DNA of 54,425 nucleotides, from positions 1 to 54,425 of the forward strand of contig JBDTVQ010000001.1 in the NCBI GenBank assembly GCA_040007195.1, written 5' to 3'. Position 1 is the stretch's first letter. Each line of letters opens with the position of its first letter. Shown here piece after piece: positions 1 to 54,425 of the stretch. This DNA comes from Acidobacteriota bacterium (GTDB lineage: Bacteria > Acidobacteriota > Terriglobia > Bryobacterales > Bryobacteraceae). The position numbers were made by a program, and so were the translations under genes. Below the pieces are notes generated by a model. The model saw nothing but the letters and a program-made list of their open reading frames with translations. It had not been told where the DNA came from and ran no database searches.

Positions 1-51
1 CCGGTTTTGGCAAGGCTGCGGGGACGGGTGAAAGTCGTTTCTTCGTATCGT

Positions 52-801
52 TCATCCTGCAATTCCCCCTTCATACTTTTGGCAGGGTCGGCCAGAATGA
101 CAGTGCGCATCCCAAGCACGGCGGACGCTTGTTGGACTGATCCCGAGCCGCTGACCGATTTCTGACCATGAGCATCCCGACTGGCGGAGCCGAATCACCT
201 CACTTCGATCAAAGATGCGTCGCGGGCGACCGACCAGTTTGCCCTGCTCACGCGCTCGCTTCTGCCCAGCTTTAACCGCCTCACTGCGTTCCTCGTTCTC
301 CATCTCGGCGTACCACGCCTGTATTGCCCATAGAAGGCGGCCCATTGTGGAGGAGATCGGGCCGGTTTGCGACTTGACGGGGAAAACCTCGACACCAAGA
401 TCTGCGAGTTCGTAGACAGTGGAGATCACCTCCCGCATATCGCGGCCAAGGCGACTGACCTTCCAGACGAGCACGCGCCTGAACTTTCCCGTCGCGGCAT
501 CCCGCCGAAGGCGGGCGAACACTGGCCTTGCCTTAGCGCCACGCTTCCCACTTCAGCCTTGTTCAACATAAATGGAAAGCCCTGCCAAGCTCGCCGCGAC
601 CTCGGGATTTACCCGATATGCGATCCGGCTTCCATCTTGTTCAGGAGAACGATCCTCGACTACTACTACCTGCGCCAACATGCGGCGGATGCCCAACCAG
701 TCTCGATTGGGATCGCTGTGCTCGGCAACGGCCACGAGATCCTCGAACTGGTTCTCAGTAGTCTGTTGGTTGCTGGAGACCCGAAAGTATAATCCATCCA
801 C
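52..801 (-). pseudogene. Serine recombinase (resolvase/invertase family) interrupted by an in-frame TGA
   Basis: ORFs 553..801 and 52..522 share one frame. The N-terminal part has the catalytic-Ser motif YFRVSSNQQTTENQ. The C-terminal part has VLVWKVSRLGRD, AEMENEERSE, GRPRR and a C-terminal HTH (SWSEIGQRLGISPTSVRR). The read-through is ...YVEQG-[TGA 553-555]-SGKRGAKARPVF... Confidence 0.8.
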
Positions 802-977
802 AAAACAGCCTCACTTTCTTAAAGCGAGGCTGCTCCATGAACTGAACGCTAAAAGGACAGGCTCCACCTGACTCCAAACTGTCCGTGAGGGGACTCCGGA
901 CAGCCACTTTTGTGGTTGGAATTGGAACAGAATGGAACAGGTCAGAGGGGGCGGAAACCCGTAAGTGATTGAAAAAG

Positions 978-1025
978 TGGTGGCCAGAGACGGACTTGAA
1001 CCGCCGACGCCGGCCTTTTCAGGGC
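978..1025 (-). other. Orphan 3' fragment of tRNA-Phe(GAA), about 48 nt, no 5' half
   Basis: The minus strand reads GCC-CTGAAAA-GGCCG-GCGTC-GGCGG-TTCAAGT-CCGTC-TCTGGCC-A-CCA. This gives an anticodon loop with GAA, variable loop, T-arm, acceptor 3' strand, discriminator and CCA. The complementary GGCCAGA acceptor strand and a D-arm are absent upstream. Confidence 0.7.
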
Positions 1026-1226
1026 TGTCATCATCCGATGTATACGAGGAAGGAAAAGAACTCTCGCTGACAAGAATCTTGTCAGCATTCCTGTCAGCAC
1101 AAATCCCCACGTTTCGCAAAACTCCTGGTTCCCTTCGACGCTCAGCTGTCGCTCTCATCTCAGCAGACATTACGGCGCAGGAAAGTTGATCACAGAAAAG
1201 CACAGAAGACACTTGACATGGATGGT

Positions 1227-1271
1227 TTCGTAATCAGCAGGTCGCCGGTTCGATTCCGGCGGGTGGCTCCA
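1227..1271 (+). other. Orphan 3' fragment of tRNA-Thr(CGU), about 45 nt, no 5' half
   Basis: The plus strand reads TTCGTAA-TCAGC-AGGTC-GCCGG-TTCGATT-CCGGC-GGGTGGC-T-CCA. This gives an anticodon loop with CGT, 3' anticodon stem, variable loop, perfect T-arm, acceptor 3' strand and CCA. Upstream there is no GCTGA anticodon-stem partner, no GCCACCC and no D-arm. Confidence 0.7.
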
Positions 1272-1989
1272 GTCTTTTCAACTACTTCCCTCCCAAGTTC
1301 AGGACTCCCGCAGCCAAGCCGTAGTCGAAACCGTAGTCTATCCGTGCGTGTTGGCTCTTCCCGACCGGGCCGGTCTGGATCGAACTCCAGGCTTCTGGGC
1401 CTGCGTCACCCGATGTTTCTGGCGGGACTTCACTCAAAAACGTCGCCCAGAGTCGCCGAGGAACGAATTCAATTGGCCCACGATTAGGTTGTTATCCCTT
1501 CTCGGGCCGCTCTTGGATTACCGCGTGTATGCATTGGCGTTTGGCCAATCAGGATCGACCACGACGAGTTTTTGCCAAAGTAACTTTCAGATCGCACGAC
1601 AGCTGCCCGCAACTCATTCCAATCACCTACATTGCGTGCGCGGCGTGCAATTTGCGTGTTCTCGTTGATTTGGCTCTGAGCGAGAACTGCGGTACGCGGT
1701 TGCTGGGTACAGGTAGGCGAGAGGCTGACCGACCCCACATTTACCGCACCCCAACATCTGCTTTGCCGACCACAGCACCCAAAACAGCTTTCCACAACGC
1801 TACGCAGAATTGCTCCTCCAAATAAGCGCCACACGGTGGCAAAACAGAAAAACAGAACGTGCGGTCTTTATGACAGTGATGCCGTTCGAAGGTATCGGCC
1901 AAGCCGCACCACAGCATCGATGGTTTCGCGAAACCGCGCACTCAATACGGGGAGGCGATTCATGTCGTTCCCGCAGGTAGGATCCATGA

Positions 1990-2961
1990 ACGCCAGCACC
2001 GTCCGCCTGTGGAAATCGTTCCGGGCCATCGTCGGACCACGAATACGCAGAATACTTCGCAAGGATCTTTGGCGACAATAGGGAGCGCCAACGACGGCAC
2101 CTGCGAGACATCCTCTCGGAGGATAAAATCGCGCTCTCGGTTGGAAATCGCGCGCTGGCAGCGTTCGTGGCCATGGGATTGTGCCGCGCAATATTCACAA
2201 CCAACTTCGATAGTGTCATCGAAAAGGCAGTCGCTGAGGTCGGCAGGGGTTCGCTCGCTGCGTATCACCTCGAAGGGGCCACCAATGCGAACGAAGCACT
2301 CAATAACGAAGAATTCCCCATCTACTGCAAACTGCACGGTGACTTACGCTATGACAATCTCAAAAATCTGCCGGAAGACTTGGCGTTGGGTGATGCTGCG
2401 CTAACCCGATGTTTTATTAACGCAGGCAATCGGTTTGGCTTTGTCGTCACCGGCTACGGCGGACGAGACCAAAGTGTAATGAACCAATTCCGAGAAGCCC
2501 TCTGCGGGAACAACCCTTTCCCTCACGGACTGTATTGGACTGGCATCCAAGGGGTGCCGATTAACGCGGCAGTAGAACGGCTGCTCAACGAGGCAACAGA
2601 CCACGGCGTACAGGCATACTACGTACCAATAGAGACCTTTGACGCGTTCCTCCTCCGCCTCTGGCGCAACACTCAAAACAAGCCGTCTGATCTCGATTCC
2701 AGAGTGCGGAGGACGGTGAGTACGACCGTAAACATTCAAATGCCATCGCAAGGTCGCGGTAAACCCCTGGTTCGGCTCAATGCTCTCCCTGTCGTAGATC
2801 CTCCAACCCAAACTGGTCCACAAAATCGAGGCAGGTCAATTAATCGACAGAATCATGACCCTAGATCCGGCAGTTTGAAACCGTCGGTGGGTCCCCAAGT
2901 GGCCGATAATGAGCGGGATGAGCGCGGCCAAGGATCGAGAAGCAGTTCACCCTTTGGGTGA
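1990..2961 (+). pseudogene. SIR2-like (SIR2_2 type) domain protein, degraded: N-terminus out of frame, C-terminus replaced by IS sequence
   Basis: Motifs seen are IFTTNFDSVIEKA, IYCKLHGDLRYDN and VVTGYGGRDQSVM. The frame is open only back to a TGA at 1987-1989, so the Rossmann GAGxS region is missing in frame. A weak GAG-like stretch (FPQVGSMNASTVRLWKSF) lies in another frame at about 1960-2030. The tail after about 2830 runs into transposase-fragment DNA. Confidence 0.65.
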
Positions 2962-3459
2962 GCAGGCAAAGGAGCCAGTGGAGTAGCCGGCGCCGCACCG
3001 GGTGGAGACGCTGGGCGGCCCGATGCAGGTGAGCTGGGAAGAGGACCCGGACATCAGTCCGCACGGGAGGCTGACTGACTTCGTGGAGTTTCTCCATCTC
3101 AGTGGGATCTGGGAGGAGTTCGTCGAGCAATGCCCGCTGCACTAGACCAGTCCCAACGCGCCGTCCAAGGCGGGGATTCTGGGCACCATCCTGTGCAGCG
3201 TGTTGTACGGCCACCGGCGCTACGCGCACATCACCGGGATGCGCGGCGACAGCGTCTTGCCGAAGTTGTTGGGGATTGCCTGCCTGCGTAGCGAGGACAG
3301 TGTCCGTCGCGCCTTCGCCCACCAGGACGAAGAGGCGCTGACGTTGTGGATGGACCGGCAAACCAACAAGACCTTCGCGGCGTTGCTGGAACAGGAGTGG
3401 GTGTTGGACGTGGACGCCGCGGTGAAGACGCTGCGTTTGGGGACATCGGCCATCAGCAA
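2960..3459 (+). mobile_element. DDE transposase N-terminal fragment (IS1380/IS4-superfamily-like), with in-frame TAG and a frameshift
   Basis: The translation reads ...VETLGGPMQVSWEEDPDISPHGRLTDFVEFLHLSGIWEEFVEQCPLH-[TAG 3143-3145]-TSPNAPSKAGILGTILCSVLYGHRRYAHITGMRGDSVLPKLLGIACLRSEDSVRRAF...VLDVDAAVKTL. It then shifts frame (FGDIGHQQ) and breaks off. The family call is from memory of this N-terminal pattern. Confidence 0.55.
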
Positions 3460-3473
3460 AACCGGCAAAAGGA

Positions 3474-3824
3474 GTGACCCCCGACTCTGGCGCCGCCCCT
3501 CCGGCAATTTCAAAACCGACCGACGAGGTGACCACCGACTCCGGTCCGCCTCCCGAGCTCGGCCGCAGCCCAACCGCCAGCGCGTGCGAGCCGCACCGCG
3601 CCTTCTTTGAGATCTCGCTCAGCAAGGGTCGTAACGCCAAGGCCATCCACCAGGACTTGGTTGACGATCACGGTTTCCGCGGTGCCTACCAGAGCGTCAC
3701 AGGCCTCGTCCACAGGCTGCGCGGCCATATGGTGACCGAGGCGTGCGCTGTCATTGTCACGCCTCCTGGCGAAGAGGCCCAGATCGATTACGGCAGCGGG
3801 ACGAGCTGCGCATTGGTTTCCTAA
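3474..3824 (+). mobile_element. IS21-family IstA transposase fragment (N-terminal region only)
   Basis: The stretch ASACEPHRAFFEISLSKGRNAKAIHQDLVDDHGFRGAYQSVTGLVHRLRG...PPGEEAQIDYGSG matches the region just before the IstA DDE core. The ORF then diverges and stops (TSCALVS*), with no catalytic domain and no istB. Confidence 0.6.
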
Positions 3825-3993
3825 ATCGAGTAGAGCGACGGGCCCGGTTCAGCCGCTCATAAAACAATCCAGCCGACCATGCCGCCAATACTACTCAGCC
3901 CAACGACTCCAATCTACAATGCGGATAGTTCCTTCCACCGGTTCATGATGTTCCGGCGGTCATATTTTCAGATGTCCCTTATTCAGCTTCGTG

Positions 3994-4344
3994 TCACCCT
4001 CCTCCTTCGGACTCGCCTGAGATCGTTCGAGTGCGTCTGCGACGGCGATTGAGATAGTCAGAAAGCAGAAGGGGGGCTTCTCCTAATTCTTCCAAGTGAC
4101 GCTCCCCAGCCTTTTGATACTGATCCAGAATTCGATTCGTCACGCGATGTGTCAGCTGACAGGATGCAATGTCGACCAAGAGCGAAATCTCCCACCTGTG
4201 GAATGACGTTCTGTGAAGGTCATTCCTGATAACTGAGCCAATCAGGCGGCGAAACTGGGTCGTGGTCGCCGCACTATTCTCCGCGGGAAATCTTTGCACA
4301 ACATTACGATGAATGAATTCTCTGTAGAAATGGTGATATTTCAA
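3994..4344 (-). CDS. Hypothetical protein (116 aa)
   Basis: An ORF in a lower-GC stretch, co-directional with and 103 nt downstream of the membrane-protein gene. No motif was recognised. Confidence 0.4.
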   Translation of the reverse strand: MKYHHFYREFIHRNVVQRFPAENSAATTTQFRRLIGSVIRNDLHRTSFHRWEISLLVDIASCQLTHRVTNRILDQYQKAGERHLEELGEAPLLLSDYLNRRRRRTRTISGESEGGG

Positions 4345-4447
4345 AATTTATTACAAAAATGGAACAAGAAATCCGTTTACGCTCCACTTTGTCGTGGCAA
4401 CAATGAAGAACCTTATCCGTCGTGGGGGCGGTCGCACCCGAAATGCC

Positions 4448-5839
4448 CTATTTCCGCTGATCGGCCAGCGCCCCAGGCAGACGGTAGACGGTGACACAGT
4501 CATCTGCGTACTGGACTATTAAGTCGTTGTGAATCTTCTGATAAGCTGCCAACAACTGGGCAACTCGGAAGTGCAGCGAGGCTCTTTGGACCGATGCCCT
4601 GGCAAGCCAGGAGGTTGAATCTGCGCGCACGACAGCAGAACTACTAAATCCCACAGTACTGGCTGGCAGCGGCCGCCTTTCAATCACAATAAAAATATCG
4701 CGGACCGGGTATAGAAATCTAAAGGATTTATCGGCTACCTTATTTAGTGCGAATTCACTAGAAAATGCCGCTAGCGGCTTATGCCAGCCTTGCCCGTAAA
4801 GAAACGGGATCTCTTCGGGCGAGGATACGAGCAGCCACGTGTTGCGGTCCAGGCTCCGGGCGATTCGATCGCATGCCCTGGCAGCGGCTTCGTATTGATG
4901 CGGTCCATCAGGGAGGTTCAATGGGACGCACCAAGCCAGAATTGGTACGCTTGCCGCAACGCCCAGCGCCCGGAGATTTGGACGCCAGTCGCGCCGTATG
5001 AGTCTCATCGAACGCTCGGCACCGGCGCCGATGACTGCGCATGAAATGCCACCGATCACGGTCATTGAGAACGGAAACTCCGCGCAGATGCTAATTCCGA
5101 GGACGCCGGCGAGCAAGGCCGTGACGTGTGAACGTCTCGCCAGCCCTATGCCAAGCACAGCGAATGTCGCCGAAAATTCAGCTGCGCCAAGTTCACTCCC
5201 GGTTCCTCCACCTCGCCAAATAGGCGCCACCATACACAGCGCCGAGGCCAGCAGTGCTGCGTGCCGGCTGCGAGTGTACTCGAACGCTACAAATGCGACT
5301 GCCAAAATGAAAAGAACGGACACGAGTGGACCCGAATACCGCACGACAGCCGTGGCTGGAAGGGCGCTCAATAGGTGGATTGGAAGTAGGAGCGGTATCG
5401 ATGTGTCGACCTGCCAGGGCTGGCCTGACGATAGGACGGCAAGAGAGAGAGACCGTGCGTAGTTCTCGCTGTCCAGAAAACGCAAGTTTCCCGCGGCAAA
5501 GAGGGCGTGCGTTAGGAAGTATGCCGCAAAGAGAGCCACCCACGGCCCGCTGGCTTCGCACATTCGTCGAAGGTGCCGAAGCTGTGACTGGCTGTACGCG
5601 ATTGCTGCAGTACGGCCCGACGGCAGGAGCACCCGCATGGCGATATCAACCCAAGTTTCGGAATGAAGCAACCATCTCCGGTGGCGAATTAATTCGATTG
5701 CCAGCCAGGCACCCAGTAGCGCTAGTACGAGCCCCGGCAATGCAAGTCCAAATCGACCGAGGATGAGGATGGTGAACTGCAGCACAACCCCCAGGGACCA
5801 CGGCGCGACACGACGATCGATGAACTGCACGATGGGCAC
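4448..5839 (-). CDS. Hypothetical polytopic membrane protein (463 aa) with a soluble C-terminal domain
   Basis: The first ~300 aa contain many hydrophobic segments (e.g. VVLQFTILILGRFGLALPGLVLALLGAWLAI, PLVSVLFILAVAFVAFEY, LLAGVLGISICAEFPFSMTVIGGISCAVIGAG). The tail of ~150 aa is hydrophilic. No family motif was recognised. Confidence 0.6.
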   Translation of the reverse strand: MPIVQFIDRRVAPWSLGVVLQFTILILGRFGLALPGLVLALLGAWLAIELIRHRRWLLHSETWVDIAMRVLLPSGRTAAIAYSQSQLRHLRRMCEASGPWVALFAAYFLTHALFAAGNLRFLDSENYARSLSLAVLSSGQPWQVDTSIPLLLPIHLLSALPATAVVRYSGPLVSVLFILAVAFVAFEYTRSRHAALLASALCMVAPIWRGGGTGSELGAAEFSATFAVLGIGLARRSHVTALLAGVLGISICAEFPFSMTVIGGISCAVIGAGAERSMRLIRRDWRPNLRALGVAASVPILAWCVPLNLPDGPHQYEAAARACDRIARSLDRNTWLLVSSPEEIPFLYGQGWHKPLAAFSSEFALNKVADKSFRFLYPVRDIFIVIERRPLPASTVGFSSSAVVRADSTSWLARASVQRASLHFRVAQLLAAYQKIHNDLIVQYADDCVTVYRLPGALADQRK

Positions 5840-5897
5840 AGCTCTCCCCTCCTTCGCCGTTCTTGCCGCGAGGGAACCTTACTTCGTCGTTACTTCG

Positions 5898-6155
5898 TTA
5901 CTTCGTTGCTTTGCGGTATGCGGCCCAGCGTTTCTTCTGCGCCGCAGCGATGCGTTCCCTTGCTTCGGGGCTCATGGTGCGCCGCTTCTTGGGCTTCTTG
6001 GGCGCGGCAACAGCACCTGATGCACTCTCGCTTGCCTTCGGGCGTCCAGCTTTGCGCTTGCCCATCATGGCCTGCACTTGTGCAATCTGACCGGCAACTC
6101 TGTCGAGTTGCAACGTAAGCCCTTCCAGAGCAGCTTCCAACAACAATTTATCCAT
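5898..6155 (-). CDS. Small basic protein (85 aa), N-terminal coiled-coil-like, C-terminal RRTMSPEARERIAAAQKKRWAAYRK motif
   Basis: A compact ORF, co-directional with and 58 nt upstream of the membrane-protein gene. Confidence 0.5.
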   Translation of the reverse strand: MDKLLLEAALEGLTLQLDRVAGQIAQVQAMMGKRKAGRPKASESASGAVAAPKKPKKRRTMSPEARERIAAAQKKRWAAYRKATK

Positions 6156-6360
6156 CGCTACTTAGTCTATCGCTCATTAGGGTCTTCGCGTCATGGACGG
6201 CATTGGCGTCATCTTTGACAACCAGACCATAACGTCTGAAACTAACGGGAAGCGGAACGGCGACAAGTAGTGGTTCACACCCTACCGAACACCATCGCCA
6301 ATGACACCATGAGATTCGCATGGGGCACGTACCGCTGGCAGTGAAGAAGGAGGCGCTCTC

Positions 6361-6846
6361 ATGGCGTTCAATGCGTACGTGAAATTTAACGGGGGACTGG
6401 CCAATGTCCCTGGGAATATCAAGACGGGACCACACTTCGGATCGATTGAGGTCGACTCGTACTCCTTCGGAGCTACGCAGACGGGCGCATTTCAGTAAGG
6501 AGGAGGAGGATCAACTGGGAAAGTACGATTCCAAGACTTCCATTTTAATTATCCCACCGGTGATCCAGACGCAGCGCTCTTTGCTGCCTGCTCCAGCGGC
6601 ACACACTTCAAAGAAGTCACGCTGGAGGTCGTGAAGCCCGGCCCGCCAGAACAGGTCATAATCAAGTGTGTGTTTACCGACGTCCTCGTCAGTTCCTTCA
6701 ACGTGTCAGGACAAGGCTCCGGCGACCCGAATCCCACGACGTCCATCTCCATCAACTTCGCATCCATGGCGTCATCCTATAGCCAAAAGACAGACAAGTC
6801 AGCGGTGCTCCTGCAGCACGATCTGGACTCCGCACGAAGAGGATAA
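6361..6846 (+). pseudogene. hcp: Type VI secretion tube protein Hcp, with in-frame TAA at codon 46
   Basis: A strong SD (GAAGGAGG) lies 7 nt before the ATG at 6361. The translation is MAFNAYVKFNG...SIEVDSYSFGATQTGAFQ-[TAA 6496-6498]-GGGGSTGKVRFQDFHFNY...LFAACSSGTHFKEVTLEVVK...VFTDVLVSSFNVSGQGSG...ISINFASMASSYSQKT. It aligns along its length with Hcp1 of P. aeruginosa as I recall it (GGGGGAGKVNVQDLSFTKY...MMACSSGKH...VLVSS...). Confidence 0.85.
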
Positions 6847-7037
6847 CGGCTGCGTCATAGTCCCTCCCCGATTTTCTTGTAAGGCTGATCGAACCGCTGC
6901 CCGCTCGCGGCAATGATCCTCGTCGAACGCTTCCTTGCGCGATTGCGTGCGGCGGGCAATTGCGCCTTCGCGTTGGTCTCTGCGGCCGCACGTTGTTGCA
7001 ATCGCCCCACCTTGCCGTTGCGTTGCTCGTGCCTAAT

Positions 7038-7631
7038 TCATGTGCTGGGCCGACGCGTTTTGCGCGCCGCACTTAGAATGGCGACCAGCCCGGCGCCGAT
7101 AAGGATAAAAGTGGATGGCTCGGGGACGAGGCTGAAGATTGCCGAGGCGCGTATTAACCCGCCCGTCGAATCGATGGCCCAGTACCGGTTCGCCATTTGA
7201 GGGGTGTGTGTCCAAGTGCCCGTGAATTCAGTCCACATCTCTGGGTCGTTGCCGTAGAGAGATCCGACGTACAAGGGATGCGTGAATTCGGGGGGACAGT
7301 CCTGTAACCCCGGATCCGCAAGGATGACATTGTTGTCGTCGATGTCGATTGCGAACGACGCAGCAGCCTGGCATGGAAGGGAACCAAGAATTTGACCATT
7401 CAGCACGGGCACGAATGTCCCCAGGGTGTACGTATAGTAGGGCGTCGGCGCTTCATTGGTGTCCCAGACGCACACCGAATAGTCGGCGGGCCCGCACCCA
7501 CCGACGATGATTCCCTGTGCATTGATCGCCACAGGAAAGGCGGTATTCGTCTCGTCACCCCAAATCAGGTAGATCTTGCTGGCCTGCGCGACGGCAGCCA
7601 TCAATATTGCGGCTAGACAAAGCCGGATCAT
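7038..7631 (-). CDS. PEP-CTERM sorting-domain secreted protein
   Basis: There is an N-terminal signal peptide (MIRLCLAAILMAAVAQA). The C-terminus VPEPSTFILIGAGLVAILSAARKTRR is PEP motif + TM helix + basic tail. Confidence 0.85.
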   Translation of the reverse strand: MIRLCLAAILMAAVAQASKIYLIWGDETNTAFPVAINAQGIIVGGCGPADYSVCVWDTNEAPTPYYTYTLGTFVPVLNGQILGSLPCQAAASFAIDIDDNNVILADPGLQDCPPEFTHPLYVGSLYGNDPEMWTEFTGTWTHTPQMANRYWAIDSTGGLIRASAIFSLVPEPSTFILIGAGLVAILSAARKTRRPST

Positions 7632-7968
7632 ATGAACCTCCTCATTTACATAATCGGCCGGATCGTGCCGGAGCGATAGCGGTCTCCTGTGTCACAGGGA
7701 AGGTGACGCGCCGGAGCGGAACTATTTGAGTGAGGCAGCCACGAGAAACAAGAAAGTTTCTATCATTCCGGAAGTGAGAGTAAGACAGCCGGCTCCGCGA
7801 CGGGGACCGGCTTTTGTTTTGTCAGTTGAGCCAAGACTTCAAAGGGAGCCCCGCGGCTGTGAGCGGGCCCAGATTTGCCTTCAAACGGTTGAGGCTATTT
7901 GGCGACGAAGGACTTGGCGGAGTACTGGTTCACGGGACTCAAGTTGGTGCTATCTTCGATCCAGAAGG

Positions 7969-9051
7969 GTGGCCCGTTTGAAAAAAATACGGCTACAGGA
8001 CATCGCCAAGGACCTCGGGCTGAGCGTGATTGCCGTATCGAAGGCACTGCGCGGGCATCTCGACATTGGTGAGCAGACGCGGAAGCGGGTGATCGAGCGG
8101 GCGCGGGAGCTCAACTACCGGCCCAATCAGCTTGCCAAGCAGTTGTTATCCGGTAGGACACGAACTATTGGGATGGTTGTGCCCTCGCTGGAAATCAACT
8201 ATTTCGCGCGTCTGGCCCACGGGGCGACTCTTCGTTTGAGGCGGGATGGCTACCATCTGATGATGTGCAATTCCGAGGGCAGCGTTGAGTTGGAAGCCGA
8301 GCTGATCGAATCGCTGCTGGCACACCGGGTGGATGGGATTGCGCTTTGTCCAACGGGGCTGGTGGCGGAACAAAGTGAGTTTCAATTTCTGATCGATAGC
8401 CGGGTGCCCTTTGTTTTGTCCGGGCGCGGCGTTCCGCCTTTTCCCACGCATTTCGTGGGGAGCGATGGAATGGCTATTGGCGAACGAGCGGTGGAGCATC
8501 TGGCCGAGCGGGGATGCCGGCGCATTGCGCATATCCAGGGTCCTTCGATTGCGGGCAGCGTGCAGCGGCGGCAGGGCTATGAACGCGCCATGCGGAAACT
8601 GGGCAAGCGGCCGCACGCCATTGTGGGAGATCGTGACGGGGTGGATGCCGGCTTTCAATACATGTCGCTTTTGTTGGATTCCCGAACGCCTCCGGACGGA
8701 GTTTTCTGTTACACGGACCTGGTGGCGGCCGGGGCTATGAAGGCGGTTCTGGATCGGGGGCTCGGTGTGCCGCAGGACGTGGCGCTGGTAGGTGTCGGCA
8801 ATCTGCTGCTTTCGGATCTGTTGCAGGTTGGGCTGAGTACGTTTGATCAGAATCCGGTGGCAATCGGCGAACAGACGGCCGAGATGTTACTTGACCTTGT
8901 TGAAGGGAAAGCGAAGGGTCCGGCCACTCGCTGTTTCGTTCCGTTTCACTTAGTGGAGCGGGAATCCACGCTTCGGCAGTCGGGCGGGGGCGCGATGCAA
9001 TCGAAGAAGAAGGCGGCCGTGGTTCGGATGCCCTCGGCCGCCAGATCGTAA
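7969..9051 (+). CDS. LacI family transcriptional regulator
   Basis: The N-terminal HTH is KKIRLQDIAKDLGLSVIAVSKALRGH...TRKRVIERARELNYRPNQLAKQL, followed by a periplasmic-binding-like sugar-sensor fold. The start was chosen at GTG 7969 rather than the ORF-track start 7726, whose extra 81 aa are Arg-rich and unlike LacI proteins. Confidence 0.85.
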   Translation: MARLKKIRLQDIAKDLGLSVIAVSKALRGHLDIGEQTRKRVIERARELNYRPNQLAKQLLSGRTRTIGMVVPSLEINYFARLAHGATLRLRRDGYHLMMCNSEGSVELEAELIESLLAHRVDGIALCPTGLVAEQSEFQFLIDSRVPFVLSGRGVPPFPTHFVGSDGMAIGERAVEHLAERGCRRIAHIQGPSIAGSVQRRQGYERAMRKLGKRPHAIVGDRDGVDAGFQYMSLLLDSRTPPDGVFCYTDLVAAGAMKAVLDRGLGVPQDVALVGVGNLLLSDLLQVGLSTFDQNPVAIGEQTAEMLLDLVEGKAKGPATRCFVPFHLVERESTLRQSGGGAMQSKKKAAVVRMPSAARS

Positions 9052-9107
9052 GAGAGCCTGGGCGAGATAGAGCCTGTTTGGGCACCAACATACTTGACGC
9101 AACCACT

Positions 9108-9338
9108 CTAGTCTGTGCTGCTGAGGTCGCCGATCTCGGGTAGTTTTGCGCCACACCATGGGCAGTACCTTATCTCGATGAAAGACGAACCGCCGTCGTG
9201 AACCACAAGACCGTATCCGCCGTTAACAAAGGCGACCAAGGCGTCTGGACAGTCAGAACGATCCTCGTGGATGTCGCACTTCTGGTTGAGGTCGTATTCC
9301 ATCCGGTCACAGCAATGCTTGCTCATTCGTTCTCTCAC
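9108..9338 (-). CDS. Small cysteine-rich protein (DUF6980-like)
   Basis: The pattern is HCCDRM...KCDIHEDRSDCPDALV...GYGLVVHDGGSSFIEIRYCPWCGAKL. The family name is from memory. The start could be M1 or M5. Confidence 0.6.
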   Translation of the reverse strand: MRERMSKHCCDRMEYDLNQKCDIHEDRSDCPDALVAFVNGGYGLVVHDGGSSFIEIRYCPWCGAKLPEIGDLSSTD

Positions 9339-9405
9339 TGCTTGGTTGTGTCAAGTATATCGTTGCCCCTGTTTGAGATAGAGCCTGGGCGAGCCAGACT
9401 GCAAG

Positions 9406-11994
9406 CTACGGCAGCGTGACCCACACGGGCGAACTCCAGGCCATGTTGCCGTCGGCCTGCTCAATCCGCACGTAATAGTAATTCGCTCCCGAGCTCGGGT
9501 TTGTGTCGCGGTAACTCAGAGATACTTCCTGTTGTTTGGGTTCGGTTTGCAGGACGTAGTTTCCATTGCGGATGATACTCACTTTGGCGATCGTGCCTGT
9601 GCCTCGAGCCTTTACGCGAAACTCCGGCACCTTTGCCGCCGTAAACTCCTCACCCATGAAATGGCTGCCGCCCCAGAATTCGAGCAGGATGTTGTCGGTG
9701 GCGGCATAGGTTTTCCGCTGGCGGATGGCTTCGATCACGCCGGCGCGCGTCGGATCGCCGCTGAACACGAGCGCGAAGGAGACGTGGGTGGAAGAGTGGT
9801 CGGAGCTGCCAATGACGCCGATGCGCACGCCTTTCTCCCAGGCCTTCCAGATGAATCCCTGGGGGTGGTATTCCTGGCTCTCTTTGACGCCGGGGGGAGG
9901 CTTGAGGCTGCCGGGCGCGCCTTCGTGTTCGTAGGCGGCGCGGGCGCCCTGAAACAACTCGGCCACGGGCTGCACCTTTTCGTCCGTGTCCTTCCAGTCG
10001 TTGCCCTGACTGGTGGCGAGCGTATGAGGAATGGCAATGCCGCCGGTTTTGCGGACGGCATCGAAGAGCCGGACCGTGTCGTCGTCCACCAGGTCGCCGG
10101 CAATGGTCGCGTAGGTGGACCAATGCTCGGGAATATCGGCCCGGAAAAACAACCTCACGACGGGAAGGTTGCGTGTGGCGTGAATGATGTTCTTGTGGCC
10201 AAAGGGCCAATGTGGGGTGCGTTCGTAGCCAAACAGGGAAAGGTAGCGGCCGGGCACTTGATGGAGGTCGGTTACCTTTTGGATGAGCCACCACCAGTAT
10301 TCGTAGTCGCCGCCGGCGCTGTGGTCGGTGATGGCGCCGTAGTCCATGGAGGCGGAATCGAGCATATAGCGGAAGAAGTCGAGAATGGAACCGTCGCTGC
10401 GGCCCCCGCCATCGGTGGAGAGCTCGGTGTGGCGGTGGAGGTCGCCTTTGAACAGATGGTGGGGGGTGCCTGCGATGTTCACCACCTGGGCGCGCAGGCT
10501 GCGGACATCGGTCGTTTCGGTGGCCGGGCTGAGATCCACTACGGGCAGCTTGGGTTCCACGGCAGGGACGAATTTGTACGGTGGAGGGAGACGGGCGTGC
10601 GTAAGCACACAGCTCCAGATCTGATCTTGCCGGGGGATATGAGGTTGCTCGAGCTGGCGGGCGTCGGTGTGCCAGAACGTCCAAAACTGACCGTTGGGGG
10701 CGGGCGCCGCGGCCATGGTGGAGCTGATACGGTCGCGGCTATTGGGCAACTCGGATGCGGCAAGCCATGAATCGCCGTCGTAGAGGGTGGCGAAGGTACT
10801 CCAGTAGGCGCGCGTTCCCGCTGTGTTCGGGGTTGTGTCGCTGTCGACGGCCCAGGTCCAGGTTGCATCCACGGAAGTCATGCGGCGAAATAGGAGCCAG
10901 ACGCGGCCTTGGAGATCGCAGTACAGGCGCGGCGCCTGCATGGTTTTTGAAGCGGCGGGACCGAGGCTGGTGGTGACATCTTTGGCCGGCTGCATCCAAC
11001 GCCCGCTGTCCCAAATGCGGACGCGTACGTCGCGGCGGGAACCGATGTTGGTGCCGGTTTGCTTGAGGCCGAAGGTGCGTCCGCCAAAGTCCTTCGCCCA
11101 GTTGACGCCAATGTCTTCGAAGGCGATCCAGAGCTTGTCCTGGCGGTCGTACACCGCCGAGGCGCTGCGTTCGCCGGAGAGAGAATTGGCCACGGGAATT
11201 TCGGGTCCGAATTCACCGCCGCGGAGAGTGCGCATGAAGACGTCGTAGTTGCCGGAGCGATAGGAATCCCAGACGACGGTGACGTTGCCGGCGGAATCGG
11301 CCGCGACGCTGGGCGACCAGTCATTAGCGGGATCGGAGGTGACCTGCATGGGTTCCGACCAGACGCCGTTGCGGCAGGAGCGAAGGAAGATATCAGACTG
11401 TCCATCGCGGAAACCCTGCCAGGCGACCCAGATGGTACCGGAGCGGTCGGCGATGACGTGGTGATTGATATCCGGCTGGGGGTTGTCGGTGAGGCGGATG
11501 GGTCCGGTCCAGTGGTTGCCATCCATGCGGGCGGCATAGAGATCCCAGTTCGGGTGTTCGGGATCCGAGTTGGGATAGCCGACCAGTTGAGACCAGATGA
11601 ACCAGGGCTTGCCATCGCCTCCGACGGCCACCTGCGGCAGCCAGACATCGCCGCTCACGCCAGGGATGGGGAAGGCGCTGTACCAGGTGCGGCCGCTGTA
11701 GCGGCGCACGTGCAGTTCTTCGTACAAACCGCTATAGGAAGCCCATACGGCCCATATGTCGCCGTTCGGAGCGGCGGCAGCCGAGGGGAAGTCGTTGTGC
11801 CGCGCGGGATCGCCGAGAGGGGCGATGCCCGACATCCATGCCACGCGCGCTCCGGGAGCGAGGTCGCCGAGGGCCGGGCCGGGCGAATTGGGAACGTTCA
11901 TCTCGCGCGGGGTTACCTGGGCGAGCATCAGCGTGGAGGGAAGGACGACGAGCGCAACGCCGAGGCAGTACTTCACGCATTCACTAGGAGACAT
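9406..11994 (-). CDS. Secreted beta-propeller + PHP/CehA-McbA-like metallohydrolase fusion protein (862 aa)
   Basis: A signal peptide is followed by repeated W-rich blades (IWAVWASY.., PWFIWSQL.., IWVAWQGFRDGQSDIFL, VTVVWDSYRSGNYDVFM, LWIAFED). The C-terminal half has DLHRHTELSTDGGG and AITDHS metal-binding motifs and the tail YYYVRIEQADGNMAWSSPVWV. Confidence 0.7.
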   Translation of the reverse strand: MSPSECVKYCLGVALVVLPSTLMLAQVTPREMNVPNSPGPALGDLAPGARVAWMSGIAPLGDPARHNDFPSAAAAPNGDIWAVWASYSGLYEELHVRRYSGRTWYSAFPIPGVSGDVWLPQVAVGGDGKPWFIWSQLVGYPNSDPEHPNWDLYAARMDGNHWTGPIRLTDNPQPDINHHVIADRSGTIWVAWQGFRDGQSDIFLRSCRNGVWSEPMQVTSDPANDWSPSVAADSAGNVTVVWDSYRSGNYDVFMRTLRGGEFGPEIPVANSLSGERSASAVYDRQDKLWIAFEDIGVNWAKDFGGRTFGLKQTGTNIGSRRDVRVRIWDSGRWMQPAKDVTTSLGPAASKTMQAPRLYCDLQGRVWLLFRRMTSVDATWTWAVDSDTTPNTAGTRAYWSTFATLYDGDSWLAASELPNSRDRISSTMAAAPAPNGQFWTFWHTDARQLEQPHIPRQDQIWSCVLTHARLPPPYKFVPAVEPKLPVVDLSPATETTDVRSLRAQVVNIAGTPHHLFKGDLHRHTELSTDGGGRSDGSILDFFRYMLDSASMDYGAITDHSAGGDYEYWWWLIQKVTDLHQVPGRYLSLFGYERTPHWPFGHKNIIHATRNLPVVRLFFRADIPEHWSTYATIAGDLVDDDTVRLFDAVRKTGGIAIPHTLATSQGNDWKDTDEKVQPVAELFQGARAAYEHEGAPGSLKPPPGVKESQEYHPQGFIWKAWEKGVRIGVIGSSDHSSTHVSFALVFSGDPTRAGVIEAIRQRKTYAATDNILLEFWGGSHFMGEEFTAAKVPEFRVKARGTGTIAKVSIIRNGNYVLQTEPKQQEVSLSYRDTNPSSGANYYYVRIEQADGNMAWSSPVWVTLP

Positions 11995-12045
11995 GATTCA
12001 CGATGGCTTTCCTCAAAGTATCGATTTCAGCACCGATTGCCCAGG

Positions 12046-12073
12046 CACGGGATTCGAATGTACAAATCCCGTG
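12046..12073 (-). terminator. Hairpin just downstream of the TonB-dependent receptor gene (9-bp stem CACGGGATT/AATCCCGTG)
   Basis: A perfect 9-bp inverted repeat with a 10-nt loop lies 10 nt after the stop codon. There is no clear U-tract, so it may be an attenuator or processing site rather than a full terminator. Confidence 0.35.
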
Positions 12074-12082
12074 TTGAGGCCA

Positions 12083-15000
12083 CTAAAAGTAAATCTTCAA
12101 TCCAAATTGAATCTGGCGGGGAGAGTTGGCTTGGGTGCTAATGACACCGAAGGTGCCGACGTTCGCGGCCACGCCAGGAAGCCCGAAATTGGGGGTGTTG
12201 GTGAGGTTGAAGAACTCAGCCCGAAATTCCACGTAGCGGCGCTCGCCGAAGGGGAAATTCTTGAATAGGGAAAAGTCAACGCCTTTGGTGCCGGGCGCGC
12301 GGACATTGGGCAGAGTGCGCGGAGCATTGCCGAGCGTGAACGGGGCGGGTTGAGCAAACGCGGCGGTGTTGAACCAACGCTGGAGCTTTTCGGAAGTAGA
12401 GCGGCTGCCGCTCAACGCCGCGTCGCCCACCACATTCGGGCGCTCCAGGGCGGAATACAAGCCGCTGGTATTCGCCGCGGTGAGCGCGAGCGGAACACCG
12501 GTGCCCACCGTGAAGATGCCGTTGATCTGCCAGTTGCCAGCGACCTGATTCAGCCAGCCCGGCCAGCCGCTGCCCACGGCTTTCTTACTTCCGAAGGGAA
12601 GCTCATAGAGGCCGCTGAGGACGAGAAACTGACTGACGTCCTGGGGTGAGACGGCTCGTTCGGCGCGCCGGTAGTAGGCATCCTGGTGTCCGGAGTCAAC
12701 GCCGCCGGTGCCGACGCCTTCGCTATCGTCGATCAGCTTGCCGGCGGTGTAGGACATTAGGAAGGACGCCGACTTGCCGAACTCGCGCTGAACTCGCATC
12801 TGGAACGCGTGGTAGCTGGAACTGGCCGAAGTGGGCCGGTAGTTGGTGACAGAGGTGTACTGCGGGAAGGGCCGGAGCAACTGTCCGCGGGCGACCTGAG
12901 CGGAGGCAAGCGCGCCATTTTTGATCAGGCCGAAGAACGGGTTGGCGACAAGCTGCTGGAGTGAACTTCCGAGGGAGAGATTGTCGGTAGTGAGCTGATT
13001 CATCTCCCAGCCGCCGTCTACGAGCCGAGATCCTTTGTTTCCGACGTAGGCGGGCTCTATTACGATCCGGCCGGGGAGTTCGTGCTGCAAGTGGAAATTC
13101 CACTGCTGAACGTAGGAGGAATGGATGGAGCCGCGGTCAATGGCGGTGGTCATTGCCTGGCCGACGTTGGTGAGCAGGCCCAAGCTGCTGCCGCTGGGCT
13201 GAAGAAGGCCGGTGGGGTAGGGATTGCTGAGCAAGTTGGTCGGGGTAAGACCATCGATGGAGCCGACCCAGGCGGTCTGAGTGGAGAAGCCTTCGGTGCC
13301 GGTTGCGTTGCCCGCCGCCTGGCCGATGTAGGGCAGGTAGAAGATGCCGTAGCCGCCCCGGAGCACTGTCTTGGGATTGATGGAATAGGCGAAGCCAAAA
13401 CGCGGGCCGATGTTTTTCCAACTGGTGGGATATTGGCTGTTGGCGGTGGAGCCTTGGGCACGTACGCCTCCTTTAAGACCGGCCAATCCAGAGGGGCCGG
13501 CGAGGGGGGAGGGTGCGTCATAGTCGAACCATGCGAGTTGGCCGAAGCGGTCCTTCTTGCCGGTTTCGATCTCGTAGCGAAGGCCGAAATTGAGGGTGAG
13601 CCGCGAAGTGGCCTTGAAGTCGTCCTGGACGTAGAGTCCGGTGTAGAGATTCGAGGTGTAGATACTCGGCAGGTTGGCGACGTAGCCGCCGCCGGCGCCG
13701 AGAAGAAAGCTGGCGATGCTGTTGCCCAGGTTGCCGGCCGCAACGTTGGGGTTGGGCCCCTGCGTGAAGCCGCGGCTGAATTGATAGAGGCCGCTCGTAT
13801 AGAGCTTGAGGCTGGAACCGATGTGGTTCAGGCGTTGATCGAGACCGAACTTGAGCGAGTGCCGGCCGGCGATCCAGGTGGCGCTCGCGGCGAGCGAATA
13901 GGTTTGAAAAGTTTCCAGCGGCGAGGCATAGTTCTGGCCCAAGCCGTTGTAGCCGTCAAACGTAAAAGAGGGGAATGCCAACGGGTGCAGCACCTGCGAT
14001 TCGAGCGAGGAGGGGAAGCCCAGGCTGGAGAACGTGAATCCGTCCGGAACCACCGGAGGCGAATCCTGGCTGACGGTGCTGAAGCCTGCTCTCACGTTGA
14101 ATATGAGATTGGCGCGCTGGATGCGTGTATAGTCCAGCCGCGCGCTCCAACTGGGGATTTTGAATCCGGCGCTTTGAAAATCGGTGTAGGCGATATTTTG
14201 ATACTGATTGGCACTGGTTTGGGTGGACTTGCGGTAGCTGAGGCCGGCGAACAGGCGGTCTGACGCGGTGGGTGCGTAGTCCACCTTGGTGTCCACCTGA
14301 TTCACGTTGAACTTAGCAGTGCCGGAGGAAAAGAAGTTGTTCACGCCGCTGCAGGCGGCGCCCGGAAGATTCGCTTGGGGAAAGAAGGCGGATACCTTGG
14401 ACGCGACGGGATTGATGCGGTTGGAGGGTACGACGTTGCCGGGCAGAGGATCGCGCACGGATCCGCTTCCGGTTGGCGCCGGGCGGGTGCTCATCGGATC
14501 GTACAGCATGACGGGGAGGCACTGCGCCCCGACGAGTTGGGTGGATTGAGAGAAATCACCGGCGAGCTGGCGGGAGGTGGGCATGGTGCCGGCAAGGGTG
14601 GCGGCGGTGCCCTGGCGCAGGCCCTCATAGTTCACGAAGAAGAAGGCCTTGTCGCGCACAATGGGGCCGCCGCCGGCAAAACCGAACTGGCTTCGTTTGA
14701 AGGAAGGAAGCTTGGCGCCGGAGCGATTGGCGAAGAAGTTGTTCGAGTCGAGCTTGCTATTGCGGAGGAATTCGTAGACGACGCCTTGAAACTGGTTGGT
14801 GCCGGAGCGCATAACCATGTTGATGACGCCGCCACCGGTGCGGCCATATTCGGCGGCATAAGCGTTTGTCTGAACCTTAAACTCCTGGATGGCATCGGGA
14901 GAAGGAAAGACCGCATACGAGAGGAAGCTGTTGCTGGCGGGCGGTGAGTTGCTGACACCGTCGATGAACACGTCGTTCATGTTGGACCGGCCGCCATTGA

Positions 15001-15544
15001 TGCGGAACGAACTTGCGCGGTTGAACTGGTCCGAGAAGTTCGGGCTCGGCGTAAAGCCGGGAACGAGGTAGACGAAGCGCAGGGGATTTCGCGAGTTGAG
15101 CGGGAGGTTGCGGATCTGGCTGGAGCTGACGACGGTGCCCAGCGCGGCGTTTCCGCTTTCGACGGTGGGAGCTTCGGCGCGCACTTCGACTGAATCGCTG
15201 ACGTTGCCCACTTCGAGTTGAACATCGATACGGGCCACCTGATCGACGAGCAAGGTGATGCCGGTGCGGCTGCTGGCGCGGAATCCTTCCTTGGAAACGG
15301 CCAGCCGGTATTCACCCGGCGGCAGTATCGCGAGCGTGTAATACCCGCTGTCATTGGTCTCAGTCTTTCGTATCAGCCCAGTTCCGGTATTCGTGATGAC
15401 CACCTCGACGGAGGGGACGACCGCGCCCGAAGCGTCGGTGACGCGGCCGGTGACTTGGGCAGTAGGGGTTTGGGCCGAGAGGGTGAACAGCGTGGCGAGA
15501 CCCGAAGCGAGCAGCACGCGCAAACATTGGCGAGTACGATACAT
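12083..15544 (-). CDS. TonB-dependent receptor with N-terminal carboxypeptidase-regulatory-like domain
   Basis: A signal peptide is followed by VTGRVTDASGAVVPSVEVVITNTGTGLIRKTETNDSGYYTLAILPPGEYRLAVSKEGF, a plug region (NLPLNSRNPL) and a long beta-barrel. It ends in the aromatic ...FGLKIYF. Confidence 0.9.
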   Translation of the reverse strand: MYRTRQCLRVLLASGLATLFTLSAQTPTAQVTGRVTDASGAVVPSVEVVITNTGTGLIRKTETNDSGYYTLAILPPGEYRLAVSKEGFRASSRTGITLLVDQVARIDVQLEVGNVSDSVEVRAEAPTVESGNAALGTVVSSSQIRNLPLNSRNPLRFVYLVPGFTPSPNFSDQFNRASSFRINGGRSNMNDVFIDGVSNSPPASNSFLSYAVFPSPDAIQEFKVQTNAYAAEYGRTGGGVINMVMRSGTNQFQGVVYEFLRNSKLDSNNFFANRSGAKLPSFKRSQFGFAGGGPIVRDKAFFFVNYEGLRQGTAATLAGTMPTSRQLAGDFSQSTQLVGAQCLPVMLYDPMSTRPAPTGSGSVRDPLPGNVVPSNRINPVASKVSAFFPQANLPGAACSGVNNFFSSGTAKFNVNQVDTKVDYAPTASDRLFAGLSYRKSTQTSANQYQNIAYTDFQSAGFKIPSWSARLDYTRIQRANLIFNVRAGFSTVSQDSPPVVPDGFTFSSLGFPSSLESQVLHPLAFPSFTFDGYNGLGQNYASPLETFQTYSLAASATWIAGRHSLKFGLDQRLNHIGSSLKLYTSGLYQFSRGFTQGPNPNVAAGNLGNSIASFLLGAGGGYVANLPSIYTSNLYTGLYVQDDFKATSRLTLNFGLRYEIETGKKDRFGQLAWFDYDAPSPLAGPSGLAGLKGGVRAQGSTANSQYPTSWKNIGPRFGFAYSINPKTVLRGGYGIFYLPYIGQAAGNATGTEGFSTQTAWVGSIDGLTPTNLLSNPYPTGLLQPSGSSLGLLTNVGQAMTTAIDRGSIHSSYVQQWNFHLQHELPGRIVIEPAYVGNKGSRLVDGGWEMNQLTTDNLSLGSSLQQLVANPFFGLIKNGALASAQVARGQLLRPFPQYTSVTNYRPTSASSSYHAFQMRVQREFGKSASFLMSYTAGKLIDDSEGVGTGGVDSGHQDAYYRRAERAVSPQDVSQFLVLSGLYELPFGSKKAVGSGWPGWLNQVAGNWQINGIFTVGTGVPLALTAANTSGLYSALERPNVVGDAALSGSRSTSEKLQRWFNTAAFAQPAPFTLGNAPRTLPNVRAPGTKGVDFSLFKNFPFGERRYVEFRAEFFNLTNTPNFGLPGVAANVGTFGVISTQANSPRQIQFGLKIYF

Positions 15545-15927
15545 GAGAACAGCTCCTCATCCTAAGAGATGTCCCGGGAGCATATCATAGGCCCAAGTGT
15601 GATACAAGACCGTATTTGCCAAACTGTAAGGATAAAGTAAAGCGCCTGGCTCGACAGCGAAACTCCCCGCCGCGCCGCCATTCCGGTCGACGACCCCGCT
15701 CAGATTGGGGGAGGCCGCGCGGACAGGGAGGAATTCGACAAGCACCCGAGCCGATGCGCCAGGGGAGTGGGCCAGGCATCGGGTCTTGGCCGGCTGGTGG
15801 CGCAACCCGCCACGGCGGTTTAGTTTTACTCAGTCCTTGACATAGAACATGCTTGCGAGCAAGGATTGATCCGTCGCGCAGCTTCATAGCTTCCGAGATT
15901 CAGACCAGACACGGCAAGAGGACAAAT

Positions 15928-17079
15928 ATGGAAATCTCTCGACACAGGACTTTCCTTCTTTCAGCGGTTATCGCGGCCTTGCTGCCGGCGGCCGCCGTTT
16001 CGCAAGAGGCCAAGCAGGCAGCTCCTGGGAGTGCCCTGATGTACGTCGGCCCATACACCAGGCAAGAGAGCAAGGGGATTTATGTCTACCGGTATGCGGG
16101 GGCGAGTGGAGAGCTGACGCCGATCGGCTTGGCGGCAGAGTCCAAAAATCCTTCGTGGCTCCTGACGCATTTCAACGGACGTTTCCTTTATGCGGCGAAT
16201 GAGAGCGAGCGCACGGTCAGCGCCTTTTCCATCAATGCTGAGACCGGTCAGCTGACGCTGCTCAATCAGGTCCGCTCCGGAGGAAGCAGTCCTTGCCACC
16301 TGGTCCTGGAGAAGACCGGGAAGTACTTGATGGTCGCCAACTATGGAAACGGAAGCGTGGCTTCGTTTCCGGTAAACAAAGACGGCAGTTTGGGTGAGGT
16401 GGCCGCGCTGATCCAGCACTCGGGCAAGAGCATTGGCAGCCGCCAGCGAGGCCCCCATGCGCACGCGGTGGTGTTGTCTCCAGATCATCGCTTCCTCTTC
16501 GTTCCCGACCTCGGTCTCGACCAAGTGTTTTCCTATGCACTCGACGCGACCAACGGTGCGCTCACTCCAACAGCGCAACGCTTCGCCAAAGTCACTCAAG
16601 GATCGGGTCCGCGCCACATGGCCTTTCATCCGAACGGACGCTTCGCCTACGTGAATAGTGAAATGGGATCGTTGGTGACGGCGTTTACTTATGACGCCGA
16701 GAACGGCGCTCTGACTCAGATTCAGGTGAACTCGACGATTCCCGCGGGTTTCACCGGAGAGAACAACACCGCTGAAATCGGCGTTCATCCGAACGGGCGA
16801 TTTCTCTACGTCTCGAACCGGGGCCACGACACGATCGCTGTTTTTGAGGTGAATCCCGGCACCGGAATGCTCAAATTCGTCGAGCACACGCCGACACAAG
16901 GAAAGATTCCCCGAAGCTTCGCAATCGATCCGACGGGGCAATTCCTTTTTGTCGCCAACCAGGAAACCGACAACATCGTTCAGTACAAAATCGACCAGAA
17001 CACGGGCCGCCTCGCACCGACCGGCAGGGCCGTCACAGTGGATGCGCCTGTGTCATTGGAATTCCTGACCGCCAAGTAG
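15928..17079 (+). CDS. Lactonase family 7-bladed beta-propeller protein (6-phosphogluconolactonase-like)
   Basis: A signal peptide is followed by YVGPYT...GIYVY, NPSWLLTHFNGRFLYAANE, GSGPRHMAFHPNGRFAYVNSEMGSLVTAF and PRSFAIDPTGQFLFVANQETDNIVQY. The start was set at ATG 15928. Confidence 0.8.
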   Translation: MEISRHRTFLLSAVIAALLPAAAVSQEAKQAAPGSALMYVGPYTRQESKGIYVYRYAGASGELTPIGLAAESKNPSWLLTHFNGRFLYAANESERTVSAFSINAETGQLTLLNQVRSGGSSPCHLVLEKTGKYLMVANYGNGSVASFPVNKDGSLGEVAALIQHSGKSIGSRQRGPHAHAVVLSPDHRFLFVPDLGLDQVFSYALDATNGALTPTAQRFAKVTQGSGPRHMAFHPNGRFAYVNSEMGSLVTAFTYDAENGALTQIQVNSTIPAGFTGENNTAEIGVHPNGRFLYVSNRGHDTIAVFEVNPGTGMLKFVEHTPTQGKIPRSFAIDPTGQFLFVANQETDNIVQYKIDQNTGRLAPTGRAVTVDAPVSLEFLTAK

Positions 17080-17098
17080 CAGTTACAAGGAGAGAATT

Positions 17099-17932
17099 GT
17101 GCAGAACATTACCAGACGATCAGCCGTATGGGGAATGGCGCTTGCCGCGACTTCGACGGCGTTAGCCAGACAGAAAGCTACGGCATTCGGTCTCATCGGC
17201 GACCGGTATCACAACTCGGACTACGCCCGAGTTGGGCTGACCCGCACCATCACCAAGGAACACGGCGTTTCGGTCGACTTCACAGACGATACGAGCATGC
17301 TGACGGCGGAGACGTTGGAAGGCTACAAGCTTCTGATCATCCTTCGGGACGGTATGAGCTGGCCGAACGGATACAGCAACGAGAGCACGAACGCCGCCTG
17401 GGCCGGTGGCGGAAAGCCGGAGCTGGTTTCCGATCCGCCGGTGAATCTGGGGCGGCCGGAAGCGGAGTTTTGGATGAAACCGGAACAGGGAAAAGCAGTG
17501 CACGAGTTCGTGGAGAACGGCGGCAGTGCACTGTTCCTTCACAATGTTACTCATGTCGGTCTCACAGACCCCAACTTCCGCAAGGTCCTCGGTGCAGGCT
17601 ACGCGGGACATCCTCCGATTCGCACTTACAAGGCGAAAATCACCAACCTCGATCATCCGATCACAAAAGGCGTGAATGACTTCGTTGTTACCGATGAGCA
17701 GCACTACATGGAGTACGACAAGGATCGGAAGTACATCTTCATGGAGACGGTGAACGCCGAAGGCCTTGACTACCGTGGTCAGGGAGCAACGGCGCCTGGC
17801 GGCTGGGCCTATGACTACGGAAAGGGCCGCGTCTGCTACCTGTCGCCGGGGCACCTGCTGACCGTTCTGTGGAATCCCGAGTTAATCAAACTGCACAAGA
17901 ACGCAGTCCGCTGGCTGTTAAGACAAAGTTAG
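17099..17932 (+). CDS. ThuA domain-containing protein (Tat signal)
   Basis: The leader is TRRSAVWGMALAATSTALA. Motifs are LIILRDGMSW, ALFLHN, HPITKGVNDFVVTDEQHY and CYLSPGH. A good SD (AAGGAGAG) precedes the GTG start. Confidence 0.75.
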   Translation: MQNITRRSAVWGMALAATSTALARQKATAFGLIGDRYHNSDYARVGLTRTITKEHGVSVDFTDDTSMLTAETLEGYKLLIILRDGMSWPNGYSNESTNAAWAGGGKPELVSDPPVNLGRPEAEFWMKPEQGKAVHEFVENGGSALFLHNVTHVGLTDPNFRKVLGAGYAGHPPIRTYKAKITNLDHPITKGVNDFVVTDEQHYMEYDKDRKYIFMETVNAEGLDYRGQGATAPGGWAYDYGKGRVCYLSPGHLLTVLWNPELIKLHKNAVRWLLRQS

Positions 17933-18411
17933 AGCATCGCGAAGCGCAGGGCCGCCGCTACGCGAGTGACAGGAGAGCCAGCATGCAGGATTGGTTTTAG
18001 ACGCGCCGCGATGTAGGACATCGCACTTGCCGCTTCCACGACCAGTGCGATAGCCCAAAGCAAAAGATTCTTGCTGCCGGCACTCGTTCTACTTGTGGCC
18101 GCGACCGCACGCGCCCGGGCCTCCAGACAAAGGTTGATCCGAAGGATTCGGCGGACCATCGCGGGCACGGCATGGGAGTGGCGCTGGATGACGCGGTTCT
18201 TCCGAAGGCGGTCTAAGTTTCCTTCCGCTAGAGTGTCTGGATCCTGACAGAATGCGACGTTGGCCCTCGCCGGAGGCCGCCGCGAAGATAGCGCTGCATT
18301 CATTACCGCCACCAGGCACGCATGGCTTGTCCCCGATTGTGTAGTGGTGCGACGTGATCCCGAAGTACGGGTATCGTCGCGTAGCTCAACAAGAGGCAAT
18401 CGGAGGAAACC

Positions 18412-21400
18412 ATGAGAAAACAATTTGGGATATTACTGTTGGCGTTTGGCGGAGTTGTATTTGGACAGAGCAATCTGACGAGCACACCGCCGAGAATTAC
18501 ACCGCAAGAGCGAGTGCAATTGAAGGCTCGACAGCCGCAGCGCATTGAGATCGCTCAACAATTCATGCAGGGCGAACAGACGCGACAACAATTGCAGGCC
18601 GGCACGGCATTTCAAGTGAAAACAGCCACTTTGGATGCAATCGGGGGATTGCACGTGCGGCTCGATCAGAAGTACAAAGGCGTTCGCATTCCGGGCGCGC
18701 AAGTGATCATTCATATGGACCGGAACGACGGCGTGAAGGGAATCACGGGGACACCCATACGCGACCTGTCGCTGGACACGAAACCGCAAGTGACCGAGAG
18801 CGAGGCAAAGGAGATCGTGAAGCTGGACTTCCTGCCGCGCGGCGGGGAGATGGACGCAGAAACAGAACTGGTGATCTATGTGCAGAACGATCCCGCCGCG
18901 GTGGAGCGCCAGACGGTGCGCAGCTCCGCGCTGGCCTGGAAGGTGATCGCCACGGCCGATGAGATGACCTCGATGTTCTACTACGTGGACGCCCATGCCG
19001 GCCGGATTCTATTGAAGGAGTCAGCCGAATACGCGGTTGAGTATTCCACAAAGAACGGTCAGGGCCAGTCGGGCCGGTTCACGTCGAACGTTTCGTTCTC
19101 CATTGCGCAGGCCGAACCTCCGCCGAATCCATACACGGGCCCTTACCGTCTGCTGGATCCTTCGCGCGGAAATAACAAAGTTGTCAACATGGAGCTCAAG
19201 GCGGCATCAAAAAACTATAGCGGCCTGCCGTATTGGAGCCCGGATACGCATTTTGGCGGTCCGGCTCACTTCAAATACGAGACGATGTCCACCTGGGGTC
19301 CGGAAGGGGTCGGGTCGGGCGTGGATGCGGCTGTCGGGATGCAGCGATTGTGGAACCTTCTGGGAAACGTCTTTGGACAGGACGGGATTGATGGCAACGG
19401 CAAGGGGATGGTGGCGCGGGTTCACATGAGGAAGAAGACGGGCGAACCGTACACCGATGCGCATTGGGACGGGACGTACGGCAATTTCGGTGACAGGAAA
19501 ACCAGCAGCCGCACCGATTTGCTCACTGTCGGCCACGAGTTTGGACACGCGCTCTATCAATACATGTTGGGCGAGGATCACTTCAGCGGCGAGGCTAGTG
19601 GCCTTAATGAAGGCCACGGCGACATAGCGGGAACGCTCGTGAATATCTACCACAAGGAGATGAACGGTTCAGGAAGCCAGCTTCCCACGGACGTGCCTTT
19701 AAGCCTCATCAAGGACCGTAGCGTCAATCCGCTCGGATACTCAGCGGGCGGTCAGGTTGGGATGCAGTATTACGTGCAATACATGGGTCTGCGTGAAGTG
19801 CACACGGTGGGCTGCGCCTACGGCCATGCGTGGGTCTTTCTAGCTCTGGGCGCGACTCCGTCCTTTGGCGATGCAATGTACAGCGAGATGTTACCGGGCG
19901 GCATGGTGGGAATTGGAATCCACAAAGCGGCTGAAATCTGGTACCTGGCGCTCACGGGGTACATGGATTCGTCGCCTACTTTTTCCGAGGTGCGCGCGGC
20001 GTACATCGACGCGGCAACGGATTTGTATGGGGCGAACTCGGCGGAAGTGAAGGCTGTGCAGAACGCGTTCTTCGGAATCAAGGTGGGAGGCGGCGCGGCC
20101 GACGTGTCGAATCCAACGGCGAGCCTGAGCAACCCAGTGATCAACGAGAGCGAACAAAGCGCGTTTGTATCGATGTCCGCGGGCGACGACGTCGGCGTGA
20201 TGACGATGGAATTGCGGCTGGACGGCGTGCAGGTGAAAAAAGTGTTTGGACCCGGACCGAAATCCTGGTACGGCTACGTGAGCCTGGAGGGCCTGGGCAT
20301 CGGCACGCACACGCTGCAAGTCAAGGCGACCGATGCCGCAGGCAAGCACACCGAGACGGTGAAGCAGTTTACGTTGACTGGACGGAACCGGCTGATCAAA
20401 AACGGGACGTTCGAAGCCGGGGTGACGAACTGGGCGCGGTCGTCGGATGCGATCTTCCAGTCCAACAATGAAGCCTCGTTCCTGGATTCGGGATACGCCA
20501 TGTTCGGAGTGCCGGGCCAATGGATCCGGCAGACCGTGACGATTCCGGCATCGGCCAACGCGGCGACGCTGAGTTATCGCATACGGTCGGAAAAATATCC
20601 GAGCGTATTTCCCTCGGAGCAGTTGCGCGTGGAGGTGCTGAACAACAGCGGCGTATTGCTCGATGTGCTCGGCACTCACACGAATTTGACGCCGCTGGGC
20701 GATGCTCCCAGCAATGGCTACGCTCACTTCAGCTACGGCCTGGCGGCTTACGCGGGGCAGACGATTCAACTCCGCTTCCTCTGCGTGGCGGCCATGCCGG
20801 CGCGGTTCAAGCTGGATAACGTAAGCCTGGTGTGGAGCGGTCCAGTGGATGCAACGCTCGACGTGGATGTGGACGAAGCCGAAGGATCGGTGATCTTCCA
20901 GGTGAACGACATCGTAAACATTCCGGCGGACCAGATTAAGCAGGTCAGGCTGCTGATCAACGGGGCATCGGTGCACGTGTGGACGTCGCCGCCCTATATC
21001 CTGGCGATTTCAACTAACGGGCTGGTGAAGAACGCTAACTCGACGGTGAAGGCGGAGATCCGGAACATCAATAACACCGTGGTAGGAACGACGGAGGAAT
21101 CGAACTTCATCATTCACGACGTGACTAACTTACTCAAGAGCCCCGATTTCGAGGTCAACCCAAGTACCCATTGGGGACGCACCGGAGGCACGACATTCGG
21201 GATCGACGGAGGCGAGGCGATGCTCAACTTCGGGTTCCTTGGTACACGGTACGTCTATATGAATGGATCGCCGAGTACGACGCAAACCCTGATGCAGCAG
21301 GTGTACCTGCCAGGCGACGCGGACAATATCACGCTGGGTTTCCGGCTGAAGATCGCCTCACCGCAAATGGACGTCAACGATCTTTTCATGGTGCGGATCT

Positions 21401-21636
21401 TGAACACAAACGACCAAGTGATCGCGTTGCCGCTGGCGCTGCCGGCCATCGTGAATACATATCAGCCGGGCAACCCGAATGGCTATATGAAAATCAAGCT
21501 GAACCTGACCAACTTGAAGGGACAGATGGTGCGGATTGAGTTCCGTTCCATCCATGTGGGGCCGAAGCCCACCACGTTCTACATCGACAACACGAGCCTG
21601 GTGGCGAAGAAGATGGGCCTGGCATTCGGCAACTAG
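18412..21636 (+). CDS. Secreted M4 (thermolysin-like) zinc metalloprotease with a long C-terminal (Ig-like + jelly-roll) x2 extension
   Basis: A signal peptide and propeptide region are followed by HEFGH (VGHEFGHALYQY) and GLNEGHGDIAG (third zinc ligand Glu). Two repeated modules follow, each ending in a pattern like ...IQLRFLCVAA..FKLDNVSLV / ...VRIEFRSIHVG..FYIDNTSLV. Confidence 0.85.
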   Translation: MRKQFGILLLAFGGVVFGQSNLTSTPPRITPQERVQLKARQPQRIEIAQQFMQGEQTRQQLQAGTAFQVKTATLDAIGGLHVRLDQKYKGVRIPGAQVIIHMDRNDGVKGITGTPIRDLSLDTKPQVTESEAKEIVKLDFLPRGGEMDAETELVIYVQNDPAAVERQTVRSSALAWKVIATADEMTSMFYYVDAHAGRILLKESAEYAVEYSTKNGQGQSGRFTSNVSFSIAQAEPPPNPYTGPYRLLDPSRGNNKVVNMELKAASKNYSGLPYWSPDTHFGGPAHFKYETMSTWGPEGVGSGVDAAVGMQRLWNLLGNVFGQDGIDGNGKGMVARVHMRKKTGEPYTDAHWDGTYGNFGDRKTSSRTDLLTVGHEFGHALYQYMLGEDHFSGEASGLNEGHGDIAGTLVNIYHKEMNGSGSQLPTDVPLSLIKDRSVNPLGYSAGGQVGMQYYVQYMGLREVHTVGCAYGHAWVFLALGATPSFGDAMYSEMLPGGMVGIGIHKAAEIWYLALTGYMDSSPTFSEVRAAYIDAATDLYGANSAEVKAVQNAFFGIKVGGGAADVSNPTASLSNPVINESEQSAFVSMSAGDDVGVMTMELRLDGVQVKKVFGPGPKSWYGYVSLEGLGIGTHTLQVKATDAAGKHTETVKQFTLTGRNRLIKNGTFEAGVTNWARSSDAIFQSNNEASFLDSGYAMFGVPGQWIRQTVTIPASANAATLSYRIRSEKYPSVFPSEQLRVEVLNNSGVLLDVLGTHTNLTPLGDAPSNGYAHFSYGLAAYAGQTIQLRFLCVAAMPARFKLDNVSLVWSGPVDATLDVDVDEAEGSVIFQVNDIVNIPADQIKQVRLLINGASVHVWTSPPYILAISTNGLVKNANSTVKAEIRNINNTVVGTTEESNFIIHDVTNLLKSPDFEVNPSTHWGRTGGTTFGIDGGEAMLNFGFLGTRYVYMNGSPSTTQTLMQQVYLPGDADNITLGFRLKIASPQMDVNDLFMVRILNTNDQVIALPLALPAIVNTYQPGNPNGYMKIKLNLTNLKGQMVRIEFRSIHVGPKPTTFYIDNTSLVAKKMGLAFGN

Positions 21637-21661
21637 CGCAACGCTTGCAGATGTTGGTGCG

Positions 21662-21696
21662 CAATCCGGCTGGGCATGGGCCCGGCCGGATTTTTT
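21662..21696 (+). terminator. Rho-independent terminator after the M4 protease gene
   Basis: An 8-bp stem AATCCGGC/GCCGGATT with a 14-nt loop is followed by TTTTT. It lies in the convergent gap between 21636 and 21754. Confidence 0.7.
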
Positions 21697-21753
21697 ATTG
21701 GAGGGGGACTTGGAATGGACTGACAGGAGCTGGTAGCGGAGGCGGGGCCGCCA

Positions 21754-24156
21754 TCAAAGAGCAACGGACGCACGATTGTAGAGACGCACTTCGTAGATCC
21801 GAGCCGACGGAGCGCCGTTGGTTTCGTGGATCTCGATTCGCACCTTGTCTGTTCTGACGGGGCTGAACGAGAGAACACGACGCCGCATGTAATTGGCCGT
21901 TTCGCCCGCGACGCGCTTCCATGCTCCGCGCTCCTCCACCATGACGTCGTATCGCTTCACACTGTTGGGATAGACGAACAGGGCACTTCGCGCGTGGCGG
22001 TTGATATCGGTGTCGAAGGTGACTTGGATGGTGTCGATTGTCTTCGCTTCCGGTAATCGCAATTCCAGCCAGGCGGGCAAGGGGAGGTTGGGGTCGGACG
22101 CGTACAGGTTTGTCCAACGATCGGGGCGATTTGTTCCGCGAACGGCATTCTCCGGCCCGTATGGCAGCTGGTCAGGATGGATGCGCATGCTCAGGCAGCA
22201 GCTGCCGGTGAGAGGATGCCACAGTGCGGTACCGGGAAGTTCGGCTGCCGTGCAGCCGACGGGCGAACGGTCCGGTTGCTCGACAGTATCGGTAAACAGA
22301 GACCAGGCAATCCCTTCCGCCGGAGGCAGGTGGATGTAATAAAGCCGCATGGGATCGACGCGCTGATCGAAGGGAAAGCGCACATAACCCTTGAAGCGCG
22401 GAGGAATCGTTGCCGCAGCATGAGCGATGTCGCGATCTGAGCGGAAGTCATACACGAATTCCGCCTGCCTGAGGCCGGCCGTAAGGGTGACGGCATCATC
22501 GCGTTGCGATTCGAGCAGAAGTTCGATCGATTCGATGCGGTTGCTGGAAACGGGAAACAGTTGCGCCAGCGGCAACTGGAGCGGCTTGGCGCGAATTCCT
22601 TCCGGGAAGATCAGTTTCGCCGAACTGCCGGCGGTGATGGTGGCGTGGCGGGCAAAATCGGCCTCATCCTCGTTGACCGCGCCGGGCAGGAATGCATCCT
22701 CGCGCATGAGCACTTGGCGCAATTCGGAGGCGTGGCTTGCGGCCAGTTCGCGGGGCTGGCATTTGTGTTTCGCACATAACGCCGCGGCGATGCCGACGCC
22801 CTGGCCGACGATCGCGCCCGTCCGCAATACCCGTGTGGAGGAGAAAGCGATATAGCTCGTGCTGATTGGCCGTCCGGCCATCAACATGTTATGAACATTG
22901 CGGGAGTAGCAAGATCGTAGAGGAATTCCGTAGGGAATCGTGCCTCGATTCTCCCAGGGCGGCGTGGCATTGGGCTGATTGCGGGCGAGAATTCCGCCGG
23001 GCTTGTGCACATCGATGAACCAGCAGCCGAAGGCGATGGTGTCGTTGTGGATCGCGGGATTCTTGCAGTCCTTTTGCGTGAGGATGTAATCGCCCATGAG
23101 GCGCCGCGCCTCGCGCCGGTATGGCCAGAAGCCGACGAAGTCTAAACCGAAGTTGCGCGCCTTGTCTTTATTCACGCAGTGGTTCTTGATGTGGTCCCAC
23201 ACACCGAGTAATTGCGCCAGAGCCTGGTGCCTGATCGCTTCGTTGTCGTGAATCTGGTTGTGCGGCAGTCCCACTTCGATCCACCAATAGCCGCAGTCGA
23301 TGCGCTGGTGACTGCGCCCGGCGAGATCGCCTTCGGTGAGAAACTTCGGGGCCCAGGAAGGAGCTTCGAAGGGCACCGGAACACCGGCATCCCGCGCGCG
23401 AAAGTACAGAGTGCTTCCCATCTGGGGTTGGCTGGCTGCCTGCGGCGGAGCTTCCGATTCGCCGAATTCATTTGCCGCCTCCATCCCCCAGCGGAACTCG
23501 GCGCCGGCGCGGTAACCGAGCGCTCCATTTCCAGTGGCGTCCACGAACAGCGGTGCGGATAAAACAAACTTCCGATCCGTACCCATTTGGTTGCCGTGGA
23601 TGGCCAGAATGGTTGCCGGGTCCTTCATTTCCACTTCCGTCACGCTGGTGTTGAGAAACAGGGTCAGGTTCTTCTCGCGCATCACCCATTCATAGAGCAC
23701 GAGATCCCATACGGAATTCATCAAGCCTTCGACGTAGGGCTCGTGATTGCGCCGCCGCTCTTCGACGTGCAACTCGTCGAGGATGCCGGTTTCCTTGCAC
23801 CAGACATTGTGATTCGTACTGATTTCCGGATAGAGGCGCACCTCGCTCGATGAATTGCCGCCGAGCATCGACCGTTCGTGCACGAGCGCGGTGCGTGCGC
23901 CCTCGCGCGCCGCGGCGATGGCAGCGCACGTTCCCGAAATGCCTCCACCCACGACGACTAAGTCGAAAGGCTGGCGGAGCACCTCTTCCTTACCCGGCAA
24001 GATGTAGCCGCCCACCAGCCCCTGTTGGCTGCCTTCCGGCGCTGCAGCGGGCACCGCAGCAGGCACCATAGCTGCGTTTGCGGAGGAAGCGCTGAGTTGC
24101 GTGCCGCCCAGCCAGCCCAGCAGCGTGTCCAGCAATGTACGGCGTTTCAACTGCAT
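21754..24156 (-). CDS. FAD-dependent oxidoreductase (FAD_oxidored type) with Tat signal and C-terminal discoidin/F5-8-type-C-like domain
   Basis: The leader is MQLKRRTLLDTLL. The dinucleotide fold is FDLVVVGGGISGTCAAIAAAREGARTALVHERSMLGGNSSSEV. The C-terminus reads ...VRIEIHETNGAPSARIYEVRLYN. The start was set at ATG 24156, which has an AGGA upstream. Confidence 0.8.
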   Translation of the reverse strand: MQLKRRTLLDTLLGWLGGTQLSASSANAAMVPAAVPAAAPEGSQQGLVGGYILPGKEEVLRQPFDLVVVGGGISGTCAAIAAAREGARTALVHERSMLGGNSSSEVRLYPEISTNHNVWCKETGILDELHVEERRRNHEPYVEGLMNSVWDLVLYEWVMREKNLTLFLNTSVTEVEMKDPATILAIHGNQMGTDRKFVLSAPLFVDATGNGALGYRAGAEFRWGMEAANEFGESEAPPQAASQPQMGSTLYFRARDAGVPVPFEAPSWAPKFLTEGDLAGRSHQRIDCGYWWIEVGLPHNQIHDNEAIRHQALAQLLGVWDHIKNHCVNKDKARNFGLDFVGFWPYRREARRLMGDYILTQKDCKNPAIHNDTIAFGCWFIDVHKPGGILARNQPNATPPWENRGTIPYGIPLRSCYSRNVHNMLMAGRPISTSYIAFSSTRVLRTGAIVGQGVGIAAALCAKHKCQPRELAASHASELRQVLMREDAFLPGAVNEDEADFARHATITAGSSAKLIFPEGIRAKPLQLPLAQLFPVSSNRIESIELLLESQRDDAVTLTAGLRQAEFVYDFRSDRDIAHAAATIPPRFKGYVRFPFDQRVDPMRLYYIHLPPAEGIAWSLFTDTVEQPDRSPVGCTAAELPGTALWHPLTGSCCLSMRIHPDQLPYGPENAVRGTNRPDRWTNLYASDPNLPLPAWLELRLPEAKTIDTIQVTFDTDINRHARSALFVYPNSVKRYDVMVEERGAWKRVAGETANYMRRRVLSFSPVRTDKVRIEIHETNGAPSARIYEVRLYNRASVAL

Positions 24157-24266
24157 GAGAGGAATCCTTCCGTGCGCCTGGCCGGCCGGTTTGGCAATGC
24201 CCGTTACCGGCGGCAGTAAGTCACCCACTTATTGAGTGCGTCAACTTTAGTGCATCAGCCCCAAAG

Positions 24267-25049
24267 CTAACCGCCCAGTGCTCTCGACATTTCGGCAGCG
24301 GCGCGGCGAATCACCACCGGCAGGGCCGTCTCCATGGCCTCTGTGAACCGCAATTTTGGCGTGGAAACGCTGACTGCCGCCACCACTGCATCCTTGCCGG
24401 CAAACACTGGAGCGCCGATGCAGATTCCGCCTTCTACAGTTTCCTCGCGGTCGAAGGCGTATCCGTTGTTGCGCACGTCGGCCAATTCCGCGCGAATCGC
24501 CAGCGGTCCGGTTATCGTCTTCCGGGTAAGCGGGTAGACGCCGTATACGTCGAGCAGCCGCTGAATCCGTGCGTCTGTCTGGAAGGCCGTGATTGCCTTT
24601 CCGAGCGAACTGGCATAGGGCTGGATGACTCGCCCTGGATAGTTTGACATTCGAATATGCTGATTACTCTCAAGCACGTCCGCGATTCGTATGTAGTCGG
24701 TTTCCAGAATGGCCAGCGAAACCGTTTCCCCCAGTTCGCTGTGCAGGCTTTTCATCACCGGCTGCGCGGCCTCTTTTAGCCTGCCGAGCAGGGTGCGCTG
24801 CGAAAGGGCGGGCCAGTCGCCAAGCAACTCATACTTATCCTTGTCGTCGTCATTACGAACGATGTAGCCTTTGGCTGCCAAGGTTCGCAGCAATCGCAGC
24901 GTGGAGGCCTTGCCGAGGTGAATTCGTTCGGCAACTTCGGCTAGACTCATCGCCGATCCGTGCGCGGCGATGAGTTCCAAAATGTCCAGGCCCTTATCTA
25001 ACGCTCGGGATGAAGTCGCATCGGCCCCGATACTTGAAGTCGCAGCCAT
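24267..25049 (-). CDS. IclR family transcriptional regulator
   Basis: A winged HTH (LDKGLDILELIAAHGSAMSLAEVAERIHLGKASTLRLLRTLAAKGYI) is followed by an IclR effector domain. Confidence 0.9.
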   Translation of the reverse strand: MAATSSIGADATSSRALDKGLDILELIAAHGSAMSLAEVAERIHLGKASTLRLLRTLAAKGYIVRNDDDKDKYELLGDWPALSQRTLLGRLKEAAQPVMKSLHSELGETVSLAILETDYIRIADVLESNQHIRMSNYPGRVIQPYASSLGKAITAFQTDARIQRLLDVYGVYPLTRKTITGPLAIRAELADVRNNGYAFDREETVEGGICIGAPVFAGKDAVVAAVSVSTPKLRFTEAMETALPVVIRRAAAEMSRALGG

Positions 25050-25398
25050 TGTTTCAGGATCTAGCTTGCCATTTCATTAAGTGAGATGCAATTGAATATT
25101 TCAAGTGAAAATAGCGGCACGTATTGCGAAAAGTAGCTTAACGGTCGCCTAAGGGGCCATTTACTTTCCGTTCCGGGTGATCTGGCGTACAACGTACAAC
25201 CGCACAGGCTCTGGCAAACTAGCTGTATTTTGAGTTAAACCTCTTGGAAAGAGCACTATAGCCATGTGATTTTATTTTTTGGACGATCATTTCACTTTTT
25301 TCTTGTACGTGACGATTGCGTGTAGTAGCATCGGCTCTAGAAAAAAAGAGCACCCGAGCTCCCTTCGGTGCTGCCTTGTTGCGCTCCAGACCGCGACC

Positions 25399-27447
25399 AT
25401 GATTCGTTCGTGCCTAGTTTCGCTTGTACTCGCTGGCATATCCCTGGCGGCCGCCCAAATTCCAGATGGCGGCAGCTTCACCAATTCCATTGGAATGCAC
25501 CTGCGCCGGGTGGCCCCAGGCAGCTTCGCCATGGGCGTGGAAGACAAGGCCTTACCGAAGGAGTTGCCACCCATTCCGCACCTTCAATATGGAGACTTCG
25601 ACGAGCGCCCGCTGCATACAGTTCGAATTTCCAAGCCATTCTTCATCGCCGCGTTTGAAGTTACGAACGCGCAATACGAACAGTTCGATCCGGCGCACCG
25701 CAGTTTGCGCGGCAAGTTGGGATTTTCCAAGGCGGACGATGAAGCTGTCGTCTTTGTGAACTGGAACGACGCTGTACGCTTTTGCCGGTGGCTCTCGGAG
25801 AAGGAAAAGCGTCCGTACCGGCTGCCGACAGAAGCTGAATGGGAATATTCGGCCCGTGCCGGTTCCAACACTCCTTTCTTCACGGGCGCGACGCTTCCGG
25901 ATTCGATGCTCAAGCATGCGGTCCGCAGTTGGTATCCCGACCCAGGGCGAAGTAAGAACGACGAGGTGGTTCCGCTGTTCGTCGGAAAGACCCCGCCGAA
26001 TCCCTGGGGCCTTTATGACATGCACGGCAACGTGGAGGAGTGGGTACATGACTGGTATGGCCCATACATCCACACTCCGCAGGTAGATCCGGTGGGGCGC
26101 GTCAGCGGAGATTTCCGGGTGACTCGAGGAGGCAGCCACTCGACCGAGCCGTACTATCTGCGGTCCGCGAATCGAATGGGCATGCTGCCCGACGATTCCC
26201 AATGGCTTACCGGGTTCCGTGTTGTGCTCGGGGAAATGCCGGCCACGAAGCCGCTTCCGGCCATGCCGCCCGAGCGCTACCAACTCAACGTCAGGCAGCA
26301 GCCGCCGGCCAATTTGGGCAAGGGGCCGGACCCGTCGAAGCCTTACTTCAAAGGACCGCGGATGTTCGTAAAAATCGCTCCCGGCTCTCACGGACCTCTG
26401 TTCTTCGATCACAACCACGACACCGCGCTTGCCGCCTGTCCCAATGGCGATCTCCTGGCCGTATGGTTCTCGTGCGTGGAGGAGGCGGGCCGCGAAATGA
26501 CCGTTGCCGTGAGCCGCCTGCGTTATGGGAGCGAGGAATGGGAGCCGGCTTCGCCTTTCTGGGATGTGCCGGACCGCAACGATTCTGCGCCCGCCCTTTG
26601 GTTTGATGGAGACCGCACGCTCTACCACTTCAATGCGATGGGCGCGGCGGCCACGTGGGGCAATCCAGCCATCATCGTGCGCACCTCAACCGATAACGGC
26701 GTGACGTGGTCTGCCGCGCGTTTTGTCGCCACGGAGCATGGACCGCGCAACATGCCGGTTCAATCGGTTATCCGGACCAGGGAGGGATTCATCCTGGTGC
26801 CGGCCGACGCCCCGAGCGGGATCGAAGAAAAGGGCAGTGCGCTGCACATCAGCCGCGACAATGGGCGCACGTGGGCCGATGCGGGCGGAACGATTGCGGG
26901 CATTCACGCGGGAGTCGTTCAACTTAAGGACGGGAAATTGCTGGCATTCGGGCGCGGGGCGGATGTCGATGGCCACATGCCGCAGAGTGTCTCCGCCGAC
27001 ATGGGCAAGACCTGGACCACGACAGCAAGCCCGTTTCCGCCGATCGGCGGCGGGCAGCGCCATGTCGTGCTGCGGCTCAAGGAAGGTCCGATTTTCCTGG
27101 CATCGTTCGCCAAGGATATGCCGATGGCCGGCGGCGGCGCGGAACGCCGGGTAACGGGTATCTTCGGTGCAGTTTCTTTTGATGAGGGCCGAACCTGGCC
27201 CGTCATGCGCGTGATCACGGATGATCTTCCAGATCACATCGTCCGCACGATGGATGCGGCGCCGTTCCGGTTTGGTCCGCGTGAGGTACAGCACATTGTG
27301 ATGAGCCCCAACAGTTCAGAGGTCCGCGGATATATGTCCGTGTGCCAGACCGCCGACGGCGTAATTCAACTGATTTCCAGCCGTCAGCACTATGCGTTCA
27401 ATCTGGCGTGGCTGAAAGCCAGATCGGATGGAGGATCCAATGAATAA
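25399..27447 (+). CDS. Fusion protein: FGE/SUMF1-like domain (lacking the catalytic cysteines) + BNR/sialidase-fold propeller
   Basis: A signal peptide (MIRSCLVSLVLAGISLAAAQ) is followed by the FGE-fold motifs YRLPTEAEWEYSARAGS, WGLYDMHGNVEEWVHDWYG and RVTRGGSHSTEPYYLRSANR. Four Asp-box repeats follow: STDNGVTWS, SRDNGRTWA, SADMGKTWT, SFDEGRTWP. Confidence 0.8.
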   Translation: MIRSCLVSLVLAGISLAAAQIPDGGSFTNSIGMHLRRVAPGSFAMGVEDKALPKELPPIPHLQYGDFDERPLHTVRISKPFFIAAFEVTNAQYEQFDPAHRSLRGKLGFSKADDEAVVFVNWNDAVRFCRWLSEKEKRPYRLPTEAEWEYSARAGSNTPFFTGATLPDSMLKHAVRSWYPDPGRSKNDEVVPLFVGKTPPNPWGLYDMHGNVEEWVHDWYGPYIHTPQVDPVGRVSGDFRVTRGGSHSTEPYYLRSANRMGMLPDDSQWLTGFRVVLGEMPATKPLPAMPPERYQLNVRQQPPANLGKGPDPSKPYFKGPRMFVKIAPGSHGPLFFDHNHDTALAACPNGDLLAVWFSCVEEAGREMTVAVSRLRYGSEEWEPASPFWDVPDRNDSAPALWFDGDRTLYHFNAMGAAATWGNPAIIVRTSTDNGVTWSAARFVATEHGPRNMPVQSVIRTREGFILVPADAPSGIEEKGSALHISRDNGRTWADAGGTIAGIHAGVVQLKDGKLLAFGRGADVDGHMPQSVSADMGKTWTTTASPFPPIGGGQRHVVLRLKEGPIFLASFAKDMPMAGGGAERRVTGIFGAVSFDEGRTWPVMRVITDDLPDHIVRTMDAAPFRFGPREVQHIVMSPNSSEVRGYMSVCQTADGVIQLISSRQHYAFNLAWLKARSDGGSNE

Positions 27448-27519
27448 TTTTCGACCGGGACCCGAGGGGCCATTTGGCCCAGCAACACACCCACTTACTA
27501 ATTGCCACCTGGAGGTAGT

Positions 27520-30500
27520 ATGAACAATTTGCATCGCGCAACCCGCCTCACCCTGTCGCTGAGTCTGCTAGCGTCGTTGAGCTTTGGCCAATCGAGCACG
27601 GCGGAAATTACCGGCGTGGTGACGGACACAACGGGCGGAGTGGTCCCCGGCGCTGAAGTGCAGGTGGCCAACGTCGATACAGGCGAAAAGCGTCCGTTTA
27701 CGACGGATCGAACCGGAAGCTTCGTGGTGCCCCAACTCCTGCCTGGGAGTTACCAGGTGACCGTAAATAAAGATGGATTCCGCCCATTCGTGCGGAGCGG
27801 CCTGATATTGCAGGTGGGCCAGCGGGCACGCGTGGATATCACGCTCCAAATAGGCTCGACGGGCGAGCGAATTGAAGTCGTTTCGCAAACTTCGCTGCTG
27901 GATGTGACGGAAGCCTCGCTCGGCCAGGTAATTGAGAACCGGAAGATCCTCGACCTTCCTCTGAACGGCCGCAACATCCTTGGCTTGACAGCGCTCACCA
28001 CGGGCGTCGTGCCCACGTCGTCGTTTTTTGGCGGTGGCGTTCCAGCCGGCCGCGCGGCTTCGCTGCAAGCCGGGGCCGCCGGGTTTTCCGTGAACGGTGG
28101 AGCGAAGGAGCAGAATGACGTGATGATGGACGGCGCGCCGCTGGCGCTATGCTGCCAGAATCAGATTTCGTTTCTGCCGTCGATCGATTCCACGCAGGAG
28201 TTCCGCGTGCGCACCAATATGTACGATGCGCAGTACGGCCGCACGAGCGGCGGTCTGGTTACATTCGCCAGCAAGAGCGGCACTAACGAATTGCACGGCA
28301 GCCTGTTTGAGTTTCTTCGGAACAAAGCGCTCGATTCGAGTAACTTCTTCGACAACCGGTCCGGCATCGGCAAGGCGCCGTTCGTATTCAATCAGTTCGG
28401 CGGCAGTATCGGCGGACCCATTTTCCGCGACAAGACATTCTTCTTCTTCAACTATGAGGGCGTGCGCAGCGTTCGAGGCGCGTCCACATCCGGCCGGACA
28501 CCCACGCCCGAAGAGCGCAGCGGCCAGTTCGCCGAGCTGATCTACGATCCATTGACGGTCCGCCAGTCGGGCACGACGTTTCTCCGCGATCCCTTCCCGA
28601 ACAGGCAGATTCCGTCCAATCGTTTCGATCCGGTGGCGGTGAAGCTGTTCAACTTCTATCCGCAACCGACCGTTGCCGGTGGGTCCGCCGTGAACTGGTT
28701 CAATAACGCAACCACGCCGGAAAATCAGGATCAGATCAACGTGCGCGGCGATCACATGATCAGCGCCACCAACCGGCTGTTTGCCCGCGTGTCCGTGCTT
28801 TTGAATAACGGCATCACGTCCAACGACTACAACAATATTGCGAGCGTCGGTTGGGCACAAAACGTGGATAACGCGAACATCCTGTTGGATGACACGATGA
28901 CACTGACGCCCACTTTTATCCTGAGCATGCGCTATGGCTTTACCCGCCAGTGGAACCGCCGGCTGGCCTTCAGCGAAGGGTCGGATCTGACGCAGTACGG
29001 TTGGCCGGCTTCGTATTCCAACGCCCGCCAGGCGACGCTTCTACCGGAACTGAGGCCGAGCGGTTATCTCGGACTGGTCAGGTCCACGCTGTTCCGCCGC
29101 GCGGCCGACAGTCACACTTTTGCGGGCGATGCCACGAAGATCATCGGCCGGCATATTCTGAAATTTGGCACAGACTTCCGTATCTATCACACGAACTGGA
29201 CAGACAACACGGCGGCCGGGGGTTCGTTCTCGTTCAACACGGGATTTACTCGCGGGCCGAATGCGCAGAGCGGCGGCGGAGGCAACTCAATTGCCAGCTT
29301 CCTACTGGGATTGCCATCCTCGGGGAGCATCCTAGTAACTCAACCGTTTTCGGCAACCAGTTACTACGACGCGCTCTATGTTCAGGACGACTTTCGAATT
29401 TCGAGCAAGCTCACCATTAATCTTGGCCTCCGTTGGGAAGTAGAAACGGCCCGAACGGAACGGTACAATCGCCTCAGTTATTTCGACACCACTGTCGCTT
29501 CCCCGCTGGCGTCCGTGTCTCCCGGCCTGCAGGGCGGCCTGATGTTTCCCGGCGTGGGCGGCAAGCCCCGGACGCAGCACGATACGGACTGGAACAACAT
29601 CGGTCCGCGCTTCGGATTCGCCTGGAATGCCCTTCCCCGCACGGTGCTGCGCGGCGGCTACGGAATCACGTACTCGCCGATCCAGACCCGCTACAACGGA
29701 ACCACCAACATCGGCTTTAGTTCCACAACTCCTTACTTCAGTTCATTGGACGGAGTTACTCCGGTTGGTGTATTGAGCAATCCATTCCCGAACGGGGTCG
29801 CTCAGCCGCCGGGGAGCGCCGATGGCTTACTGACGGCACTGGGCACTTCGTTCGCCTCACTGGTACGGCCCGGTCCGGTGGCCTACAACCAGCAGTGGAG
29901 TTTCAATATTCAGCGTGAGCTGACTCCGAACCTGCTGTTTGATGCCGCCTATGTCGGCAGCAAGGGAACCCGGCTGGACACGACCCTGGCCCTGGACCAA
30001 CTGAACGACAGCTACCTGGGACTGGGCAGCGCATTGTTGAATCAGCTCCCGAATCCCTTCGCGCCATACGTGACCGCGGGAGCGCTGAGCAACCCTACAG
30101 CCACGCGCAAGCAATTACTTCTGCCTTATCCGCAGTTCCTGGGGGTTTCCGCCCACGCCTCCATCGGTTCCTCGATTTACCATGGTCTTCAGCTGAAGTT
30201 GAATCGCCGGTTTAGCGGCGGTTTCAGCATTCTGGGATCCTTTACGTTCGGCAAGTTGATTGACGATACGAGCGGCTTTCAGAATGTCTACAACCGCCAG
30301 AACGATCGCGGTCTCGATCCGTCCGACATCTCACGCCGCCTGGTCATCAGTTATGTTTGGGAACTGCCATTCGGCAAGGGCCACCGTTTCCTGGGCTCGG
30401 CGCCGCGTGCCGTCGACGCGATATTGGGCGGATGGCAGCTAAACGGCATCAGCGTGTTTAGCACCGGCTTTCCCATCGCCCTCGGCAATGCGGTGTCCAC

Positions 30501-30873
30501 CACCTCTGGCGCCTCTCTGCCAAACAACAACGGGCAGAGCGCCAAGAAGGACGGCCCGGTCGATCAGCGGCTGAACCAGTACTTCAATACGAGCGTTTTC
30601 TCGGCCCCCGGCGTCTACGCATATGGCAACGCTCCGGGACAACTGCCCGACGTGCGGAGCGACGGTTCGCGCAACTTCGATGTCTCGCTTTTCAAAAACT
30701 TCGCCATTAACGAACGGGCCAAGCTCCAATTCCGCGCCGAAGTCTTCAATATCTTCAACACGCCGCAATTCGGCGCTCCGAACGCCAGTTTCGGAAACGC
30801 AAATTTCGGGGTAGTGGGAAGCCAGTACAACAATCCGCGGGATATCCAACTGGCCCTGCGGCTGAGCTTCTGA
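27520..30873 (+). CDS. TonB-dependent receptor with N-terminal carboxypeptidase-regulatory-like domain
   Basis: GGAGG precedes the ATG at 27520. A signal peptide is followed by ITGVVTDTTGGVVPGAEVQVANVDTGEKRPFTTDRTGSFVVPQLLPGSYQVTVNKDGF, a plug (LDLPLNGRNIL) and a barrel ending ...LALRLSF. Confidence 0.9.
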   Translation: MNNLHRATRLTLSLSLLASLSFGQSSTAEITGVVTDTTGGVVPGAEVQVANVDTGEKRPFTTDRTGSFVVPQLLPGSYQVTVNKDGFRPFVRSGLILQVGQRARVDITLQIGSTGERIEVVSQTSLLDVTEASLGQVIENRKILDLPLNGRNILGLTALTTGVVPTSSFFGGGVPAGRAASLQAGAAGFSVNGGAKEQNDVMMDGAPLALCCQNQISFLPSIDSTQEFRVRTNMYDAQYGRTSGGLVTFASKSGTNELHGSLFEFLRNKALDSSNFFDNRSGIGKAPFVFNQFGGSIGGPIFRDKTFFFFNYEGVRSVRGASTSGRTPTPEERSGQFAELIYDPLTVRQSGTTFLRDPFPNRQIPSNRFDPVAVKLFNFYPQPTVAGGSAVNWFNNATTPENQDQINVRGDHMISATNRLFARVSVLLNNGITSNDYNNIASVGWAQNVDNANILLDDTMTLTPTFILSMRYGFTRQWNRRLAFSEGSDLTQYGWPASYSNARQATLLPELRPSGYLGLVRSTLFRRAADSHTFAGDATKIIGRHILKFGTDFRIYHTNWTDNTAAGGSFSFNTGFTRGPNAQSGGGGNSIASFLLGLPSSGSILVTQPFSATSYYDALYVQDDFRISSKLTINLGLRWEVETARTERYNRLSYFDTTVASPLASVSPGLQGGLMFPGVGGKPRTQHDTDWNNIGPRFGFAWNALPRTVLRGGYGITYSPIQTRYNGTTNIGFSSTTPYFSSLDGVTPVGVLSNPFPNGVAQPPGSADGLLTALGTSFASLVRPGPVAYNQQWSFNIQRELTPNLLFDAAYVGSKGTRLDTTLALDQLNDSYLGLGSALLNQLPNPFAPYVTAGALSNPTATRKQLLLPYPQFLGVSAHASIGSSIYHGLQLKLNRRFSGGFSILGSFTFGKLIDDTSGFQNVYNRQNDRGLDPSDISRRLVISYVWELPFGKGHRFLGSAPRAVDAILGGWQLNGISVFSTGFPIALGNAVSTTSGASLPNNNGQSAKKDGPVDQRLNQYFNTSVFSAPGVYAYGNAPGQLPDVRSDGSRNFDVSLFKNFAINERAKLQFRAEVFNIFNTPQFGAPNASFGNANFGVVGSQYNNPRDIQLALRLSF

Positions 30874-30896
30874 TCTGGCAACGGTTACGGTGGGAT

Positions 30897-30929
30897 GGCG
30901 CGGGCCCCGCACAGTAGCGGGCCCGCGCC
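30897..30929 (+). terminator. Strong GC hairpin (11-bp perfect stem GGCGCGGGCCC/GGGCCCGCGCC) after the receptor gene
   Basis: It lies 24 nt after the stop codon and has an 11-nt loop. It is followed only by TT, so it is a possible attenuator or mRNA-stabilising element between the receptor and the propeller genes. Confidence 0.4.
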
Positions 30930-31100
30930 TTGCCTCCGGGCGTTCATAGGAGGCCTATGCAACTTTCCCGACGACGAACGCTCCCGGTTCCGCTGGGGCT
31001 TCGGGCCGCGATTGAGTCAAGAGTTGCATGCCGATCAAAAACTTCCGGCACTGTCTCAAGCGGCAACGGCCTCCCCGATCTCAGATGCAAAGGAACTTTG

Positions 31101-32255
31101 ATGTTTAGAACTCTACTCACGACCGCAACGTCAGCTTACTTAATTGCCTTCTGCCTCACGGTGCCGGGCGCCGCCCAGGACAAGGACCCGGCGCGACTGC
31201 TGCGCGATGAGGGTTCGCTGAAGAATCCGATGGAACTGAAGCTCCTTCCGTCGAAGACTTCCAGCATCTACAAAGCGGAAAAGGGTGGTTGGCAGTTCAA
31301 TCTTCACTCCTATATCACTTATTACGATGGCAAGTTCTGGGCCATCTGGTCGAGCGGCCGTGTGGATGAAGATAGCCCGTCGCAAGGAATTCGTTACGCC
31401 ACCAGCAAGGACGGGCACAGCTGGAGCGAGTCGCAGATGCTGGCGCCCGACCCGGATGGTCCCGAGGGCTTGGGGCGGTGGATCGCGCGGGGGATCTTTG
31501 TCGACGGTGGCAAGCTCTACGCGTTAACCGCATATATGGAAGGCGGCACCGACGTTGGAAAGCGGCGCGAAGCATGGCACAACCTTCGGTTGATGCGATG
31601 GGTTTGGACCGGATCGGCGTGGCGGGACATGGGTCTGTATCTGACCAACTGTATGAACAATTATCCGCCGCGGCTGTTGAACAAGAAATTGTTCATGACC
31701 TGCCGCGACAGTTTCATGCAGACTTACGCGGCCATCGCGGAACCTTCGGCCTCTCCCAAGTGGACCACGAAGCCGCTTCCCGGCACCGTGGATCACCGTT
31801 TTGACGAGCCGACCTGGCACATCGCCACGGATGGCACGGTACACATGATCATTCGCGACGGCACCAGATCGCGCTATTTGCTGCGTTCTGTGAGCAAGGA
31901 TAACGGGAACACATGGCCGGAACCGGTGCGAACCAACTATCCGGACGCCACGAGCAAGAATTTCACCGGCAAACTCTCGAACGGGTGGTATTTCCTGATT
32001 AACAATCCAAACCAGAATGGACGCGATCCGCTCGCCATCTCTTTCAGCCAGGACGGTTGGGTGTTTGACCATCCGGCCGCGTTGCGCAAAGGCGCACCGG
32101 CGAGAAGATTCGAAGGGCGCTCAAAGGGCAGCGGAAGCATCCAGTATCCGCACGCGATCGAAAAAGACGGCTCCCTGTGGGTGATCTATTCGACTAACAA
32201 AGAGGACATCGAAATCTCGCAATTTAAGATTGCCGATTTTGGCTTGGGCAAATGA
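31101..32255 (+). CDS. BNR/sialidase-fold propeller protein, paralogue P1
   Basis: A signal peptide is followed by WQFNLHSYITYYDGKFWAIWSSGRVDEDSPSQ, Asp-boxes (TSKDGHSWSE, SKDNGNTWPE, FSQDGWVF), NYPDATSKNFTGKLSNGWYFLINNPNQ, QYPHAIE and STNKEDIEISQFKIADF. The start was set at ATG 31101. Confidence 0.8.
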   Translation: MFRTLLTTATSAYLIAFCLTVPGAAQDKDPARLLRDEGSLKNPMELKLLPSKTSSIYKAEKGGWQFNLHSYITYYDGKFWAIWSSGRVDEDSPSQGIRYATSKDGHSWSESQMLAPDPDGPEGLGRWIARGIFVDGGKLYALTAYMEGGTDVGKRREAWHNLRLMRWVWTGSAWRDMGLYLTNCMNNYPPRLLNKKLFMTCRDSFMQTYAAIAEPSASPKWTTKPLPGTVDHRFDEPTWHIATDGTVHMIIRDGTRSRYLLRSVSKDNGNTWPEPVRTNYPDATSKNFTGKLSNGWYFLINNPNQNGRDPLAISFSQDGWVFDHPAALRKGAPARRFEGRSKGSGSIQYPHAIEKDGSLWVIYSTNKEDIEISQFKIADFGLGK

Positions 32256-33382
32256 AGAACGCCGCCTGTTTGATCGCGCTCGCGCTCACTCCGTGCCTGG
32301 CACAAGTGAAAGATCCAGCGCGCCTCTTAAGCGATGACGCGCTTCTCAAGACCCCGTCCGAGCTAGTTGTTGCTCCATCAAAGACGTCGACCGTCTACCG
32401 GGCTAGCAAGGGCGAATGGCAGTTCAATCTTCATTCTTATTTGGCCTACTTCGACGGTAAGTTTTGGGCGATGTGGTCCAGCGGCCGCGTGGATGAAGAC
32501 AGCCCGACCCAGTTAATCCGCTATTCCACGAGCAAAGACGGCCACACTTGGAGCGAGTCGCAAATCCTGGCGCCCGATCCCGACGGGCCAGAGGGACCGG
32601 GCCGTTGGATCGCGAGAGGAATCTACGTCGATCGAGGCAAGCTCTTCGCGCTGACGGCGTATGTTGCCGGGCGTGTCCAGAAGCCTAACCGGATCGAGTT
32701 TTGGCACGGGTTGCGCTTGATGCGCTATGTGTGGAGCGGATCGGAGTGGAAAGATGCCGGCCTTTATCTGGACGATTGCATGAATAACTATCCTCCCCAG
32801 ATGGTGGGAGGAAAGCTCTTCATGAGCTGCCGCGACAGTTACCGGCTCACGTACGCCGCCCTGGCTGCGCCGTCACCCTCGCCAAAGTGGCAAAGAACTT
32901 CTCTCCCGGGCACGAGCGATGCGAAGTTCAATGAGCCGAGTTCCTATCAGGCTACCGATGGGAGCATTCACATGATCATTCGGGATGGGGCTCGCTCCAA
33001 GCACCTTCTGCGTTCGGTGAGCCGGGACAACGGCGCTACCTTTTCCGAGCCGGTGCAGACGAACTACCCCGACGCAACCAGTAAGAACTTCACCGGGCGG
33101 CTTTCGAACGGGTGGTACTACCTGATCAACAATCCGAACCAAACAAGCCGGGATCCGTTGGCCATCTCGTTCAGCCGCGATGGCTGGAGTTTTGGCCATC
33201 CGCTGGCGATCCGGAAAGGCGCTCCACCGAGAAGGTTTGCCGGGCAGTTCAAAGGCAGCGGCAGCATTCAATATCCGCACGCGATCGAACACAACCGGTC
33301 GCTGTGGGTAATTTATTCGACGAATAAGGAAGACATAGAAATCTCCGAGTTTAAGATCGCGGATTTCAAGCTAGCGAAATGA
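32252..33382 (+). CDS. BNR/sialidase-fold propeller protein, paralogue P2
   Basis: It has the same motif set as P1 and is clearly more than half identical by eye. Its ATG overlaps the P1 stop (ATGA at 32252-32255). Confidence 0.85.
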   Translation: MKNAACLIALALTPCLAQVKDPARLLSDDALLKTPSELVVAPSKTSTVYRASKGEWQFNLHSYLAYFDGKFWAMWSSGRVDEDSPTQLIRYSTSKDGHTWSESQILAPDPDGPEGPGRWIARGIYVDRGKLFALTAYVAGRVQKPNRIEFWHGLRLMRYVWSGSEWKDAGLYLDDCMNNYPPQMVGGKLFMSCRDSYRLTYAALAAPSPSPKWQRTSLPGTSDAKFNEPSSYQATDGSIHMIIRDGARSKHLLRSVSRDNGATFSEPVQTNYPDATSKNFTGRLSNGWYYLINNPNQTSRDPLAISFSRDGWSFGHPLAIRKGAPPRRFAGQFKGSGSIQYPHAIEHNRSLWVIYSTNKEDIEISEFKIADFKLAK

Positions 33383-33467
33383 GAGGGCGCGTAAGTGTCC
33401 TCTCGTTGCCGGCGGCCGGGAGTATTTGCGCTCCGTTGCGCCGGGATAGGCAGGTCAGGCAAACACT

Positions 33468-34373
33468 ATGATTCAACTGCTGCAAGGTCCGATGGCCGCT
33501 CCGCTGGTTGCACGAACAGAAACCGGCGCAATCGATGAATGCGCTTTTCAACGAAATACGGAATTTCTCCTGCAGCGGGGCGTAACTGGTATCTGCGTGA
33601 ATGGAGCCACCGGTGAGTATGTGGCAGCTACCTTTGACGAACGGAGGAGATTGACGGAACTGGCGCGGAGCGAGTCCGGCGCCCGGCCGGTGGTGGCGGG
33701 AATCGGCTCGTTCGGCTTGGATTCCACACGGCTTCTGGGCACGGCCGCGCTGGATGCCGGCGCCGACGCACTCCTACTTCCGCCGCCCTATTTCTTCACC
33801 TATTCGGCCGGTGACCTCGAACAGTTCTATCGCGAGGCCGCCGAGGCCTTTCCTGGACGCCTGATGGTTTATAACCTGCCGTGGTTCGTGACGGGGATTG
33901 CGGGTGAGGTATCCGCCCGGATTGTGCAAACCGTGCCGGGCATCATCGGAATCAAGGAAAGCGGTCGCGAGATTCATTCCCTCCAGATTCTCAGCGAACG
34001 TGGTTCGAACCCGGTATGCCGCTTGGTTGGCAACGACGGGAACCTGGGAACAGCGTTGCGGAACGGTTGGTGCAGTGGAGTGATCTCCGGTGTGGCCGGT
34101 GTACTGCCGGAATTGATTGTGTCCATTTACACCAGTTTTGGTTCGGCGGACAAGACGCGATTTGAATCAGGCGTTCGATTTCTCGCCGAACTGATCGAGC
34201 ACCTGAACGTGTTCCCCACGCCTTGGGGCCTGAAGGTAATCGCCCATTGCAGGAAACTGGGAGAGCAACGGTTCCTGGTGCCAGTTTCACCCGAACGACG
34301 CATGCAGTTACAGGCGTTCGAAGCGTGGTTTAGTGGCTGGTGGCCGGAATGCCTTTCGGCACTGTGCAGCTAG
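33468..34373 (+). CDS. Dihydrodipicolinate synthase/N-acetylneuraminate lyase family protein (class I aldolase/dehydratase)
   Basis: Motifs seen are GICVNGATGEYVAATFDERRRL, a YNLP stretch and IIGIKESG (Schiff-base Lys context). Confidence 0.75.
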   Translation: MIQLLQGPMAAPLVARTETGAIDECAFQRNTEFLLQRGVTGICVNGATGEYVAATFDERRRLTELARSESGARPVVAGIGSFGLDSTRLLGTAALDAGADALLLPPPYFFTYSAGDLEQFYREAAEAFPGRLMVYNLPWFVTGIAGEVSARIVQTVPGIIGIKESGREIHSLQILSERGSNPVCRLVGNDGNLGTALRNGWCSGVISGVAGVLPELIVSIYTSFGSADKTRFESGVRFLAELIEHLNVFPTPWGLKVIAHCRKLGEQRFLVPVSPERRMQLQAFEAWFSGWWPECLSALCS

Positions 34374-34428
34374 ACACGCGACCGGAGCAGGCGGTTGTCA
34401 GCGGGTGCAATCTATTCGCCATCCGGCT

Positions 34429-35304
34429 TCAGACGATTCCCTCTCCCTGTAAGTATTTCTTGCGGAATTCACGCGGATTCATTTTCTTGAGTTTCAAGAA
34501 GCGCCGGTTGAAGTTCGAGAGGTTGTTGAAGCCGGCGGACATGGCAACCTCGGAAATGGTGGCGTCGGTTTCCAACAGCAATTTGCAGGCGAGTCCAACC
34601 CGCAGTTCATTCACATAAGCAGTCAGCGTGCGGCCGGTGGTCGTCCGGAACAGGTGGCAGAAACCCGACACGCTCAAATTGGCCAAGCCTGCGAGTTCTT
34701 CCAGTTGCAAGGGCTGCGTGTATTCCTGGAGGATATAGCTGCAGACCCGATCGATTCTACTTTCCGTGTGTTCGTGCAGCCTAGGATTGAAGCCCTCGCT
34801 TGAAAGCAGCGCAAATTCCCTGGAGCTGCCGAGGAGATCGAGGATCTCCAGAAAGCCCGCCAGTTGCAGCGGTCCCTTGAGGCCGGGCAGTTCAACCATT
34901 CTCCGGGCGGCATCGTGGCGAGTGCGGCCGTTGAAATCGATTCCGCGCGCCGAGAGGCTGAGCATGCGCCCGATGTGTTGCCAACCGGGAAGGTGCAAAA
35001 CGCCGTCGCCGAGGAGGGTGTCGACGAACTGGATTCCGATTGAGTCATGGGGCGCCCGTCCGGCGGGCAGGCGCGGGTCGCCGTACCAGGTGTGGGGCAC
35101 TTTAGGGCCCATCAGCACCAGATCGCCATCCTGGTAGTCGCCGATGTGATCGCCGACAAAGCGGGTGCCCTTGCCGCGGATGATGAGGTTCAATTCGTAC
35201 ACATCGTGGAAGTGCCAGAGGAACTTCGCGCGGTATCCCATTTTGCCGTTCACGCGAAAGAACGACTGTTCGCTTTCCCCGACATGCGCAAAGACAGGCT
35301 TCAT
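34429..35304 (-). CDS. AraC family transcriptional regulator (cupin sensor + HTH)
   Basis: The N-terminal cupin has WHFHDVYELNLIIRGKGTRFVGD. The C-terminus reads LEELAGLANLSVSGFCHLFRTTTG...ISEVAMSAGFNNLSNFNRRFLKLKKMNPREFRK. Confidence 0.9.
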   Translation of the reverse strand: MKPVFAHVGESEQSFFRVNGKMGYRAKFLWHFHDVYELNLIIRGKGTRFVGDHIGDYQDGDLVLMGPKVPHTWYGDPRLPAGRAPHDSIGIQFVDTLLGDGVLHLPGWQHIGRMLSLSARGIDFNGRTRHDAARRMVELPGLKGPLQLAGFLEILDLLGSSREFALLSSEGFNPRLHEHTESRIDRVCSYILQEYTQPLQLEELAGLANLSVSGFCHLFRTTTGRTLTAYVNELRVGLACKLLLETDATISEVAMSAGFNNLSNFNRRFLKLKKMNPREFRKKYLQGEGIV

Positions 35305-35316
35305 CGTCGACAGATA

Positions 35317-35336
35317 CCATTTTCAACCTAAAATGG
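35317..35336. promoter_or_regulatory. Inverted repeat CCATTTT-N6-AAAATGG in the divergent AraC/operon promoter region
   Basis: Perfect 7-bp arms lie 13 nt upstream of the AraC start codon and about 90 nt upstream of the first operon gene. It is a candidate operator only. Confidence 0.3.
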
Positions 35337-35425
35337 CTGGCTTTGGGTGGCGGCAGTGGAAAAAAGTATCGGAATTCGACAAAGCTGGCCTAGTGGACCC
35401 TCCTCATTCGCGATAGGCTTTGGCC

Positions 35426-37522
35426 ATGCAAAAGGTGAAGCGTTCCGCGTCGAGCGTGGCCGCGGCGATGTGGCTGATTGGCTTGTGTTTTTTGGCTGCG
35501 GCCTCGCCGGCGGCAGGTGCAGAAAAGTTTGACATCGTCGTGTTCGGCGGGACTCCAGGCGGCATTTCGACGGCGATTACCGCGGCGCGTCTTGGAAACA
35601 CGGTGGCGCTATTGGAGTATCACAATCATCTCGGCGGCATGGCGGCAAGCGGCCTGGGAAAGACCGATATTGAGACGCCGGAGGCGATTGGAGGACTGTT
35701 CAAGGAGTTCATCGCACGGGTCTACAAATACTACGTCGGTAAGTATGGAGCCGATTCGGAAAACGTCAGGCTCTGCCGCGGCGGCTATTACTATGAACCT
35801 TCGGTGGCGGAGAAGATCTTCGACGAAATGGTCGCGGCCGAGTCGCGCATTCGCGTGTTTCGCAACCACCGGCTGGATCGCGTGTCGCGTTCCGGGACGC
35901 GCGTGGTGAGCCTGACGGCGACAGACCGGAAGACGGAATCGCCGACCGAATTCGAGGGCAAGATGTTCGTCGATGCGACGTACGAAGGCGATCTGGCGGC
36001 CTTTGCGGGCGCCCGGTACAGGCTGGGGCGGGAGAGCCGCTCCGAGTTCAACGAACTGCATGCCGGAGTGGTGTATCAGGATCCCAAGACTCGCACGTTC
36101 CTGGCCGGAACTACGGGCGAAGGCGATCGCAGGCTGCAAGCCTACACGTTCCGCCTGTGCCTGACCACCGATCCGGCGAATAGCCGAAAGATGACGTCGG
36201 CGCCGCCGGATTACGACCGCAGCCGGTATGCGGGTTATATCGACGACTGGAAGGCGGGCCGGCTGGGCAACGCGCAACCTGCGATGGAAGGCGTAACGAA
36301 TGCCGTTCGCACCGGTGGGGGAACCACGCTGCGGGCCTTTACCATTGCGCCGCTGCCCAACCACAAAACGGACTGCAATATGTTTCCGCGCGTGCTGGCG
36401 TATCCGTTTGTCGAGCTCAACTACGACTATCCCGAAGCGGGCGAAAAGCGCCGGACTGAGATCACCACGCGCATTCGCAATGTGACTAAGGGCCTGCTGT
36501 ACTTTCTCCAGAACGACAGTGAGGTTCCCCAAGAGCATCGCAAACTCGCCAACCAATTCCACTTCCCCAAGGACGAGTTCGCCGACAACGACTACTTTCC
36601 CTGGCAGTTGTACGTGCGTGAAGCGCGGCGCATTGTGGGGATGTACACATTGACTGAAAACGACATGATCCTTGCCCCAGGATTGGACCGGACCCGCATT
36701 CAGGCCGACAGCATTACGGCGGGCGAGTTTCCCATCGACAGCATGCCGGTGCGCGGACCGGAGAAGGGACAGGACGTGATTCTGGAAGGCTACCTGCTGA
36801 TGTTGAACAACATCACGCGGCCTTACCAGATCCCGTACCGGATCATCGTTCCCGAGGCGGTGGACAGCCTGCTCGTACCGGTGGCGGCGTCGACAACACA
36901 CGTGGCATTTTCGAGCGTCCGGCTGGAGCCTACGTGGATGGCGCTCGGGCAGGCGGCTGCCGTGGCGGCGCATCTGGCAATCGAAACAAACCGCCAGCCA
37001 AGACAGTTGACCGCTCACGAACTGCAGCGGATTCTCTTGCGGCAGAAGCAGGTGTTGACTTACTTCACCGATCTTGACTTGAAGGATCCGGCGTTTGAGG
37101 CGATGCAGTTTTTGGGCGCGCGCGGTTTCTTTACCAGTTATGAATCGCGCCCGAAAGAGACGCTGTCGCAGGCCGCCGCAGCGCGCTGGATGGGTCTGGC
37201 GTTGAAGGCCGGCGGAATGGACATTCAGGTGAACGCAGGCAGCTCGCCTTCGAGCATGGATCTTAAGACGCTGGCTATGCTCGGCATCGCGGATCGTGCC
37301 GCGGATGGCCGGACGCTTCAGGCCGATGCCCCGCTCTCTCGCGCGGATTTCAAGAAGTGGCTGGCGGCGACAGGCGTCGTGCTGGGCGCGTGGCAGCGCT
37401 CGGGCGACGTTAGCGGCACGGAAGCGCTTTGGAAAGCCGAGGGTTTGGCTGCCAACGGTGAATTGAGCCGTGGTGAGTTCTGCAGGGCTATCTACAGGCT
37501 GTTGGAGAAAACCGGACACTAG
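35426..37522 (+). CDS. FAD-dependent oxidoreductase (FAD_oxidored type), hydrophobic leader, paralogue F1
   Basis: The leader AAMWLIGLCFLAAASPAAGA is followed directly by FDIVVFGGTPGGISTAITAARLGNTVALLEYHNHLGGMAASGLGKTDIE. The alternative start is TTG 35420. Confidence 0.85.
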   Translation: MQKVKRSASSVAAAMWLIGLCFLAAASPAAGAEKFDIVVFGGTPGGISTAITAARLGNTVALLEYHNHLGGMAASGLGKTDIETPEAIGGLFKEFIARVYKYYVGKYGADSENVRLCRGGYYYEPSVAEKIFDEMVAAESRIRVFRNHRLDRVSRSGTRVVSLTATDRKTESPTEFEGKMFVDATYEGDLAAFAGARYRLGRESRSEFNELHAGVVYQDPKTRTFLAGTTGEGDRRLQAYTFRLCLTTDPANSRKMTSAPPDYDRSRYAGYIDDWKAGRLGNAQPAMEGVTNAVRTGGGTTLRAFTIAPLPNHKTDCNMFPRVLAYPFVELNYDYPEAGEKRRTEITTRIRNVTKGLLYFLQNDSEVPQEHRKLANQFHFPKDEFADNDYFPWQLYVREARRIVGMYTLTENDMILAPGLDRTRIQADSITAGEFPIDSMPVRGPEKGQDVILEGYLLMLNNITRPYQIPYRIIVPEAVDSLLVPVAASTTHVAFSSVRLEPTWMALGQAAAVAAHLAIETNRQPRQLTAHELQRILLRQKQVLTYFTDLDLKDPAFEAMQFLGARGFFTSYESRPKETLSQAAAARWMGLALKAGGMDIQVNAGSSPSSMDLKTLAMLGIADRAADGRTLQADAPLSRADFKKWLAATGVVLGAWQRSGDVSGTEALWKAEGLAANGELSRGEFCRAIYRLLEKTGH

Positions 37523-37526
37523 CACT

Positions 37527-40500
37527 ATGCCGAGGGACGCGTCCAAGTTGCTGCTGTTATCGGGCGTATTCGCGCTGGCCGCCAGTGGCGCCACGGTGGA
37601 CTTTACCGGCGAGGTTCTGCCGATCTTTCAGGCTTCCTGCTTTGCGTGCCACTCTGGGCCACACGCTCAGGCCGGGCTGCGGCTGGATACGCCGGGGAGC
37701 CGGCCGTCGATCCTCCCGGGTAATAGCACGGGCAGCGTATTGATACATCGCATTCTGGGTCAACGCGGCGCGCAGCGGATGCCACCTGCCGGCGATCCGC
37801 TTACGCCGGAGCAGGTGGCCGTCATCCGTGCATGGATCGACGAGGGCGCGATGCGTCCGGCGTTGGACATCGATTTTGTGGCCGACATAGAGCCGATACT
37901 CAAGACCTCGTGCTACGGGTGCCATGCGGGAGCGCAACCGAAAGCGCAACTGCGGTTGGACGTTCGGAGCGCGGCTTTCGCGGGCGGGCTTTCGGGACCG
38001 GTGATTATCCCCGGAGACAGCGGCCGAAGCCGGCTGATGCATCGCATTCAAGGTATAGCGGGCGAGCAGCGCATGCCGCTGAAAGGAACTCCGCTCAGCG
38101 ACAAGCAGATCGCGTTGCTGGGCAAGTGGATCGATCAGGGCGCCATCTGGCCCGATTCCGCCGCGGGTGCCAGCGTTGCGGTTGAGAGGCATTGGGCTTA
38201 CATCAAGCCGGTGAGGCGCGCTCCTCCGGCTGTTCGGAATGGAGCATGGGTTCGAAACCCAATCGACGCGTTCGTCCTCGCTCGTCTGGACAAAGAAGGC
38301 CTGCCGCCCTCGCCCGAAGCGAGCAAAGCGGCGCTGATCCGGCGCGTCAGCCTGGACCTGACCGGACTGCCACCGACCATTCGCGAGGTTGATGAATTTG
38401 TCGCGGACCAGAGCGCGGACGCTTATGAAAAGTTGGTCGACCGTCTGCTTCGCTCCCCGCGTTACGGCGAGCGCTGGGCGCTCCCGTGGCTGGATCTTGC
38501 GCGGTACGCCGATAGCAACGGCTACGAGAAAGACCGGCGGCGCAGCATTTGGAAGTATCGCGACTGGGTAATAGACGCCCTCAATCGTGACATGCCGTTC
38601 GATCAGTTCACGATCGAGCAACTGGCCGGCGACCTGCTGCCGAACGCGACGGCATCCCAGAGGATCGCTACCGGCTTTAACCGGAACACGCTGTTCAACG
38701 ATGAGAACGGCGTCGACCAGGAGGAAGCGCATTTTGAAACTCTTGTGGACCGGGTGAACACCACGGCGACCGTGTGGCTGGGCAGCACGATTGGCTGTTC
38801 CCAATGCCACAACCACAAGTTCGATCCTTTTACGCAGAAAGAGTACTACCAGCTCTTCGCCTTCTTCAATAACGCCGATTACGTCATGGAAGGCGATGCA
38901 GCAAACGGGCGCGCGCGCCTGATCGAACCGAAGCTGGAACTGGCAACAGCGGAACAGCAGGCTGAGCGAGACCGCCTGAATGCCGCCATTACCGGCCTGG
39001 ACAAACGAACAGAAGCCCGGCGTGCGGAAATCGATGCTGCCCAGGCGAAGTGGGAGCAGGAGATTGCTGCGTCGCGTTCCAGATGGACTGTTCTTGAACC
39101 CGTGGCGCGGCGCTCGACGGCAGGCACGACGCTTACACGGAACGCAGACCTGTCGATCGTCGCAAGCGGCGCAAACCCCGCGCGCGACACCTACACGATT
39201 GAGGCGAAGCAGTTGCGGCGGAGCGGAGCGATCACGGGACTGCGCCTGATGGCGCTGCCCGACCCGACGCTCCCTCGTGGCGGGCCGGGACGCGATGTTT
39301 ATGGAAATTTCTGGCTCACGGAATTGACGGTGGAAGTGATTCCGGCCGGTGAGCACGGCCAGGCGAAACCGGTGGCTATCCGCAAGGCCGTGGCCGATGA
39401 CGGAACGCTTGAGTTGGGCGCGGGCGCGAACCAGGGTTGGCTTGTAGACGCGACCAGAGAGACGGAACGGCAGTGGCGCCATGCGGTGTATGTTTTCGAC
39501 AAACCAATCGATGCCTCTGATGGCGTCGTGCTGCGGGTGCGGCTGCGGCATGAATCGGAGATCAGTGGCAAGGCCCTGGGGCGCTTCAGTCTAGCTGTTA
39601 CGACGGCGGAAGATCCCACGCCTACCGCCACGGTGCCGCTGCGGCTGCGAGCCGCTTTGGATACGCCCCGCGCCGAGCGCACGGAGGCACAGAAGAGTCA
39701 GCTGGCCACATACTACGAGTCGGTGACGCCGCTGCTCGGGGCTGAGCGGGAGCAGCGGACTCGAATTGCCAAAGAGCTGGAGCGCTTGGAAATTCCGACG
39801 ACCCTGGTGATGCGGGATCTACCGGACGGGCAAGAACGTCCGGCTCACGTTCACATCCGCGGAGGGTTTCGAAATCTGGGCGAGCTGGTCAAGCCGGGAG
39901 TACCTGCCGTGCTCCACCCGCTTGACGGCAATCAGCCGGAGAACCGGCTAAGCCTGGCGCGATGGCTGGTGAGCAAAGAGAATCCGCTGGTGGCGCGAGT
40001 GACGGTGAACCGGATTTGGGAACAATACTTCGGACAGGGGCTAGTGGAAACGAGCGAGGATTTCGGCACGCAGGGTGAACGCCCGTCGCATCCGGAACTC
40101 CTGGATTGGCTGGCCACTGAATTCATGAGCCACGACTGGAGCATGAAAGAGATCCACCGATTGATCGTGACCTCGGCGATGTACCGGCAAAGTTCAGTGG
40201 CGAAAGCGTCTCTTCTCGAGCGTGATCCGAAGAACCGCCTGCTTGCGCGCGGGCCCCGTTTCCGGATGGGTGCGGAGATGATCCGCGATACGGCGCTTGC
40301 GGCGAGTGGACTGCTGAGCGCGAAAATCGGCGGGCCAAGCGTCTTTCCTCCGCAACCGGAAGGAACCTGGCACGGGGATATCTGGAACACGAGCGAGGGC
40401 GAGGACCGCCACCGGCGCGGGCTGTACACCTTCGCCAAGCGCACTTCCCCTTATCCCGCTTTTATCGCCCTCGACGCGCCGAGCCGTGAGTTCTGCATCG

Positions 40501-40853
40501 TCCGCCGCGCGCGCACGAACACGCCGCTGCAGGCTCTGACCACGCTGAACGATCCGGTATTCTTCGAAGCTGCACAAGCGCTCGCTCTGCGGATGTTGTC
40601 GGAAGGCGGGCGCGACGCCGCTGCCCGCGCGACATGGGGGTTTCGATTAAGTGTTTCCAGGCACCCCAGGCCCGAGGAACTGGAGCGAATTCTCGACTTG
40701 TATCGCAAGCAACTGGCGCGATTCGACCGCGATCCGGGAGCGGCACGAAAAGTGGCTCCTGGCGGCGCCCAGACCGGGCAGGCCGAAAGTGCCGCGTGGA
40801 CGATGGTGGCGAACGTCCTTCTGAATTTGGACGAGGCCATCACGAAGGAGTAA
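37527..40853 (+). CDS. PSCyt1 x2 + PSCyt2 (DUF1549) + PSD1 (DUF1553) protein (planctomycete cytochrome-c-like family)
   Basis: A signal peptide is followed by two CxxCH motifs, each in a repeat (CFACHSG...RMPP...AWIDEGA; CYGCHAG...RMPL...KWIDQGA). Then come [65 protein letters not shown] and [12 protein letters not shown] long C-terminal DUF1553-like region follows. Confidence 0.85.
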
Positions 40854-42299
40854 ATGAGAATGACGCACCCGCTCCTGGCTCAGCATCGCGTTCGGGAAGA
40901 GATCCGGAAAGCCGTTACGCGCCGGCATTTTTTCTCCAGTACAGGTTTCGGCATTGGCGGCGCTGCGCTCACATCACTGCTCAACGCGGAGACCAGTACG
41001 GGATCGCTGCGTGCTCCGCATTTCGCACCACGGGCTAAAAGCGTCATTTTCCTATTCATGGCGGGTGGGCCGTCACAGGTCGATATGTTCGACCACAAAC
41101 CAAAACTCGCGGAAATGGATGGCCAGCCGGTTCCGCTAGGACTGATCAAGGGCGAGCGGTTTGCGTTCATCAAGGGTGTCCCCAAACTTCTGGGCTCGCC
41201 GCATCAGTTCAAACGATATGGGCAGTCCGGCGCGGAGATTTCCAATCTGCTGCCGCACCTGGCAACGGTGGCGGACGATATTGCCATCGTCCGTTCGATG
41301 AACACCACGCAGATCAACCACGCCCCGGGGCAGATTTTCATGAACACGGGCCATCAGATTGCGGGCAGGCCTAGCCTGGGCGCGTGGACCACTTACGGCC
41401 TGGGGAGCCCGAATGCCGATTTGCCCGGGTTCATGGTGTTGCTCTCCGGACAGGGGCAGCCCGACGGCGGCAAGTCATGTTGGGGATCGGGTTTTCTTCC
41501 CACCGGATTTCAGGGGGTGGAGCTTCAGCCCAAGAACGATCCGGTACCCTTCTTGACTGATCCGGCCGGCGTCAGCCGCGATGCCCGGCGCGAGGCGCTC
41601 GATTCGCTGCAAGGGCTGAACGAGATGCACCACGAGCAGACGGGCGATCCGGAAATCGCCACACGCATCGCCGCATTTGAGATGGCGTACCGGATGCAGT
41701 CCAGCGTTCCTGAACTGCTGGCGAGCACAAAGGAACCCGACGCCGTTCACAAGATGTACGGAACAACGCCGGGCCCGTCGTTCGCAAACAATTGCCTGTT
41801 GGCGCGGCGCATGGTGGAGCGCGGCGTGCGGTTCGTCCAGCTCTATCACAAGGGATGGGACACGCATGGAACCAAGATCGACGAGGACATCGTCAACAAG
41901 CTGTCGCTGCTGTGCCGCGAGACCGACCGGGCGGCGGCGGCTCTCGTCGCAGACCTTAAGATGCGCGGACTGCTCGATTCCACTTTGGTTGTTTGGGGCG
42001 GCGAATTTGGAAGGACTCCGATGAATGAGGGACGGTCGAATTTCCTCGGACGCGATCACCACCCACGGGCCTTCACGATGTGGCTTGCGGGTGGGGGAAT
42101 CAAGCCGGGGACCACTCTTGGCGTAACCGATGAATTCGGATATGGTGTGGTGCAAGATCCTGTCAGCGTTCATGACCTGCATGCAACGATTCTTCATTGC
42201 CTGGGGATGGATCACACGCGGCTGACTTACAAGTTTCAAGGCAGGGATTTCCGGCTCACCGATGTGGAAGGCGAAGTAGTGAAAAAACTGTTGTCCTAG
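40854..42299 (+). CDS. DUF1501 domain-containing protein (sulfatase/alkaline-phosphatase-like fold), Tat signal
   Basis: The leader is [22 protein letters not shown]. Motifs are [36 protein letters not shown] and GRDHHP. The ATG abuts the stop of the preceding gene (TAA ATG at 40851-40856). Confidence 0.85.
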
Positions 42300-42341
42300 C
42301 GCAGTTGCCTTCGTGAGACAGCAAAAAGCGAATCGAGAAAC

Positions 42342-43646
42342 ATGACTCCTAGTGCCGGAATACAAACCAGTGAGCATCGGCCACCGCCGGCGGATTCACG
42401 CTACAAGTGGGCCGTGGTGGCCATGTTGTGGTTTGTCTGCTTCTTCAACTATGCGGACCGGCAAGCCATCTTTTCCGTGTTCCCCCTTCTGAAAGTGGAG
42501 TTGCAGTTGTCCGATGTGCAACTGGGCATCGTCGGTGCGGCGTTCATGTGGGTTTATGCCGCGGCGGCACCGATGGCCGGGCTCGCCGGTGACAGGTTCA
42601 AGCGGAAGACGCTCATCATTGGCGGGCTGGTGTTCTGGTCGCTGATCACGATTGCCACGGCGCTCTCCACGCGATACTGGCACCTGGTCGTTTTCCGCGC
42701 GCTGGAGGGACTGGGCGAGGCATTCTACTTCCCGGCGTCGATGGCTCTGGTGAGCGATTATCACGGCCCGGAGACGCGGTCGCGCGCGATGTCGATTCAT
42801 CAATCGAGCGTCTACGCGGGCACCATTGCCGGAGGGACGGCGGCGGGTTTTCTGGGCCAACATTACGGATGGCGTTCGAGCTTTCTCCTGTTTGGCGGAC
42901 TGGGTGTAATTCTCGGCGTGGCACTGTTGGCGCTGTTGCGGGAACCGGCGCGAGGACAGGCGGAAAGTGCGGGCGGTTTAGCGCCAGAGACGCAACCGCT
43001 CAGTGGATGGCAGTCCATCCGTTCACTCCTGGCCAATCCGATGGTTCGAGTGTTGACCGCAGTGTTCGTGGGCGCCAACTTCGTCGCCATGGTTTTCCTG
43101 ACTTGGATGCCTTCGTATTTCTACAACCATTTCGGATTGAGTCTGTCGATGGCCGGGCTGAACGGGACGGCCTATCTACAAATCGCCTCCGTGCTGGGAG
43201 TGATCGCCGGCGGCGTGCTGGCAGACCGCATGGCGCGACGCCAGAAGGGCGGCCGCATGATGACGCAAGCCATCGGCCTGATCGCAGGCGTGCCGTTTAT
43301 CTTCATTGCCGGATGGACGCTGGCCGTGCCGGTGCTGCTGATGGCGCTGGTCGGCTTCGGATTTTTCAAGGGCATGTACGACGCCAACATCTGGGCGTCT
43401 CTTCATGACGTAGTACCGCCGGAAAGACGCGCCGCAGCGGTGGGATTGATGAATTCGGTGGGATGGCTGGGCGGTGGAATCGCCCCCGTGGCCATCGCGG
43501 CGGCTTCCGAGCGCTATGGCATGAGCGCGTGCCTGAGCAGCACGTCGGCAATCTATCTGGTAACCGGGCTTTTCCTTGCGCTTGCGGTACGCAGGTATGC
43601 GCGAAGCCCGGGCATCCGGCAACCCATTGAGTCGAGGACGAACTAA
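42342..43646 (+). CDS. MFS transporter
   Basis: About 12 hydrophobic segments are present. The MFS loop motif is GLAGDRFKRKTLII, and the N-terminus reads NYADRQAIFSVFPLL. Confidence 0.85.
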   Translation: MTPSAGIQTSEHRPPPADSRYKWAVVAMLWFVCFFNYADRQAIFSVFPLLKVELQLSDVQLGIVGAAFMWVYAAAAPMAGLAGDRFKRKTLIIGGLVFWSLITIATALSTRYWHLVVFRALEGLGEAFYFPASMALVSDYHGPETRSRAMSIHQSSVYAGTIAGGTAAGFLGQHYGWRSSFLLFGGLGVILGVALLALLREPARGQAESAGGLAPETQPLSGWQSIRSLLANPMVRVLTAVFVGANFVAMVFLTWMPSYFYNHFGLSLSMAGLNGTAYLQIASVLGVIAGGVLADRMARRQKGGRMMTQAIGLIAGVPFIFIAGWTLAVPVLLMALVGFGFFKGMYDANIWASLHDVVPPERRAAAVGLMNSVGWLGGGIAPVAIAAASERYGMSACLSSTSAIYLVTGLFLALAVRRYARSPGIRQPIESRTN

Positions 43647-43652
43647 TAACTG

Positions 43653-44462
43653 ATGTCTATAAGTACAAATTCGCAGCAACGCATTTCGCATGCCCAGTTA
43701 CTGGAGCTACGACGATGGAACACGCCCACTGTCTATAACGGTTGGGAGCAGATCACCTCCCACGACAGCGGCAAGGATGGTTTCAACATTGAGGAGACCG
43801 TCGACTTCATGCCGCAGCAGGGACCCATGGTTGGCTTCGCCATCACGGTCACCTGCCAGCCGGGAAACCCGGAGCATCCGAAGAGCAACGCCGGCGCGTG
43901 GGCCGAGTACCGGCGCTATGTCGCCAGCATTCCGGGTCCAAAGATCGTCGTCGTGCAGGATCTCGACAAGCCCCATGTGTATGGTTCGTTTTGGGGAGAG
44001 GTGAACGCGAATGTGCACCGTGCGTTGGGGTGCGTGGGCACAATTGTCGACGGCGCGATCCGCGACCTGGACGAGATGAACTACGCGGGCTTCAAAGCGT
44101 TAGCACGGCGCCTGTGCGTGGGGCATGCGCACTCCTGGCCGATTGAGTGGGGCGTTCCCGTTGAGGTTTTTGGCCGCCGCGTCGAGCCGGGCCAGTTGAT
44201 TCACGCCGATAAGCATGGCTTCCTGGTGGTCCCAACCGAAGACGAGCCGAGGTTGCTCGAGGCGGCCCGTTTTATGGATAGCAACGAGTGCCAGACCTTT
44301 ATCCCCGCGGCCAGAGATCACGCGGGATTGACGGCGGAACAGGTGCTGGAGCGAATAGACAATGCCGGGCGCGCGTTCGGGGCTGCGGCGCTGGAGAAGT
44401 TCGGCCGCGGCGGCGAGTTCCAAGGAGAGACTGTTGAAACGAACAGCCACGCTGGCCATTAG
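43653..44462 (+). CDS. RraA family protein (RraA / 4-hydroxy-4-methyl-2-oxoglutarate aldolase-like)
   Basis: The translation has GSFWGEVNANVHRALGCVGTIVDGAIRDLDEM..GF..LARRLCVGHAH...VEPGQLIHADKHGFLVVP. The 3' end overlaps the next gene if that gene starts at 44434. Confidence 0.7.
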   Translation: MSISTNSQQRISHAQLLELRRWNTPTVYNGWEQITSHDSGKDGFNIEETVDFMPQQGPMVGFAITVTCQPGNPEHPKSNAGAWAEYRRYVASIPGPKIVVVQDLDKPHVYGSFWGEVNANVHRALGCVGTIVDGAIRDLDEMNYAGFKALARRLCVGHAHSWPIEWGVPVEVFGRRVEPGQLIHADKHGFLVVPTEDEPRLLEAARFMDSNECQTFIPAARDHAGLTAEQVLERIDNAGRAFGAAALEKFGRGGEFQGETVETNSHAGH

Positions 44463-46818
44463 CGCTCTGCTTTGTGCGGCCATTTGTGGACAGGCGGCGG
44501 CGAAGGATCTCGACCTGACGAACGCCGTTGTGGTTGTCCCGGCGAACGCCAGCCGTCAGGAGCGGAAGGCGATTCAGGTGCTGGTGGAGGAGGTGGAGAA
44601 GCGCACGCAGATTCGTCTGCCGGAGGGCGCGGCGCCTGCGAATGGCGCCGGCATTGTGATCGAACGGGGCACGGCCGCAGCGCCCGCGGAAGGGTACCGG
44701 ATTGCGGTAGAGGGGAAGTTGGTTCGTGTCACGGGTAACGATGCACGCGGAATATTGTTCGGCATCGGCCATTTGCTGCGGAGTCTGCGCATGACCAAGC
44801 TGGCCATCAGCGTGCCGGAGGATCTCAGGGTGACCACTGCGCCAAAGTTTGCCATGCGCGGCCACCAATTAGGCTACCGGCCGAAGCCGAACTCCTACGA
44901 TGGCTGGACGCTGCCGATGTGGGAACAGTACATCCGCGATCTGGCGATATTCGGAACGAATGCCATTGAATTGATCCCGCCACGCTCGGACGATGCCGCC
45001 GATAGCCCGCACTTCCCGCTGTCGCAGATCGACACGATGATCGGCATGTCGCGCATCTGCGACGACTACGGGCTCGACGTCTGGATCTGGTATCCGGCGA
45101 TGGACAAAGACTACTCCGATCCGAAGACGGTGGAGTTCGCGCTGAAGGAGTGGGGCGGCGTATTCAGCAAGCTGCCTCGCGTGGACGCAGTGATGGTTCC
45201 CGGCGGCGACCCCGGACATACGCAGCCCAAATACCTGATGGCGCTGCTGGAAAAACAGACCGCAAATCTGCGCCGCTATCACCCGAAAGCAACGATGTGG
45301 GTGGCGCCTCAAAGCTTCAGCCGGGATTGGCTGAACGAGTTCCTGGAAATCGTGAAGACCGAGCCCGCGTGGCTACAGGGCATTGTCTATGGACCACAAA
45401 CGCGCATCTCGCTGCCTCAACTGCGGGCCGCCATTCCAAAAAAGTATCCGCTGCGCCACTACCCCGATATCACGCACAGCCGCCACAGCCAATTCCCGGT
45501 GCCCAACTGGGATACGGCGTTTGCGCTGACCGAGGGTAGAGAGATCATCAATCCACGGCCGCTCCAGATGGCCTCTATCTTTCGCCTGCTGCAGCCGTAC
45601 ACGGTGGGCGCAATTACCTATTCGGAAGGCTGCAACGATGACGTGAACAAGTTTCTTTGGAGCGCGCTTGGCTGGAACCCGGACGCCGATGTGACGTCGA
45701 TCCTGCGCGAGTACAGCCGATACTTCATCGGCGAAGCGTACACAGATACGTTTGCCCAGGGCTTGCTGGCGCTGGAACGAAACTGGACGGGCAGTGCGAT
45801 CGCCAACCAGGGAATTGAGGTAACTCTCCAGCAGTTCCAGAGTATGGAACATGAGGCCAATCCGCAGGAGCGTCTCAACTGGCGGTTTCAGCAGGCGCTG
45901 TACCGCGCCTACTACGACGCCTACACGCGCAGCCGCCTGATTTATGAGACCGCGCTTGAGGAACAGGCGATGGCCAGACTGCGCGACGGCGTGCGGCTGG
46001 GAGGTCTGGTGGCCTTGCAACAAGCGGAGCCGATTCTCGATAGGGCAGTGACTGAGCCCGTTTCGCAGGATTGGCGGGCCCGCGTGCTGGAACTGGGTGA
46101 GGCGCTGTTTCAAAGCATTCGAATGCAGCTCAGCGTGGAAAAGTATCAGGGCCAGGCGGTAGGACGGGGAGCGAACCTGAACACGCTCGACTTCCCGCTT
46201 AACAGCCGGCTTTGGCTGAAGGAGAGATTCCAGGAACTGCGCCAGCCCATTGGGGAAACCGAGCGCGTTAAGCGAATAGCGGCTATTACCGGATGGAAGA
46301 ATCCTGGCCCGGGCGGCTTCTACGATGATCTGGGCAAAATCGACCAACAGCCGCACCTGGTTCGCGGAAAGGGATTTCCGGAGGACCCGTCGTTCATGGA
46401 GTCCAGCCACATCACTTCGGCCAACGAATCGTACGATTCAAGGAATCCGATCAAAGGGGACTTTGCGCTGGTTGGAGTGGGGCTGCAACCGGCCGGCCCG
46501 TTTTCCTGGTGGGACATTGCCGAGACGCTTTATGATGCGCCGCTGGAGATGCGGTACGAAGGGCTCGACCCAGCGGCTCAATACAAGGTTCGCGTCGTCT
46601 ATGTGGGCGGCGCTATGGATGCAAAGATTCAATTGCAGGCCGACGGCCGGTTCGAGGTGCATCCACTGATCGCCAAGGCGCTGCAACCGATGGAATTCGA
46701 GATTCCACACGAGGCGACGGCCGACGGCGCGCTGCTGTTGAGCTGGCGACAGGCCGCCGATAACCGTGGCGCCGGCCGTGGCTGTCAGGTTGCCGAGATC
46801 TGGCTACTGAGGAAATGA
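44434..46818 (+). CDS. Secreted putative glycoside hydrolase (GH20b/GH67N-like N-terminal domain + TIM-barrel-like core), family unassigned
   Basis: AAGGAGAG precedes TTG 44434. A signal peptide (LAISALLCAAICGQAAA) is followed by GYRIAVEGKLVRVTGNDARGILFGIGHLLRSL and FAMRGHQLGYRP...WEQYIRDLAIFGTNAIELIPP...DVWIWYP...VMVPGGDPG. No catalytic residues could be assigned by eye. Confidence 0.55.
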   Translation: MKRTATLAISALLCAAICGQAAAKDLDLTNAVVVVPANASRQERKAIQVLVEEVEKRTQIRLPEGAAPANGAGIVIERGTAAAPAEGYRIAVEGKLVRVTGNDARGILFGIGHLLRSLRMTKLAISVPEDLRVTTAPKFAMRGHQLGYRPKPNSYDGWTLPMWEQYIRDLAIFGTNAIELIPPRSDDAADSPHFPLSQIDTMIGMSRICDDYGLDVWIWYPAMDKDYSDPKTVEFALKEWGGVFSKLPRVDAVMVPGGDPGHTQPKYLMALLEKQTANLRRYHPKATMWVAPQSFSRDWLNEFLEIVKTEPAWLQGIVYGPQTRISLPQLRAAIPKKYPLRHYPDITHSRHSQFPVPNWDTAFALTEGREIINPRPLQMASIFRLLQPYTVGAITYSEGCNDDVNKFLWSALGWNPDADVTSILREYSRYFIGEAYTDTFAQGLLALERNWTGSAIANQGIEVTLQQFQSMEHEANPQERLNWRFQQALYRAYYDAYTRSRLIYETALEEQAMARLRDGVRLGGLVALQQAEPILDRAVTEPVSQDWRARVLELGEALFQSIRMQLSVEKYQGQAVGRGANLNTLDFPLNSRLWLKERFQELRQPIGETERVKRIAAITGWKNPGPGGFYDDLGKIDQQPHLVRGKGFPEDPSFMESSHITSANESYDSRNPIKGDFALVGVGLQPAGPFSWWDIAETLYDAPLEMRYEGLDPAAQYKVRVVYVGGAMDAKIQLQADGRFEVHPLIAKALQPMEFEIPHEATADGALLLSWRQAADNRGAGRGCQVAEIWLLRK

Positions 46819-46841
46819 GGCGAGTTGGCCTGGTCACTAAG

Positions 46842-48008
46842 ATGAATACAAAACAACTAATTACTGCTCTATTGCCTTTACTCTGGGTGCCGTGCGTGCA
46901 TGCGGAGGGAAAGATGCTGGCAATTCCAGGCCAGCCAGCCGATCCGCATACGATTGCATGGGGCTCGCCGGGCATTCCCCATCTTCAGGAACCGCCGGTC
47001 ACGATATTCGCGGGCGTCAAAGATGAGTCCACTTACAACAATCATGCCTATCTTGAATTTTTCGACGGTAAGTTTTGGGCGATGTGGTCGACGCATCCCA
47101 CCAACGGCAATTTCCATGGGATGACTGTCGTCTACTCCACGAGCGTGGACGGCACTAAGTGGAGCGCGCCGGGGCCCATCACGACCATCCCGGCCGGGAA
47201 GCGTTACGTCGCCCGCGGCTTCTGGAGCCGCAATGGAAAGTTGCTTGCTTTGGCTAGTTTCGACTCCGGCCAGCCAAAGAGCCAGAAATATTGGGCGGCG
47301 CCCGACCTGGAGCTTCAGGCTTTTGAGTGGAATCCGAAGACGGCAAAATGGTCGCTTCTCGGCGTGGCTTACAAGGACGCCATCAATAACTTTCCGCCGA
47401 AAAAATTACCCGGCGGGCAGTGGATGATGGCGCGCCGCGATTACCAGTTCCGGCTGACGCTGATGACGGGAGGGGTCGCCGGATTCGACCGCTGGGCGAT
47501 CTCCGAAGTCCCTAACCCCGAAGACCGTTCCTTTAACGAGCCCGACGTTGTGGTGCGCGCCGACGGCAGCGTGGCGATGCACATACGCGACAACTCCCGG
47601 TCGAAGTGGCTATACCGGTCGGTTAGCAAGGATGGCGGTTTGACGTGGAGCGTGCCCGAGCAGACTAATTTCCCCGATGCGACTTCGAAGAATTTCAATC
47701 TCCGCCTGAGCAATGGCCTTTACGTGCTGGTGAGCAATCCGAGTCCGAACTCGCGCGTTCCCCTCACCGTTGGCACGTCTCGCGACGGCGCCACCTATGA
47801 CCGGATCGCGATTGTCGACGATACGCCCGGGGGACCGCGGATTCCGGGAGTCGACAAGGGACCAGGCTATACATATCCGCACGCCATTGAGCATGGCGGG
47901 TATCTCTATGTGATTTATTCGCGGCACCGCGACGACATCGTCGTCCGTCGGGTAAAGATCGGCGATCTGGCCAAGCTGCCGGCGCCTTCATGGGGGATGA
48001 AACAATGA
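46842..48008 (+). CDS. BNR/sialidase-fold propeller protein, divergent paralogue P4
   Basis: A signal peptide is followed by FDGKFWAMWS, STSVDGTKWS, SVSKDGGLTWSVPEQTNFPDATSKNFNLRLSNGLYVLVSNPSP, SRDGATY and YPHAIEHGGYLYVIYSRHRDDIVV. The alternative start is 46815. Confidence 0.8.
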   Translation: MNTKQLITALLPLLWVPCVHAEGKMLAIPGQPADPHTIAWGSPGIPHLQEPPVTIFAGVKDESTYNNHAYLEFFDGKFWAMWSTHPTNGNFHGMTVVYSTSVDGTKWSAPGPITTIPAGKRYVARGFWSRNGKLLALASFDSGQPKSQKYWAAPDLELQAFEWNPKTAKWSLLGVAYKDAINNFPPKKLPGGQWMMARRDYQFRLTLMTGGVAGFDRWAISEVPNPEDRSFNEPDVVVRADGSVAMHIRDNSRSKWLYRSVSKDGGLTWSVPEQTNFPDATSKNFNLRLSNGLYVLVSNPSPNSRVPLTVGTSRDGATYDRIAIVDDTPGGPRIPGVDKGPGYTYPHAIEHGGYLYVIYSRHRDDIVVRRVKIGDLAKLPAPSWGMKQ

Positions 48009-49456
48009 GCGTCATGACAAGACGAGGACTTTTGGCTGGAGTTGCGCCGGCGTTTTTACGTGGCCAGTCCGCTGCCCGCCGGAACGTGCTTTTCATCGGA
48101 GTGGACGATTTGCGGCCGCAGCTGGGCTGCTACGGCGACCGCTTCGCGAAATCGCCGAACATCGACGGGCTGGCATCGCGCGGCGTGACCTTCGATCGGG
48201 CCTACTGCCAGCAGGCGGTCTGCGGGCCATCGCGGTCTTCGCTCCTCACTGGACTGCGTCCGGACACCATCCGCGTCTACGATCTCAACACGTCGTTCCG
48301 CGTTGCCGTGCCGGATGCTGTAACGCTGCCGCAGTTATTCCTGAATCACGGCTACCACACCGAAAATATCGGCAAGATCTTCCACGGCACCGAACTGATG
48401 AATGACCGCCGCAGCTGGTCTGTTCCGGAACGCCTGAACATGGTGACCAAGCGCGAACAGTACGCGCTCACCAAGAACAAGCCCGCCGAAGACTGGACCA
48501 AAACCGTAGCCACCGAACGCGCCGACGTTCCCGACGATGGCTATATTGACGGGCGCGTCGCCTTGGATGCGGTTGAGACGCTGCAGCGGCTCAAAGGCAA
48601 GCCGTTCTTTCTGGGCGTGGGGATCACCAAGCCGCACCTGCCGTTTACGGCTCCGGGAAAATACTGGGATCAGTTCAATCGGGCGCAACTGCCGCTGCCG
48701 CCCAATCTAGAGTGGCCCAAAGATGCGCCCCGGTTCGCGATTCCCACTTACAGCGAGTTACGCAGTTACGCCGACTTCCCCGACGAGGGGCCGATCTCCG
48801 AAGCGAAGATGCGCGAGGCGATTCACGGCTACTATGCGGCCTCGTCCTACGCCGACGCCTGCATTGGCAAGGTGCTGAACGAACTGGATCGCCTGGGCCT
48901 GCGCGACAACACGGTGGTGGTCCTATGGGGCGATCACGGCTGGCATCTCGGCGAGAATACGCATTGGGGGAAGTCCACCAACTTCGAGATCTGCACACGC
49001 GTGCCGATGATCGTTTCGGCGCCCGGGGCGGGAAAGGCGGGAGTCCATTCGCCCGCGCTGGTGGAATGCGTGGACATGTATCCGACGCTCGCCGAACTGT
49101 GCGGTTTGCCCGCGCCCTCCACGCTTGAGGGAACCAGCATGGCGCGCCTGTTGAAAGATCCGCGCCGGCACTGGAAGACGGCTGCGTTCAGTCAGTATCC
49201 CCGCTCTTCGAAAACGAGCGTGGGGAGCGCGGCGATCCTTGGCGGCGACGTGATGGGCTATTCGATGCGGACCAATGACTACCGCTATAACGAGTGGCGC
49301 GACAAGGGCGGCCACGTGCTGGACACCGAGCTCTACGACCATATCAAGGACCCGGCCGAGACGGTGAACGTCGCCGGACAGGCCTCCTATGGAAAGGTAT
49401 TGACGGAGATGAAAAAGATGATGCAAGCCGGCTGGCGGGGCGCCCAGCATGTTTAG
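48005..49456 (+). CDS. Cys-type sulfatase, iduronate-2-sulfatase-like
   Basis: The Tat-like leader is MTRRGLLAGVAPAFL. The N-terminus reads NVLFIGVDDLRPQLGCYGD...SPNIDGLASRGVTFDRAYCQQAVCGPSRSSLLTGLRPDT (CxPxR formylglycine motif). Also present are KPHLPF and VVLWGDHGWHLGE. The ATG overlaps the P4 stop (ATGA). Confidence 0.85.
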   Translation: MSVMTRRGLLAGVAPAFLRGQSAARRNVLFIGVDDLRPQLGCYGDRFAKSPNIDGLASRGVTFDRAYCQQAVCGPSRSSLLTGLRPDTIRVYDLNTSFRVAVPDAVTLPQLFLNHGYHTENIGKIFHGTELMNDRRSWSVPERLNMVTKREQYALTKNKPAEDWTKTVATERADVPDDGYIDGRVALDAVETLQRLKGKPFFLGVGITKPHLPFTAPGKYWDQFNRAQLPLPPNLEWPKDAPRFAIPTYSELRSYADFPDEGPISEAKMREAIHGYYAASSYADACIGKVLNELDRLGLRDNTVVVLWGDHGWHLGENTHWGKSTNFEICTRVPMIVSAPGAGKAGVHSPALVECVDMYPTLAELCGLPAPSTLEGTSMARLLKDPRRHWKTAAFSQYPRSSKTSVGSAAILGGDVMGYSMRTNDYRYNEWRDKGGHVLDTELYDHIKDPAETVNVAGQASYGKVLTEMKKMMQAGWRGAQHV

Positions 49457-51650
49457 AACGGCGGGCGCAGTATTTTTCTGCGCAGTGGCCGCCGCCGCTC
49501 AAGGCCCGGCGGCGCTGCTGGCCGATCCCGCGGCGTTGGCCTCACCGAAGCAATTGCAGGTGGTCCCCTCACGCACGTCGAGCATCTATCGAGCCGAAGC
49601 GGGCCAGTGGCAGTTTAACCTGCACTCGTATGTCACCCATTTCGAGGGAAGGTTCTGGGCCATCTGGTCTTCCGGGCGTGTCGACGAAGACAGCCCGAGC
49701 CAATTGATTCGATATTCAACCAGCGCCGATGGACACCGTTGGGAGACGCCGAAGATCTTAGTGGACGATCCCGATGGCGAGGACAAGCCGGGCCGTTGGA
49801 TTGCGCGAGGCATCTACGTGCAGGATGGAAAGCTTCAGGCGTTGAACGCCTACGTGGAGGGATCGCAAGAGACTCCGCGCGGCCGCGAGTCGTGGCGGAA
49901 CCTGCGCCTGGTACGGTTCGAGTGGAACGGCAAGGGCTGGCAGAACCGCGGAACCTATCTCGATAACTGCATGAACAACTATCCGCCCAGAGTTCTCGAC
50001 GGGCACCTGTTCATGACGTGCCGCGATAGCTTCGCCAAGATGCACACGGCCCGTGCCGAATCCACGAGCGGAACGGGGTGGACCGTAACGGCGCTGCCCG
50101 GTGCGCCCCCGCACGACAAGATGAGCGAGCCCAGTTGGTACACGGATTCGCAAGGCGTCGCGCATCTCATTTTTCGCGACGGAGGCCGCTCGCACCTTCT
50201 TCATCATTCCTTGAGCCAGGACGGGGGGAAAACCTGGAGCGCCCCGGTACAGACCAACTATCCCGACGCGACGAGCAAAAACATTGCGGGCCGCTTATCC
50301 AATGGCTGGTACTTTCTGGTGAACAATCCCGATCCGAAGAGCCGAGATCCCCTGGCGATTTCGTTTAGCCGCGATGGCTGGACGTTCGACAAGCCCCGGG
50401 CACTGCGGATGAATGCGCCCACGCAGAGGTTCGGCGGGCGCGCGAAGACGGTGAATAGCTTTCAGTACCCGCATGTACTGGAGAAGGATGGATCGCTGTG
50501 GGTGATCTGTTCGACGAACAAGGAAGATATCGAAATTTCCCAGTTCAAGATCGCGGATTTTGGATTGGAACGGCTGCCCGAGAGGCTGCTCAGCACCGAC
50601 GGGCTGTTGCGTGATCCTCTGAATCTTCCGGAAGCTCCCGGCCGCAGGGGGACCGTATTCCGGGGGGAAGAGAACAAATCCGGGTTCAACCTCCACTCTT
50701 ATCTCGCGCACCACGATGGCAAATTCTGGGCTATCTGGTCCTCAAGTGCCGTCGGCGAGGAGGACCCGGATCAGCACATTCTGTATGCGACCAGCAAGGA
50801 TGGACTGAACTGGAGTTCGGCGAAGGTGCTGGTTGCGGATCCGGATGGTCCTCAGGGACCGGCGCGCTGGATTGCACGCGGAATTTATGTCGACCAGGGA
50901 AAGCTTACGGCGCTAGGCGCCTATATCGAGAGCGCCGATTACGGCAAACGAGGGAAAGCGGAAGTGTGGAAGGCTCTGCGGTTGATGCGCTTTGAATGGA
51001 CCGGCAAGGGTTGGGAACCGAAGGGTGTATTTGCCGATAACTGCATGAACAACTTTCCGCCCGAGCGTCTGGGGGCGTATCTGTCTCTGGTATGCCGCGA
51101 CAGCAACATGACGGTCAAGATGGCGCTGGCCGACGCGCCCGGCGCAAACGCATGGAAGTTTACCCCGCTTGCCGCCCATCCGCCGTACGACAAGATGGAT
51201 GAGCCGACTTACTATGCCACCGGCAACGGCGAAGTCCACATGATCGTGCGGGATAACTCGCGTTCCGGTTACCTGCTACGCGCCATCAGCCGCGACTATG
51301 GACAGACTTGGTCGCAGCCCGTCCGGACCAACTATCCCGACGCCACCAGTAAGAATTTTCCGGGCCGCCTTTCCAACGGCTGGTATTTTCTCATCAATAA
51401 TCCCAATCCAAAGGCGCGCGATCCGCTGGCGATATCGTTCAGCCGCGATGGTTGGGAGTTCAGCCACTCGATGGCTATTCGGAAGAACGCGCCGCCCCGC
51501 CGGTTTGCGGGGCGGGCAAAAGGAAGCGGGAGCATGCAGTATCCGCACGCAATCGAGCACGGTGGCTCACTTTGGGTGATCTATTCCACCAACAAAGAAG
51601 ATATTGAAGTCGCCGAATTACCGCTGAAGAACCTGGAGTTGCCACGATGA
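49449..51650 (+). CDS. Tandem double BNR/sialidase-fold propeller protein (P3a-P3b fusion)
   Basis: There is one signal peptide, then two complete copies of the P1/P2 motif set. The first copy ends ...STNKEDIEISQFKIADFGLE. The second begins at ...LLRDPLNLPEAP... and ends STNKEDIEVAELPLKNLELPR. Confidence 0.85.
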   Translation: MFRTAGAVFFCAVAAAAQGPAALLADPAALASPKQLQVVPSRTSSIYRAEAGQWQFNLHSYVTHFEGRFWAIWSSGRVDEDSPSQLIRYSTSADGHRWETPKILVDDPDGEDKPGRWIARGIYVQDGKLQALNAYVEGSQETPRGRESWRNLRLVRFEWNGKGWQNRGTYLDNCMNNYPPRVLDGHLFMTCRDSFAKMHTARAESTSGTGWTVTALPGAPPHDKMSEPSWYTDSQGVAHLIFRDGGRSHLLHHSLSQDGGKTWSAPVQTNYPDATSKNIAGRLSNGWYFLVNNPDPKSRDPLAISFSRDGWTFDKPRALRMNAPTQRFGGRAKTVNSFQYPHVLEKDGSLWVICSTNKEDIEISQFKIADFGLERLPERLLSTDGLLRDPLNLPEAPGRRGTVFRGEENKSGFNLHSYLAHHDGKFWAIWSSSAVGEEDPDQHILYATSKDGLNWSSAKVLVADPDGPQGPARWIARGIYVDQGKLTALGAYIESADYGKRGKAEVWKALRLMRFEWTGKGWEPKGVFADNCMNNFPPERLGAYLSLVCRDSNMTVKMALADAPGANAWKFTPLAAHPPYDKMDEPTYYATGNGEVHMIVRDNSRSGYLLRAISRDYGQTWSQPVRTNYPDATSKNFPGRLSNGWYFLINNPNPKARDPLAISFSRDGWEFSHSMAIRKNAPPRRFAGRAKGSGSMQYPHAIEHGGSLWVIYSTNKEDIEVAELPLKNLELPR

Positions 51651-53470
51651 CAAGATTTGCACTTTTCCTGATTGCGTTGACGCCCATTTGGGCGGTCCAA
51701 CAATTCGACGTGGTCGTCTACGGCGGCACTCCGGGAGGTGTGGCTTCCGCTGTCAGTGCCGCGCGCAGCGGGCACAGCGTGGCGCTCATCGAGTATCACA
51801 AGCATCTCGGCGGCATGACGACCAGCGGTCTCGGCAAATCCGACATTGAAACACGCGAGGCAATCGGCGGGCTGTTTCGCGAGTTCGTGGGCGAAGTCCG
51901 CCGCCACTACATCGAGCACTATGGAGCGTCGTCGGAGAACGTCAAGCTGGCGCGCGACGGCTATTACTTCGAGCCGTCGGTGGCGCAGCGCGTGATCGAC
52001 CGGATGGTATCGGCCGAAAGCCGCATCAAGGTATATACTTACCACCGGCTGGAAGAAGCGGTTCGGGAGGGCAATCGACTTACCGCGATCCGCGTCCTCA
52101 ACCGGGCTACGAATACTGTCGATGAGTTTCGCGGGCGGATCTTTATCGATGGAACCTATGAAGGCGACTTACTTGCCTTCGCCGGTGCGCGCTACAGGCT
52201 GGGACGGGAAAGCCGGGCGGAGTTCAATGAGTTGCATGCCGGAGTCGTGTACCAAGACCACGAGACGCGCACGTTTCTCGCGGGCACGACCGGCAAGGGC
52301 GATAAGAGAATTACGGCATACACCTACCGGCTGTGCCTCACCACCGATCCGGCCAACAGCCACGTGCTGCGCCAGCCGCCGCCGGACTACGACCGCAGCC
52401 GGTACCTCGGCTATATCGACGATTGGAAGGCGGGCCGCATGGGGCCGCCGAAAGTTATGAAGGAAGGCGTGGGTTATTTCGCGCCGACGTTCAATACGAT
52501 GGTCCGCGTCTTTTCGATCGCCGAAATTCCGAACAAGAAAACCGACGTGAACATGAATCCGCGTCTGCCCGGTTTTCCATTTACGGAAGAGAACTACGCC
52601 TACCCCGAAGCGAACTGGGAGCAGCGCGAGAAAATTTCGGAGAAGATTCGTAACATCACGCTGGGGCTGCTCTACTTTATTCAGAACGATGAGGCAATCC
52701 CCGCCGAGCACCGCAAGCTGGCGAATCAGTACAATCTGGCCAAAGACGAGTTTGCCGACAATGACAATTTCCCGTTCCAACTGTATGTGCGTGAAGCGCG
52801 CCGTTTGGCCGGCCTTTACACGCTGACGGAAAATGACACGAACGTCGGTCCCGAACTGGGACGGACCCAAGTACACCAGGACAGCGTCGCGGCAGGCGAG
52901 TTTCCGATCGATAGCTTCCCGGTTCGAAAGCATGAGAAGGGGCATGACCTCGGACTTGAAGGCTACATCTTCATGCTCGACCAGATGACGAAGCCTTACC
53001 AGATTCCCTACCGGATCATGATTCCCGAAACGGTCGATGGGCTCATCGTGCCGGTGGCGGCATCGACGACGCATATCGCCTTCTCCACCATCCGACTGGA
53101 GCCGACCTGGATGGCACTGGGCCAAGCAGCGGGGGTGGCGGCCCACCTTGCCATCGAATCCAGTGTGCAGCCGCGCGCGGTGAACATTGATCGGCTGCAG
53201 CGTGAGATTTTGAAGCGTAACCAGGTGATCACCTATTTCAAGGACATCGACCACAAAGACCCGGCCTACGCGGCGCTGCAGTATTTTGGCGCCAAAGGTT
53301 TCTTCAACGACTATCAGGCGCGCTCGAGCGAACTGGTGGATGAGGAGACTGCGCGCAAATGGTGGAAAATCGCCACGGGTGAGGCGCCGCCAACGAACGC
53401 GGCGGGCGGTAGAACGCGCGGGCAGTTGTGCAACTTCCTCTACGAAATGACGGGTGCAAAGACGCGTTGA
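51647..53470 (+). CDS. FAD-dependent oxidoreductase (FAD_oxidored type), hydrophobic leader, paralogue F2
   Basis: The leader MTRFALFLIALTPIWAV is followed by FDVVVYGGTPGGVASAVSAARSGHSVALIEYHKHLGGMTTSGLGKSDIE. It is colinear with F1 throughout. The ATG overlaps the preceding stop (ATGA). Confidence 0.85.
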   Translation: MTRFALFLIALTPIWAVQQFDVVVYGGTPGGVASAVSAARSGHSVALIEYHKHLGGMTTSGLGKSDIETREAIGGLFREFVGEVRRHYIEHYGASSENVKLARDGYYFEPSVAQRVIDRMVSAESRIKVYTYHRLEEAVREGNRLTAIRVLNRATNTVDEFRGRIFIDGTYEGDLLAFAGARYRLGRESRAEFNELHAGVVYQDHETRTFLAGTTGKGDKRITAYTYRLCLTTDPANSHVLRQPPPDYDRSRYLGYIDDWKAGRMGPPKVMKEGVGYFAPTFNTMVRVFSIAEIPNKKTDVNMNPRLPGFPFTEENYAYPEANWEQREKISEKIRNITLGLLYFIQNDEAIPAEHRKLANQYNLAKDEFADNDNFPFQLYVREARRLAGLYTLTENDTNVGPELGRTQVHQDSVAAGEFPIDSFPVRKHEKGHDLGLEGYIFMLDQMTKPYQIPYRIMIPETVDGLIVPVAASTTHIAFSTIRLEPTWMALGQAAGVAAHLAIESSVQPRAVNIDRLQREILKRNQVITYFKDIDHKDPAYAALQYFGAKGFFNDYQARSSELVDEETARKWWKIATGEAPPTNAAGGRTRGQLCNFLYEMTGAKTR

Positions 53471-53546
53471 GCCTGGCCTTGCACCGGCCGGGGCTGGTGT
53501 TTGGCATCCGAGGCGTGCGATGGCCGTAGTGCAGTCATCGAGGCCG

Positions 53547-54425
53547 CTACGGCAGTCCGTTTGCGGCTTCGCGATTTTGGGCCACAACCTTGAGTTTTCC
53601 CGCGGCCGCCAGGCAGTCCCGAATTTCGATCTGCAAGGAATTCAGCATTGCCAGTGCGCCGGACATCGTTTGAGAGTTCGCCCGCGGCGCTACGGGGCCG
53701 GCGACCGAGAACCAGTCAAAAACCTGGTTTACTGCCGGTTCGACGCGAAGCTGGAGGGCAACAGCTCTGCTTTGCCAGGGCGCTCGCGATGAGTCGGCCA
53801 AGGGATGACCGCTCTCCGCCGGCAAGCCGCCCAGCACAGGCTCGATGCGGCTTTGGAGCGTCTGGAGTCCTTCGCGGAGGGCGGTGGTGTGGCCGTCCAC
53901 CATCTTGAGCAATTGCTCGTTGAGGAAGGGACTCAGATGGCGTGTCCGGTCGGGTGGAAACTGCTGGGCCAAATGTCGGAGGGCCCAGGCTTCACCAGAC
54001 ACCTGCTCGGATTCCAGTACGACCGCATTCATGAGGTTAAACAGTTCACGCTCTGAGGTCCGGGTTCCTACACGCAGGTTTTCGCGAAGCCATGATTCGA
54101 TTGGTGGAGCAATACGGGCGCTCGACGCCGTGGGAAAAGGCGAGGCGCCGATGACCACTTCCTCGTTCTGGCTTGGATAACTGAGGCGAACGTCGATGAT
54201 CTCGGGCCGCCCGATTCCCTGGAGCACACCGCTCAAATGGTCTTGCTGATCCTGGGACTGGACGTAGCCGGAGATCACGACTGAAGAGTTCGCGCGATGC
54301 ACCGTGATTCCCGAATTCACGCAAAGTTTTAGACGATGCAGCTCAGCCAGGGCCTGAATCTCGACCGAGAGCAGTTCTTCCTCAGTTGGTTTGGAGAACG
54401 ATGGAGGCAGTTGATTTGTGGCAGG
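53547..54425 (-). CDS. Hypothetical protein, N-terminus beyond the window edge
   Basis: The reading frame is open from 54425 with no stop (PATNQLPPSFSKPTEEELLSVEIQALAELHRLKLCVNSGITVHR...). No family was recognised. Confidence 0.5.
   Translation of the reverse strand, partial: PATNQLPPSFSKPTEEELLSVEIQALAELHRLKLCVNSGITVHRANSSVVISGYVQSQDQQDHLSGVLQGIGRPEIIDVRLSYPSQNEEVVIGASPFPTASSARIAPPIESWLRENLRVGTRTSERELFNLMNAVVLESEQVSGEAWALRHLAQQFPPDRTRHLSPFLNEQLLKMVDGHTTALREGLQTLQSRIEPVLGGLPAESGHPLADSSRAPWQSRAVALQLRVEPAVNQVFDWFSVAGPVAPRANSQTMSGALAMLNSLQIEIRDCLAAAGKLKVVAQNREAANGLP

Follow-up and report, generated by a model that had tools for sequence, protein, structure and literature searches.

What does a run of ten tightly spaced genes, framed by two related exported flavoproteins, do in an acidobacterial genome, and do all ten serve one pathway? 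The first-pass annotation of the window (the whole stretch of 54,425 nucleotides that was analysed) had read the operon at 35426-53470 as one tightly packed unit for the oxidative processing of a glycan. These ten genes make up the right half of a ~32-kb TonB-type locus (21754-53470); the earlier reading holds for their packing, but the functional locus is larger.

Layout of the locus

21754..24228 (-), third PF12831 flavoprotein, 824 aa (PF12831 268.5 bits, with F5_F8_type_C)
24267..25049 (-), IclR-family regulator (Pfam IclR_C, HTH_IclR)
25279..27447 (+), exported fusion of an FGE-sulfatase-like domain (PF03781 155.9 bits) and a divergent BNR propeller (PF13088 79.1 bits)
27502..30873 (+), TonB-type outer-membrane transporter, CarboxypepD_reg and OMP_b-brl_4 (PF25183 771 bits)
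30930..32255 (+), GH143-like propeller (BNR_2 83.5 bits; Beta-prop_BT_1020 31.6 bits, cut-off 27)
32252..33382 (+), GH143-like propeller, 376 aa (BNR_2 81.1 bits; Beta-prop_BT_1020 32.7 bits)
33468..34373 (+), DHDPS/NAL-family class I pyruvate aldolase (PF00701 104 bits)
34429..35304 (-), divergent AraC-family regulator (HTH_18, HTH_AraC, AraC_binding)
35307..35334 (+), best sigma-70-like promoter match of the region, TCGACA-16-TAAAAT (10/12, consensus match only)
35426..37522 (+), exported PF12831 flavoprotein paralogue 1 (FADox1), 698 aa (PF12831 328.8 bits)
37527..40853 (+), PSCyt1 x2/PSCyt2/PSD1 protein with three CxxCH motifs (PF07635, PF07583, PF07587)
40854..42299 (+), DUF1501 protein, twin-arginine leader (PF07394 531.8 bits)
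42342..43646 (+), MFS transporter, anionic-sugar type (D-galactonate transporter-like; MFS_1 230 bits)
43653..44462 (+), cytoplasmic RraA-like protein, class II pyruvate aldolase/oxaloacetate decarboxylase fold (PF03737 81 bits)
44434..46818 (+), exported 794-aa glycosidase-like protein, the large hydrolase (PF02838 35 bits)
46815..48008 (+), GH143-like propeller, 397 aa (BNR_2 89.4 bits; Beta-prop_BT_1020 19.1 bits, below cut-off)
48005..49456 (+), S1 formylglycine sulfatase, twin-arginine leader (PF00884 158.9 bits)
49449..51650 (+), tandem of two GH143-like propellers, 733 aa (BNR_2 146.6 bits in 2 stretches; Beta-prop_BT_1020 50.7 bits)
51647..53470 (+), exported PF12831 flavoprotein paralogue 2 (FADox2), 607 aa (PF12831 339.8 bits)
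53472..53492 (+), best intrinsic-terminator-like hairpin of the region (7-bp stem, 6 G-C pairs, T-rich tail 3'; consensus match only)
53547-54320 (-), convergent ORF, no Pfam match

Neighbouring genes among the ten on the plus strand either overlap or lie 0-42 nt apart, and every junction described earlier was found again: the TAA-ATG abutment of the CxxCH and DUF1501 genes (40851-40856), the ATGA overlaps of single propeller and sulfatase (48005-48008) and of tandem propeller and FADox2 (51647-51650), and the 8-nt overlap of sulfatase and tandem propeller (49449-49456). FADox1 (ATG at 35426, with a TTG at 35420) is followed after 4 nt by the CxxCH protein gene, DUF1501 after 42 nt by the MFS gene, and the latter after 6 nt by the RraA-like gene. 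For the large hydrolase, TTG 44434 is the most likely start codon, with AAGGAG 5' of it; its gene, read from there to 46818, shares 29 nt with the RraA-like gene and has an ATGA overlap (46815-46818) with the single propeller gene. The divergent AraC gene and the convergent gene at the end are also present as claimed. Overall, the operon has one promoter-like and one terminator-like site, the hairpin beginning 2 nt past the FADox2 stop. Internal terminators had been named as evidence against a single unit, and terminator-like matches inside the operon (25) were not above the shuffled expectation (18.6 +/- 4.9). The spacing by itself suggests that the ten genes are co-transcribed.

All Pfam families named in the first-pass annotation were recovered above gathering score. 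Leaders had been claimed for every product except the MFS protein, an integral membrane protein, and the RraA-like protein, which has none, and eight were found: Sec-like in FADox1, the CxxCH protein, the large hydrolase, both propeller proteins and FADox2, and twin-arginine in the DUF1501 protein (TRRHFF) and the sulfatase (TRRGLL).

The upstream half adds a third flavoprotein, three propellers, the outer-membrane transporter and a DHDPS-family aldolase. The third flavoprotein, 27% identical to FADox2, begins with a twin-arginine leader, has the motif in its canonical form (GGGISG) and ends in an F5/8 type C domain. The FGE-sulfatase-like/propeller fusion likely starts at an ATG near 25396 (leader MIRSCLVSLVLAGISLAAAQ), and the mature start of the propeller at 30930..32255 is probably a Met near 31101. 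RraA- and DHDPS-type enzymes had both been invoked for the final cleavage; the RraA-like gene does lie in the operon, but the DHDPS gene belongs to the upstream one. This aldolase carries the catalytic motifs GATGE, YNLP and GIKES, and its PDB matches include KDG aldolases and N-acetylneuraminate lyases. Related loci L001, L004, L009 and L086 are headed by the same kind of TonB-type transporter gene, L001 likewise by an IclR gene, and a DHDPS gene also occurs in L001, L002 and L087.

Propellers and their flavoprotein partners

Three BNR propellers had been counted in the operon; the number is right, but they are housed in two proteins. They are also more than the generic BNR proteins that they had been taken for: the propeller profile matches the GH143/GH142 enzyme 5mqr at E 5.3e-29 and GH33 sialidases only at about 2e-7, and the tandem protein matches 5mqr at E 5.1e-20. 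Judged by sequence, five of the six in the whole locus are related to the only GH143 enzyme so far characterised, a 2-keto-3-deoxy-heptulosaric acid (Dha) hydrolase, the activity by which the family was defined (PMC6811678). The sixth, in the FGE-sulfatase-like fusion, is only ~19% identical to the other five, among which the single propeller at 46815..48008 is the most divergent (36-39% identity to the others); the propeller at 30930..32255 shares 56-72% identity with other propellers. Being GH143-related, the propellers would release 2-keto-3-deoxy sugar acids, and the DHDPS and RraA-like pyruvate aldolases would gain a direct role.

The nearest solved relative is BT1020 (5mqr) from a rhamnogalacturonan-II locus of Bacteroides thetaiotaomicron, a GH143-GH142 fusion whose GH142 part is a beta-L-arabinofuranosidase; three propeller proteins here pass the Pfam model of its propeller (PF24067). 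The alignment, which includes the 32252..33382 propeller as A3, revealed several Arg residues, a Tyr-Pro-His...Glu block and three Asp-boxes that are invariant across phyla. The block reads QYPH..E here and QYPR..Q in BT1020, so propeller specificity probably differs. Plant RG-II is not known to be sulfated; the locus here contains a sulfatase and lacks the other rhamnogalacturonan-II enzymes. As in BT1020, where the second domain acts sequentially on the same side chain (PMC6811678), the propeller is fused to a second catalytic domain in some organisms, but the partner is GH142 there and a PF12831 flavoprotein in the present system.

This pairing, sometimes a fusion, of a sialidase-like propeller with an exported PF12831-clade flavoprotein is the conserved core of the locus. 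Members of Acidobacteriota, Verrucomicrobiota, Planctomycetota, Bacteroidota and Chloroflexota carry the two genes side by side, and at least five proteins (P0041, P0042, P0113, P0118, L009) are fusions, always with the propeller before the flavoprotein. Among genome-contig loci whose flavoprotein has >=50% identity, 9/17 have a propeller <=10 kb away, in most cases immediately adjacent, vs 0/63 remote PF12831 loci (Fisher p = 1e-7). In L004, L005 and L086, the gene for a tandem-propeller orthologue (707-731 aa) overlaps that of the flavoprotein. A sulfatase, a DHDPS aldolase, an acid-sugar transporter and a TonB-type receptor are frequent companions of the pair. The TonB receptor, propellers, sulfatase, flavoprotein and DHDPS gene are common to L001 (Bryobacterales) and L002/L087 (Opitutaceae), and in L002 and L087 an MFS gene adjoins the DHDPS gene. 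FADox1 and FADox2 are paralogues, as proposed (61% identity over 572 aligned residues), but their bracketing of the operon gives way, as the conserved feature, to the propeller gene adjoining or fused to a flavoprotein gene.

A neighbourhood search for PF12831, PF13088 and PF07394 had been suggested; across the loci compared, propeller and flavoprotein are a conserved set, but PSCyt/DUF1501 is not enriched, lying <=10 kb away in 4/24 close loci vs 6/63 remote loci (Fisher p = 0.45). The conserved core thus excludes the CxxCH/DUF1501 pair, and likewise the RraA-like protein and the large hydrolase; because all these genes are missing from most related loci, the ten genes may lack a single shared substrate.

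FADox2 has more than 7000 relatives. In the flavoprotein clade, G-G-T-x-x-G replaces GxGxxG (GGTPGG in FADox1), and many members have Sec instead of Tat leaders, which makes FAD loading, and even FAD binding, less certain. The FAD-binding GG motif and the Glu ending the second strand are nevertheless conserved, and several orthologues from Bacteroidota and Planctomycetota have Tat leaders, the type expected if the cofactor is already bound at export; thus, FAD is probably present. The fold search found no similar solved structure for the substrate domain (TM <= 0.35), a low-confidence part of the model, and we found no solved structure of, or paper on, this clade.

Proposed route and competing explanations

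The remaining products also fit acidic-sugar breakdown. The sulfatase has a CGPSR motif and matches PDB 6hhm (E 4.5e-104) and human iduronate-2-sulfatase (E 1.6e-71). In its AlphaFold model (pLDDT 73), the large hydrolase combines a GH20b-type N-domain, a TIM barrel, a helical bundle and a beta-sandwich, the same multi-domain build as in GH115/GH67 alpha-glucuronidases and GH138 alpha-galacturonidase, to which it is only 10-15% identical; these uronidases, together with GH84/GH20, are its top Foldseek matches (TM 0.35-0.48). It has a faint NCBIfam match to alpha-galacturonidase, with no family model at threshold, and belongs to a large, highly conserved family of its own that is annotated only as 'GH20 zincin-like fold domain-containing'. 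The best NCBIfam match of the MFS transporter is TIGR00893 (186 bits, below cut-off), and the RraA-like protein has a DGAIRD motif and matches PDB 3k4i and 3noj (HMG/CHA aldolase).

We therefore favour, with a probability of roughly 55%, a TonB-dependent glycan-utilisation locus of two operons (~21.7-53.5 kb), of which the ten genes are one. It most likely serves the periplasmic exo-degradation of a sulfated acidic glycan with 2-keto-3-deoxy sugar acids, which would then be imported and cleaved by pyruvate aldolases. The outer-membrane transporter would bring in oligosaccharides, from which the periplasmic S1 sulfatase would strip sulfate and the uronidase-like 794-aa glycosidase would remove a capping residue, probably a uronic acid. 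The GH143-like propellers (sialidase superfamily) could then free Dha/Kdo/Kdn-type 2-keto-3-deoxy sugar acids, each propeller teaming with an exported PF12831-clade flavoprotein that may act on the same residue just before or after release. The MFS carrier would import the free acid, and the DHDPS-family (class I) and RraA-like (class II) aldolases would yield pyruvate and an aldose or aldehyde-acid. Gene layout, family membership, export signals, and the conservation and fusion of propeller and flavoprotein are established; from these we infer the substrate class, the order of steps and every catalytic activity. Exported products acting on an acidic, sulfated glycan agree with the original proposal, as does its statement that no characterised pathway has this gene combination, since the literature searched yielded none.

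The main departure from that proposal concerns electron flow. In the original version, the two flavoproteins oxidise the glycan to a keto-glycoside, the CxxCH (PSCyt) protein accepts their electrons, and hydrolases then cleave the activated bonds. The three-CxxCH protein (CFACH at residue 38, CYGCH at 129, CSQCH at 424) does follow FADox1 directly and both are exported, and an exported flavoprotein beside glycan-degrading genes with an adjoining c-type haem protein resembles periplasmic FAD glucoside 3-dehydrogenase/keto-glycoside systems. PSCyt/DUF1501 genes also occur near the propeller-flavoprotein pair in L003, L008, L014 and L017, a PSCyt1-ankyrin protein in L088, and aldo-keto reductase or GFO_IDH_MocA genes, possible keto-sugar handlers, in L003, L004, L013 and L086. 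Yet the link is one of adjacency in this window: the pair is not enriched near close orthologues, and none of the most complete related loci has it (L002, L087, L004, L086 and L001, the last with only another, PSCyt3-type protein), so the cytochrome partner is not conserved. Nor did the fold search with the FADox2 model detect similarity to known sugar-oxidising flavoenzymes; FAD glucoside 3-dehydrogenases have the GMC fold and this PF12831 protein is of GR2 type, and the sugar-isomerase-like lyase partner of keto-glycoside routes was not seen here. We consider this electron route rather improbable. Genes 2 and 3 instead form a typical abutting, exported PSCyt2/PSD1 and DUF1501 pair, as in L003 and L014; such pairs are very abundant in Planctomycetes, Verrucomicrobia and Acidobacteria, have no known function and often adjoin sulfatase genes (PMC5615132). 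A flavoprotein link is suggested for them only by position in this window.

A somewhat less doubtful, though still unlikely, variant has the flavoprotein act on the ulosonic acid in a redox-neutral or non-redox manner, with no need for an external electron acceptor; an anhydro or 2,3-unsaturated propeller product might be turned into the free acid, or the protein might be a lyase/hydratase. The absence of a dedicated redox partner from most related loci, the 1:1 pairing and fusions expected of a coupled two-step reaction, the atypical GGTxxG motif and the many Sec leaders all suit it. Intramolecular trans-sialidases produce 2,7-anhydro-sialic acid, which an NAD-dependent oxidoreductase reverts via transient oxidation, but this analogue uses NAD, has a different fold and is cytoplasmic, and the conserved Glu and GG motif and Tat-leader orthologues argue for a cofactor. 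Comparably tentative is a mosaic of unrelated exo-enzyme modules on one transcript (PSCyt/DUF1501; MFS and RraA-like; large hydrolase; propellers, sulfatase and flavoprotein) with no shared substrate or pathway. Recurrence in other loci is limited to the propeller/flavoprotein/sulfatase part, and large-hydrolase relatives occupy unrelated contexts at L090 and L091; on the other hand, tight junctions cross the module borders (43646/43653, 44434/44462, 46815-46818), one promoter-like and one terminator-like site serve ten genes, and acidic-sugar breakdown suits each module. Very unlikely is an ordinary nan-type sialic-acid (Neu5Ac) cluster of sialidase, NanA lyase and NanT transporter, even though NCBI names propeller relatives exo-alpha-sialidase and the DHDPS-family lyase, MFS carrier and TonB receptor follow the nan pattern. 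Nan clusters (GH33, NanA, NanT or TonB-dependent uptake) share the logic of our preferred route, namely extracytoplasmic exo-release, import and a DHDPS-family pyruvate lyase, but the propellers here match GH143 ~22 orders of magnitude better than GH33, and neither ManNAc epimerase/kinase nor GlcNAc-6-P enzymes were found among the proteins scanned (positions 18412-54320). Moreover, the locus adds the sulfatase, the uronidase-like glycosidase, the class II RraA-like aldolase and three flavoproteins, all of which are foreign to nan clusters.

Architecture of the operon and the wider locus

The first-pass annotation had described a ten-gene plus-strand unit at 35426–53470. This unit runs from an exported flavoprotein (FADox1, gene 1) through a CxxCH (PSCyt) protein, a DUF1501 protein, an MFS carrier, an RraA-like protein, a large hydrolase, a propeller, a sulfatase, and a tandem propeller to a second exported flavoprotein (FADox2, gene 10). 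The ORF listing and a direct reading of the junctions bear out the unit.

Junctions between consecutive genes of the operon
Genes 1–2: 4-nt gap
Genes 2–3: 0 nt, TAA-ATG at 40851–40856
Genes 3–4: 42-nt gap
Genes 4–5: 6-nt gap
Genes 5–6: 29-nt overlap
Genes 6–7: ATGA overlap
Genes 7–8: ATGA overlap
Genes 8–9: 8-nt overlap
Genes 9–10: ATGA overlap at 51647–51650

For the sixth gene, the most likely start is the TTG at 44434, which has an AAGGAG box upstream. The intergenic region between the divergent AraC gene and gene 1 contains the top promoter-like match in a 20-kb stretch (35307–35334), the top terminator-like hairpin (53472–53492) begins 2 nt past the final stop codon, and terminator-like matches inside the operon show no excess over the shuffled expectation. 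Gaps of at most 42 nt, five overlaps, and single flanking promoter- and terminator-like sites are consistent with one transcript for 35426–53470, and from the spacing we infer co-transcription of all ten genes. The products of genes 1 and 10, proposed earlier to be paralogues, are 61% identical across 572 residues, and all Pfam families suggested by the first-pass annotation score above their gathering thresholds. N-terminal leaders are present, as it had noted, on all products but the MFS carrier and RraA-like protein, with twin-arginine leaders on the DUF1501 protein and the sulfatase.

The limits 35426–53470 nevertheless proved too narrow, as a second plus-strand operon lies upstream of the divergent AraC gene:

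21754–25049, minus strand: IclR regulator and third PF12831 flavoprotein, before the upstream operon
25279–27447, plus strand: exported fusion of an FGE-like domain and a BNR propeller
27502–30873, plus strand: TonB-type outer-membrane transporter
30930–33382, plus strand: two further propellers
33468–34373, plus strand: DHDPS-family aldolase

In total, the locus encodes three flavoproteins, six propellers, a single S1 sulfatase, a transporter for each membrane, and pyruvate aldolases of two kinds, and its proteins have their closest relatives in Bryobacterales and other Acidobacteriota. The TonB-type transporter belongs to the acidobacterial CarboxypepD_reg + OMP_b-brl_4 type; there is no adjacent SusC/SusD pair, with no SusD-family match among the proteins scanned. 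The locus is PUL-like in its working, but falls outside the strict Bacteroidota SusC/SusD definition. Five of the six propellers share 36–72% mutual identity, and the propeller of the FGE-sulfatase-like fusion (25279–27447) is just ~19% identical to these five. A periplasmic formylglycine-generating enzyme is unexpected here, because the sulfatase, with its Tat leader, should mature in the cytoplasm.

Conserved pairing of a propeller with a distinct flavoprotein clade

The new element of this locus is the conserved, sometimes fused pairing of a propeller with a distinct PF12831 clade. When 80 genome loci were searched with an HMM of the window propellers, a strong match was found within 10 kb of the flavoprotein gene in 9 of 17 loci with a flavoprotein of at least 50% identity, compared to none of the 63 loci with remoter PF12831 proteins (Fisher p = 1e-7). 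Propeller and flavoprotein are fused in this order in four protein relatives (P0041, P0042, P0113, and P0118) and in a gene of locus L009, with a linker of about ten residues between the final propeller strand and the Rossmann strand. Three loci (L004, L005, and L086) combine a TonB-type transporter with a 707–731-aa tandem propeller whose stop codon overlaps the flavoprotein start, as at 51647–51650 in the window. A Bryobacterales locus (L001) contains genes for IclR, a transporter, four propellers, a sulfatase, a flavoprotein, and DHDPS, and two Opitutaceae loci (L002 and L087) encode TonB receptors, sulfatases, propellers, a flavoprotein, DHDPS, and an MFS carrier. The order propeller then flavoprotein is also found in the Bacteroidota Cyclobacterium qasimii M12-11B (L013) and Rhabdobacter roseus DSM 105074 (L014), and the reverse order in one Gimesia MAG and one Chloroflexota MAG. 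A further recurrent partner is an esterase-like alpha/beta-hydrolase domain, which is fused to the propeller, fused to the sulfatase, or encoded next to the pair (L002 6617–8746, L009 11434–13359, L087 5507–7477, L018 12626–13498, P0298, and P0311), suggesting that the substrate may be esterified too.

An amidase + GFO_IDH_MocA gene pair occurs in two loci, beside a propeller–flavoprotein fusion in L003 (12932–17673) and beside a large-hydrolase relative in L091 (3745–7782). In L003, the gene after this pair encodes peptidase_S9 and SASA (sialate O-acetylesterase-like) domains.

The window flavoproteins match PF12831 over its full length (profile positions 1–416; 328.8, 339.8, and 268.5 bits, cut-off 27), and the relatives of FADox2 number more than 7000. 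Where GxGxxG would be canonical, FADox1, FADox2, and their relatives in all 80 genome loci (L006–L085) have G-[GA]-T-x-x-G or a motif close to it; this Thr-motif clade spans 30–80% identity, and the canonical motif is found in the third paralogue (21754–24228) and in remote PF12831 matches. Both the GG motif (G55, G56) and the acidic residue that follows strand 2 (E49) are retained. Several orthologues (L012, L013, L014, L017, L030, and L033) have twin-arginine leaders, which suggest export with the cofactor already bound. The export route follows phylum, being twin-arginine in Bacteroidota and Planctomycetota and Sec-like in Acidobacteriota and Verrucomicrobiota (the window and L001–L007). 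The Sec-like leaders, which stop directly at the Rossmann strand, raise a question about FAD loading. Together with the GG motif and the Tat leaders, the conserved Glu that follows strand 2 speaks for a bound cofactor in the flavoprotein, and its many invariant Arg residues would suit an anionic substrate.

A PDB sequence search with the flavoprotein matched only within the first ~45–150 residues, the N-terminal nucleotide-binding region. In its AlphaFold model (pLDDT 76), the presumed substrate domain is of low confidence, and a Foldseek search against the PDB returned only generic GR2-type flavoproteins with TM ≤ 0.35 (monooxygenases, halogenases, geranylgeranyl reductases, ketosteroid/cyclohexanone dehydrogenases, and fumarate reductases). 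Therefore, no function can be transferred from these matches. Literature searches on PF12831, or on FAD oxidoreductases with sialidase, BNR, or sulfatase, yielded nothing relevant, and we found no characterised member, no solved structure, and, in the literature searched, no paper for this clade. Such flavoproteins carry an old annotation as “xanthan lyase”, a lead that we dropped; in both xanthan papers naming an FAD oxidoreductase, it is described solely as an uncharacterised accessory gene beside an ABC transporter.

For the propellers, the profile A3, built from the window propellers and their relatives, matched PDB entry 5mqr in two stretches (chain residues 53–135 and 281–405; E 5.3e-29), compared to weak matches to GH33 sialidase chains (E about 2e-7 at best). 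We take 5mqr, a bi-modular enzyme of 1108 residues, to be BT1020 of Bacteroides thetaiotaomicron. The Pfam model of the BT_1020-like propeller (PF24067, cut-off 27) agrees in name, scoring 50.7, 31.6, and 32.7 bits in three propeller proteins and a sub-threshold 19.1 bits in the 397-aa propeller. The family GH143 was created on the basis of the Dha (2-keto-3-deoxy-heptulosaric acid)-hydrolase module of BT1020, Dha being a seven-carbon sialic acid analogue (PMC6811678). By their significant similarity to the BT1020 propeller module, the propellers may be classed as GH143-like on sequence grounds. Where BT1020 has the block QYPR..Q, the window propellers have QYPH..E, and their specificity may therefore differ. 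To our knowledge, the GH143 type counts just a single characterised enzyme.

Across phyla, alignment A3 has R99, R172, R223, R279, Y320, E207, and E325 invariant and D224 nearly so (≥90%), in addition to three Asp-boxes and an invariant Tyr-Pro-His-x-x-Glu block. GH33 sialidases are recognised by an Arg triad, a Tyr/Glu nucleophile pair, an Asp acid/base, Asp-boxes, and a six-bladed propeller. The invariant Arg, Asp-box, and Tyr-Pro-His-x-x-Glu set would fit a carboxylate-binding site of the sialidase type.

In a bolder reading, which we hold to be less likely than not, the GH143-like propeller and the Thr-motif flavoprotein would form an as yet unrecognised two-component enzyme, a single fused protein in some organisms, for the flavin-assisted processing of 2-keto-3-deoxy sugar acid glycosides; PDB sequence and fold searches and literature searches returned no structure, assay, or publication on the pairing. 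If true, this would be a new mechanism for the cleavage or conversion of ulosonic-acid linkages, spread over no fewer than five bacterial phyla. With its thousands of members, the flavoprotein clade is tied to propellers through adjacency and fusion; knowledge of its reaction would give an annotation to a very large family and might uncover a new path of glycan degradation. The ten-gene hypothesis is reduced to a two-gene core that is testable in the cultured C. qasimii and R. roseus.

Sulfatase, large hydrolase, carrier, and aldolases

The sulfatase is an S1 formylglycine-dependent enzyme with CGPSR at residues 78–82 and a PF00884 score of 158.9 bits. Its nearest matches are 6hhm (E 4.5e-104) and human iduronate-2-sulfatase (E 1.6e-71), both of which we assume to belong to SulfAtlas subfamily S1_7.

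The 794-aa large hydrolase has a GH20b N-domain as its sole Pfam match and scores 22.6 bits against the NCBIfam alpha-galacturonidase model (cut-off 1300). Its predicted structure (pLDDT 73) is nearest to GH115/GH67 alpha-glucuronidases, GH138 alpha-galacturonidase, and GH84/GH20 (TM 0.35–0.48, 10–15% identity), and the likeness to GH115, GH67, and GH138 (TM 0.39–0.48) is at the level of the fold, without membership in these sequence families. With uronidases as the top structural neighbours of the model, it is likely an exo-glycosidase of an undescribed family. This family is very large, with more than 7500 relatives publicly named only “GH20 zincin-like fold domain-containing”; those listed are 61–74% identical and come chiefly from Acidobacteriota, including Blastocatellia, in addition to one Abditibacteriales MAG.

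The MFS protein is of the anionic-sugar type. The DHDPS-family protein is a DHDPS/NAL class I aldolase (GATGE, VYNLP, and GIKES; PF00701 104 bits) that retains the Schiff-base Lys, the catalytic Tyr, and the GxxGE motif. The RraA-like protein is similar to HMG/CHA aldolase, a class II pyruvate aldolase, but scores far below the equivalog thresholds (NF006731 46.6 bits, cut-off 179; TIGR02798 44.2 bits, cut-off 304.5); superfamily membership alone holds, based on PF03737 (81 bits) and the DGxxRD motif.

A possible route for keto-acid sugars and competing readings

In the reading that we prefer, with a probability of roughly 0.55, the locus serves desulfation, decapping, release by propeller and flavoprotein, import, and aldolase cleavage. 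The TonB-type transporter would import sulfated acidic oligosaccharides, from which the periplasmic S1 sulfatase would strip sulfate and the uronidase-like glycosidase a capping residue. The GH143-like propellers would then free 2-keto-3-deoxy sugar acids, with the flavoprotein working on the same residue just before or just after this release, and the MFS carrier would bring the acid inward, where class I and class II aldolases may split it into pyruvate and an aldose or aldehyde-acid. Sialic-acid and RG-II utilisation systems follow the same logic, in which a keto-acid sugar is freed by exo-action, taken in by a dedicated importer, and cleaved by a pyruvate lyase. The locus differs from a SusC/SusD-type PUL, a nan cluster, and any known keto-glycoside route.

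The readings weighed against this one partly overlap with it and with each other. The flavoprotein may have a redox-neutral or non-redox role, which we consider unlikely, and we would say the same of a mosaic of unrelated modules. In favour of a mosaic, the propeller–flavoprotein pairing recurs across phyla, but none of the surveyed flavoprotein loci contained the RraA-like protein or the large hydrolase, and relatives of the large hydrolase lie in unrelated contexts (L090 and L091) with no recurring propeller association. Somewhat less probable still is the electron chain of the first-pass annotation, in which the flavoproteins hand electrons to the CxxCH protein. Genes 2 and 3 form a standard PSCyt1/PSCyt2/PSD1 + DUF1501 pair, and the gene 2 product does have three CxxCH motifs. 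However, a neighbourhood check gave no significant enrichment of PSCyt/DUF1501 genes within 10 kb of the flavoproteins (4/24 close vs. 6/63 remote loci, p = 0.45). A plain sialic-acid cluster of the nan type was rejected as highly improbable because the propellers fit GH143 far better than GH33 and ManNAc genes are absent among the proteins scanned (18412–54320).

For the preferred route through 2-keto-3-deoxy sugar acids, several natural substrates come into question. Many surface glycans of plants, algae, and bacteria, e.g. rhamnogalacturonan-II, are capped with or built from Kdo, Dha, Kdn, or sialic acids, and we know of no report on the use of 2-keto-3-deoxy sugar acids by soil or freshwater Acidobacteria, Verrucomicrobia, or Planctomycetes. 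Rhamnogalacturonan-II fragments and Kdo- or Kdn-containing bacterial capsules are candidate substrates, although the sulfatase argues against plain plant RG-II. Another candidate would be the scales and thecae of green algae, which contain 2-keto-3-deoxy sugar acids (PMC10762512) and are rich in 2-keto sugar acids.

The window contains a second TonB-type locus (7726–15544), and other genes lie around it:

2167–2961: SIR2_2-domain ORF
7726–9051: LacI regulator
9406–11994, minus strand: 862-aa protein without a Pfam match
12083–15544, minus strand: CarboxypepD_reg/OMP_b-brl_4 transporter
15853–17079: 7-bladed lactonase
17099–17932: ThuA-like protein
18412–21636: secreted M4 peptidase of the thermolysin type (1074 aa), including an Ig domain

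The SIR2_2 ORF, which adjoins ORFs without a family match (2861–3646 and 4448–5839), carries a domain that is frequent in anti-phage defence proteins.
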